A stretch of 63,102 nt of DNA, filler included, from Octopus bimaculoides (lineage: Eukaryota), in NCBI RefSeq assembly GCF_001194135.2. It is 4 parts of 3 records of this genome, joined end to end, with 100 filler letters (N's around TTAATTAATTAA, not from the genome) between each part and the next. Parts side by side here need not be neighbours in the genome. Positions count along the whole stretch, not along the records: positions 1 to 29,399 come from NC_068982.1; positions 29,500 to 51,912 come from NC_069009.1; positions 52,013 to 61,820 come from NC_068982.1; 1 more part is not named here. One strand, given 5' to 3'. Position 1 is the first letter of the stretch. Every line of letters starts with the position of its first letter. The position numbers were made by a program, and so were the translations under genes. The notes under the pieces were generated by a model that was not told where the DNA came from, did no database searches, and was given only the letters and a program-made list of their open reading frames with translations. Positions 1 through 63,102 of the stretch are shown here, in pieces.

Positions 1-52
<52 letters not shown>

Positions 53-500
53 CTATATTTGTAGCCTTATTTATAAAGCAATTATTTGTTTAGCCTGAGA
101 GGTTTATATATCAATAGATATCATCATCATTTTAACATCCACTTTTCCATGCTTGCACGGGTCAGGTGGAGTTCACTGAAACAGATTTCTTTGGCCAGAT
201 ATGTTCTCGCAGAATATTGATTGACCAAAGCCTTGTGAGTGGATTTGGTAGATGGAAACTGAAAGAAGCCTGTCGTATATATATATATGTTTGTGTGTCT
301 GTGTTTGTCCCCCCCCACCATCGCTTGACAACCGATGTTGGCATGTTTACATCCCCGTAACTTAGTGGTTCGGCAAAAGAGTCTGATAGGATAAGTACTA
401 GGCTTGCAAAGAATAAATCCTGGGGTTGATTTGTTTGACTAAAGGCGGTGCTCCACCTGGCCGCAGTCAAATGACTGAAACAAATAACAGAATATATGTG

Positions 501-537
<37 letters not shown>

Positions 538-1409
538 NNNNNNNNNNNNNNNNNNNNNNNNNNNNNNNNNNNNNNNNNNNNNNNNNNNNNNNNNNNNNNN
601 NNNNNNNNNNNNNNNNNNNNNNNNNNNNNNNNNNNNNNNNNNNNNNNNNNNNNNNNNNNNNNNNNNNNNNNNNNNNNNNNNNNNNNNNNNNNNNNNNNNN
701 NNNNNNNNNNNNNNNNNNNNNNNNNNNNNNNNNNNNNNNNNNNNNNNNNNNNNNNNNNNNNNNNNNNNNNNNNNNNNNNNNNNNNNNNNNNNNNNNNNNN
801 NNNNNNNNNNNNNNNNNNNNNNNNNNNNNNNNNNNNNNNNNNNNNNNNNNNNNNNNNNNNNNNNNNNNNNNNNNNNNNNNNNNNNNNNNNNNNNNNNNNN
901 NNNNNNNNNNNNNNNNNNNNNNNNNNNNNNNNNNNNNNNNNNNNNNNNNNNNNNNNNNNNNNNNNNNNNNNNNNNNNNNNNNNNNNNNNNNNNNNNNNNN
1001 NNNNNNNNNNNNNNNNNNNNNNNNNNNNNNNNNNNNNNNNNNNAATTACGATTTCGATTTCACTTGCCCCAACAGGTCTTCGCAAGCAGAGTTTAGTGTC
1101 CAAAGAAGGAGAGGTTGGCATGGGTACCAGTTGTTGGGTTCGGTTCGATTTCGATTTCAAATTTCAAATTCCAAATTCACTTGCCTCAACAGGTCTTCAC
1201 AAGCAAAGTTTTTTTTAGTGTCCAATGAAGTAAAGATACGAATAAGTGAGCTGGCTACACTTCTGGCAGAGGTCACAGATTATGCTCTCACTTGCCTTGC
1301 TGGGTCTTCTCATGTACTGCATATTTCCAATATACACATACCTTGCCCGAATAGCTGAATACCAGAACTAGAACTGATATAATACCAGAATTAGAACTGC
1401 TCTAATACC

Positions 1410-2706
1410 AGAACTAGAGAAGTTACAGGTGTGGAAGCAAGGTCTAGAATTGAAGGGCCTTAGAGTCAATCTAGCAAAAACCAAAGTCTTAGTAGGAAGG
1501 CAGACAAATCTCAAATCTCTTTAGGTAGATGGCCCTGTTTGATCTGTAGAAAAGGCATAGTTGGAAACTCCATAAGATGTACCCAGTGTAAGCTATGGAC
1601 ATATAAGAGGTGCAGCAATATCAAACTGGGAAGATAGTTTTTTTGTGTGGCAGATGCACAGGGGCAATAAACACTAAAGACGTACAAAAAACAAATTCCA
1701 TTACATGCCATGGGGAAAAACTAGAAGTAGTTGATAGCTTCCGTTACCTAGGTGACCAAGTCAGTAGGTGGATGCTCTGAGAGTATAGCTGCTAGAATAA
1801 GAATAGCTTGGGCAAAGTTCAGGGAGCTCCTACCTCTGCTGGTAACAAAAGGCTTCTCACTCAAAGTGAAAGGTAGACTGTATGATGCATGTGTGTGAAC
1901 AGCCATGCTACATGGCAGTGAAACATGGGCTGTGACTGCTGACGACATGTATAGGCTTGAAAGAAATGAATCTAGTATACTCTACTGGATGCGTAATGTC
2001 AATGTGCATATACGATAGTGTAAGCACCCTGAGAGAAAAATTGGACATAACAAGCATCAGATGTGGTGTGCAAGAGAGATGACTGCACTGGTATGGTCAT
2101 ATGTTGCATATGGATGAGGGCAGCTGTGTGAAGAAGCATCACACCCTCACAATGTAAGGAACCTGTGGAAGAGGTAGATCCTGGAAGACATGGGATGAGG
2201 TGGTGAAGCACCACCTTTGGATGTTGGGCCTCACAGAGGCAATGACAAGCAACTGAAACCTTTGGGGATATACTGTAATTGAGAAGATCTGGCAAGTCAA
2301 GTGAGATTGTCGCTGTGGCTGATGCCAGTATTGCATAACTGGCCCGTTTCAAAGTACCCTTCAATCGTCAGGCAATATGCTGTGCTTGAGAAGACCTGTT
2401 GAGTCAAGTGAAATCATAGTTGTGGCCGATGCCAGTACTGTCTGATGGGCACCTGTGCTGGAAACGTGTAAAAAGCACCATTTGTGTATAGTCGATGCCA
2501 GTGTTGCCTGACTGGCCCTTGTGCTGGTGGCATGTAAAAAGCACCCACTATGCTCTCTGAGCAGTTGGCATTAGGAAGGGCATTCTTCTGTAGAAACCTT
2601 GCCAGATCAGTCTGGAGCCTGGTGCAACCTCCTGGCTTGCTAGTTCTCAGTCAAACCGTCCAACTCATGCCAGCATGGAAAGCGGATGTTAATCGATGAT
2701 GATGAT
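1410..2706 (+). mobile_element. Decayed RTE-clade LINE, 3' part with 3' UTR and (GAT)n tail
   Basis: Broken frames read WKQGLELKGLRVNLAKTKVL, LEVVDSFRYLGD, ARIRIAWAKFRELLPLL, AMLHGSETW, GRGRSWKTW; ends gttaatcgatgatgatgat. Confidence 0.9.
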
Positions 2707-5136
2707 GTTTCTTACAGTTTCTTTTTACAAATTCAACTGACAAGGCTTTTATTGGTCCTAGGCTATAGTAGAAGACACTCGCCCAAGGTGTTATGCAGTG
2801 AGATTGAATCTGGAATTATGTGGTTGAGAAGCAAACTTCTTACTACACAGTCACACCTGCACCTATAAATATATGTAATAATGTATTTGTAGTGTAGATT
2901 AGTCAGCTAGTGCATGGTGAGAGTTATGTAACACAGTTTCTGGCTCAGAGAATATGCAGTGTTCTAATCTCAAAGATGTTTGTGTCTAAGGAGTTGAACT
3001 GTGAATTTTTTTTGCCAAATGTCTAGCTCCTCATACATTTTGTGTTTATTTAATCTTTAGTTTGTTTTAGCTATTACAACTAAAGCCATGCTTCTGCTCA
3101 GCTTTGAGTATTTATGTGGTAACTTAAAAAAAAAAAAAAAAGATTTATAATCTAAATGTTCTTTGGGATATTAATTGAAATTTACACCTTTTTGTAGTGT
3201 ACTGAGGTTAACTTAAACAGTTTATTGTATTTTCACTAAAATTTTGTGGGTATTTAAAAGATATTTTTATATAAAAATAATTATAGCATTTTTTTCTTTA
3301 AAAAAAAGACAAGCAAAAACTATCTCAGCCAACCATATTTTTGTGACAAGTGCCATAGTAATAATAGATTAATTTATGATTTAGTTTCAATTTCTTCTTG
3401 GATATTTTTCATTTATGTCAATGGTGACTTTAGGAAAAACACGAATATAACAGGACCTAGTTTTCCCCCACTTCCAATGCTGTACAGTACTTATATACCT
3501 TATAAATCGGTTATTAGCTGTTATTTTCAACCTTCACCACTAAACAGCTAATCTGATTATTAAGACATTAATCCTTGAGTAATCATAGAGGGTTTTTTTT
3601 ATTTTCTCTAAATTATTGTTATTGTGGTTGAATTTTTTCTAGTTTTATATAGAGAGAAAGACTAAAGGATTATCCCTTGTTACTAAAGAAAGTCTCCAGC
3701 TGGAGGTGGATGATATGTGTAGAAAAAGTTTAGTATGGAATAAGTTATTACACATATACCAACCATTCTATGTGACTTGTAATCATACTCAGTTTAGGTG
3801 TGATGGCAAGGTGGCAGGCTAAGATGAGTGAACCAGATTGATCTGGTACTTAATGCTACTGACAGGTGAACTGGAATAAGTAAAGTGCTATGTCCAGAAT
3901 TATAATGAAATGCAACAGCAAATTTGAACTCATGATGTATAATCAAGTAGACTTATCCAGTCGGTCATCTCACTTTTAATAAAGAACATATTTCTGTGAA
4001 TATGGTCATGAGTACACATCTTACTACAGCCTTTGTGTTCTACCTTTGTATGTTTCAGTTTGGTTTACATAACAAGATAGGGATTAACTAACAAGATGGT
4101 ATCAGATGTAGTAAATGGTATAAAATATTGTAAGCTCTAATTTTACATAAAAATATGCAACAGGCTCACTTCAGGGATAGAACCATGAACCTGTTCCTTG
4201 CAGTCTGATTGTATTACTAATTATTACACTACAGAGTGCCTACCATTTCCTCCTCCTCTCAAATTAAAAACTATAATTTTTCTGCATTTTATGACTGTAC
4301 TATATGTTGTGTACAAGGCACCCTCCCTCCTGCACTGGTGCTGTGATGAGACTCCCCCCTCCATGCTCTCTCTACAGGTGATTGATAAGTGAGACTACTT
4401 CTCTAGTGCTGGTGCCACAGAAAAATGCACCAGATACATACTGTAAAGTAGTTGGCAAATGAGCAGAGAAAGCCTATGGTTGGGAAATCCATTTAGATCT
4501 CTGTCACTGAGGATTATTCAAACTCTAGTGTTGGTGCCACAAGAAAATGCACCAGTGCACTCTGTAAAATGTTTGGTGATGATAAGGGCATTGAGTCATT
4601 GCAAACAAGCCAAATGACATGAACAACTATCTGTCTGTGGGAGCAGCAGCTCCCATTAAGAAATGACTTGTAACTGTGATGACCCATCCAATCCATGCTA
4701 GAATGGGATACAGATGTAAGAATGATAATGATGACGATAATTATGGTTATTAATCAGTCAATGTTAGCAGGATAAGTTATTTTATTAATATCCAACATTT
4801 CAAGGTGTTCTACCTCAGTCTGATATTTATGGTGAGAAATAAACCCTATCAATCAAAATATGAAGTATAGTTAAAAGTAGCAGAAAATACATTTATAGAA
4901 CCTAATTTGAAAAGAGGGAATGGCAAATGTTGTGAATTGTTATTAACAATGTAGTTACTAATCAAGTAATAGATACAGGCATGGTTCAAATCCTATTGTT
5001 GGGCCTGTTGCTTTTTGCCTATCTCAAATTGGAGCTTACGATAATCATAAAAACAATTTCTACTCTCTACATCATAACTGAGTGGTTAGCAATAGAAAAA
5101 TCATGTAATGGAACCCTCTCACTTGTGGGATAGAGA

Positions 5137-5179
5137 GTTGCTGAAGAGGTCACAGAATGTGTGACGAAAGAACTTTGAC
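5137..5179 (+). ncRNA. Minimal type I hammerhead motif in a TMEM181 intron, sense strand
   Basis: GUUG-CUGAAGA-G-GUCACA-GAAUG-UGUGAC-GAAA-G-AA-CUU-UGAC; core intact, perfect 6-bp helix II, 4-bp helix I with two G-U pairs. Confidence 0.7.
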
Positions 5180-5457
5180 AAAAAAGACTAAAATAATAAT
5201 AAAGCTAAAGTGAAGACCAAATATATAGTGCATGTGTTTAATTGGCAAAATATGACCATCCCCAAGTGTAACAATAGGATTTTAAAAAAATTCTCCCTTA
5301 AATTTTATTTTTACTATTATGGGATTTCTTGAACATTAGTATGTACAGTTCTACAATTATAATTGAGATAAATTTTCTGAAGTTATAAAACTGTTGTCAA
5401 TAAAATATACAAAATATTATATTTTATGATTAATTTTTGATTTTATGATTGTTGTAG

Positions 5458-5577
5458 AAATGTGATGACCTAATTTTGATGCACTTGGGATTTTTGGATT
5501 ATTCCAATTATATTATCAGTGTCCGTTTCTTTGGATTAGAAAACGTCAAATACAAATTTGAAAATATTGATTTTCAT
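5458..5577 (+). CDS. TMEM181: TMEM181 coding exon (first one visible in window), phase 0/0: KCDDLILMHLGFLDYSNYIISVRFFGLENVKYKFENIDFH
   Basis: ttgtag acceptor, gtaagt donor, 120-nt open frame resembling vertebrate TMEM181 KCAEIIVAHLGYLNYTQYTVIVGF (recalled, not aligned by tool). Confidence 0.85.
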
Positions 5578-6589
5578 GTAAGTAAACTTAACATTATAGT
5601 ATGACATTGTTATGCTCTTTAATTTTCTTTTCAATTTATTCTAAGAAAAAAATGTATTATATCATTTTTCGTGAGCATGGGGATGCAGTAAACTAGAAAT
5701 CTCTTGATTTCCAGCCAGAATTGTTCCAGTTTGATGCTAAATTCTGGTTATCCAGTGCATTTAGTGGTGTTCACTTCAATATAACTCCACAGTTTTGCTC
5801 TCCTAAATGTTTTTCTCTCAGATTTTAATCCACAGACGTTCAGGTTGGGCATTTGGAACATCAGTTTCATCAACCTGAGAGAAAGACCTGTGAAGGTCAT
5901 GGTCCCTGACTTTCATCTCCTGATGAACATTTTTTTATTCTTTTACTTGTTTCACTCATTGGACTGTGACCATCCTTGGGCACTGTCTTGATCAATTTTA
6001 TACCTGTACTTAATTTATGTCTGGTATTTATTCCTTTGCTGAATTAAGTTGCAGGGGCACAAATCAGTCTACACTGGTTGTTAAATGGATGAAAGGTGTG
6101 AAGGAACAAAAAAAGGGGAATATAGAAGAGGGGGAGGAGCAAGAAACTAGGTGAGTTACTGATGGCAAGAGAGGTGTAGGAGTCCAAAGAGTAGGTTAGA
6201 GTCAGTGTTGACAGGATGGAGAAACTGTTGGGAGAAAACTGAGAGAGAGAAAAACAAGGCTGAGAGTTGGGAAGTAGTGGGTGAGTGCAGGGAGAGCAAT
6301 AAGGGAAAGAGAAGCTGAAAGGTAGAGGGCGATTGAATGTGAATGCAGAGAAAGCATCCTAGGTGAGGTGGCTATGGAGAAAGAAAGTTGAGAGAAAGGG
6401 GTAGGAATGGCAGTGGTTAAATGCAACAAGAGCAGTGAGAGAAAGAAAGAGTGGGTAATGAGATGAAGGCAAGAATAGGTGTGGGTGAGAATGTCTGATG
6501 CAGCCTCTTATATGATGAGAAGGGAATCAGAGTGAAGTAGATGATGTAGTCTGCCCAAGCAGTGGAGAGATGGGGTGGGGACTATGAAA

Positions 6590-7190
6590 GATGAAGTCTT
6601 TGTCGTTCTCTTCTACAGCTTCCACTAACTTGGAGTGCTCAGCACTTTTGTATACAACAATCATCCCCTGTATGCTTCACATACCTGTTCTAGCACAGCC
6701 TCCTTTTTTGTGCACTACATCTGATTCCTCTTATTTCATTTTTGCTCTCTCATGTTCATGTACACTAATAGTATACATCCATTGGATCATGTTGGCTTCA
6801 TTTCATTCTAGTCTTTGCAAGTTTTCTATATTCAATGCCCATATCTCACTACCATGCAACTTCACATTCTATCATGTCATACAATCTGCTCTTCTCACTC
6901 TGAGAGGAAGGTATCTTTGTTAACAGCAATAGTAATAGCTTCCTGAACTTTTTACCAATTTGTCCTTAGCCTGGTGACTAGTTTTTCTGAACAACCATTT
7001 CCCCTGCTAATTATGTATCCTAGGAAACAGAAGTTCTCAACTACTTCTAATGAGCCAACTGAGCATTTAAGAGAATCTATTTCTGGTGTGCTCATTATAT
7101 GTATTGTTTTGGTGCATCTGTCACATACAAAGCTTGCCTTCTCTGTTAGCCTACCATCTCTTGTATGTAATATCTAAGAAAGTTTACTTC
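6590..7190 (-). mobile_element. Older decayed RTE-clade LINE fragment
   Basis: Reverse complement resembles the 1410-2320 copy (aagttcaggaagctattac, agattgtatgacatgatag, gtgctgagcactcc). Confidence 0.7.
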
Positions 7191-8849
7191 CTAACTGCAT
7201 GGTTTCAGTCCAGTCTCATTGCATGGCACTTTGGGCAAATATCTTCTACTGTAGTCCTGAGCCAACCAAAGTCTTTTGAATGGATTTGGTAGATGGAAAT
7301 TGAAAGAAGGTTTACTCACCACATGCTCTTCAGTTCAGGTCCTAAGATTGTATTGTGCTTCTGCAAGTAAGGTTCATTACACTACTTGTATTAGTTTGAC
7401 TGACTGAACAAAGAAATAGGCCCTAAACTCTGCTGTATGTTTGAGTGGACAGTTCACCATACAACTAGTATTTCAGATATAACACATCATCATTTCATCA
7501 TTGTTTAATGTCTGCCTTCCATGCTAGCATGGGTGGGACAGTTTGACAAAAGCTGGCCAGGGAGAAGCCTGCAGCAGACTTCTGTGACTTTTGGCAAGAT
7601 TTTTACAGCTGGATGCCCTTCCTAACACCAACCACTCAGCAGAGAGGACTTAGTGCATTTTATGTGGCACAAGCACAGGCAAGGTCACTTTTGGCAAGGT
7701 TTTTACAGCTGGGTGCCCTTCCAAACACCAACCACTTTACAGTGTGGACAGTGCTTTTAAGTGGCACCTGCACTGACAGGGTCATCAAGTACTTGCATGA
7801 AAAAAAAATCTACACCCAATAACAAGAGGAACATGTATGACAACTGCTTCAAAACCTGTGGCTTCTGTCCTCCTATATCAATAATTACTGGTACTTTTGT
7901 TATGCTGGACTTTTCTCAAGTTCAACTTTTTTACATTTATACCTGATGTTGTAGTTATCCAACACATCATAAATATAAACAAAGTAAATAAGATATATTT
8001 TCTTCTGATTTGTTGGTTGTCTGCTCTTTATATCTGCATGCATCTGCACGATTGTGTGTTTGTTTTTCTTCCCTCCTCTTCTCTTTGTCTCTCTCATTGC
8101 AGCATATGTTTCCTCGTGACACACACACTTTTTAACTATATCTTCCCCATCTCTCTCCAGCTGCTCCTTATATTACTCTTTCACCCCTCTCTTTATTATT
8201 TATATTTTTTTTTCAATTCTTGAATATAGAGCAAATACATTCCTCAATGCACATATTAAGTAAGTAAATAAGATAGAATATGAGTACCTTAATACAAGGT
8301 ATTGGTTTGGATGGAGTTTAAAGAATTAAGAAAAATAAAGATGTCCTTGTGTTATTTTATGCAAAGACATTATCATTAGAGTATCTTAACATTAGTTTGT
8401 TAAAGAATGTGCTCCTCAAATACTTAAAATACTGACATTGTCTCTACTACGTAACTGTTTTATTGTCATTGAGGTAGTGACAGCTGTCTAAGTAGTAAAA
8501 TTCAAGTTAGTCAATACTTCTTAATGTGACATATTTAAATAGGTGCAGATGGGTCAAGTGTGTGTGTGTATGTATGTGAGAGAGAGATTAGATATGCCAG
8601 CACCTTATCCTTCTGCTAATGCACACTCACACACATAATATAAAAGTAAGGTATATATTGATTGATTTATTTATTACATACCCCTAAAGGGACTTCAGTG
8701 TGTTTGTCATATTTTTGACATTACCACTAGCACTACTAGATATAATGTCTATAACCTTACTGTGTCTCCTGCAAGGATTTGAGTTCAGCACTGCAAGCTG
8801 CTGAAACTCTGGTTAGTATTATATGACTGCTGTGAGCTCCATGGCTGCA

Positions 8850-9480
8850 CAGAATCTATTTATGATTTGGTGCAGTGAAATATCGAGACTTCAGTGTTTT
8901 TGCTGGGGACCCAACACAGAACTAGTGGTGGTATAATAGTGTTGACTCTAAAGTCCATTTGGTGTATGCAATGTAAGCTGTGGATGCACAAGAGGTGCAG
9001 CAGAATATCAGCCAGACTAGCAGAGAAAGTGAGCTTCATATGTGACAGTTGCACTGGAGCAACGTGTATTGAGCACAATGGATATAAATTCTGTTAAATG
9101 TCCAGATGGGTCACTAGAAGTAGTCAATAGCTTTTATTATGTAGGAGATATAATTAACTTTGAAAGTATAGTTATTCTGAAAGTATAGTAGCAAGAATAA
9201 GAGTGGGTTGGAAAAAGTTCAGGGAGCTATTACTGCTGCTGCAACAAAGGTCTTTTCCCTCTGAATGAAGAGCAGATTGTATGATGCTTGTGTTACAACT
9301 ACAGTGCTGCATAGTAGTAAGACATGGGTCTTAAATGCAGAGGACTTGATTAGACAATGGGAAAAAATGAAGCTAGCATGCTTGTTAGATGTCCAGTGTA
9401 AGTGTGCATGAACAACAAAGTACAAATATGTTGAGACAAAAATTATGCATAAGTGTATTGAGATATAGTGTGCAAGAAAG
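8850..9480 (+). mobile_element. Decayed RTE-clade LINE fragment including PHD-like finger
   Basis: ORF 8894..9097 CMQCKLWMHKRCS...FICDSC, followed by LEVVNSFYYVGD and ARIRVGWKKFRELL. Confidence 0.8.
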
Positions 9481-9871
9481 AAACCTCACATTTAGTAATC
9501 ACTGAACCGGCAATGTGTCTCCTGCACAGCAAGACATGTTCCTGTCTATCATACTTAAGTCTCTTAATGCCTGGTATGAAGACATCTCCACTCAGCTAAT
9601 GGGGCTTTTTTGTTTTGCAAGTTACTTGTTGACTTCACTTGTGCTGGGGGCCATGAAAAAAAGCACTCAGTATACTCTGTAAAGTGATTGGTATTAGGTG
9701 GGGCATTCAGTTGTATAAACCATGCTAAAACAGATGCAGTCCTCTGGCTCATCAGATCCTGTTGAAGCATCCACTGCATGCCAATATGGGACATGGACTT
9801 TAAATGATGATGATGATGGTGTGTGTATGTGCATATGTATGTATAAATATATATAAATATACACTCATACA

Positions 9872-9902
<31 letters not shown>

Positions 9903-10149
9903 TTATATATTTTCTTTTATATGTTTCAGCCGCAAGGCTGTGGCTAGTGTATGTAGAGAGCGCGGGAGATGTACATATAAAATAATAATGAACTTATTTT
10001 ATACAGTGGTCATTTGCACTACAACTCATCAGAAAAAGTAACCAAAACTGCATGAACTGTGTGTAGACTATGCACAGGAAGTGAACTGTAAATAAGTCTA
10101 CAATGAAGAAAAAAAAAATAGGGGAGGTGGGGCATCAGGTGGAAGTTGT

Positions 10150-10540
10150 GAAGGATGTAGTGTCTCAACAGCCAACAACTAATGCAGGTTGTTTATTCCA
10201 TGTTTCAACAATTCTGAGCATGAAAAAATGTTTCCGAAAGTCATGGGTGCTGTGTTGTTTTTTTATTTTGTAAGCATGTCCATGAGTGTTAGACAAATGG
10301 AATTCAAAAAGGTGCCTAAAGTTGTTGTTGGAAAGATGGTAGATAATATTGTGGGACTCAATCAAGTCAGTTGCCAGGTGTTGGAGCTTTAATGTGTCCA
10401 TGTTCTGGGAAGCAAGACACTCAGAGTATGGTAGATGCCTGACGGCAGGTATTTGTCTGGTTGCATGCTTCTGAATAGTTTCCAGTAGATTGATATGCTG
10501 AGGGAGATAGGGGTTCCAGACTGGTGATGCAAACTCATAT
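10150..10540 (-). mobile_element. CR1/L2-group LINE C-terminal remnant
   Basis: ORF 10165..10557: EFASPVWNPYL..INLLETIQKHATRQIP..RHLPY...NTHGHAYKIKK...RKHFF.LRIVETWNK.P..VV, the typical CR1-like ORF2 end. Confidence 0.85.
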
Positions 10541-10644
10541 ATGTATATATTTTCCATGTATCATTTTTGTTTAATGCAATTTTATTCTCAATCATCCATG
10601 TCCTTTTTCAAGTTTCTTGTCCTCTATTTTTGAATTATTATTGA

Positions 10645-10716
<72 letters not shown>

Positions 10717-10944
10717 ATTCATTCATTCATTCAGCTTTTCCCATTACATCCCTGACTTCTTCACTCATTCATTCACTAAAAAATTGCCAAAGATTCTGGA
10801 AATTTTCAGAAACATTTATGGTCATTGTTTTTTTTTAAGATTGTTTCTATGTGCAATTTGTCATATTGGCATAAGTTACATGGATCTACAGTAGGGTTTG
10901 TGTAACTAAAGTCCAATATGAGAAGCTGATGAGAGATTTCTAGT

Positions 10945-11398
10945 TACCTTCACCAAAGGAGGTTATGTTTTCATCAGCGTTGGTTTGTCCGTTTATCCGC
11001 AAAATAACTCAAAAAGTTGTATTTGATGAAACTTGCGGGAAAAATTGGTAGCCTGGTGTAGCCATCTGGTTTCACCAGTCCTCAGTCAAATCGTCCAACC
11101 CATGCTAGCATGGAAGGCGGGCGTTAAACGATGATGATGATGATACAAGGAACAGATGATGAAATTTTGGTAGTGATTTGGGAATTTTTATGGATTCTTG
11201 AAGGATTTTTCATTTGTTATATTTACTTTACATGAAGTATTACAATGTAACGTTCTTTGATTATCTCCCTTGAAAACATATTCATCGTTTGCACGTAACC
11301 TATGGTGGTGTTGGTGTTTCCAAAATTTATTTTCGTTTCTCTATTAGTAATTTTACTTGCGCATCTATCTTAAAATGAGCTGCTTGGCGGAGGTCTGT
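10945..11398 (+). mobile_element. Non-autonomous Helentron-associated (HINE/DINE-like) element, interrupted by a SINE tail and cut off by a LINE
   Basis: 5' accttcaccaa(aggaggttatgttttc) at 10946-10956 and 3' ttggcggaggt at 11384-11394 are imperfect subterminal inverted repeats; SINE 3' fragment at 11051-11144. Confidence 0.6.
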
Positions 11399-11399
11399 G

Positions 11400-11890
11400 G
11401 AGGATGACATGACAAGCCTTGACTATTGAGATCAGCTCAAAAAGATCAGGCTTTGCTCTCTCCACTGCCGCTGTGAACTCTATATCTTCTGTATGATGTG
11501 GAAAATATTCCATCAACATTGCCCATCTTTAAAATTCGTCTGAGGCTTGGCCCCCGTGCCATCCCTCCACTACAGAAATGTTCGTGTCATATCACAACAC
11601 TATGACAGAACTATTTCACCTCAATTGGCCCTGCTCTCTTCAACATCGTGCCAGACACACATAAAGGAGGAAAGTGACTTCACGGCATTCAAACGATCCC
11701 TCGATGATTACCCCCAACAAATACCAGATAAACCACCCTCACCCAGATATGTCTCTGAAAACAATAACCCTCTGCTTAAATGGGCTACATTTCCCCACAG
11801 CTGACTGTGTATCTCTTCCAGGTGGTGCTATTAAATTAGACATGGCCTGAGTCAACTTCAGCCAAAACTTATCTAAGTAATCTAATCTAT
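11400..11890 (+). mobile_element. CR1-group LINE 3' end
   Basis: Reads ...FTSIGPALFNIVP..HIKEESDFTAFKRSLDDYPQQIPDKPPSPRYVSENNNPLLKW-stop, then a short UTR with hairpin and tctaa-type tail. Confidence 0.7.
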
Positions 11891-12595
11891 GCTGTAACCT
11901 TTTAATCAAAGCATGACAACGTGAGTAGAGGCTGATATCTTAACATTTTCTGATGGTCTTAAGTATAAAAAAAATTATTAAAGATTTATATAGAACTACA
12001 TTCAGAGTATGTCTATAAGTTATTGTGTTTAGACCTGGTTTCTATCCTCAAACTGTTCCATTTTGTAGATGCAATTTTTTTTTATTTTTTATAAAGCACT
12101 CCGAAATTAGAAAAATAAAAAATCTGCAACAACCTTGGTCTCATGAGTATCGGATAATGGAATTTCAACTGTGTAAAGAAATTGATTGTGGTGATCGTAG
12201 TTTTGACGGTGATTGTGGTGAAAGCAGAGACAGTGTTGATGATGACGATGGTCGAGATAAGTATGGGAGGAGGATAAAATAGTACCGGTGGTTATAATGG
12301 CGACAGGAGCGGTGTGATGTGTGATGCTGGTAATAGTGGTGTTGATGATAGTGTTAGCTGTATGATGGTGGTATTGCAGTGGTTATACTGGTTGTGGTGA
12401 TGAAAGTGACTGTCAAGGTAACCGTCATGATAACGTTGATGATGGTGTATGTGGTTGAAGTGGAAGTAATGACAATGCTGCTGATGATGTTGGTAGTTGT
12501 GGTGGTGGTGGTGATAGTGGTAGGATAGTTGTGGTGGTGATTGTGATATGGTGGTAGCGGTGGTGGTGGTCGTCGTCGTAGTGCTGCTCCTGCTA

Positions 12596-12636
12596 GTTTG
12601 GCGGAGGTCTGCGCTCTCCGAGTGCTTTTCTAGTTT
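12596..12636 (+). mobile_element. Isolated Helentron-type 3' terminus
   Basis: ttggcggaggt, then hairpin gcgctc-tcc-gagtgc (12611-12625), then ttttctagtt. Confidence 0.65.
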
Positions 12637-12699
12637 TGTTTGCTTTTATCGTGTTTTATATGATTTAACCAATATGTCCAATTTTGCTTCTATTTTCAG

Positions 12700-12780
12700 T
12701 TTAAAAGTTACAATGTCAACTTCACTCAGCTTGAAATATGGCTAAGATTTGTATTCTTAGTATTCACATTTATCACAGCA
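12700..12780 (+). CDS. TMEM181: TMEM181 exon: FKSYNVNFTQLEIWLRFVFLVFTFITA
   Basis: tattttcag acceptor, gtaagt donor, 81 nt; matches family motif WKTYNPAFSRLEIWFRFFFVVLTF. Confidence 0.93.
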
Positions 12781-13228
12781 GTAAGTTTCACATTATTATA
12801 TAAAACAATGTTTGTTACACATCATATACAAGCTAATGAGGAGGTGTGGGGTCCTATGTAGTGATTTGACCTGCTAGATATAGTAGTCAAATTTCTCTCA
12901 AATCACACACTATCATCTTCCAAAAAAGAAAGCTATATTAGATTAAATAGTCTTAGATATAGTATGTCTTGATAAAAGGTGGGATGGTCCTATATGATTG
13001 GTTTACTTGATCTAGGCTGGAGTGGGCCTAATAGTAACTACATACATGGCATACATATGAGTCAATGAGGTAGCTTTCATACAATCATCCAAGCTGGTAG
13101 AAGTAGCAGCCAAATATCTCTTATGGCAAGTTAAACTTGATACATATAAAAGGGTTTGAATTTTGGCATCAAGAAATTTTGTTAGAAATATGGTGAAATG
13201 TTACTGTGTGTGTTTGTGTGTGTGTGTT

Positions 13229-13281
<53 letters not shown>

Positions 13282-14069
13282 TCCTTATTGGTTGAGTTCA
13301 GAGAAATAGAATGATTAACTGGTGTTTGATATTTACTTCTATGTGTCTATTATTGAAGTTTTTATGAATCTGCTCCCCATGAAGCAATATGTCGAGAAAG
13401 GAAATGATATTTTTCAGGGTGACAGTATGTATAGAAAAATCCTTGTTCCGTGAGCAGCAATGTATATAATAGTGGCTGTATTTGAGCCACTATTATAATA
13501 AGGATTATTAGATACACCTGTTGATGTAACATCACATGAATTGCTAATAGGTTCAATGTGAATTTGGCCATTGTGTAAATTAATGGGCACAAGTTCTCAT
13601 TACTATCATGTCATGAGAATGGTTTTCCTTTGTTCAGAGGAGATTCACTACACTGTAAGTTAATATTCACCTCTACAGATAAATGCCTGATGAATGAATA
13701 GTGCAATCACTATAAAGACAGTAATCCTGGCTTTTGACAACATTTAGCTTACGTTGTTAGTTCTTGTGAGAAAGGCATGAATGATGCATAAACTTATTTT
13801 TCTGGAAATGTCATGATTCATTGTTTACTTGGAGAAGGTCATCACAGGAAAAAAAACCTGCTCTTATCCATCTGACTGGGATTTTGGCAAGTTATATCCA
13901 GTATTAAATTTGTTATTCTAAAGAGAGATAAATCCATATTTTTAATTGGAAAAATCTTTCCAACCATAAAAATTTCTTGAATATTTCAAAATGGTAGAAA
14001 TGTGTATAAAATGACTTTATTTGTATTTTCTTATTCATTGAAGCTATTGTTTTCATTCTCTATTTCCAG

Positions 14070-14169
14070 TGCCTCTTTGCTCATTCCCTGAGGAAATTTT
14101 CCATAAAAGATTGGTCAATAGAACAACGTTGGATAGCAGTCTTACTTCCTTTACTCTTGCTCTACAATG
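14070..14169 (+). CDS. TMEM181: TMEM181 exon: CLFAHSLRKFSIKDWSIEQRWIAVLLPLLLLYN(D)
   Basis: tatttccag acceptor, gtaaca donor, 100 nt ending in phase 1; nearly identical to family motif CLFAHSLRKFSMRDWGIEQKWMSVLLPLLLLYND. Confidence 0.95.
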
Positions 14170-14339
14170 GTAACACATCATCTTTATTTATGTATTTTAA
14201 TATTCTAGCAAAATAGAAAGTAAGAGCTCAGTGTGCTGGATCTGTGGTCCAGTTTTTGATTCTCAGTTGAGGCCATTTCATTTCACTCCTGCTCCTAACA
14301 ATCTTGGAAGAAAAGATATACATTTTCTGTAAAGTGAAA

Positions 14340-14810
14340 TCGTGATGGCACCTGTGCCCAGCGTCGCCTTTCTGTCACGTGTGCCCACGGCATGCGTAAG
14401 AACTTTCGAGCGAGATTGTTGCCAGTGCCCCTGGACTGGCTCTTGTGCAGGTGGCACATAAAAAACACCTTTTTGAGCATGGCCGTTGCCAGTACCGCTT
14501 GACTGGCCTTCATGCCGGTGGCACGTAAAAGCACCCACTACACTCTCGGAGTGGTTGGCATTAGGAAGGGCATCCAGCTGNNNNNNNNNNGGTGGCACGT
14601 AAAAGCACCCACTACACTCTCGGAGTGGTTGGCATTAGGAAGGGCATCCAGCTGTAGAAACTCTGCCAGATCAGATTGGAGCCTGGTGTAGCCATCTGGT
14701 TCGCCAGTCCTCAGTCAAATCGTCCAACCCATGCTAGCATGGAAAGCGGATGTTAAACGATGATGATGATGTAAACGATGATGATGTAAACGATGATGAT
14801 GATGATGTAA
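14340..14810 (+). mobile_element. SINE family A, youngest copy (RTE-type 3' end, (GAT)n tail). Other copies: about 121-230(-), 4560-4730(+), 7490-7790(-), 9640-9820(+), 11051-11144(+), 15670-16080(-), 16140-16330(-), 22810-23160(-), 23435-23620(+), 25815-25975(+), 28980-29150(+), 38357-38450(+), 46395-46590(-), 57610-57850(+)
   Basis: Recurrent gtggcacgtaaaagcacccactacactctcggagtggttggcattaggaagggcatccagctgtagaaac...catgctagcatggaaagcggatgttaaacgatgatgat, the same as the 3' end of the RTE at 2500-2706. Confidence 0.88.
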
Positions 14811-15329
14811 TCCCCATTTTCCCAGCCCTATAAATCTGAGTTACTGTATTATTATCAATTCAGATGTTGATAATAACATTGCCAACATTAATCCTTAATG
14901 TTTTTATCAATGTTTGAATGACTGTTTTTTCCCATGTTGGCATAAGTTGGATGAGTCTGCCATACAGCATGTTACCACTTTTGTCATTTCATCTCTGAAC
15001 CCTAGCAACTTGAGGTCTGATTTAAATTTTTGTTATGCCTTTCTTAGCAAGAAATCAGTATCTTTGTTAAACTTCAGTGTTACATTATTTATTTAAGCTG
15101 GAAGGAGTAGATATAAGAAAATCAGACTTTACAGTATTTATGTGTCTTATATTTCCAAGTTTCAATTTGTTTAACCTGGTTTTAGATCACTTTGCTATGT
15201 TCTCGAGAAAGGTACATTCTTTTTGGCTTAAAGTTAGAGACAGATACTGTACTTTACAGTAGGAACATCTAAATTGTTAAGAGCATCTAAATGTAAAAAT
15301 TTTACCTGTCAGAGAATTCTGTACTTCAA

Positions 15330-15660
15330 AACTACCTGTATGTAAAAATAGTGGGAATATGTTTATTAATTTATATATATAGTTTGTGTGCATGAATGAC
15401 AGTACAGAAATAAGCTGAGAGAACAGAAATGAGTCAGTTTTAAGGGAAATAAAATGTAGTGTGCAAGAGGGGAGACTGTACTGGTGTGGACATATGATGA
15501 GTCTGGAGAATAATAGTTGGGTAAAGAAGTGCCAAGAGATCAAGGGATCTGCAGAAGTAAAAAAATGAAGGAGACTTGGACAGAAGTAAAAAAGCTTGAA
15601 TCACATGAAGGAAATGACAGGTGATGAGATGCGAGCATGGAAAAACATGTAAATATTGTT
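15330..15660 (+). mobile_element. Decayed RTE LINE 3' fragment
   Basis: agtgtgcaagaggggagactgtactggtgtggacatatgatg resembles 2066-2110. Confidence 0.6.
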
Positions 15661-16832
15661 GTTGATGCATGTCATCATCTGTTCAACATCTGTTTTCCAT
15701 GCTGGCGAGGGTTGGACGGTTTGACTGAAAACTGGTAAGCTGGGGGAGCTGCACCAGGTTCCAATCTGATTTGGCATGATTTCTACAGCTAGATGCCCTT
15801 CCTAACACCAGCCACTCCAAGAGTGTAGGGGTGCTTTTTACATGCCACCAGCATGTGTGCTACTTATGAATCACCGGCATCAGCCACTACTACAATCTCA
15901 CTTGGCTTGATAGGTCTTCTCAAGCATGGTATATTGCCAAAGGTCTCAGCCACTTCTATGATTTCATTTGGCTTGACAACTCTTCTTAAGCACAGCATAT
16001 TGCCCAACGTTCAAAGGGTGCTCTTTATGTGCTAGCACGAGTGCCAGTTACGTGACACTGGCATTGGCCATGAATGCAATTTGAACTTGGCTTGATATGG
16101 GGGTCTTCTCAAGGACAACATATCGCCTAAGGTCTCACATCATTATCATTATCATTTAATGCTCGTCTTCCATGCTGACAAGAGTTGGGCGATTTGAATT
16201 TGACAAGCTGACAAGTGAGAGGACTGCACCAAGCTTCACTGTCTGGTTTGGCTTGATTTTTACGGCTGGATGCTCTTTCTAATGCCAACTACTTAACAGT
16301 GGATTAGACGCTTTTTTATGTGGCACCAGCGAGGTCACCCAGCTTCATTAGTGAAGTTCTTTCATTCATTTATACATTTCAGTTATTGAACTGTGGCTAT
16401 ACTGGTGCTTTGATTTCAAGGATTTATTTGATTATATCAAGCTATTTACTTGATCGACTCTGGGAGTATGAACGGCAAAGTTGATGTATGTGGTGATTTT
16501 AACTCTATGTAAAGAGACATAACCAAATACTATATGGTATATACTCTGTCAACTCCATTGTGCATTGTCCATAGAATATTTTCAAATCTGTTAATAAAAA
16601 TACCCAATTACAACGAAAATGATAAGAATAAAAATACTGTCAAGAAAGAAATTTTAATGCTTAAATTATTGTTTTGTTATAAATGAAAGTGATCAAATTG
16701 AGTGGATGAGGTGATATTGTCAAAACACATTCACTGAGCTATAAATAATTGAGGATGAGGTGTTGTTCACTAAAAAAAATTCATTAAGTATATATGCAGA
16801 AGTAATTATCTGAGTCTTGTTATATTTTGCAG

Positions 16833-16960
16833 ACCCTATTTTTCCATTAACGTTCCTAGTGAATAGTTGGCTACCTGGCATGTTGGATGGAATATTCCAG
16901 GCTACATTCCTCTGTGCATTATTACTTTCTTGGTTGTGTCTTTACCATGGCATTCGACAA
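16833..16960 (+). CDS. TMEM181: TMEM181 exon: (D)PIFPLTFLVNSWLPGMLDGIFQATFLCALLLSWLCLYHGIRQ
   Basis: ttttgcag acceptor, gtgagt donor, 128 nt, phase 1 in and phase 0 out, consistent with neighbouring exons. Confidence 0.95.
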
Positions 16961-17379
16961 GTGAGTTGATTATTTTTCCTTTCATATTCTCGTGTACTTG
17001 TGTATGAAAATGAGATGAGAAAAACATAATTGTACTATCTTAGACTTTCCAGCTTCTTGGTTGGGCTCAATCTGAGGAATATGCATGAATACATCAATAT
17101 ATATGTGTGTGTATGCAATCGAGTGAAAGTGTACTTAATACACAAACTAGAGTATAGTTATTTTTTTTTCAAAGCTAAGACTTCACTCTTTTTCTGCTTC
17201 AGTTTCCTCATTTCTGGAATATTATTATAGATTTTAAATTTCAACAGATACCTTAATGTTACTGTGATTTGGTGCAAGAATTATGATTTCTGCTCCTATA
17301 ATTATCTGCTGCTGCTATTAGAACTCTGCCTCTGTGTGTGTAGGCAACTCTACTTTATGCAACACACGCACACGTGCAT

Positions 17380-17426
<47 letters not shown>

Positions 17427-18078
17427 CTCTCTCTCTCTCTCTCACACACATACAGATAAAATGTTGCATGACGAAGCTTTGAATTAAGTACATTTGTGTA
17501 AAGTCATATTTAACACATTCCAGTTTAATTGGATGTAATAAGGCCTTTCACTGCTGGAAGAGAGCTGAGAGAAAATTCTTCACTAGATTTGTACAAATGC
17601 ACATTGTATTTTAAGCTGCGAGTGATATCATCGGATCATAGGATGCATGTGTTTGTACATTGTTCCAATGACGAAGCGGAATAATGCAACACATACACAT
17701 GTGTGTATATGTATCTATGTGTACATTTATATGTAAGCATAGGTTAACAATTAAATGTCTAAGACTTATCTGATACATTAGAAAATTATATATTCAGTCA
17801 ACAGTAATTTAAATGCAGCTGAAGGAGGAAATGTGAAGTTGACCTCATCTGGATTTAAATGATATGAGTTTTTGGACCCATGGATTGTAAGTTCATCTCT
17901 CACTAGAGTCATTTCTTTAAGTAGTAGTCAGTCTGATCAACTATACCTTTTCCCCAAATTTGTGGCTTTATTCCCTTGTTAGAAGTAATTTAAAATACAG
18001 CAAAAACTGTAGTATGTGTCAATTATCTTGCATTTGTATTTCTACAATGTGTTAACTTTTGTTTTCATTTTCATACAG

Positions 18079-18228
18079 ACAGACCGACGGTTCTCAAAAT
18101 TCTATTTACCAAAATTAATAGTTGTCGGTTTGTTATGGATAGCTGCTGTGACACTGGCATCATGGGAACAGTATAATGAACTGAGAGATCCAACATTTTA
18201 TTATCGTTTGGATCACACTAATTTTATG
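18079..18228 (+). CDS. TMEM181: TMEM181 exon: TDRRFSKFYLPKLIVVGLLWIAAVTLASWEQYNELRDPTFYYRLDHTNFM
   Basis: ttcatacag acceptor, gtgggt donor, 150 nt; lies inside ORF 18016..18261; FYLPK...VGLLW...NEL.DP motif. Confidence 0.95.
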
Positions 18229-19621
18229 GTGGGTATTTATTTCTTGTTGATTAAAATATAATTTTTAAAAAATTGGAAAAAAAAAGATTTTTTTAATAAT
18301 TCCAAATTGTGGATACATCAAACTATTTTTCCATGTTTGTATTAGTGAATGGTTTGGAGAAATTGTTTATATTTTTCAGTTTTTTCTTAACTAACCATGA
18401 AGATGGTTTGGGAGGGTGGTGGTGGTGAATAATTGACCAAGCAGAGTTATGTGCCTTACACAAGAGTATAACACAATGACAGCAGTAGTAATCTTTGAAC
18501 TTGGAGTCTTGTGGTCACTTGTTTGGTACATAAACACCACAGCTATTGTACATTTTAAAAAGGTAACTACATAAAATCCATGCTTTGATTCTGGTAATTG
18601 CATACTAAATAAGAGCTCTACTATCTGGGTTAATTTCTCAGCTGTGTGAATATTTCAAATTTGAAAAAAAAGTTTGTAACATTAGTCTTGGAATAGTAAA
18701 TAAAATTTCTCTCTAAGAAATATTTGAAGCTACTTAGATGTTTATTAGGTAACATAATTTGCTAATGTTATTTGATTGCATTAGAATGGTGCTAATAATG
18801 TTTACAAAAATCAAGTTGATATGCCAGAATAGGTGTGTCTTGAGAAAAAGATATTTGTAACATTGCAGAAAAGACACATCACTGGAGAATAAATCTTTGA
18901 TGGAGGACTTGGTTTCAAAACATTAGAACATTCTCCTCAGTGTACACTAACTGGTTTTGGAGCTTTATGGCAATTATTGTTTCTGACATTCACCATGGCT
19001 AATTTCTTGCAACTTTTATATTTTGCTTTTGTTATCTAGCAATGCTATAAACTCATTCTACATTGTGGATAGATTTAGTCTTGCTGTGAAGACTTATTTT
19101 ATTGAAAGACTTATTTTGATGAGCATTTTTTGCTTCATAGACATGTCTATTTTGTCCTAAATATCAAATTCATTGTTTTTCCACGCTGATCACATTCTCT
19201 CAATATTGGGGATTTTTTCACCTTAGATAATATCACTCTAAATATTCTCAAATACAGAAAATGGAATTATTTCATGGGTAGTTAATTGTAGTTGAGTAGC
19301 TTTTCACAGCACCGCTTGAGTAAACTAAGGCAAGAAGTATATTTGTTTTAAAGAGCTGTTACACCAAAATTTTGAATTGATAGCAATATGTTTTTTTTTA
19401 TCATTGTGATGCAAACCGGATAATTTAATGGTTAAGAAATTAAAACATGTAGTTGCTACTCTAAAGATTGCTGGCTTATATCAAGCAGATCCAGCCAACG
19501 ACTATTTATTATGCGTGTATGAGATGGAATGTATGTATATTTTTGAGTGTTGTTTATTTCTAACTTGTTTGTATTTTGAATATTGAAGTAAATCATTTTA
19601 TTTTGTTAATTTCTTTTTCAG

Positions 19622-19724
19622 GGTATCAAGGTTTGCTTCTTCATTGTAGGTGGAATTTATCTCGTCTATCTCAGTTATTTGTTAATTCAAGCATTTGCTG
19701 AATTGCAGACGATGCCTTACTTTG
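19622..19724 (+). CDS. TMEM181: TMEM181 exon: GIKVCFFIVGGIYLVYLSYLLIQAFAELQTMPYF(D)
   Basis: ttctttttcag acceptor, gtaaat donor, 103 nt; hydrophobic helix followed by EL..MPY motif. Confidence 0.93.
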
Positions 19725-19999
19725 GTAAATAGCTTACATTGAAATTTCTTTTCAATATTCATTAATTAAAATTATTGTGACAACATTGGACACGACCCAG
19801 ACACTTGACTGTTAAGACTTATTTCATGTGTTATTGTATTTAATTTTGTCCCTCATTTTTCAATTCAGACCCCATCAAAGTTAGATTTGATGTTCATCCT
19901 GGCAAGGGTGATAAAACTTCAACAAATTTTTTTATTCTTTGTTAATTTAGTTTAAGGGAAGGCGGTGCAGTATTTTCATGTACTTTGAAGGCCTTTTCA

Positions 20000-20400
20000 C
20001 ATTAAAGTGGTTCATGTAGTTGAAGGTCACTTTGAATTTTTGTAGGTTGATGCCTGTAGGAAAAATATTGAGAGAAATCTAGGGAGTTGCAGTTCTGGGG
20101 AGGAAGGATTGGGTGAAGTGTTTGGTGTGCTGTTTTAGAAGACACTGTAGAGATGATGGGAGGAAAAGTAGTTGTTGCTGTTAAACTCCAAATCAGCTCT
20201 GATTCATTTGGTCTATGTGCAAACACATTGCAGTCATGAACATCCCAATATACAAAGACTATAGTTTTCTGATACATCACCTTTCTTTTAAAAGTGTCAG
20301 GTGTGATGATTTTCAGAAATATCTGAATGTTGTATCTCATAGACTGAATAACCCCCATTTGTTTGTTGAGGAGAAGTGAATGAAATGGGTTGAGTTGTTA
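20000..20400 (-). mobile_element. Highly decayed L2/CR1-group LINE C-terminus
   Basis: Minus frame reads TKHFTQSFLPRTA....IFPTGINLQKFK, like the RT..Y..SFFPRT..LWNSLP...F...FK motif. Confidence 0.5.
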
Positions 20401-20953
20401 CACAAGTTGCTTGTTTAGATGTAAATAGAGTGGTAGTAAATTGATTGGAGGACATAGCTTGTCCATGAGGTAGTGTGTTAAGGTAAGATCTTATCTTGAA
20501 TCCAAGGAAACCAGTGGTAGTCTGTATTGGCAAAAGGCAATCCATAAAAGTTCATTAACTTGCTGTGAATTTGACTTTTTCCCATGATGTTATAGGACAT
20601 GATTGGTTTTTCTCTATTCTATGCATAGGTGGGATAAATGCATACGGCTTGGATTACTTACTCATAAGTTAGGAGTTCAAATCTACTACAGGTGTTTCAC
20701 TGTTTTTGGGGAAAATATTTTATTCTATATTACCTTAGTTCACTATCAATAGATACCACTACATCACCTAGGAAATAGTAGCTGCTTCATGCTATGAAGC
20801 TACAGTTAAGTACTGATTCTTAAGACCTTTTCCAAGGAGCATCACACACAATTTTACAATATTATTGTTTTTTCATTTATATTTTTGTAACTATAAAATG
20901 CAAGTTCTTTGAATTAAAAAAATATCTGTTTAATTTTTTTAAATATTTTCCAG

Positions 20954-21178
20954 ATATTAGGCTGAAATTCCTGACTGTTTTTATGTTAATAATTCTGGTG
21001 GTTTCTGTGGCAATTACATTCTTACGCTTTGGAGGATCCATGTTGCAAGACAACTTTGTATCTGAGCTGACAACTCGTTACCAGAATTCTGTTGAGTTTG
21101 TCTCTTTTTATGGTCTACTCAACTTTTACCTTTACACAATGGCCTTTGTGTATTCCCCTTCGAAAAATGCTATTTATG
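20954..21178 (+). CDS. TMEM181: TMEM181 exon: (D)IRLKFLTVFMLIILVVSVAITFLRFGGSMLQDNFVSELTTRYQNSVEFVSFYGLLNFYLYTMAFVYSPSKNAIY(E)
   Basis: ttttccag acceptor, gtaag donor, 225 nt; contains the highly conserved FYGLLNFYLYT.AFVYSPSKNA motif. Confidence 0.96.
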
Positions 21179-21699
21179 GTAAGAAAACATATATACTTCC
21201 TTGCATAATTTTTTTTTTTGTGGAGCTTATTGACTTAACTGGGTGCCGTAAAATATAGCTAAGCAATGGGCAAACAAAATCTATGGCTGGCTTTTTAGCT
21301 ATTACAGTTATATCAATATCTTTGGAATAGTATTGCAACCATCCATTTACTTTATATTGAAAATCTTAGATTTCATACCTAGCTTGTGAAGACAGCAGTC
21401 TAATGTTCTACCTTGTTGAGACTATGATTATCATAGTAATCTATTTGTCTCAATCTTCTGGAATTTATGAAACAAAATACCAGCCAAATATTGTAGTCAA
21501 AATTCTGTTATTTCTCTTCCCCAACAGAGATTTGAATAAAAACAAGTTGTGTATGTTGTAATGTGAAATGATGTAATGACTGACATTTTTTTGCACTGTC
21601 TTTTCATTGGGAAACAATTTATTCTAGTCTCCTGCTCAAATTGTTAGTCTCTCTATCCCCTGATCCAGCATTCATGACTTGAATTTTTGAGAGGGTGAT

Positions 21700-22250
21700 T
21701 GTGATAATTACAGAGCATTCATCATGTTGACATAGGTTAGATTGGTCTTCCATACATTGTATTATTTTCTTGGATATCCATAATCTCGTTTGTAAGTGTT
21801 AGCATACAAAGATCTGATTTTACCATTTTTTTAATGTCTACTTCAGGTCCACCCAACTGTTATCCATACATACCAACACAGTCATGATTTTCAAATCCAG
21901 TCACTCTCTAAACTTCACTTGCACTCTTTCATACATCCAACAGATCATACCTCGTTTTTCACCAACCTCAGTACATGCTTCACTTTCAGTATTATATAGT
22001 AATCACACTTCTTATGCATGCTTCTTATAGTCTACTTTTCACATGCAAGGAAATCTGTTACCTCTGTAGATCTTAGACATATTCTGCAGTGAAAACCAAG
22101 TCCTTAGTGTGGCCAAAGACAACCATTTTTGAATTAATGAAATGTTATTGCTAAACAAGAATATTATTGGAAAGTAAGACAATGGTTCACAGTGAACTTG
22201 GTTAAGATCTCTCTTGTAGTAAAATAACCGTCTTCATTTTCTTTTATTCA
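21700..22250 (-). mobile_element. Highly decayed RTE LINE C-terminal region
   Basis: Minus frame fragments LLYNTE, KRGMICWMY, RE.LDLKI, GYPRK echo RTE motifs MLYGSE, EMRMLRWM, GRPRK. Confidence 0.5.
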
Positions 22251-22495
22251 CCACATAATCTACTAGTAAATATTTTAGACTTCATCACCTTAGAGATCAT
22301 ATCACATGTCAAAGGGACAAGAGTTGTTGATATTGTAATATCAAATTTTTGGGACCATCAATAAGAATCAGATATTTTAAATGATTATATGTACTAAATT
22401 GATATACGCAAAATTGAAATTGTTTGTAAACCGTTATTTTATAACAAATTTTGTATTCTGTCATTCTTTATTAAATGACATTTTTATATTTTAAG

Positions 22496-22562
22496 AAACC
22501 CATTTCAAGGACAATCCAGCTCTTTCTATGTTGAATGATTCTGATGAAGAAGTGCATTATGG
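22496..22562 (+). CDS. TMEM181: TMEM181 exon: (E)THFKDNPALSMLNDSDEEVHY(G)
   Basis: ttttaag acceptor, gtaagc donor, 67 nt; matches family motif KDNPAFSMLNDSDDD. Confidence 0.94.
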
Positions 22563-24082
22563 GTAAGCTTAATCTTGGTTTTTGAAAGAAATTTATCTCC
22601 TCTGTTGCACTCACTTTACTTGAATGGGTTGTCCCACCATTCATTTGATCTTAACCAATCAAAGAAATAATATATTTCTTTGATTGACTGTGTTTAAATG
22701 ACTGATGGACGATTGTGTAATATACATTACGTAATATGCATAACTAAAGTGTTACCATCTGTGTCTGGAAAAATACCTCCGTGTTTTACATATTTGGTAC
22801 ATATATAATCATCATCATTGTTTAACGTCTGCTTTGCATGCTGGCATGGGTTGGATGGTTTGACTGAAAACTCATAAGCTGGGAGGTTGCACCAGGTTCC
22901 AATTTGATTTGCCAAGATTTCTATGGCTGGATGCCCTTCCTAACATCAATCACTCTGAGTGTAGCAGGTGCTTTGTACATGACACCAGCCTGACACTGGC
23001 ATTGACCACGACTATGGTCTCGCTTGGCTTGACAGGTCAACACAAGCATGATATATTGCCAAGGATCTTGGTCACCTGTTGCTGCTTCCATGAGGCCTAA
23101 TGCTTGAATGGTACTTTTTACATGCCATCAGTACGAGTGCCAACCAGACGGCACTGGCAATAGCCACAACTACTATTTCAGATAATAGAATACTGAATAA
23201 GCCAATACTATGTGTAGACATGTAAACACCTTCTTTGTATGTAATATCATCATGGACAGAAAAAGAAAGATTGGCCAAATTAGCTTTAATCCTGTATTAG
23301 GATTTCATCAGTGCTCTCTCCAACTGTCCATGTAAACACATTTGTAACCTACAACTTCAGGGTTTCTCAACATGAACTTCATGAAATATGGTGTTTTAAT
23401 AAAGTTTAATAAGCTTATTAAATAAGCCAAATGCTAGTGCTGGTGGCATGTAAAAAGTACCCACTACACTCTCGGAGTGGTTGGTGTTAGGAAGGGCATC
23501 CAGCTGTAGAAACTTTGCCAGATCAGATTGGAGTCTGGTGTAGCCATCTGGTTTGCCAGTCCCCAGTCAAATCGTCCAACCCATGCTAGCATGGAAAGCG
23601 GACGTTAAATGATGATGATATATATATATGTGTGTGTGTGTTTTTATATGAAAAAATTCTTTCTCTAATACAACTTTTGTTTCATTTAATGTCTTATTGG
23701 AATTGGGGTGGTGGAGGTGACCATTGGTGTTAAACATATGATAGTCTGAATGATACAATGATGCACTAACACACACATTGAGCTAACTTTCATGTAATCA
23801 GTAATAAATTCTCCATCTAAAAAAAAGCAATGGAGATAACTCCAATAAAATCAATGATAAATTTTTTTGAAAATGAGTTGATGTGAATGGAAGTGATTCT
23901 TGTCTTTAAAACCAGCTGGGAGAAGCAATTGACAGGTTTCAATGTTTTTATCTTTTTTTTATACTACTCTCCCTCTGACTGGTTTTTCTCATGTACTTTG
24001 TTCACCTTCTTTATTCAGTAATTTATCTGCCATATTATCGAAGTAGTTATAGTCTAATAGACATTTCTTGTTATTGTTGTAG

Positions 24083-24164
24083 CTCTGACCAAGAAGAGGT
24101 TTCCTTGACAAGTCGGCAGAGACAAATGAATCGTTATGACACCGATGATGATACATTCCACTAG
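24083..24164 (+). CDS. TMEM181: TMEM181 terminal coding exon: (G)SDQEEVSLTSRQRQMNRYDTDDDTFH-stop
   Basis: ttgttgtag acceptor, phase 2 matches previous exon, acidic tail like vertebrate SDYEEMPL...ESDSD, TAG at 24162-24164. The nine exons sum to 1056 nt (352 codons including stop). Confidence 0.85.
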
Positions 24165-25720
24165 AATCTCCAGTTTCTTCACAATTATAACATAACAATG
24201 CTTATTTATATTGTTTACAATAATATTGGTTTTTAAATTCTGTTTATTTTTGCAAAAGAAGAGTTGGTAAAGTTTCTTCTTATTTTATATGCAAGACTGT
24301 TTCTAAAGAAATATAAAAATTCAGTTAGCAATAGTGAAAGAGATGAACTACTTAATGCATTCAAATATTTTTCTCTTGTAAAATATTTCTCAGAAAAGCA
24401 ATCTACATTTAAGTTTTGAAGGACATTTTATGTATATATTGGGGTGTATATATTTCTTTTGTAACAGTATTTCATATCTATTTTATTTAAAAGTCCCTTT
24501 TTTTTTTTGACTCCTACAAACACTGTAGGATTCACTCTAATGTTGAATATATTTTAATTGAATTTACTGTTTGGAACTTTTTTTTAATTTTACCATGTTA
24601 ATCTCTAAGCTATCATGTTTGTCTTCATATAGAGTGGGAGAAATTATCTTCATAGTTATGACATTGTGATATAGATGGTGATTATAAAAGCTATTTGCAT
24701 TTCTTATTACCAAAACCCATTGCATTTGGAGAGATGAGCAGACATTTGTTTTAGATATACAGGGAACATTCTGGATAATTTTTTTGGTGGAGGAAGCCTT
24801 TAGAACAAACATTTTATTCTACTAGATTATTGATCCATTTTGTTTCCCTAAGTCATTAAGGTATTAACATTATTTTATTCCAGTAGATTATTCATTCATT
24901 TTATTTTCATCACCATAAGACATTAAGATATTAATTCTGAAACCAACAAGTTTTCAGTTTTGTAATATAACTTTGATATTCAATGTTATAGTAAATCTGG
25001 AATGTTTGGTGTTACTGCAGCTGTTAATGAAACAAGGAATTATTTTACTCCATTCTGTTTTTTTTTAATTACTACAACCCTAAACAGGACAGTTATTTTC
25101 AATGGTAGGGTTTGAACATTGACTTTCTATTGAAAATGAAGAACTAAAAGTGGGATTGAACTGTATAGCACATTCATTTTAAGAGAGTTTATGTTATTCC
25201 CAGTTAATATAAATATGAAAACTACAATCACAAACTTAGTATTCATTTTTCATATCAAGCATCTTTGATTGGGCAGTATTTTCTCTTAAATGGTGAAAAC
25301 AATTTTAGTTATCTTCAAAAATTTGATTTTTTGTTTTTAATAATCAAATAATATTGCTAACACATTAAAAATGAAAAAAAGTGAGGCAAAATGTAAACAG
25401 GTTTTCATAACATTCCCTTCTTTATTTATTTTGAAAATTTTTCACTTGTAAAATAATCATAGATCTCAGTGTTATTGTTAATGTTACGAGGAAAGTGAAA
25501 GGTAAATATTCTTTGAAACAAATGTTGGGAGCCATTTTTACAATGTACTTATAGCATACATTTTAACAAAGTGAAGCTGTAAAGTTTCAAAGAGGAACTA
25601 GTTACCTGTTTACAAATTTATACCTTGAAGGTGCTGATGACATCACTAAGGAAAGATATTTGCTACTTTTTTTTGCAGTTAGCATTGAAGATTTATTTAT
25701 TGTTTTTTAATAAAGAAGTG
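24165..25720 (+). other. Probable AU-rich 3' UTR of TMEM181; end uncertain
   Basis: Repeat-poor AT-rich stretch after the stop; AATAAA at 25709-25714. Inference only, no transcript data. Confidence 0.35.
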
Positions 25721-28700
25721 ATGAAAATTGCAGTAGTCACCACACAGCAAAAGTAAAAGATATTTGATTTTCATAAAAATATGTATATATATATATTGTA
25801 AGTTACTTTGTGGTACTGGTGCCATGTAAAAAACACTCAGTTCCCTCTGTAAAGTGGTTGGTGTTAGGAAGGACATACAGCTGTAGAAACCAAGCCAAGA
25901 CAGACAATGGAGCTTGATGCAGCCTTGGCTTTTATTAGCTCCTGTCAAACCCATGCCAGCATAAAAAAATGAACAAAATGATTATATATATATATATATA
26001 TATTGAGTATCACTGTCAAGAAAGCTTGGGGTAAATTTAAAAAAAAAAAGCCCTTCAAAAGACAACTTCGAAGAGTGCAATTTCAATTCTCATTAGAATC
26101 CTATCAAAATTTCAAGCTTTAGGTTTTTAAAGAGGACTCCCACTTGCTGATAACCATTTAAAATAAATATATTCTCATGATGGTTTGTCTTTGATAGGGA
26201 AGTAAAAGAATCATAACAGTTAGTTAAGTTTCAGTTCAATACATAAGATACTCTTCAGATGATTCAGGATATTGGTTATGTGGAAACAATGAGGTAAGCT
26301 AGTAGAGAAAATGATTGATTTTTCTTTATTGATTCCATATACTTTATAGTCACAGTAGGTTTCTTTAACTAAGGAGTTTATTCTACTTTGTTTTTGTTAA
26401 ATTTGAATTTTGTATACAAAAAAATTGAAGTTTTAATGAAAACATTCCATTAGTTAAATATATTAGTTTTATGAACGATGTTTAAATGGTTTCTTGATTT
26501 AAGAGTTAAGCTGTATCACTTTAAAACCAGTTGATCAGTGAGATGAAAATTAATTTATCTTTGAATACCAATTTAGATTGTTATAATTTCAGTTGCAACA
26601 AATATATCCAAATGTTTTGAGTTTGATACAGATTTATTTTTTTACATTTGTTTCCATAAAGTTAAAGTTTATTATTTATCTCCATGTTTATATTTCTATT
26701 ATCATTTTTTAAATTAGTCTATCTTCAGGCACTATATTTTTCTACATATCCTTGTGATACTGACCTTTTTAACAATAAGCAACTCTAGCTTTGAATTAAA
26801 GTTTTGAGCATAGTTCCAGTGGCAACATATATATATATATAATGTATGCATGCATGCATGTTAGTTAGAAAAATCACTTGAAGATTGCCAGCAAGCATTC
26901 TGATGAGAAAAATATCAATAGAATACCAGATTCATAGTCTGAAGGTGCAAAGTTCTTTTCTAGCAATAACTTGTGTACACAGTACATTTTACTTCCTCTA
27001 CATCATTTTACTTGGTCAGATCTGCTATTGACTTCTCATGTTTTTAATGGTTTGGTCTGGAAGAAGGGGCTGTGCTTCATAGTCTTTGCAAATTCTCCAG
27101 ACCCTTTCATTATATCTTTCTGGTTCTCTATAACCAGCTTATGTTACATGTTCTCTTTATCCATCTTATTGTTAATTCTAACCACATATGTATCCTCTGT
27201 AATACCTGAATTTCATAGGTCACATTTCTAATTACTAGTACCTCAAAGACAGGTTAATCTATTTAATAAAGTATCTGCTTTACAACACTTGTTGCTGACT
27301 CATACACAATATTTTAGTGAAGGTCATCTGTAGTAGATGTGGTGTTAAGAATGTCTCCTGATTTGCATTATTATTACATACATTACAAAGGTAGTGAGTT
27401 GGCAGAATCATTAGTATGCCAGTCAAAAGGCTTAGCCGTATTTCATCTGTCTTCGTGTTCTAAGTTTAAATTCTGCCAAGATCGACTTTGCTTTTCATCT
27501 TTTTGGAGGTCGATGAAATAAGTACCAGTTGAGTACTATGGTCAATGTAATTAACTATCTCCTACCTCCAAATTACAGGTCTTGTGCCTATATTAGGATT
27601 ATGTACAGAATGGTGACAGGCTGAAATAATAAAGCAAAGGATTAAATGCCTTGCAGTATGTAGTTATGTCCCTTTACATTTCCAGTCCAAATCCCACTGA
27701 GGTCAACTTTGCTTCTCATCTTTCCAAGGTCACTGAAATAGCAGACAAATACTAGGATCAATCTAATCGACTATACCGTCCGTCATGATGTGTGGCCTTG
27801 TGCTCCTGTCAGATTCCTTGTCTACGTGACTCAATAAACTTAGCCATGTAGTCGGGACTGATCAACTTTTTAATTCTGCAATATTGGGTGAGAGGACAAA
27901 TGAACTGTAGCAGATTTGTTTGAACAAGTTAAACCATGTCAGCATTGAAACTTAGTTTGAAATATATGCATTAAACAATTTATACTGCTTTTTATATAGT
28001 GTAGGTAACTGTATAGTTAAATTGATACCATGGTTTCATACAAGTAACAAGTGAAATATGATCAATTGAACCTCTTCATTACATCCATGAAGATAAACTT
28101 CACTTCGAAATCATGCTATAAATTTATTTATATAGTTACCCATGAACACAACAGACTCAACATACTTCACTGCAAGCATGTATTGAGTACTTTAATGTTT
28201 ACACACATGTTACTCTATGTGCATACACACACTTACATATATACATGTGTACACACATTTTTCTTGTGATCTGTTGCTTATTTTCTCTATTTTCAAATGT
28301 TTTTGGATTATTAAAGGAAGTGAATGACAATGTGTACAGGATGAACAGAACGCTTTGTGGTATTTAGTTACGTCCTTTCATATTCCCATTTCAAATCCTA
28401 TCTGAGTGGGTGGAGGGTTAGCGTCAATAAAGTAAGTATCAGCAATATAATAGTAGTTAATTCAGTTGACCACACCTCTATCCCTAACTTGAAAATTATT
28501 ACATTCTAAATTCAGTTTTATATTTTAGGTTGTGTTCAGCATTTTGTCAAATTTTCAATACACTTCTGAATTCTGTAAAATAATGTACAAAAATAACTAT
28601 AAAATATAAAGCATGAAACTAATTTATTGTATTTTCTAAATAAATGTTTGTAACATTTACTAAATATATATGTATTTATTGATTAAAGTTATGTTTATAT

Positions 28701-29399
28701 ATGTTTTATCACTTGTTGGCTTATTTGTTGTGTGTGTGACATTAATTTGTTTCTTTCACTACTGTTTTTTTTTTTTTGTATATAATTTGTTTCAGATGTA
28801 GCTAAGAAGTTTGCTTCCCAACCATGTTGTCTTGGGTTCAGTCCCACTATACAGCACTTTGGGCAAATGTCTTCTCTTATAAGCCTCGGGCTGACCAAAG
28901 CTTTGAGAGTGGATTTGATAGAAACTGAAAGAAGCTTGTTGTGTGTGTATCTGTGTGGTGTCCCCCCCACTTGCCATGAAGTGCACTCAGTACGCTCTAT
29001 AAAGCAGTTGCCATTAGGAAGGGCATCCAGCTGTAGAAACCATGCCAAAACTAAGACACTGATTTCCTCTGCTCCATTTATTCTCTTGACCTACTCAACC
29101 CATGCCAACCATGGAAAGTGGACATGATGGTGCTGGTCATGATGTTGATACTACACAATACTACAGAATATATCGATAGATTTTAGCCAACAAAGCATGT
29201 AATAGATGTAAGCAACTTGTGGCTATGTGGATAGAAAAAGAAGAATCAGCCAGACTAATTCCAACTGTATTGGGATTTCGTCAGCAACTGAGTAACCTCT
29301 GTCTATCTATAGATAAGTTGTTTATAAACCTGCTATTATTGAACTTAAGTAAACACAAACCCCTTCAGGTAGATGGCCCTGCTCAGTATGTAGAAAAGG

Positions 29400-29499
29400 N
29401 NNNNNNNNNNNNNNNNNNNNNNNNNNNNNNNNNNNNNNNNNNNTTAATTAATTAANNNNNNNNNNNNNNNNNNNNNNNNNNNNNNNNNNNNNNNNNNNN
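29400..29499. other. Artificial 100-nt gap spacer (44 N, TTAATTAATTAA, 44 N); also at 51913-52012 and 61821-61920
   Basis: Identical geometry three times; the 12-mer gives stops in all six frames. Confidence 0.97.
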
Positions 29500-29532
<33 letters not shown>

Positions 29533-29560
29533 GTATATATACATACATATATACATGCAA

Positions 29561-29591
<31 letters not shown>

Positions 29592-29597
29592 TATTCA

Positions 29598-29841
29598 GGT
29601 GCCATGTGAAAAGCCACATAAAAGGCACTGGTAATGGTGCCACATAAAAGGCACTGATAAGGGTGCCTCATAAAAGGCACTGGTAATGGTGCCACATATA
29701 AAAGCATTGGTGATGGTTCCACATAAAAAGCATTGGTGGTGGTGCCATGGGAAAAGCACTGATGCTATGTAAAAAGCAATGGTGCCACATAAAAGGCACT
29801 GGTAATGGTACCACATTAAAAGCACTGGTGCTGGTACCATG
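29598..29841 (+). repeat. About 26-bp minisatellite (ggtgccacataaaaggcactggtaat), about 9 degenerate units
   Basis: Seen directly; the unit resembles the ggtgccacgtaaaaagcac motif of SINE family A. Confidence 0.9.
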
Positions 29842-30170
29842 ATAAAACTACCAAATCAAGCAAGTAACAAGATGCATCCCAATTTCTGAGTAGAGTCGTT
29901 GGTTGGATACAAAATCTGACCAATACTAACTCCATAATCCTACAAATTAATTAAAGCTGTTGAATGTTCCATGCTAATTCAGTCATATAACAGCACAGCT
30001 AATGCTTAGATTATCAGTTTGTTTCTGTTAATTCCAGTTTAGTAATGTTCCAAGTTGTCATGTTTCCCATTAATTTCAGTTAAATAATTATCTAAACCCT
30101 CATTAAATGATCAAATATTTTATGCAAATGTCCTAAGCATTCGATTTAGTGTTAAATAAAGAATAAAAAG

Positions 30171-30351
30171 TTTTGAATGGTACAACAGTGCACTATAATA
30201 CAAAAATGGACTATATACCTGTTGTAATTTAGTTATCTATAGTCCGATGATATTTCGGAATACAATTCCTTCTTCAGACTATAGATAACTAAATTACAAC
30301 AGGTATATAGTCCATTTTTCGTATTATAGTGCACTGTTGTACCATTCAAAA
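30171..30351. repeat. 181-nt near-perfect palindrome (74/75-nt arms) with a hammerhead core in the loop on the minus strand
   Basis: Arms 30171-30244 and 30277-30351 are reverse complements apart from one extra base; minus strand 30277 to 30249 reads CUGAAGA-A-GGAAU-UGU-AUUCC-GAAA-U-AUC. Confidence 0.85.
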
Positions 30352-30517
30352 TGTTTTATTTTTTACAGACAATACACAATGCTTCAAGCAAACTACAATA
30401 CTCTCCTAGTATTAAATGTTTCATGCAAATTTGAGTTATATGATTTTTGAAGCATTGAATAAAAACAATATCGACTTTTTTATGTTGATCTGACTTATGT
30501 GATATTTCTAGGCTCTA

Positions 30518-31804
30518 TTAACACTTACGTTACTATATTTCTGTTGAGATGTTCTGTGTTTCTTTCAACTGATTTTAAATATAACAAAGAATTCAGTAAA
30601 ATAACTTAGTTATCATTAAGCTAGTGTTTAGGAACATAAATTGTGACTAAGGTTTGGATGGAAGATTTTAATTCAGGACTTATAAAAACAAGACATTTGT
30701 ACTACAGAGCCAGAGGTGGGTTTCAGCCAGGTTGTTATCAAAAGGGTTAAAAATATCATGGTGACTTTAACCCTTTTGTTACCATATTTCTGTTGTTGAG
30801 ATGTTCTGTGTTTCTTTCAACTGATTTTAAATATAACAAAGAATTCAGTAAAATAACTTAGTTATCATTAAGCTAGTGTTTGGAACNNNNNNNNNNNNNN
30901 NNNNNNNNNNNNNNNNNNNNNNNNNNNNNNNNNNNNNNNNNNNNNNNNNNNNNNNNNNNNNNNNNNNNNNNNNNNNNNNNNNNNNNNNNNNNNNNNNNNN
31001 NNNNNNNNNNNNNNNNNNNNNNNNNNNNNNNNNNNNNNNNNNNNNNNNNNNNNNNNNNNNNNNNNNNNNNNNNNNNNNNNNNNNNNNNNNNNNNNNNNNN
31101 NNNNNNNNNNNNNNNNNNNNNNNNNNNNNNNNNNNNNNNNNNNNNNNNNNNNNNNNNNNNNNNNNNNNNNNNNNNNNNNNNNNNNNNNNNNNNNNNNNNN
31201 NGGAACATAAATTGTGACTAAGGTTTGGATGGAAGATTTTAATTCAGAACTTATAAAAACAAGACATTTGTACTACAGAGCCAGAGGTGGGTTTCAGCCA
31301 GATTTATATCAAAGGGGTTAAAAGGTGGTTTCAGCTGGATTGGTATCAAAAGGGTTAAAGTGATCTGAATTAAAACCTTCCATCAAAATTTCATGCTAAT
31401 TCATGTTCCAAAATTATTTCACTAAAATCTTCATTATTTTCAAAAGTAATGGAAACAAAGGCAGAGTACTTCAAGAGAAATATGGTAACAAAAGGATTAA
31501 CCCTTTAGTTACCATATTTCTGTTGAGATGCTCTGTGTTTCTTTCAATTAATTTTAAATATAACAAAGAATTTAGTAAAGTAACTTAGTTATCATTAAGN
31601 NNNNNNNNNCTGTGTTTCTTTCAATTAATTTTAAATATAACAAAGAATTTAGTAAAGTAACTTAGTTATCATTAAGCTAGTGTTTAGGAACATAAATTGT
31701 GACTAAGGTTTGGTGGAAGATTTTAATTCAAAATTTATGCAAACAAGACATTTGTACTACAGAGCCAGAGGCGGTTTCAGCCAGATTTATATCAAAAGGA
31801 TTAA
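30518..31804. mobile_element. Cluster of about 230-300-bp piggyBac-like MITE copies (partly assembly-duplicated)
   Basis: Units start ttaa-cccttttgttac and end gtatcaaaaggg-ttaa; copies 30518-30750, 30767-31321 (gap inside), extra end to 31358, 31497-31804. Confidence 0.65.
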
Positions 31805-33219
31805 GTTATTGAATATGTTCTGTTAATTGAAGTTAAACAAACTAATGCAACAAGCTAGCAGAATTGTTAGCATGCTGGGCAAAGCACTTAGCAACATTCT
31901 ATCCATCTTTATGCTTTGAGTTCAAATTTGTCTGAGGTCGACTATTCCTTTCAATCTTTCAGGGTTGATAAAATAAGCACCAGTTGCATACTGGGGTTGA
32001 TGTAGAAAGGATTATTATTATTATTATTATTCTTTTACTTGTTTCAGTCATTTGACTGTGGCCATGCTGGAGCACCACTTTTAGTTGAGCAAATTGGCTC
32101 CAGGACTTATTTTTTGTAAGCGTAGTACTTATTCTATCAGACTCTTTTTGCCGAACCACTAAGTTATGGGGATGTAAACACACCAGCATCGGTTGTCAAG
32201 CGATGTTGGGAGGACAAACACAGACACACAAACATATGCACACACACATATATATATACATACAACTGGCTTCTTTCAGTTTCCATTTACCAAATCCACT
32301 CACAAGGCTTTGGTCGGCCTGAGACTATAGTAGAAGACACTTGTCCAAGGTGCCATGTAGTGGGACTGAACCTGGAACCATGTGATTCATAAACAAGCTA
32401 CTTAACACACAGCCAGTACACCACTATTATCATTATTATTATTATTATTATTATTATGTCTAAGAGAAGAAAAATTCATTCCCATTCTAACACACCAATG
32501 GATGTCAGCAGCTTTGTTGCATACAACGTTCTAGAAGTGTGTAGTGTGTAGGGTTACCTATATCATACACCCCCCCCCATCTCACCATCACACTATTCCA
32601 CTTTCCTTCACCATTCCCAAACTGAATTCTTCAATGCAGAATTAGCGGTTAACCAAAATGAAAGTGAAAGTAGCAAAAGTGAAGTCAGATTGTTAATGTT
32701 AAGGTACAGAACAGTGGAATTACCTGTTTGTTCTTGAAACATCTGAACTCCAGGTTAAATATAGGTTCCATACTCACACACACACACACACATGTAAGTA
32801 TGATACATATATATGTATATATATATGTATGTATATATACAAATCCACATGTACATATATATAGTTATGCGAATTTTTGTATATATGTATGTATGTATGT
32901 ATCTATTTATATATATATATGAATGATAACTACATTGTTTGTGTACATGTGTGCACATGCACACATGTATGTATGTATGTACGTATAAGTTTTTATGCGT
33001 GTATGTGCACATATATATAAATATGTATCCGTGTAAGTTTTTGTATATTTGCATATATTCTATATGGCTAGTTGCGTGCGTGCATATGTGTGCATATGTA
33101 TGGAGCACCATCCAGTGGCCTTATCAGGCACTATATCCAGCAGTTTTATATAAGAATGTAGAAATTTCAATCTAATTTAGACTTATGTACGCAAACTTGA
33201 TAGGATGCAGATGTCTTTG

Positions 33220-33262
<43 letters not shown>

Positions 33263-33272
33263 NNNNNNNNNN

Positions 33273-33314
<42 letters not shown>

Positions 33315-33834
33315 ATATATATGCATGTGCATATACATATATATATTAATATATATATATGTGTGTATATAGATTTATGTATTTATATATTATATTATAT
33401 TATAGTTTTGTTTATACATACCAATGCTAATAATGAGTTGTGAGTACAGAGTGTAATATGACATTAATGGAATGCAGCTGCATTAGCTTACAGTTGTTTC
33501 TGCTATTAGAGTCAGTATACACAGACTTAAGTGCTTGTGCAACATCTTATCGCTTCCTCAGAGCCTTTGAAGTGAATTATATTTGTATATCAGAAAGTGT
33601 TTAATCCTTTAGCAATGAGATGAATCTGTCAAATCTAATGTTTGTGCATTTATATTGTTTTTAATTAATCCTTCATTTTCTCATAGCTTTGAGATTTCGA
33701 TGATGTGGTTGTTTCGTTTTAGAATGACATTGTAGGATTGAAATGAGAGGCCAGAGCTGGCCAGTTTGAATGCTAAAGGGAATTATTAACATAGTGCAAA
33801 GGAGTTATGATAAATAGGTAGACATATAGGTTCA

Positions 33835-34010
33835 GGCGTGGCTGTGTGGTAAGAAGCTTGCTTCCCAACCACATGGTTCCGGGTTCAGTCTCACTGCATG
33901 GCACCTTGGGCAAGTGTCTTCTACTATAGCCTCGGGCCAACCAAAGCCCTGTGAGTGGATTTGGCAGACGGAAACTGAAAGAGGCCCGTCGTATATGTAT
34001 ATATATATAC

Positions 34011-34055
<45 letters not shown>

Positions 34056-34230
34056 AATATATATATGTGTGTGTGTATGTATATGTTTGTGTGTATGTGT
34101 TTGTCCCTCCAACATCGCTTGACAACTGATGCTGGTGTGTTTACGTCCCCATCACTTAGCGGTTTGGCAAAAGTGACCGATAGAATAAGAACTAGGCTTA
34201 TAAAGAATAAGTCCTGGGGTCGATTTGCTC
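33835..34230 (+). mobile_element. SINE family B (tRNA-like head, internal TA/TG microsatellite). Other copies or halves: about 230-490(+), 2715-2865(-), 28795-28970(+), 32010-32420(-), 34500-34660(-), 38540-38760(+), 39260-39450(+), 45885-46040(+), 47280-47960(+), 62820-63000(+)
   Basis: ggcgtggctgtgtggtaagaagcttgcttcccaaccacatggttccgggttcagtc (A/B-box-like), then ccttgggcaagtgtcttctactatagcc, a microsatellite, and gatagaataagtactaggc. Confidence 0.88.
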
Positions 34231-34459
34231 CACATACATATACACACACACACATTTATATATATACATATACACACACACACATTTATATATATATACA
34301 TATACACACACATATATCTACACACACGCATGCATATATATACACACACATATCTACATACACACACACACACACACATATATATACACATACACACATA
34401 CAAATATATACACATCCACACATACATATATATATACACATACATATATAAATATCTAC

Positions 34460-34490
<31 letters not shown>

Positions 34491-34659
34491 AACACATATA
34501 TATACACATAGATATGGACATCTTTTAGTTTCCATTTCCCAAACCCACACACAAAAAATTTTGTAGACCTGGGGCTATAGGAGACGATGCTTACCCAAGG
34601 TGCTATGCAGTGGGATTGAACCTGGAACTACTTGATTGCATAGCAAGCTTCTTGGGTGT

Positions 34660-35760
34660 TGGCCTTTCAAGGCCTGGATATGAAGATGATACTGAGGATG
34701 GTGGTGGTGGTGGCTGTAGTGATAGCAATAAGAATGATGATGATGGTGATGATGGTATTGGTGGTGGTGGTAGTTGCGAAGGTGGCAGTGATGATGATGA
34801 TGGTGGTGGGAGGAGTGATGAAAAAGTATGTTGATGGTATCAGTGACAACGATAATGATCATAATGATGATAATGGTAGTGGTGTTGATGATGGTGATGA
34901 TGACGTAGAGATGATAGTGACGATGGTGGTAGTGATGGTGATGATGATGGTGATAACGATGGTGAAGATGGCGATGATGATGATGGCGGTGGTAGTGATG
35001 ACGATGATGGCAATAGTGATGATGGTGATGATGATGCTGGTGATGACGATGCTGGTGACGATGATGTGGAGAGGATAGTGATGATGCTGGTTGTGATGAT
35101 GATGGTGATGATGATGATGGTGACGATGATGCTGGTGACGATGATGCTGGTGATGACGATGCTGGTGATGACGATGCTGGTGATGACGATGCTGGTGAGG
35201 ATGATGCTGGTGATGATGACGATGCTGGTGATGATGATGCTGGTGACGATGATGCTGGTGATGATGACGATGCTGGTGATGATGATGCTGGTGACGATGA
35301 TGTGGAGATGATAGTGATGATGCTGGTTGTGATGATGATGGTGACGATGATGATGGTGATGATGATGATGCTGGTGACGATGATGCTGGTGACGATGATG
35401 CTGGTGACGATGATGCTGGTGACGACGATGCTGGTGATGATGACGATGCTGGTGATGATGATGCTGGTGACGATGATGCTGGTGATGATGACGATGATTG
35501 TGACGATGATGCTGGTGACGATGATGCTGGTGACGACGATGCTGGTGATGATGATGCTGGTGACGATGATGCTGGTGACAATGATGCTGGTGATGATGAC
35601 GATGCTGGTGATGATGATGCTGGTGACGATGATGTGGAGATGATAGTGATGATACTGGTTGTGATGATAATTGTTACAACAATAATGATGATGCGGAGAT
35701 GATAGTGATGATGGTGAAGGGGATGCTGGTGATGATGATGAAAGCAATGATGATATGTAA
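34660..35760. repeat. Compound trinucleotide repeat (GAT/GGT/GAC/GCT) with 12-15-bp higher-order units
   Basis: gatgatgctggtgac reiterated; block starting gatgtggaga recurs at about 35063, 35299 and 35632. Confidence 0.95.
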
Positions 35761-36513
35761 ATAACTGTCAGCTGAGTTTGACTAACAATTAATGAATAGT
35801 GATACTCTTCAGATTACAAGACCTAATGGCTCCCTCCCTCCCTCNNNNNNNNNNNNNNNNNNNNNNNNNNNNNNNNNNNNNNNNNNNNNNNNNNNNNNNN
35901 NNNNNNNNNNNNNNNNNNNNNNNNNNNNNNNNNNNNNNNNNNNNNNNNNNNNNNNNNNNNNNNNNNNNNNNNNNNNNNNNNNNNNNNNNNNNNNNNNNNN
36001 NNNNNNNNNNNNNNNNNNNNNNNNNNNNNNNNNNNNNNNNNNNNNNNNNNNNNNNNNNNNNNNNNNNNNNNNNACCACCACCCACGACAAACTGTTTGTC
36101 CTCCTCCCCGCCCCTGCTGCTCATACAAATCCTACCTCCCACTTTCCCTCGCACTGTGACCCTTCTGTCTTGACACCTTCATTACAAACCCCCCACCACC
36201 AACACCACCACCAACACCACCACCACCGCCACCAACGCCAAGCCAGTAAATCACCTTTAACTGCACAGTGGTGGCCTTCTAGAACATTTCTGCTACCACA
36301 ACCACTACTACCACCACTACCACCACCACCACCACCACCAATACTAGAAATATCATCATCATCATCATCATAATGATCCTTTCTACTAAAGGCACAGGGC
36401 CTGAAATTTATGGGGAGGAGACTAGACAACTACATCGATCCCCAGTGCATAACTGGTACTTAATTTATCAACCCCGAAACAATGAAATCCAAAGTTGACT
36501 TCGGCAGAATTTC

Positions 36514-36561
<48 letters not shown>

Positions 36562-37107
36562 TTCCTTTCTACTAAAGGTACAAGGCCTGAGATTTGTGGG
36601 GAAGGGATGAGTCGATTACATCAACCCCAGTGTTCAACTGGTACTTAATTTATCGATCCCCAAAAGGATGAAAGGCAAAGTCAACCTTGGCGGAATTTGA
36701 ACTCAGAACATAGCAATGGGTGAAATACCACTAAGCATTTCGTCCAGTACACTAACAATTCTACCAGCTTGCTGCCTTTATAATATTAGTACAGGGTGGT
36801 CACTAGAAAAGTGGAAAGTTTGTGAAATGCCATTTTATTTTTTCACAAGATCTAAGTATCACAAAGCTTGATATCATATTAACCCGCTGCCTGCCATGAG
36901 TCTCATGGCTGGCTGTTCGTTATATTTAAAGTGAATTGCTTATACACATAGTATATGCAGAGGTGTGTTTAACAATATTTAGAAGTTAAAATTTATCGTT
37001 ATTAGCTCTGGCTAATTCTAGAGGACATTTTACGTCATAAATTGCAGTTTTTGAACTACAAAAATATTTACATTTGATGGATATTTGTCCTCATCTTGTT
37101 TGTTGTT

Positions 37108-37153
37108 AACACAATGTTTTGGCTAATATACCCTCCAGCCTTCATCAGGTGTC
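37108..37153 (-). ncRNA. Hammerhead motif, probably inactive copy (family D, minus copy)
   Basis: GACAC-CUGAUGA-A-GGCUGG-AGGGUAUA-UUAGCC-AAAA-C-AUU-GUGUU; G12 and G16.2 are changed to A. Confidence 0.65.
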
Positions 37154-37460
37154 TTGAGGAAATTTTGAACCTGGGTTCTCATTCCTAAGGTATTTTTCGA
37201 TATTATTATCATTATTATTCAGGTCACTTCCTGGAATTGAACTTGGAATCTTGAAGTGAGCAGCCCGCGTTCTTAACCACTACGCCATATGCCTGTGGGC
37301 TATGGTGTAGTGGTTAAGAGCACGGGCTACTAAACCCAAGATTCCGAGTTTAATTCCAGGCAGTGACCTGAATAATAATAATAATAATAACAATAATAAC
37401 AACAACAACAACATCGAAAAATACCTTAGGAATGAGAACCAAGGTTCGAAATTTCCCCAA

Positions 37461-37506
37461 GACACCTGATGAAGGCTGGAGGGTATACCAGCTGAAATGT
37501 TGTGCT
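37461..37506 (+). ncRNA. Minimal type I hammerhead ribozyme motif (family D, plus copy)
   Basis: GACAC-CUGAUGA-A-GGCUGG-AGGGUAUA-CCAGCU-GAAA-U-GUU-GUGCU; core intact, helix III A-U plus U-G with no loop. Confidence 0.75.
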
Positions 37507-38407
37507 AACAACAAACAAGAGGAAAAGAAATATCCGTCAAATGTAAATAATGTAAATACTGTGCATAATTCCTCTTCTCTTAAATCTAGAACTGTACAAA
37601 AATATTGACTGTTTTGGAAACCATTTTTGTTTTTTTTTGCATTTCCTATGTATATCATTCATTGATATTTCATACACATTCGCATTTGAAAATACAGTTT
37701 CAAAAAAACTAAAATGGTTATTATTGTAATTGAATAGAAAAAGATAAATATGTTTTTTTTCAGCGATCCCTATTTGGGACTTTTCAAAAAATTTATCGTA
37801 ATTTCCAAAATAATTCACATATGAAGAAAATTGAAAGACTATATATTATTTGAACTCCTAAGACACCTGGCAAAGCCAAATAAATATGAATAAAAAAATT
37901 TGGCAGTTAATGAGTTAACACTGACGAATGTTCAAAATGTTTGATAACAGAAACAACCAATCAGAAAACACCTTTCACCACAGCAGATTTCCGCCCCAAC
38001 ATCCGAAACTCAGAGTTTTATTATGGCAACCGAATAATTGTCACATATTATTTTACAGATAAATTCTTATATCTACATAATATCGGGGTCTTTTTTCACG
38101 TCTATTTTGTTGTCATACTATTACTATTAATATATATATATGCAGGGTACAGTGAATATATTGTCTAAATTATGCAAAAATGAAAGTAACACTGACATGT
38201 CATTTTAACAGATAGTTTTACTTCAACATTTAAATTGACCTGTTCAGTGAACAGGTCACGGTTTCAAAGTGACAAAAATATCTTGACAAATTAAATTTAA
38301 ATGTTGAAGTGAAACTAACGGTTTGTGTGTGTTCTTAAATGGCTTACAAACATCTTCCTCAGTCAAATCGTCCAACCCATGCTAGCATGGAAGGCGGATG
38401 TTAAACG

Positions 38408-38439
<32 letters not shown>

Positions 38440-38762
38440 GATGATGATGATATATATATGCATACAACGGAACCAATTATTATTATTAGGTGTATTATAT
38501 TATTCTTATTAGATAAAATATAAACAGAGGTGGTGGTGGCATTGATGTATATATATATATGTGTGTGTGTGTGTCTTCGTGTCTGTGTATGTCCCCCATC
38601 GCTGCTTGACAACTGGTGTTGATGTGTTTACATCTCCGTTACTTAGCATTTCAGCAAAAGAGACTGATAGAATAAGTAACAGGCTTTTGAAAATTAAGTG
38701 CTGAGGTTGATACATTCGACTAAAATTTCTTCAATTCAGTGCTCCAGCTTGACCAGAAATAA

Positions 38763-39155
38763 TATTGTTGTTGTTGGCACTCCGTCGCTTATGGTGTCGA
38801 GGGTTCCAGTTGATCCGATCAACGGAACAGCCTGCTCGTGAAATTAACGTGCAAGTGGCTGAGCACTCCACAGACACGTGTACCCTTAACGTAGTTCTCG
38901 GGGATATTCAGTGTGACACAGAGTGTGACAAGGCTGACCCTTTGAATTACAGGCACAACAGAAACAGGAAGTAAGAGTGAGAGAAAGTTGTTGTGAAAGA
39001 GTACAACAGGGTTTGCCACCATCCCCTGCCGGAGCCTTGTGGAGCTTTAGGTGTTTTCGCTCAATAAACACTCACAACGCCCAGTCTGGGTATCGAAACT
39101 GCAATCCTATGACCGCGAATCCGCTGCCCTAACCACTGGGCCATTGCGCCTCCAC
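38763..39155 (-). mobile_element. Further tRNA-headed SINE
   Basis: Minus strand ggaggcgcaatggcccagtggttagggcagcggattcgcggtcataggattgcagtttcgatacccag is tRNA-like; about 320 nt of body ending in (caa)n. Confidence 0.8.
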
Positions 39156-39158
39156 ACA

Positions 39159-39205
<47 letters not shown>

Positions 39206-39679
39206 TAGATACACATATACCTGTGTATGAATGTGTGTGTGTGTGTGTGTGTCTATGTGTTAATCTCTCAGCAGTGTAGGGCATGTCCTTGTGACTTTGC
39301 AGCTCAACAAAAGGACACTGATAGAATAAGTACCAGAGAGGAAAGATATAAACACTTAAGTCTATTGACCCGACTAAATTGGAGCATTCAAGGTGGTGCT
39401 CCAGTATGACCGCACTTGCCATAACTAAAACACTTAATAGAATAAGAGAATAAATAAAAAATGTATCCTTCCATTTTTAAAGAAAATAGAGTGTAATATG
39501 GGGCGGATTTAGCTGGAGTTTCTAGCATTTTGCATGACCACATAAAGGCCTATGTCGTAGATTTTTATGTAGAAAAGGTGAAAGGAGGCCAACCCTTGAG
39601 TCTGCTTCTTCGTGCTAGAAATAACAGCCAAACCTCACTGAAATTTAGTTGAACATCTTAAATGTTGATGAATAGACAG

Positions 39680-40642
39680 GCAGAAGTTGTGATGGTGGTG
39701 GTGGTGGTGGTGGTGGCATTGCTGGGAGTGATGATGGTAGTGGTGGTGCGGGTGGTTGTGGTAGCATTGGTGAAGAAGGGTAGGGTGGGTTAGTTGTGGT
39801 GGTGGTGTTGGTTATGGTGATTGTGTTGATGTTGGAGGTGGTGGTGGCGGCATTGATGAAGATGGGTTGGTTGTGGTGGTGGTGATGGTGGTGGTGGTGA
39901 TGGCGGTAGTGGTGATGGTGGTAGTGGTGATGGTGGTAGTGGTGATGGTGGTAGTGGTGGTGGAGGCCATGGTGATGGTGGTAGTGGTGATGGTGGTAGT
40001 GGTGGTGGAGGCCATGGTGATGNNNNNNNNNNNNNNNNNNNNNNNNNNNNNNNNNNNNNNNNNNNNNNNNNNNNNNNNNNNNNNNNNNNNNNNNNNNNNN
40101 NNNNNNNNNNNNNNNNNNNNNNNNNNNNNNNNNNNNNNNNNNNNNNNNNNNNNNNNNNNNNNNNNNNNNNNNNNNNNNNNNNNNNNNNNNNNNNNNNNNN
40201 NNNNNNNNNNNNNNNNNNNNNNNNNNNNNNNNNNNNNNNNNNNNNNNNNNNNNNNNNNNNNNNNNNNNNNNNNNNNNNNNNNNNNNNNNNNNNNNNNNNN
40301 NNNNNNNNNNNNNNNNNNNNNNNNNNNNNNNNNNNNNNNNNNNNNNNNNNNNNNNNNNNNNNNNNNNNNNNNNNNNNNNNNNNNNNNNNNNNNNNNNNNN
40401 NNNNNNNNNNNNNNNNNNNNNNNNNNNNNNNNNNNNNNNNNNNNNNNNNNNNNNNNNNNNNNNNNNNNNNNNNNNNNNNNNNNNNNNNNNNNNNNNNNNN
40501 NNNNNNNNNNNNNNNNNNNNNNNGAAAATCTGTCTTTTCTGTTGCCATGGTGACTGGAGAGCCCCTGACTGTTTGCATGACAACACACACCTGCCTCCCC
40601 CCGCCCCACTCCTCGAAAGGCGGAGGAAGAGGGGAAGGAGGG

Positions 40643-40675
<33 letters not shown>

Positions 40676-41750
40676 AGGAGGGAGAGTGAAAGTGAAACTA
40701 TGGAGCAGGTGGTTGGGTGTGGGTGTGTGTGTGTGTGGGGGGGAAGAGGTGTACTTTTGACTGTGTTGTTTTTGTTGGTCATGTTGCTGCTACTACCACT
40801 GCAACTACTACCTCCACCACCACTACTACAACAGCAACCACAACCACCACCGTTACTACTACTACCATCACCGCCACTACCACCACCACCAAGGCTACTA
40901 CTCCAACAACAGCAACCACAACCACCACCACCACCACCACCACCGCTACTACTACTACAACCACTACTATTACAACAGCAACTACAACCACCACCATTAC
41001 TACTACTACTACTACTACTACAGCAGTCACAACCACCACCATTACTACTACTACTACTACTACTACCNNNNNNNNNNNNNNNNNNNNNNNNNNNNNNNNN
41101 NNNNNNNNNNNNNNNNNNNNNNNNNNNNNNNNNNNNNNNNNNNNNNNNNNNNNNNNNNNNNNNNNNNNNNNNNNNNNNNNNNNNNNNNNNNNNNNNNNNN
41201 NNNNNNNNNNNNNNNNNNNNNNNNNNNNNNNNNNNNNNNNNNNNNNNNNNNNNNNNNNNNNNNNNNNNNNNNNNNNNNNNNNNNNNNNNNNNNNNNNNNN
41301 NNNNNNNNNNNNNNNNNNNNNNNNNNNNNNNNNNNNNNNNNNNNNNNNNNNNNNNNNNNNNNNNNNNNNNNNNNNNNNNNNNNNNNNNNNNNNNNNNNNN
41401 NNNNNNNNNNNNNNNNNNNNNNNNNNNNNNNNNNNNNNNNNNNNNNNNNNNNNNNNNNNNNNNNNNNNNNNNNNNNNNNNNNNNNNNNNNNNNNNNNNNN
41501 NNNNNNNNNNNNNNNNNNNNNNNNNNNNNNNNNNNNNNNNNNNNNNNNNNNNNNNNNNNNNNNNNNNNNNNNNNNNNNNNNNNNNNNNNNNNNNNNNNNC
41601 TGCTACTACTACTACTACTACCACCACCACCAGTCAATACTACTAGTGGTGCTAGTGGTAGTGATGCTAGCGGTAGAAGTGCTAGTGCTAGTGGTGTTAG
41701 AGGTAGAGGTGTTAGTGGTAGTGGTGCTTGTGGTACTACAGTGATAGGCT
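39680..41750. repeat. (GGT)n and (ACC/ACT)n simple repeats flanking two gaps
   Basis: Seen directly; source of the poly-V, poly-T and poly-H ORFs. Confidence 0.95.
40541..40607. promoter_or_regulatory. Two RFX X-box-like motifs and a GC box
   Basis: gttgccatggtgac 40541-40554, gtttgcatgacaac 40571-40584, ccccgcccc near 40599-40607. Motif match only. Confidence 0.35.
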
Positions 41751-42062
41751 AAGCAAAATGGCAATAATTGTGTGTTTTGTGTATGTGTATGAAATGTGTG
41801 CCTGAATTGTATGCGTATAGGCATTGTGAAATGTGTGTGTGTGAGTCTGAAGTGAGTGTGTGTGTGTGTGTGTGTATGAGTGTTTGTGCCTTTGATGTGT
41901 GTACATACATGTGTGTGTGTGAGAGTATGTGTGTGTAGAAGTCTAGTGCCATTTTGCTGTTGTTTAACACTTGGTCAGGCTAAAACCAGCAGACTTACGA
42001 TCAGAGCTGTTCCAGCCATGACCACACTGTCTATTCTTCCATGGATACCAAACTCAGGCTGA

Positions 42063-42545
42063 CATAAGACAGAAGAGTGTGATATGAGAGCAATTTGGCT
42101 GCTATTTCTAACAGCTCTTGCTACCATGTAGGGGTGTCTCTCATTGGCTCAGATATACATACATATACACATCAGCATCAAGGTGTGATTTGAGGGAAAT
42201 TTGGCTGCTATTTCTACAAGGTCTAGCTACCATGTAGAGGTCTCCCACATTGGCTCATACATACATACATACATACATACATACATAAGACTGTAGGCAG
42301 TGATTTGAGAGAGATTTGGCTGCTATTTCTACAAGGTCTAGCTACCATATAGTGATCTCCCTCATTGGCTCATACATACATATATACACATAAGACAGTA
42401 GGGTGTGATTTGAGGAAGACTGAGCTACAATTTCTACATGGTCTAACTACCATGCAGAGGTCTCCCTCATTGGCTCATACATAAGACAGTAGTCAGTGAT
42501 TTGAGAGAGATTTGGTTGCTATTTCTACCAGGTCTAGCTACTATA
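42063..42545 (+). repeat. Tandem array of about 93-116-bp units (4 full plus one partial)
   Basis: Unit: taagacagtagg-gtgtgatttgag...atttggctgctatttctacaaggtctagctaccatgtagaggtctccctcattggctc-(atac)n. Confidence 0.9.
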
Positions 42546-42549
42546 TACA

Positions 42550-42638
42550 ATTGGCATTTATATGGTGTGTATGTGTGTGTATTTATGTGTTTGAGTGTAA
42601 CATTTGTGCATACAGTGTTGTCTATATGCTATTTGGGC

Positions 42639-42705
<67 letters not shown>

Positions 42706-43639
42706 AATATATATATATATATATATATACATACACACACACACATGTACATTTACATATATATATATCTGTATACACACACACACACATATATATGAAT
42801 GTATGTAATGTACAGGTGTATACATATGTATATATATATATATATATATAGTGTGTGAGTNNNNNNNNNNNNNNNNNNNNNNNNNNNNNNNNNNNNNNNN
42901 NNNNNNNNNNNNNNNNNNNNNNNNNNNNNNNNNNNNNNNNNNNNNNNNNNNNNNNNNNNNNNNNNNNNNNNNNNNNNNNNNNNNNNNNNNNNNNNNNNNN
43001 NNNNNNNNNNNNNNNNNNNNNNNNNNNNNNNNNNNNNNNNNNNNNNNNNNNNNNNNNNNNNNNNNNNNNNNNNNNNNNNNNNNNNNNNNNNNNNNNNNNN
43101 NNNNNNNNNNNNNNNNNNNNNNNNNNNNNNNNNNNNNNNNNNNNNNNNNNNNNNNNNNNNNNNNNNNNNNNNNNNNNNNNNNNNNNNNNNNNNNNNNNNN
43201 NNNNNNNNNNNNNNNNNNNNNNNNNNNNNNNNNNNNNNNNNNNNNNNNNNNNNNNNNNNNNNNNNNNNNNNNNNNNNNNNNNNNNNNNNNNNNNNNNNNN
43301 NNNNNNNNNNNNNNNNNNNNNNNNNNNNNNNNNNNNNNNNNNNNNNNNNNNNNNNNNNNNNNNNNNNNNNNNNNNNNNNNNNNNNNNNNNNNNNNNNATA
43401 TATATATATATATATATATAAATCTATGCAATGTACTTGTGTATACATACATATACATATATGTTTGCGTGTGTATATATTTATTTACACACATATAGTG
43501 TGTGTATAAAATTTAAACTTAATGTATGTTTGTGTGGTGTGTATATAACAGATATTATATGCGAGAATTGAGTACATCAGCCTATATAATATTAATATAT
43601 AGCATAGAATGAATATACTTATATGTTTAAAGTATATAC

Positions 43640-43676
<37 letters not shown>

Positions 43677-45424
43677 CATATATACACACAGATATGTGTA
43701 GAATAGAGACATACATATATATAGTTTACTATAATGTAGTATATATGTGTGTCTCATAATTATGCATCTGCAGTATATGTATGTATAATGTAGGTGTATA
43801 TACATATTGAAAATATATAATACATATATATGTATATACACATACACATTGAATATATATAATACATGTAATATATACATACATATGCATACATTGAATA
43901 TATATAATACACACATACACATATATATAGTACAGTATATGTGTGTGCATATATATACATATATACAGTATGTGTGTGTGTGTGTGTGTGTNNNNNNNNN
44001 NNNNNNNNNNNNNNNNNNNNNNNNNNNNNNNNNNNNNNNNNNNNNNNTATATATATATATATTTATTGTATATACTGTGTGTATGTATATTGTATGTGTA
44101 ATGCAATGTGTGTGTGTGTGTGTGTGCTTGTATGTATGTGTGCATGTATCTGTGTGCGCACCTATGTGTGTGTGTATTTGTTAGTGTGTATATATCTGCG
44201 TATACTGTATACATGCAAGGTGTATGCAAGTGTATAAAGTATTATAATGCGTATATATGTGTATGTGTGTGTGTTAGCAATTAGTAAATGCTACCTGCTG
44301 TGTGTCTGTGTAACGAGAGTGTGTGCAGGTAGAGCAAGGGCTACCCACAGGCTAATGTACTTACCTGACTTTGAATATTGATCTGTTGATGGTGGTGGTG
44401 GTGGTGTACAATATTCAGGCAGAAATATAGTTATATATGTGTACATGTGTGTGTGTATGTGCATGTGTGTGTGTGTGTGTGTGTATGTGTGTTAGCAGAG
44501 AGAGAGAGGTAGAGCTACAGAAATAGGTGTATGCGTTTATGCTTGTGTATATGTATGTGTGTGTATACACACACTCACACACATGCGCATATATATATAT
44601 ATATATATACATACACACATATATAAGGATATATACATATCTATCCATATATGTGTGTGTGTGTGTGTGTGTACACATACACACACATATATGTACACAT
44701 ACACATAAACACAATTATACAAACATACACACATATATGTATATATATATATATATANNNNNNNNNNNNNNNNNNNNNNNNNNNNNNNNNNNNNNNNNNN
44801 NNNNNNNNNNNNNNNNNNNNNNNNNNNNNNNNNNNNNNNNNNNNNNNNNNNNNNNNNNNNNNNNNNNNNNNNNNNNNNNNNNNNNNNNNNNNNNNNNNNN
44901 NNNNNNNNNNNNNNNNNNNNNNNNNNNNNNNNNNNNNNNNNNNNNNNNNNNNNNNNNNNNNNNNNNNNNNNNNNNNNNNNNNNNNNNNNNNNNNNNNNNN
45001 NNNNNNNNNNNNNNNNNNNNNNNNNNNNNNNNNNNNNNNNNNNNNNNNNNNNNNNNNNNNNNNNNNNNNNNNNNNNNNNNNNNNNNNNNNNNNNNNNNNN
45101 NNNNNNNNNNNNNNNNNNNNNNNNNNNNNNNNNNNNNNNNNNNNNNNNNNNNNNNNNNNNNNNNNNNNNNNNNNNNNNNNNNNNNNNNNNNNNNNNNNNN
45201 NNNNNNNNNNNNNNNNNNNNNNNNNNNNNNNNNNNNNNNNNNNNNNNNNNNNNNNNNNNNNNNNNNNNNNNNNNNNNNNNNNNNNNNNNNNNNNNNNNNN
45301 NNNNNNNNNNNNNNNNNNNNNNNNNNNNNNNNNNNNNNNNNNNNNNNNNNNNNNNNNNNNNNNNNNNNNATATACACATATATTTGTATGTTTAGATACA
45401 TATATGAAAATATAATATAAATAT

Positions 45425-45475
<51 letters not shown>

Positions 45476-45491
45476 ACAGATAGATAGGAAA

Positions 45492-45531
<40 letters not shown>

Positions 45532-45720
45532 AATAGATACACACACACACACATATTGCTAGATAGGAAAACGAATACCTAGATAGATAAATGGATATAT
45601 ATATGTGTGTGTGTGCGATATATATTTATGTATTGATAGATGAATAAATAGATAGGAAAATGGATAAATAGATGTATATCTATATGTGTATATATATATA
45701 TTGATAGATACTCATTATAT
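42550..45720. repeat. (TA)n/(CA)n/(TG)n microsatellite field with gaps; similar fields at 32770-33420, 34230-34520 and 51215-51912
   Basis: Seen directly; source of the IY and TH ORFs. Confidence 0.95.
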
Positions 45721-46033
45721 GAAAGCTGAACAGCCTCTAGCTGTTCAAGACTGTACACATGATGAAGCCGAAGGCAAAACTCAAAAGTACAAGGTCAACA
45801 GTCCATGAAATAAACACAACGATCTACTCTACCCACAGAACTGAGTTCTATATCAGATAATATGTGCGTGTGTGTGTGTGAGAGTTGGCTGTGTGGTAAG
45901 AAGCTTGCTTCCCAACCACGTGGTTCTGGGTTCAGTCTCAATGTGTGGCATCTTGTGTAAGAGTCTTCTACTATAGCCTTGAGCCAATCAAAACCTTGTG
46001 AGTGGATCTAATAAACAGAAACTGAAAGAAGCC

Positions 46034-46073
<40 letters not shown>

Positions 46074-46075
<2 letters not shown>

Positions 46076-46252
46076 TAGTTTTAGGGAAAATAACCAAGTT
46101 TCAAGAACTCATTGATGAAAATCCACTATCACATATAGAAAAATTAATATTTAAAAGCACAATAAATGAGTATAATATAAAACAAAGTAAATAGTGATAG
46201 TGGATTTTCATCGATGAGTTCTTGAAACTTGGTTATTTTCCCTAAAACTATA
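46074..46252. repeat. Foldback element: 59-bp inverted arms (one mismatch) around a 61-nt spacer, inside a (TA)n tract
   Basis: 46074-46132 and 46194-46252 are reverse complements except cattgatg versus catcgatg. Confidence 0.9.
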
Positions 46253-46356
46253 CATTTTATATATATTTTATCTATAAAGCTCAATTTAATTTTAATTTTT
46301 TATAAATTGATTTCAATTGAGTTTTTACCTGTAATTTTGGATTTTGTCCCTAATAT

Positions 46357-46392
<36 letters not shown>

Positions 46393-46801
46393 AATCACCA
46401 TCATTTAACATCTTTTTTCCATGCCAGCATGAGTTGGATGGCTTGACTAGAGCTGGTAAGGCTGTAGGTCAAACCAGGTCCCTTTATCTGTTCTACCTTG
46501 ATTTCTATGACTGGGTGACCTTCCTAAAGCCAACCACCCTACAGAGTGTACTGGGTGCTTTTTATGTGGCACCAGCACCAGTGCTTTTAGCATATATTAT
46601 TGTAAAGTGGTCTTTTGCTACTTTCGTATTTTTCTTTGTACAATGGTCGTTGCTCTGACAGATATTGTTATATTCCAAAGTCATCGATAGAATGTTTCTA
46701 TCTGGTACTGTATGACCCCCCCCCACCAGTCATACAGTGTTATCATCCCCTAAAGGTTGGATTGTTACAACACCCACGCAGTATCATAATATGAATACTA
46801 G

Positions 46802-47146
46802 ATCAGTGCCGAGACCCCCTTCGGTCATGACTGACCATGGGATTGCACCTAGAAGGTTACCCTCTGAGGCACAAGTCCAGGCAAGGTTGTTTACGGAAGA
46901 CCACCAGTCACCCATGCATACCGGCCTCCCCTCTCCACGCCACCAGTGTTATCCAAGACAAAGGCAAAGGTTGATACAGCTTGGCACCAGTGATGTCACA
47001 AATCATTTCTACAGCTGAGTGAATTGGAGCAACGTGAAATAAAGTGTCTTGCTCAAGAACACAACATGCAGCCTGGTCCGGGATTCAAACTCACAACCTC
47101 GCAATCGTAAGCTCAATGCTCTAACCACTTAACTATACACCTTCAC
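46802..47146 (-). mobile_element. tRNA-headed SINE with Nin/Deu-like central domain
   Basis: Minus strand gtatagttaagtggttagagcattgagc...gtttgaatccc head, then gtgttcttgagcaagacactt...ttgctccaattcactcagctgtagaaatga. Domain assignment is from memory. Confidence 0.7.
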
Positions 47147-47434
47147 AACGAGATCAGTACAGACATGAATAACAACATAGTCCATCATGCACTCTTGTAC
47201 TCTACGTACTCTCTCAATACTGTCCAATGTCACCTTACTTATAGTGACTGGGTCATTCCACTCGTCACTTGGGAGGGGTGTTGGCTGTGTGGTAAGTAGC
47301 TTGCTTACCAACCACATGGGTCCAGGTTCAGTCCCACTGCATGGAACCTTGAGCAAGTGTCTTCTACTATAGCCTCAGATCGACCAAAGCCTTGTGAGTG
47401 GATTTGGTAGCTGGAAACTGAGAGAGGCTCATTG

Positions 47435-47473
<39 letters not shown>

Positions 47474-48355
47474 CTGTGTGTGTGTCTGTGTGTGTGGTTG
47501 TGTGTCTGTGCTTGTCCCCCATCACCACCTGACAATTGATGCTGGTGTGTTTATGTCCCCTTGCTTACATCTCTGTAACTTAGCAGTTCGGCAAACAAAA
47601 CCGGTAGAATAATACTAGGCTTACAAAGAATAAGTCCTGGGGTTGATTTGCTCGACTAAAGGTGATGCTCCAGCATGGTCACAGACAAATGACTGAAACA
47701 CATAAAAGAATAGATATATATGTGTCCTGTTGTGTTTGTGTTTGTCCCCCACTTCTGCTTGAAAGCCAATACTGATGTGTTTACATTCCTACAACATTAG
47801 CAGTTTGGCAAACAAGACCAATAGAATAAGTACCAGTTTAAAAAAAAAACCCCAAAAATAACAACAATAAGTACTGGGGTCGACTCATTTGACTAAAATT
47901 CTTCAAGGCAGTGCCCCAGCATGGTCACAATCTAATGAAAGAAACAAGTAAAAGATAAAAGACACACACACACATGCATTATAAGTGAATGGCTCCATTT
48001 TCCAGAGTTACTCATTTCCGATCATCAGTTAATAAATTGAGCTTCCTTTTCTTTTGAAATATTCACCGTTTCAATATGCTTTTGAAATTTGAAATGGAAG
48101 TTTGAAAGAAACGCTTATCTTTATGCTCTATTGTTCAAAAACCTTTTGTGAACGACATGTAGCAAAAAAAAAAAATGGCTGCCACATGGTTATGCTTTTG
48201 ATTTTGTTTCTGGCTCTCGTGGTAATATTATTACAAACATCTTAAACACCTTATGAGTGAAGTCCTGTAAATGTCTTATGTTTGAATAATGTTTTACAGT
48301 TATACTTTTAATTACTGTTTTAAAAAACAATTTATGCCCATGTATTACTTTAAAG

Positions 48356-49097
48356 CTAGGGTTCTCAACCATTTTTTATCTACGGATCCCTTTGATTTCT
48401 ATTTTATTTTGCAGGATGTTTAAAAATTAATTTTATAGAAACTTCTTTCAAAATTCCTATTTTGTTTTCCCCACATTAACTTGTGTAGGTTGAACTATGT
48501 AAAATGTTAGAGAAATAAGCCTAGCTGTTTCTTGCAATACATACATTTAAAGCAAAATTTTTTCAGGGGCCCTTAAAATATTATTGTGGATCCCCAATTT
48601 GCTATTCTACTTGTATAGAGCCCCTTTTGATAACTATTTTATTCTGGTGTACCCCGAAAGCCATTCAATGAATTTTGTTCTTCACCCATTAACTCGTGTG
48701 GGTTGAACTAAGTAAATTGTTTGAGAAACCTGTTTTTTGCAATACATACATCTAAAACAGGGATACTTAACCATTTTTTATCTATGGACCCCTTTGATTA
48801 CTATTTTATTCTGGTAGACCCCCATAACCATTTGATGTTTAATAACTAGTTTTATAGAAACTTCTTTCAAAATTCCTATTTTGTTTTTCCCACATTAACT
48901 TGTGTAGGTTGAACCATTTAAAATTGTCAGTGAAAAAGCCTAGCTGTTTCTTGCAATACACACCAATACATACATCTAAAATTTTTAAGGGGCTCTAAGA
49001 TGCTATTGGATCCCCAATTTACTGTTTTGTCACATGGATCTCCTAAAATCTTATATGGACACTCAGGGGCCATGTGGTCCCTGGTTGAGAACCACTG
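48356..49097. mobile_element. hAT (Charlie-like) MITE with internal tandem duplication
   Basis: Termini ctagggttctcaacc and ggttgagaaccactg; 8-bp TSD ctttaaag (48348-48355) versus ctttcaag (49098-49105); internal block repeated at about 48370 and 48772. Confidence 0.85.
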
Positions 49098-49499
49098 CTT
49101 TCAAGTATTACATAAAAGCATTATTTAAACCACAAACAATTTCATGATTTTGAGTGTATGGAGCTTATAACATTTATAATAATACTAGTCTGAAGGCCGC
49201 ACTCCATGTGGATTTTTAAGATAATTCCTGCAGAGGGCTAATTGTGCTTGCAGCCCAAAACTAAAGCGAGCTAAATGGCATGACTATAATACATCTATAA
49301 TGACTATATGCTCTGGTGGTGTTTGATCAGAGGTTAAGGATGGATGAGAATTAATTCTGTAATGCAATCATTCTATCGTTCCAGTCCCAAGTTGAATTCC
49401 AACTGTTGGCCAATTTGTCCTAAAGTTCTTTTCTCGATGTAAAATTAACAAAGCGAATGTCATTTATCTCCCCCTTGATCCCTGATGTCATCTGACATA

Positions 49500-50395
49500 C
49501 ACCAACCAAAATGGCAGGAATCAGCCAAGCTTTTCCTGCTTTTACTGCTGTACATCATTACGTATTCATGAGCTGTAAGGGCTATTTTGTAATAGAATCA
49601 TTACTGGAGAAGAAAAATGGATCCTTTACTATAATGTTAAGCAAAAACATCAGTGATTCAGTCACTATGAAGAGCCTACTCAGCAGCCGAGAAATGGCCT
49701 CCATCCAAGGAAGATTCTTCTGAGTGCATGATGGGATATGTGGGGGATAATTCATCATGAGCTGATGGATGATAATCAAACAGTAACGACTGATGTATGC
49801 TGCCAATGCCTAACACATTTGAAAACAGCTTTACAGCAAAAACGTCCGTCTTTAATAAATAGAAAAAGAATCTATAAGGCGGTGAGCTGGCAGAAACGTT
49901 AGCACGCCGGGCGAAATGCTTAGCGGTATTTCATCTGCCGTTACGTTCTGAGTTCAAATTCCGCCAAGGTCAATTTTACCTTTCATCCTTTCGGGGTCGA
50001 TAAATTAAGTACCAGTTATGCACTGGGGTCATTACGCACTGTCTGTCCTTGTTTGTCCCCTCTATGTTTAGCCCCTTGTGGGCAATAAAGAAATAAGAAA
50101 AAGAATCATCCTCCATCATAACGCTAGACCTCACACTGCATAAAAGACCAAGGACCAACTTGAAAAATTCTGCACCATCCACCATATTCTCCAGACCTTG
50201 CTCTTACAGATTACCATCTTTTTACAAGTTTACGAAATCATTTGAGTGGATTCAGATTTACTTCAAGAGCAGAAGTCAAAACTGAGTTAATTTCTTTTTC
50301 CACTTCTAAATCTAAAGAATTTTATGAATGTGGCATTAAAAAGCTCATTCACAGATGGAAAGAAGTCTTAGAGAAGGTTGGTGACTATTGATAAT
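49500..50395 (+). mobile_element. Decayed mariner (DD34D) transposase
   Basis: IITGEEKWILY, WDMWGIIHHEL, ILHHNARPHTA, HPPYSPDLALTDYHLF, RWKEVLE, with stops and frameshifts; split by SINE C. Confidence 0.9.
49873..50095 (+). mobile_element. SINE family C (tRNA head) inserted in a mariner, with 12-bp TSD agaaaaagaatc. Other copies: about 27390-27600(+), 31850-32010(+), 36370-36510(-), 36560-36780(-), 62060-62200(-), 62210-62435(-)
   Basis: aaggcggtgagctggcagaaacgttagc...gagttcaaattccgcc B-box; direct repeats at 49861-49872 and 50096-50107. Confidence 0.88.
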
Positions 50396-51228
50396 TAAGT
50401 GAATCAGATTATTATTTTCTTAAAAATTATTTTATTGATCCTTAAAGAAACAGACAGATTTTCATTACAACTTGATATGTGGCTGAAGGAAATAATAAAG
50501 AAATAGGGATTCAGTGCTGTAGCAAACTGTCAAAGAACAAAGGTGCAGGTGGGTGGCTGTGTGTCAGGTGTTGAAAGGCTAAAGTATGATTGCGGGGGGT
50601 CAAGTATAGGTGTGTTGCTATAGAGGAGATAAAAAGAAGGTAGTGACGGGGTATTAGATTAGGGTCTGTGTTGGTTCTTCAGATGTCAGAAAGTGATTGT
50701 GCAGACAGTTGAAAAGCACAGGTGGTTGGTCAAATAAAATAATGACCTCAGAAAGATCTTCCAAGACCATACAATTAACAAGGAAAAAAAATGTGATTCG
50801 ACTTTTATTGGACAAAGAGTTAAAAAAAAAAATTGTTGAAAAGGGGCCAATTTTGGAAAATGTGTTCGGTGGGGCCACATGCTCCTCTTGCTCCCCTACT
50901 ACTCACATCAACTGTTCTCAATCCCTTAATGCTTGATTAAATCTATCAGATCCCAAACACCATCCTTCCTACCCCATCCCCTGAACCAGCCTTAAACCCC
51001 ATTAATCACTCACACTTCTACCCTAAATTCAACTACGCCCCATAGTCTATTATAACCACTATATAGTCTTCATTGGTTTTGATCCCCGTCTTTTGAACCA
51101 GTTCTTCATCTTCTGCTCAGAAGAGAATGGTGCTTAAGCTTGCTGTTGTGACTCCATAGTTCGTACTTTGAATATGGAATGAATGGAGAAACTTGGAAGT
51201 CACTGTCAGTAAAATTATATGTGTGTGT

Positions 51229-51272
<44 letters not shown>

Positions 51273-51370
51273 GTGTGTGTGATGGTGTACAAGTATTTAT
51301 AGTAAGTAGATAGGTTTATAATCCAAGCTGTGTCCTCATGAAGCACATATGCATGTGTGTATATAAATAA

Positions 51371-51417
<47 letters not shown>

Positions 51418-51479
51418 TAAAAATACATGAAACCTGTAGAAATATATATGTATATACATGAATAAATATACACGCATGC

Positions 51480-51518
<39 letters not shown>

Positions 51519-51574
51519 ATGCATACTAACAAACACATATATGTGTGTGTATTTATAAATATATATATATATCT

Positions 51575-51626
<52 letters not shown>

Positions 51627-51859
51627 GTCCGTGTATGACTATATAGATATACATGTATATATAATGTGTGTATTTGTGTGTTTATTATGCACATATAGAC
51701 ATGTGTATATATGTATACATATATATATATATATATATACATGCATATAAATATATATATGCACGTATAGGTATATATATATTGATGTCTAAACATACAT
51801 AATATATATACATGTGTACACATGTATATCTATATATATATGTGTGTGTGCGTGTGCGT

Positions 51860-51912
<53 letters not shown>

Positions 51913-54169
51913 NNNNNNNNNNNNNNNNNNNNNNNNNNNNNNNNNNNNNNNNNNNNTTAATTAATTAANNNNNNNNNNNNNNNNNNNNNNNNNNNNNNNN
52001 NNNNNNNNNNNNTTTTTTTTGTGGTCTTTTAAATTAATTTTAGGTTCACATGGTATTAGCGGTTCAGTTGTTTTTTTTCTGTCCCTTAAACCTTAATAAA
52101 CCCATTATTATAAACTATATAAATCCCATACTAATTCTTTACATTATAAAAATTAAGCTTACCTTTTATGTGTGTTTAAAATAGTATTATTATATATATT
52201 AGCCTAAATTTTTTTAATAATTTTTTTTTTTTTTAATTATTCAAAATAGTTTTCTGAGCCCAATATATATAATAGTCTTAAACTTTACACTACTTCAGGG
52301 TTTTTGTATAAACTAATTACATTTTTATTATTAACAATTTTATTATTAACATACTTCTTATCATTAACATATTAATTAAGCTAATATTGATATCTATAAA
52401 TTTCTCATACTTAGTATATGTAAAACAATACTGATGCTTTATTCAGATTAACGAAAAAGCCCCGTTGACCTATATGCTTAAGGTTTAATTCCCCAACATT
52501 ATGATAGTAGTAAAAAACCCAACCTAAAATAGTGTTGCCACTCTGACCAGAGAAAGCTTTATAACTATATCCATGTATAATGTTTACACCTTCCCTTTCC
52601 TTAGAAGTGATTGCCCCTTATACTATAACCACTAGATAAAAGGCAAAAAAATCAGAGACAGTTAGAATTCTACCTAGAACTAATTACTAGCCTGCTAGCC
52701 TTGGCTATGTCAAGATGGATTTTTATGTAGTCTTCTTCCCACTTGGATTTTAAATGTTGCCACAATTATAATATGTCTAATCTACTGTAATTTTCTACAT
52801 TTTTGTGCAGCTGAAGATTGCTCTACATATTGCATTTAATGTAATGCTCGCATTACTTAAATAAATGGAGTAGCATGAAACGTGCATACTGCAATCATCT
52901 TTAAAATCCGTGTTGCTTATTTTGATTTTTTGATCACCTTGCCTTTAGAATGGTTTTTGGATAATACCATACTATATTCTGGTGCCTAAACATNNNNNNN
53001 NNNNNNNNNNNNNNNNNNNNNNNNNNNNNNNNNNNNNNNNNNNNNNNNNNNNNNNNNNNNNNNNNNNNNNNNNNNNNNNNNNNNNNNNNNNNNNNNNNNN
53101 NNNNNNNNNNNNNNNNNNNNNNNNNNNNNNNNNNNNNNNNNNNNNNNNNNNNNNNNNNNNNNNNNNNNNNNNNNNNNNNNNNNNNNNNNNNNNNNNNNNN
53201 NNNNNNNNNNNNNNNNNNNNNNNNNNNNNNNNNNNNNNNNNNNNNNNNNATATATACCGGAGTAAGCACATGAAATGTGCAACAAGGTGGAAAAAAGAGT
53301 ACTCAAATACCAGAGGTAGAGTAAAATGCTTTCTTTAAAAGCAGTTAGCATCAATTCCTCATAAGTGGGATACTGAACATCTGGTTTAGGTGTATCCATT
53401 GGCATAGATGTGTCTCCTCAGGTGATTACAAGATGTATCCAATTAAAATAACATCTGTTCCACAAAATCTCTCCTTGATACGTGTATACAAAAGCAGCAA
53501 ATTAAGAGATACAGCTTCATTATTATAGAATATCAATGACAAATATCAGATGCGAAAAGAAGTAAATGCACAATAAAGTGAGTAAGTATTAGGTATAACC
53601 AATATGTATGTACAAATGCTCTTGCTTATGTTCTTTGGTGCACATACACTTGCTTGTACAATCTTTCACAAAGATATAAGCATACGCTCATGCATGATTT
53701 AGTGCACATATTCTCATCCAGTGTATTAAATAGATATTCATAAAGTTGGTGCCTAAAAGTGGCTAGTGATACAACTCTGCTTGGTGAGGAGTCACAGAAT
53801 CTGTGGTGAGGTTTACTAGGTCTGGCCGATGTACTTATAACACTTGTAAAATCAGGTAGATAAATCCAGACATAGTAGATGTGTATCTTTTGTATGAACA
53901 GCTCATCAAATAATTTATAGCCTATAGAAAGTATTAATGCCAATGATAAGATTACCAGTGTAGATAAGTGTAGGTATTTTGTGTTTACATCTTGTGGTGA
54001 GTGATACTTATTGAGAAGCTGAAGTTGGTATTTATCTCACATTAATTGGTATACAATGCCAAGGTGTGTAACACAGTTATATTGGTAACTAGTGTGACAT
54101 CATGTTTATAAGAATGGGGAGGTTAATACATCAGTACATTTAAGTAAATTGTGGTTATTAATTTAGTCA

Positions 54170-55015
54170 ATGATTACAAAAAATCATTCTGACTGCATTG
54201 TGCGAAAGTGCATTTATAAGCATGCAAGCATCTTGATAATCTTTTAGAAATCCTATTAATGATCTTCTCGTTGGCCCACATGATAGACAGTGGTTCCTTG
54301 GAGCAGAGTCTTAATCTCCTGGAAAGGATATTGTGTGGTCGTGCATTTCTTATTATGGACCAAGTTAAATCATATTCAATTTTATCTTCCTTATTTTGCC
54401 ACACAAAATCAGCCAAAATGTCAAACGCTTTTTGTTGATTTTCTTGAAGTTGGTGACTGGGTTCTTGAACAATTCAACCCTTAGCCCCAATGTAAACAGA
54501 TGGTCTGCCTGTTGTGTGCACAGTACACTTGTATACAAGATTGGTACTTGTATAGAGGTTCATCAATGGGAATTTTGTTTTTTCTCTGCATGAGCATTTA
54601 TTAAATTTTGGATTTGTGGCAGTGCTGACTTCATTTTCCGACACTGTAACCATGTTGGCTATATCGCTATTATTATTGCTGTCATGATGTGGTTGCAGCA
54701 GGTGGTTTGAATTCTGGATTGTATATCCTTTCTTGTCATTTGCTGTATATATTTGCTGTCATTCCTATTTGTCTGGCCAGAAGTAGTTCTCACATCATAT
54801 GTTTTAGTTGGGTTATTCAACACTTGGTTCATTTTTCTGTTATTAATGTGGTGCATATGCTGCTCTAAATTAATACAGTTAATGTATGATACCTTCACAG
54901 TGTGTCTATCAGAAATGATGTGATATCTATTTGATTTTGAGAAGCATTTGTTAAAAGCAGCCCAAAATTCCCTAGCGATCTTCATTGAAATATGTGAACC
55001 ATGGATTGGGTTGTA
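54170..55015 (-). mobile_element. Penelope-like retroelement remnant, C-terminal GIY-YIG endonuclease region
   Basis: Minus frames: WYNP..., F...F.K.F.KSNRYH.I.DRHTVKVSY..C.N, KCSCREKTKFPL....NLVYKCTV......VYIG, FVWQNKE....Y.LTWSIIRNARP.N....RLRLCSKE.L.I..ANE..IN..S..LSRCLH. Confidence 0.8.
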
Positions 55016-55016
55016 C

Positions 55017-57462
55017 CAGGGCCTGGTTTATAGGGGGTCGAAGAGGTTAAATTGTCCCAGGCTCCTATGGATATAGGGTCCTCCTGTTATGAAGGGTATG
55101 TAGCACTCAATATAGGGAAGCCCCCCCCCCACCTCTCAGCAATCTTGCATGCAGAGGCTCTCCAATTAGCAATATTGTAAAAAATGTAATGGACCCTGTT
55201 TTTTTTATAAATAACCACTTTTAACTACATTAGAGACATTAATTCATTCAATTAAAAAACACTTGCTTCCCATTCGCAAAGCAGCCACAATTCCCATGGG
55301 AATTAATTGTTGTTCCTTTTGGGACATTGACAGAAACAACAAAAGACTCCAAAAGATGTATGTATGTATCTGTGTGTATGTGTGTGTGCGTGTTTGTGTG
55401 TGTATGTGTGTGCACGTGTTTGTGTTTGTGAGATCGAGTATGGATGTATATAAAGATAGATAAAGTGATTGTTAGAAAGAAGTTATCATCTCTAGTTCAA
55501 ATTCCTTCTTTCAATACATGACTGAGCACAGTGGCCTTAGATTGACCTCTGGGCATTAAAGACACACATGCAACCCCCCCCCCCCACACACACACATACA
55601 CAAATAGGCATACATATATATTGCCATTGTAAACTTCATTATTTCTGTGAGGCATTGAAAACTAATCTTATTTTAGGAAAGAGCAAGTAAGTATTGTATA
55701 TGTGTTCCAAAATTTAAATTTTGAATTTAGTTTTTAATTATAAAATTGCATCTCTCAACAGCTGCAAGCCTTTTTTTGTCAGCTTTAGAATTATTGCTTT
55801 TATGCTCACATGTTTTCATTAAACCAAATCTTTTTCTTTCTTTCTTTTTCACTAATTTTCATCATTTTGTCAAGTACTTGAAGTAACTACAGGGAAGTGG
55901 GACAAAATTGGTAATTAGGGCAAAATGAATTATGACCAATTTCTTGTTATTTTCTCGCTACTAGTCTGAAAACATTACATTGCAACTATTATATCACCAT
56001 TTTGTACTCTTGCATTATCATTGGGAGTAAACATCAGCCACCATTGTTGTTGTTGCAGTTGAAGCAGTTTGAAACTGTCAGGTAACAGGTACTTTATTTT
56101 CAAGAAATTTTCCCTCAACTTTGACCCAGTTGTAATTGAGGTTGTTAATAAAATATCGAGACAATTTTGGATGTTCAACAACCCAAATTCTTTCCTCTGT
56201 TGGGTTCCAAACAATTTTTTCCCCACACTAATGTCTAATTTGATAACTTTCAATTTTCAAAAACTGATATCTAAACTGAGGCAAAATGAGTAACGACAAA
56301 TTTCAATAATCTCTTCTTTTTAACTCCATGGTACATAAATGTATCAGGAAGAGAGCCAGGTGGAATTCTGCTTTAAGTACCCCATATAACATCTCATAAC
56401 TTTTCTAGTTTTTGGAATATTCAGAAATTTTTTGTGAATTTGTATTCTACATATGGGAATTCATATAACTTTGTAAAAAAATAGTTTTTGTATCTGATTT
56501 AAGGGCTATTTAGCTGTTATCTTTAGCACATCTCATGACCACCTGATACCCTCCTTGTTTATTTGTCACTCTGACGTATCGATGTTTTTCAATATCTTTC
56601 TCCCCATAAACATGTTTAATGGTCTATTGCTGAGACTGAAGTCAAAATTTAGGACAGTCTCTGTAATTTCAAAAAAAAAATTTGAAAAATTCAAAAAATT
56701 TTTCATAGTTGTATGAATCCTTGTGTGTTTTGAGAATTCCAAAGAAATTAAAAAGTTATGAAGGGCTATATGAGATGCTTAAACCAGAATTCTGCAGAGA
56801 ACCACTCCAGCAGGTTGTGAAGAAGCTATAGAGAATATTTTACATTGATTTTTTTTGATTTAGTTAAATTTTGCTGTCATCTGATTGAGAAACTTTCGGA
56901 ATAGCTGTCACATATATGTTGGAATTTTGCAAATTTTGTCAGAATTTTCCCTTTTTTCCATGCATTGTAAAACAATGAAGAGAAGCCTTTTTAAAACAAT
57001 AGTTTTAAAAATCCATGTCTTTTCAATGTTTGTCTCTTCCCTCACACAAACACACATTCATCATATTTTTGGAACAACAACCACTAAAATGGTATATTTT
57101 TCTTTTTCATAATTTTCTGTCATTTTATCACATTCTACATTCTGAAACATTTGTAACTCACTTCAAAGAAAAAAATCTTACCCCCTCTTCCCTCCTTCAT
57201 TGTACTTTTCACAATAAAGGAAAAGTCAAACACTGCAAATGAATGTGAGAAACAGATTTGAACTTTAAAAAGTGTATCTATAAAGTGACATTTTCAGTCG
57301 TTTATTTAAACATTCTCTGCTACCTTGTCAAATATAATTACATGTGATAGATGGCTTTTGAGATATAAATTTGCTAATTTTCCAAAATTTTAAATCTTGT
57401 GTATGAGGGGACCCACCAAATTTGAAGTATCCCGGTCCCCCTATGGTTTAAACCAGGTCCTG
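55017..57462 (-). mobile_element. Decayed hAT element with transposase dimerisation-domain remnant
   Basis: Termini cagggcctggttta and taaaccaggtcctg are inverted repeats; minus ORF 55975..56253 NIQNCLDILLTTSITTGSKLRENFLKIKYL resembles the hAT C-terminal motif. No TSD seen. Confidence 0.55.
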
Positions 57463-59199
57463 GAGAAAGGGTCTTCAGAGAGGATGACAGGGGACTGAGA
57501 CTTCGTTGGAACCCAACACATCAAGCTAAGTGAAATCATGGTTGTTCTTGCATACAGGCATGTTCCCTGCATCCCTCTTCAACTGAGCATCCCTAATCTT
57601 GCAGACTTGTGGGTACTGGTGCCATGTAAAAATCATCTGTACTGGTGCCACATAAATGCACCCATGCCGATGCTGCATAAACACACCCAGTACACTCTGT
57701 AAAGTGATTGGTGTTAGAAAAGGCATCCAGCCATAGAAACCAGGCCAAAACAGACATGGAACCTGGGCAGCTCTTCAGTTGGCCAGCTCCAGTCAAACTG
57801 TCCAATCTATGCCAGCATGGAAAACAGATGCTAAATGATGGTGACGATTGTTTACCCTGGGTCAGATTCTGTGGTGAGGCTTGGGAATTCAGGAGTTTTG
57901 GCAAATATGCTACCCCTTACTCCATCACTGCTACCAGGTTTGTTCTAACCTGGGTTGGTAGTTATCTTTTAGTTACTCCAGTTATAGATCAAATAGCAGA
58001 AGATGGACCTGTAGCTAAAGTATACAGAACTAGGAGGAGAACTGGCCTTAAACGTGGTTCCTAAAGGCTCACTAGTATGTGAACATGGCCTAATGTCATC
58101 TGAACTGGTTCCCCTACCTTAGATTGAAATGGGCTCTTTGCTTTAACCCTTTAGTATTTAAACCAATCATATGATGGCCAACCAGTCTACCGGTTTTATG
58201 TCCAAACTGGCCATATCTGGCTTCTCACACCTACCCTATGATGTCATTTTAAAAATAAACCATTACATCATCAAAATCTCATAGTTAAAAGTTAGTGCAT
58301 GATTAATTCAAGACAATCTTAATAAACTTTACATTTGATAGAATAATTTGACTACAGACTTGGAACATGAAAACAGAAAAAATTGTTGTGGACTATTAAA
58401 TATAAGGAGCATAAACAGGATGTTCAAAACACATTTCATACCATTTTTATTCTCAGCATAAAATATCTAATCAATGAAACTCTGCAGAAGACAGACTGAG
58501 AAATTGAGTAAAAATCACATATTGTCAATGTATTTGTATCTTGAAAATCTTAGAAGGAAGTCTTTTTTCATTGATAAACGTATGATGTGATACTTAACTG
58601 ATCATCAGTTAATGTAATCTGCTGTCTACACTTGTAGAATAATAAAATTATTTTTATGAGTTTATTAACTTTATTCTGAGAAGTGATTTTAATAAGGTAT
58701 ATTACTTTGTCTCTTTGTTACATTTCTTGAAATAGCATCTTGCACCCCACCCCCATGTATGTGGACACCCAGCACAGAAATGCCAGCACAGAAATGCCAG
58801 CACAGAAATGTCCTTTTTTTTATTGTTATTAGTTGTGTTTCTTATCTCCAGATTATCTCTCTGATAGAGCTGATCCAATGTCAAAGGTATTTCAGCTATG
58901 ACACTATTCTATATCTAGGATGTGGTTCAAGGGAGATTTGACTGCTATTTCTGTTTGTCTTTTTGTGCATACATGTTCATGCAAACACACATAAAATATG
59001 CATTGTGTTTATTTATGTATAACTAAAAACCACACAACAATGCTAAATACACACACTTATGATAGAAGTGAGCAAACAATATTGATATGTTATTTAGTAT
59101 GGTAACTGAGTGCAATCTTGATATTGATAAACCTTTGTGATTAATGCAGGCATGCAAGGCAGACATTAAATGATGATGATATATCATCATTTTATATAT

Positions 59200-59697
59200 A
59201 TAGACCCCTACCTCTACCCCACCCTCAGCCTAACCCACACTCCACCCATGCCTTCCCCACCTCCCAACACCCTCACATCACACCACACCAATACCCTCGC
59301 ATCACACCACGCACACACTACAACTGACCAACTCCTTTCTCCCTTCCCCATTTTCGCATTACATACGTCAAGATCACCAGCATTCTACCTCCCACACACA
59401 GCCCTTCGTTCTTCGATCACCGTTTGTTATCTCCCCCTTTTCTTAGCTCTCCTGAAAAAAGAATTTCTAACTTCCAGTCAGTCATTGTTATGATCAGCCA
59501 TTATTATGATTGACCGTTGACTGAACACTATTCAATATTTTTTCTCCGTGTTTTTCTCCTTGTCTCCGTATTCTTTCTGTTGAAGAGCATAGCTCGAAAC
59601 GTCAAAGACTTTCCGTATTCCCGAGCGTCATACTAATACATCCTTTTGTTATTTACACCACCTGTCCTCGTCTGTTGTTGTTTTTTCGTATATTCTC

Positions 59698-59700
<3 letters not shown>
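59200..59700 (+). mobile_element. Repeat family E copy: C/A-rich body plus hammerhead-like motif at 59572-59608, ending at (TA)n
   Basis: UCUUU-CUGUUGA-A-GAGC-AUA-GCUC-GAAA-C-GUC-AAAGA; homologous inverted copy at 61230-61800. Confidence 0.75.
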
Positions 59701-59733
<33 letters not shown>

Positions 59734-59930
59734 TCACCGGCATACATGATTGCATATGTGTGGATGTGGTGTGTGTATGGGTGTTATTGTTACATGCACT
59801 CACACATGCAGTGACTCAGGAATAAAATTTGCTTAGTGGGTGCAAACCCAGGTCCAAATTTTTTACGAAAAATGTGGATTTTTTCAATTCTAGCATTAAA
59901 ACAAATGCAGGTGTAATAATAATTTTCATA

Positions 59931-60290
59931 TGTATGAGGGTTGGCTGATAAGTTGAGCAAGACATTCTCATGGAATGTGACCAAATGAAGTTAATTTTTT
60001 AATGTAGTTCCTCTTACAGTCCACACATTTCCATAAGAAGTTACACTGCTTGGATCACACTGGTGAAGAAGCTTACCTGTTGGTCAAAATAGTCATCAAC
60101 AGCAGATAAGATGTCATCATCACAGCAATACTGGTGCCCAGCTGAGTTTTTTTCCCTCTTGGGAAACAGATGATAATCAGACGGAACCAAATCACTAACA
60201 CAGGGAGGGTAATCAAGCAGTTCAAAGCCAGTCACATACAGCAGCCATTGAAACTAAGGACTTGTCTGCTGAAACATTGTCCTAATGAAA
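59931..60290 (-). mobile_element. Mariner 3' remnant with right terminal repeat
   Basis: ORF 60041..60235 GFELLDYPPCVSDLVPSDYHLFPK; terminus tatgagggttggctgataagtt at about 59932-59953. Confidence 0.8.
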
Positions 60291-61229
60291 CAAGACTCCA
60301 TTCATCAGTTTTTGCCTTAGCAAGTTGGCATTGAACTTTCCGTTGATGGTGTGATCATTTTGAAGATAGTAAATAAACACAATATTTTTTGCATTAACGT
60401 ATAGTATATGTAATAATGTGAAGTATATTTTATATATCAAAATGTTTAATTTTGGAAATATATCAAGCAAAGCAAACATAAGCAGTAAAAATACAAATAG
60501 TATTTCAAAACGTGGAATGCTACATGACGAAATCAACAAAAAAGGAAGAAAATAGTGGTGCTTGTGTTCCAAAGGTACAATGAGAGGGCTCAGGAGAAGG
60601 ATAGATAGAGGGGATAGAAGGGAAGAAAAGAATGAAAAGTGCAAAGGTAAACTGGAGATCTGAAGTGAGTGCTAGGCAGGAGGTGAAACAGAATATATGT
60701 CTTACCTATGCACTGGTCAAGTAGAAAAAAGATGAGTGATATAAAATTGGGTGGTCTTTTGGTACCAAAAAGTGAAGAAAGAGAGACAGAGTGGAGTAGA
60801 GACGGTTGGGGAAGAGCAAATACAAAGAAAGTGAGAGTGCAGAGAAAAAAAGGGAATAAAGATAGACAGTAGGTATTTAACAGAGATGGACAGAGGAAGA
60901 AATGGAAAGTAGTAAAGAGAGAAAGGCAACAGTTAAGTAGAGAGGCAGATAGAAATAGTCAGGGAAGGTTTTGTGCACAAGAGGGGAGAGAAGAAGGAGA
61001 GAGAAATGGATAGAAAAGAGAGAAAATCTTGCACCAAATATTGAACATTGTGTGAGGTGCTACTGAGTGGGAACAAAAGTGGGGTGTGTGATGTTACAGT
61101 AACTAATAACCATAAAATGTTGCACAGAAAGTACACACACACACACACACACACATACATGTATGTATATATATATATACATGTGTGTGTGTATATAGGG
61201 AGAATTCACAAAAAAAAAAAAAAAAACGA

Positions 61230-61800
61230 AGACAGGTGGTGTAGAAACAGATGTATTAGTATAATACTCGGTAAGTGAAAAAGTCTTTAACGTTTCGAGC
61301 CTACACTCTTCCACAGCAAGGAATACAGAAAGAAACAAAGAAAGAAAAAAAAGAATGTGTAGTGGCTAGCAATCTATCATGGTGAATGCCGGACAGAAGG
61401 GTCACACAGGAGAGCTAGGAAGAAGGGGAGATAATAAAGTAGTAGTGATCCCAAAATGAAGGTGCACGTGTGTAAGAGAGTTCGTATGTGCATGTGAGCA
61501 TGTGAAAGAGGGCTGGTGATCTTGACATGTGCATGTGTATGTGTAGGTGTGAAAATGTGGGGCTGGGAATTGGTCAGTGCATGGTGGTGTGTTGTGATGT
61601 GACATGTTGCATGGTATGGTGTAGTGGTGTGTGGTGTGGTGTGATGGTGTTGGGAGGTGGGAGAGGCGAGAGTGGGGAAAGCAAGGGTGGGGTGTGGGTT
61701 AGGCTGATGGTGGGTTAGAAGTGGGGTATGTAGGTAGGCAGAGGGTAGGGGTAGAGGTGGGGTATGTGGGAGTGGGTGTGAGAGATGGGAAGGATAGGGA
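61230..61800 (-). mobile_element. Repeat family E copy with hammerhead-like motif at 61284-61322
   Basis: Minus strand CUGUGGA-A-GAGU-GUAG-GCUC-GAAA-C-GUU-AAAGA; shares tcagcctaacccacac, gtcaagatcaccagc, tagctctcctg and atactaatacatc with the 59200 copy. Confidence 0.75.
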
Positions 61801-61920
61801 AGGTGGGGTTGGAATGTGTANNNNNNNNNNNNNNNNNNNNNNNNNNNNNNNNNNNNNNNNNNNNTTAATTAATTAANNNNNNNNNNNNNNNNNNNNNNNN
61901 NNNNNNNNNNNNNNNNNNNN

Positions 61921-61955
<35 letters not shown>

Positions 61956-63102
61956 CAATCATAATAATAACATGCACACACTCAGACACACAAATCCCTG
62001 AATAATAATTTTTTTATGTAGAGACATAACCAGAAATTTGAGTTAAGAGTTTAGTCATTCAAAGGCCATCAATGCACAACTGGTAGTTTAATTGTCTACC
62101 ATGGAAGGAAGAAGGTCAGAGTTAACCTTGGAGAGATTTGAACTCAGAGCACACAGAGTCAGAATGAATTTCTTAAAGCATTCTGTTTGACACTTTAGTA
62201 ATTCTTATTTCTTTATTGTCCACAGGGGGCTAAACACAGAGGGGACAAACAAGGACAGACAAAGGGATTAAGTCGATTACATCGACCTCAGTGCATAACT
62301 GGTACTTAATTTATCGACCCCAAAAGGATGAAAGGCAAAGTCAACCTCGGCAGAATTTGAACTCAGAACGTAAAGACAGACGAAATACTGCTAAGCATTT
62401 TGCCCGGCGTGCTAACGGTTCCACCAGCTCACCGTTCTTTAGTAATTCTGCTAAGTCACCTACTTTACACATGCACACGCGCACACACACACACACGCAC
62501 ACATGCACACACACACTCGCACACACGCATGCATACATAATGTAAACACTTTAATTCCACCTGTTGTATAATTGGCGTAATTACCTTTAATTAGATGAAA
62601 TTGGTAAATATCATCATTTGAACTTTATCTCATGAACAAGTACCGCCATACCTTGTTCTACCTCTCTTCCTCCCGTTCTGCAATACCAAATATTGAAGAG
62701 ATAAGATGGAATAAACAATTTATTATGGTGATCAATGGTTTTTGTTTCTCAGATCGGCAGAATAGTGACCTTGGGTGAAGAATTCTCAGCATAAAATTGA
62801 AATTAAAAATGCTGGAGGTCTCTGCAAGCACAGGCATGGCCATGTGGTTAAGAAGCTTGCTCTGCAGCCATGTGGTTTGCAGGATTCAGTTCCACTGCAT
62901 GGCACCTTGAGGAAAAGTCTTGTTATATAGCACCTGGCTGACCACTGCCTTAGGAATGAATTTGGTGATAGAAACTCTATGAAAACCAATTACACACATA
63001 CATACATGCAGAGAGAGACACACACACCCCCATACGTATTTATATATACATATATATTTATATACACACACGCATGTGTGTATATGTATATGTACATATA
63101 TA

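What the first reader, a model, noticed from the sequence alone, without database searches (positions are those of the whole stretch)
5137..61322. A shared hammerhead ribozyme grammar across four unrelated repeat families, plus a Penelope-like element as candidate driver
Seen: six loci (5137+, 30249-30277 minus, 37108 minus, 37461+, 59572+, 61284 minus) show a CUGANGA-type core, one extra purine, a base-paired helix II, GAAA, a helix III with 0-2 loop nucleotides, and an NUH triplet. Their helix II, helix I and flanking sequences are unrelated, so they are four families. Established: minimal hammerheads with tiny self-complementary helix III occur in Penelope-like elements and animal non-LTR retrozymes and can cleave as dimers; an extra nucleotide between A9 and G10.1 is tolerated in a viroid hammerhead. 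Inference: this genome hosts a set of small non-autonomous ribozyme retroelements mobilised by Penelope-like enzymes. I do not know whether these families are already described.
Basis: partly seen in the sequence, partly recalled or inferred. Interest (0 to 1): 0.85.

Follow-up and report, generated by a model that had tools for sequence, protein, structure and literature searches.

The report
Penelope hammerheads, one on a SINE
These are decayed copies of the tiny hammerhead RNA motif already known from Penelope-like transposons; at one site it sits behind a tRNA-like promoter in two inverted copies, likely a short parasite element copied by Penelope enzymes.

Summary
The six motifs exist and exceed chance: 2 strict matches against 0 in each of 40 shuffles. 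Only 2 of 6 fit fully.

The 'shared grammar', extra nucleotide included, is the published consensus of Penelope-like element (PLE) minimal hammerheads (PMC4209133), and PLE-driven non-autonomous hammerhead elements are already proposed (bioRxiv 2026).

The PLE at 54177-55066 is a dead Hydra-clade fragment whose clade has a different hammerhead type, so it is probably not the driver.

The less ordinary part is the pair at 37065-37594. Each copy has a tRNA-like A/B-box head, an AAT microsatellite and the hammerhead; they lie head-to-head. Reads show a very high-copy family with a perfect minimal-hammerhead majority sequence and two 3' ends about 35-40 nt apart, the PLE 'tail'. This is likely a tRNA-headed SINE moved by PLE enzymes. 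Linkage of the head across the family was not testable.

Family D carries A6U in both copies. No covariation and no cleavage signal were seen.

The parts
5137..5179 (+). Locus A: single decayed minimal hammerhead (core 5141-5147, extra G, 6-bp helix II, GAAA 5166-5169, weak helix I)
   Evidence: passes strict descriptor; no second copy of the motif in the window
30157..30365 (.). Locus B: long inverted repeat (arms 30157-30247 and 30274-30365, 92 aligned columns, one indel and four mismatches) capped by a hammerhead-like core
30249..30277 (-). Locus B hammerhead-like core: CUGAAGA, extra A, 5-bp helix II, GAAA; NUH/helix I out of register
   Evidence: fails descriptor; partial match
37065..37294 (-). 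Family C, inverted copy: A box 37287-37277, B box 37242-37234, short AAT repeat, hammerhead, ends near the family's first 3' end, no tail
37108..37153 (-). Hammerhead of the inverted C copy; G12A and G16.2A (both CpG sites), predicted inactive
37297..37370 (+). Family C, forward copy: tRNA-like head, A box 37303-37313, B box 37348-37356 (45 nt start to start)
   Evidence: no intact tRNA by ARAGORN or Rfam
37371..37412 (+). Internal (AAT)n(AAC)n microsatellite, 24 nt longer than in the inverted copy
37461..37506 (+). Hammerhead of the forward C copy (core 37466-37472, predicted cut after 37501); read-majority letters restore G10.1-C11.1, C15.2-G16.2 and a 5-bp helix I
37555..37594 (+). Optional 3' tail of family C (about 35-40 nt); reads and contigs leave the family at 37551-37562 or at about 37596
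   Evidence: tables 2 and 7
59203..59699 (+). Family D copy 1: about 500 bp, CA-rich low-complexity 5' part, (TA)n on both sides; hammerhead 59572-59608 with A6U
61198..61724 (-). Family D copy 2: 3' end abuts TA/CA microsatellite, 5' part runs towards an assembly gap; hammerhead 61284-61322 with A6U and a broken first helix I pair
54177..55066 (-). Dead Penelope-like element fragment, Hydra clade by motifs: post-thumb WYNP block, CxC linker remnant, endonuclease without internal cysteines, CxH; frameshifts and stops; no RT core detected
   Evidence: compared by eye with PMC8557442 section 11 and File S7

Best explanation
The six sites are decayed copies of the minimal type I hammerhead that marks the ends of Penelope-like retroelements, and the pair at 37065-37594 is likely a tRNA-headed short element copied by Penelope enzymes in trans.

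Shown: motif anatomy; A and B boxes plus microsatellite in front of the hammerhead in both C copies; head-to-head orientation; very high family copy number; a majority sequence that forms a perfect minimal hammerhead; two 3' ends about 35-40 nt apart.

Inferred mechanism: RNA polymerase III would transcribe the roughly 300-nt element from its internal boxes. An autonomous PLE protein (not identified; probably a clade with 1-bp palindromic helix III rather than Hydra) would bind the pseudo-LTR-like 3' part, nick AT-rich DNA on both strands, and start reverse transcription inside the RNA at either of two sites. That would give two inverted copies joined at their 5' ends with the tail on one side only. 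Self-cleavage would be weak, need a dimer or the protein, and be dispensable for insertion. The window copies are probably dead through CpG decay. A, B and D are probably ends of other PLE-related families; whether autonomous or not is open.
For: Excess over shuffles and decoys.

Match to the published consensus CUGANGAH / G..C / GAAAN / palindrome / NUH.

Laid reads and contigs: 14,974 and 15,437 contigs in two runs kept as contigs. Majority letters are T at 37488 (94-99%), C at 37493 (68-81%), C at 37498 (55-70%) and T at 37505 (86-91%); all keep or improve pairing. Within 37466-37473 the only listed variable site is the free position N7 (4-31%).

Loose ends cluster at 37551-37562 (mixed AT-rich flanks, or the shared tail: 1,086 reads in X21) and at 37596, matching the 30-40 bp optional tail and inverted 5' copy of PLE insertions. 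The long end lies about 94 nt after the predicted cut; in the anole PLE reverse transcription starts 85-92 nt after it, both strands are extended, and hammerhead mutants still insert.

The inverted copy carries the read-majority base at 9 of the 9 sites checked where the forward copy deviates, so the two did not arise by late duplication of an already decayed copy.

D1 lies in (TA)n on both sides, a known PLE target.
Against: The read tool skipped the head and microsatellite, so linkage of the head to the hammerhead rests on this one locus; four other routes found no further copies.

No compensatory pair is visible among the 40 variant rows shown. 58 rows were hidden, and per-position counts cannot show pairing.

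No pile-up of read starts or ends at the cut site or elsewhere in two RNA runs; reads come equally from both orientations and 69-71% run on into unlike sequence, which fits read-through in host transcripts rather than discrete Pol III RNA. G12A is in 21-24% of RNA reads.

No autonomous partner sharing a 3' end with C or D was found. Four of six sites fail the strict descriptor. Pfam, NCBIfam and PDB gave no GIY-YIG or RT hit for the PLE fragment or its relatives, and the fold model was unusable (pLDDT 48).
Confidence: 0.72

Rival explanations
1. The head is a separate tRNA SINE ending in an AAT repeat. A 5'-truncated PLE end inserted into that microsatellite once, and the composite was then duplicated in inverted form at this locus.
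For: PLEs of several clades prefer microsatellites. Head linkage across the family was not read. No other head copy in the window to compare.
Against: The two copies share none of the 9 forward-copy deviations checked. Both start at the tRNA-like +1. Their outer ends fall at, or within a few nt of, the family's two natural 3' ends. The head never occurs alone in the window.
Confidence: 0.17
2. Loci A, B and D are simply 5'-truncated 3' ends (pseudo-LTRs) of autonomous PLEs, not non-autonomous families.
For: Most minimal hammerheads occur singly and were read as truncated PLEs. PLEs are 6.8% of the Octopus vulgaris genome in 190 families. D ends in (TA)n.
Against: D1 spans about 500 bp between two (TA)n runs with a low-complexity 5' part and no coding remnant seen. 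No reads were laid on A, B or D.
Confidence: 0.45
3. They are active non-LTR retrozymes that self-cleave as tandem dimers and spread through circular RNA.
For: Retrozymes exist in molluscs and derive from PLE ends. Family C is abundant in RNA: 6,152 of 12.9 million and 5,039 of 12.0 million reads.
Against: No tandem array at any of the six sites. C copies are inverted, not tandem. No end pile-up in RNA, and no RNA read among the 15 of 32 joint rows shown supports a back-joint.
Confidence: 0.1
4. Locus B is a hairpin or MITE-like DNA element, or a fold-back duplication, whose loop holds a captured hammerhead fragment.
For: 92-bp arms about 95% identical that extend into the core itself; register defect at helix I.
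Against: The 27-nt spacer holds core, extra A, helix II and GAAA in order; decoy cores give such a partial match rarely (680 of 719 gave none). Its helix III region resembles the Drosophila Penelope type.
Confidence: 0.4
5. The motifs are chance matches in AT-rich repetitive DNA.
For: Four of six fail the strict descriptor; A is single and has weak helices.
Against: 0 hits in 40 shuffles and a mean of 0.003 for 719 decoys. The family C majority repairs the pairs.
Confidence: 0.03

Closest known systems
Minimal hammerheads of Penelope-like element pseudo-LTRs (Cervera and de la Pena 2014, PMC4209133)
   Same: Core, extra nucleotide after position 9, G10.1-C11.1, palindromic 1-bp helix III, short helix I, several unrelated families per genome, opposite-strand pairs a few hundred bases apart.
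   Different: No cephalopod in the supplement file searched. No A6U in the alignment rows I read. A tRNA-like head in front of an inverted pair is not described in the text read; a Drosophila willistoni family is labelled 'SINEs' but occurs as tandem 450-bp repeats.
Non-LTR retrozymes (PMC7229834; bioRxiv 10.64898/2026.07.22.740005)
   Same: Non-coding hammerhead elements proposed to use PLE enzymes.
   Different: Defined by tandem units with a hammerhead in each and by circular RNA; none of the six sites is tandem.
Schistosoma SINE-like hammerhead elements (reviewed in PMC6765202)
   Same: Pol III promoter followed by a hammerhead in a short retroposon.
   Different: Propagate as tandem multimers cut by an active ribozyme. 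Family C has the minimal PLE hammerhead, the PLE tail and an inverted pair.
Poseidon element of the green anole, PAc (PMC11167929)
   Same: Hammerhead followed by an AC-rich stretch, two 3' ends separated by a tail, AT-rich targets, no read ends at the cut site.
   Different: Autonomous and protein-coding; family C has no ORF and has a tRNA-like head.
Hydra-clade PLEs, including Hydra-1_Obim of Octopus bimaculoides (PMC8557442)
   Same: The remnant at 54177-55066 shares the linker and endonuclease motifs; (TA)n targeting as at D1.
   Different: Hydra hammerheads have a 3-4 bp helix III; the listed Hydra-1_Obim hammerhead matches none of A-D by eye.
Short non-autonomous Penelope elements of Heliconius (PMC6685494) and Chlamys MRC1 (PMC8557442)
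   Same: Short elements moved by PLEs.
   Different: No tRNA-like head mentioned in the passages read.

Membership tests
PLE minimal hammerhead | CUGANGA core, GAAA, UH | tested here: met
   A, C+ and the family C read majority. B has the core but is out of register; C- has G12A.
PLE minimal hammerhead | A at core position 6 (family D) | tested here: not met
   U in 2 of 2 copies; family consensus not obtained (searches found nothing).
PLE minimal hammerhead | One extra nucleotide between 9 and 10.1 | tested here: met
   6 of 6 sites; published hallmark.
PLE minimal hammerhead | G10.1-C11.1 pair | tested here: met
   A, B, C-, D1, D2 directly; C+ is G-U, read majority C 68-81%.
PLE minimal hammerhead | Palindromic positions 15.2-16.2 | tested here: met
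   D1, D2 and family C majority read AACGTT-type; A is not palindromic and B is ambiguous.
PLE minimal hammerhead | Compensatory changes in helices within a family | tested here: inconclusive
   None among 40 shown of 98 variant rows for family C; per-position counts only.
PLE minimal hammerhead | Self-cleavage as dimer or with protein | not testable with these tools
   No read-end pile-up in two RNA runs; the same blank was reported for the active anole element.
PLE-mediated insertion (family C) | Inverted copy joined at the 5' side | tested here: met
   Head-to-head pair joined at 37294-37297.
PLE-mediated insertion (family C) | Optional 30-40 bp tail at one end | tested here: met
   Two end classes in reads and contigs; tail only on the forward copy.
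PLE-mediated insertion (family C) | 3' end shared with an autonomous PLE | not testable with these tools
   No genome held; not shared with the remnant in the window.
tRNA-derived SINE (family C) | A and B boxes at tRNA spacing at the 5' end | tested here: met
   Both copies, 45 nt apart; only 3 such strict pairs in the window.
tRNA-derived SINE (family C) | Head and body occur together at many loci | tested here: inconclusive
   Head skipped by the read tool; only the two copies of this locus seen.
tRNA-derived SINE (family C) | Pol III transcript | not testable with these tools
   The RNA reads look like read-through.
Non-LTR retrozyme | Tandem units each with a hammerhead | tested here: not met
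   No tandem array at the six sites.
Non-LTR retrozyme | Circular RNA | tested here: inconclusive
   No RNA-supported back-joint among 15 of 32 joint rows shown; library not suited.
Hydra-clade PLE (remnant) | CxCX5C linker, endonuclease without the CCHH cysteines, CxxC and CxH motifs | tested here: met
   Linker motif in 12 of 26 relatives (most are partial); the window copy keeps CxC, VY..YIG without cysteines, and CLH. By-eye match to File S7.
Hydra-clade PLE (remnant) | Intact RT-endonuclease ORF | tested here: not met
   Three frames, stops, no RT core hit.

The most novel reading that the evidence does not exclude
Family C is a genome-wide, tRNA-derived Pol III SINE whose partner is a Penelope-like element instead of a LINE: a tRNA head and microsatellite fused to a PLE pseudo-LTR end with its minimal hammerhead, inserted as inverted pairs with the PLE tail, in many thousands of copies in this octopus-like genome. 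Family D may in addition have fixed a catalytically crippling A6U change while still spreading, which would show that the hammerhead fold serves as a protein-recognition signal and not as an enzyme.
Probability: 0.45. Interest if true: 0.65.

Novelty: new variant of a known kind. Interest (0 to 1): 0.42.

Why it matters
The grammar itself is textbook for Penelope-like elements and adds little. Family C matters more. SINEs are normally paired with LINEs through a shared 3' end. A tRNA-headed element with PLE integration signatures would be a SINE-PLE partnership, and my nine literature searches did not find one described with these signatures. It would also give a roughly 300-nt natural template for the reconstituted PLE assay, to ask what the enzyme recognises and whether the hammerhead must cut. 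That role is still open: hammerhead mutants insert normally in vitro (PMC11167929). A high-copy family with A6U would test the same question by evolution.

Tried and rejected
Rfam: no hammerhead or tRNA family among the rows listed (150 of 213 shown; all 12), mostly microsatellite and hairpin matches to miRNA models. ARAGORN: 0 genes. No whole genome held, so no genome-wide descriptor search.

Pattern scans for families C and D: 0 matches in metagenome contigs, viral contigs and prokaryote genomes; blastn against plasmids: none. These collections are not expected to hold animal DNA.

Protein searches with chance open frames across C and D, to see other copies through spurious gene calls: none. 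Word-index search with the PLE fragment: none. Atlas hits under 0.9 were ignored. P0001 and P0004 are low-complexity repeats and were dropped, leaving 26 of 28 relatives.

Fold model of a relative had mean pLDDT 48, so no fold search was run. PDB profile search: none.

No RNA holder was listed for the D region; this says nothing on expression. Four look-ups in earlier findings returned nothing. Lunse et al. 2017 was not held.

Rejected: the in-window PLE as driver; the tandem retrozyme label; chance.
Full report
Setting. The window is AT-rich (33.6% GC, 3,838 N), microsatellite-rich animal DNA. It holds an exon at about 20955-21179 that matches the Wntless-like transmembrane family. The best named relative of its PLE fragment is an Octopus bimaculoides protein, so an octopus is likely; this is inference. 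No whole genome is held.

Observation. A strict type I descriptor finds 2 sites (5141+, 37466+) against 0 in each of 40 shuffles; with one core mismatch it finds 3 (adding 59577+) against a mean of 0.2. Decoy cores on the real window gave 2 hits in 719 trials. The signal is real. The fit is weaker than stated: C- has G12A and a broken helix III, both D copies have U at position 6, D2 has a broken helix I pair, and B is out of register and caps a 92-bp hairpin.

The grammar is published. Cervera and de la Pena 2014 (PMC4209133; main text parts 1-3 of 4, supplement file 2 part 2 of 3 and a term search; file 1 could not be read) give the consensus CUGANGAH, G..C helix II, GAAAN, palindrome, NUH. 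They name the extra nucleotide, G10.1-C11.1 and the palindrome as recurring traits, report many unrelated families per genome and opposite-strand pairs 100-700 bp apart, and find low cleavage only in dimers. Li, Clavereau and Pollet 2026 (10.64898/2026.07.22.740005; parts 1-3 of 5; supplements closed) argue that animal retrozymes are non-autonomous PLE derivatives; 1 of 9 tested dimers cleaved. Craig et al. 2021 (PMC8557442; passages, section 11, supplement parts 1, 2 and 52 of 59) already list a hammerhead in an octopus PLE, Hydra-1_Obim.

The candidate driver. The minus-strand fragment at 54177-55066 has 28 relatives at E<=0.001; 2 were low-complexity repeats and were dropped. tblastn and a profile of the other 26 map a post-thumb block, linker and endonuclease over several frames, and nothing else in the window. 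The motifs fit the Hydra clade: CxCX5C linker, no cysteines between GIY and YIG, CxH (compared by eye with File S7). No profile library confirmed the domain and the fold model was unusable, so this label rests on motifs. The copy is dead. Hydra hammerheads have a 3-4 bp helix III, whereas C and D have the 1-bp palindromic type, so it is an unlikely partner for them.

Family C. The two copies lie head to head and align over their whole length. Each begins with an A box and a B box 45 nt apart; only 3 such strict pairs occur in the window. An AAT microsatellite of unequal length follows, then the hammerhead and an AC-rich stretch. I laid two raw RNA runs and two contig runs on the forward copy at 80% likeness. 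About 15,000 contigs per contig run were laid, so the family is very abundant; the tool's depths are not copy numbers. Majority letters repair the forward copy: T at 37488, C at 37493 (G10.1-C11.1), C at 37498 (C15.2-G16.2, palindromic) and T at 37505 (helix I). Within 37466-37473 the only listed variable site is N7. Several listed variants, G12A among them, are CpG transitions, as expected for decaying copies. 40 of 98 variant rows were shown and none reveals a compensatory pair.

Ends. Of 24 loose-end rows shown (of 796), the 3' ones cluster at 37551-37562, with either mixed AT-rich flanks or a shared continuation, and at 37596; further rows at 37520 reflect this copy's own local changes. 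The family thus has two 3' ends about 35-40 nt apart. The forward copy has the tail; the inverted copy stops a few bases short of the first end. This is the PLE insertion pattern, an inverted 5' copy and an optional 30-40 bp tail. Frangieh et al. 2024 (PMC11167929; parts 1-2 of 4) show why: the enzyme nicks and extends both strands of AT-rich DNA and starts inside the RNA at two sites that bound the tail, 85-92 nt after the hammerhead cut; the ribozyme needs the protein and is dispensable for insertion. The long end of C lies about 94 nt after its predicted cut. The inverted copy has the majority base at 9 of 9 sites checked where the forward copy deviates, so the head was most likely in the template when both were made.

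What is missing for C. The read tool skipped the head and microsatellite, so I could not count how many family copies carry the head; four other routes were blank. RNA reads are frequent (6,152 of 12.9 million; 5,039 of 12.0 million) but come equally in both orientations, mostly run on into unlike flanks, and show no pile-up of ends. That fits read-through in host transcripts and gives no evidence of cleavage or of a Pol III transcript. The same blank was reported for the active anole element.

Families D, A, B. D copies share about 450-500 bp, with a low-complexity 5' part, no coding remnant seen, and (TA)n at the 3' end; D1 has (TA)n on both sides. Both have A6U. A natural A6C variant cuts poorly in Mg and better in Mn (PMC3088659 and PMC7151607, passages). 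I found no A6U hammerhead in the passages read from one search. Whether U6 is the family consensus is untested (blank). A and B are single copies and no reads were laid on them.

Comparison and novelty. The motif, its link to PLEs and the idea of non-autonomous passengers are known. Pol III elements with hammerheads are known in Schistosoma as tandem SINE-like repeats (PMC6765202, passages), and short non-autonomous Penelope elements in butterflies (PMC6685494, passages). A tRNA-headed element with the PLE tail and inverted pairing did not turn up in nine paper searches, most hits seen as listings only. Repbase and Dfam could not be searched. The O. vulgaris annotation lists 900 recently active SINE families and 190 PLE families without ribozyme analysis in the text (PMC13282606, passages and supplement search). 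Ohshima and Okada 1994 on octopus SINEs and Lunse et al. 2017 were seen only as references; either could already cover C. Also seen as passages: PMC7229834, PMC6962438, PMC10886601, PMC4758252.

Verdict. Observation partly confirmed; interpretation partly supported and mostly already in print. The part worth following is family C as a likely PLE-dependent SINE, and the A6U change in D. Interest 0.42.

Noticed in passing
window 23253-23311 (-) and 29228-29284 (-): Possible fifth, older hammerhead family: two copies 75% alike over 59 bp with CUGAYGA, extra A and a helix II, decayed GAAA, and room for a longer Hydra-type helix III. Neither passes the descriptor.
   Followed up: partly
window about 53870-53910 (-): About 270 bp after the stop of the Hydra remnant lies a weak hammerhead-like ruin (UUGAUGA, then AAAA and a 3-bp hairpin before UA). 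Could be that element's own decayed ribozyme; not significant on its own.
   Followed up: no
window 4960-5055 (+) and 4115-4202 (-): Old repeat with a B-box-like motif about 150 bp upstream of locus A, with a second copy nearby (E 0.005); 5060-5140 is weakly self-complementary. Locus A might also follow a tRNA-like head.
   Followed up: partly
window 30157-30365: The hairpin arms of locus B are about 95% identical, much closer than the copies of C or D, so the inversion is young or is being homogenised.
   Followed up: partly
window 37474-37529 and 37498: RNA runs show a strand-switch joint (154 and 132 reads) also present in one contig of run X1, and a 3-nt deletion in helix III in about 9% of RNA reads but 0.1-0.2% of contig depth; probably a few highly transcribed rearranged copies.
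   Followed up: no
window 20955-21179 (+): Coding exon with AG/GT ends matching the Wntless-like transmembrane family; the TMEM181 name is recalled, not from a call.
   Followed up: no
window 39151 (-), 47135 (-), 47282 (+), 32423 (-): Other tRNA-like SINE heads of unrelated families; no hammerhead was found by the descriptor near them.
   Followed up: no
window 10165-10560 (-): 131-aa frame that looks like the C-terminal end of a LINE reverse transcriptase (recalled resemblance; no Pfam hit).
   Followed up: no
P0002: The O. bimaculoides protein annotated as 'GATA zinc finger domain-containing protein 14-like' aligns with Hydra-clade PLE fragments and is probably a misannotated transposon piece.
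   Followed up: no
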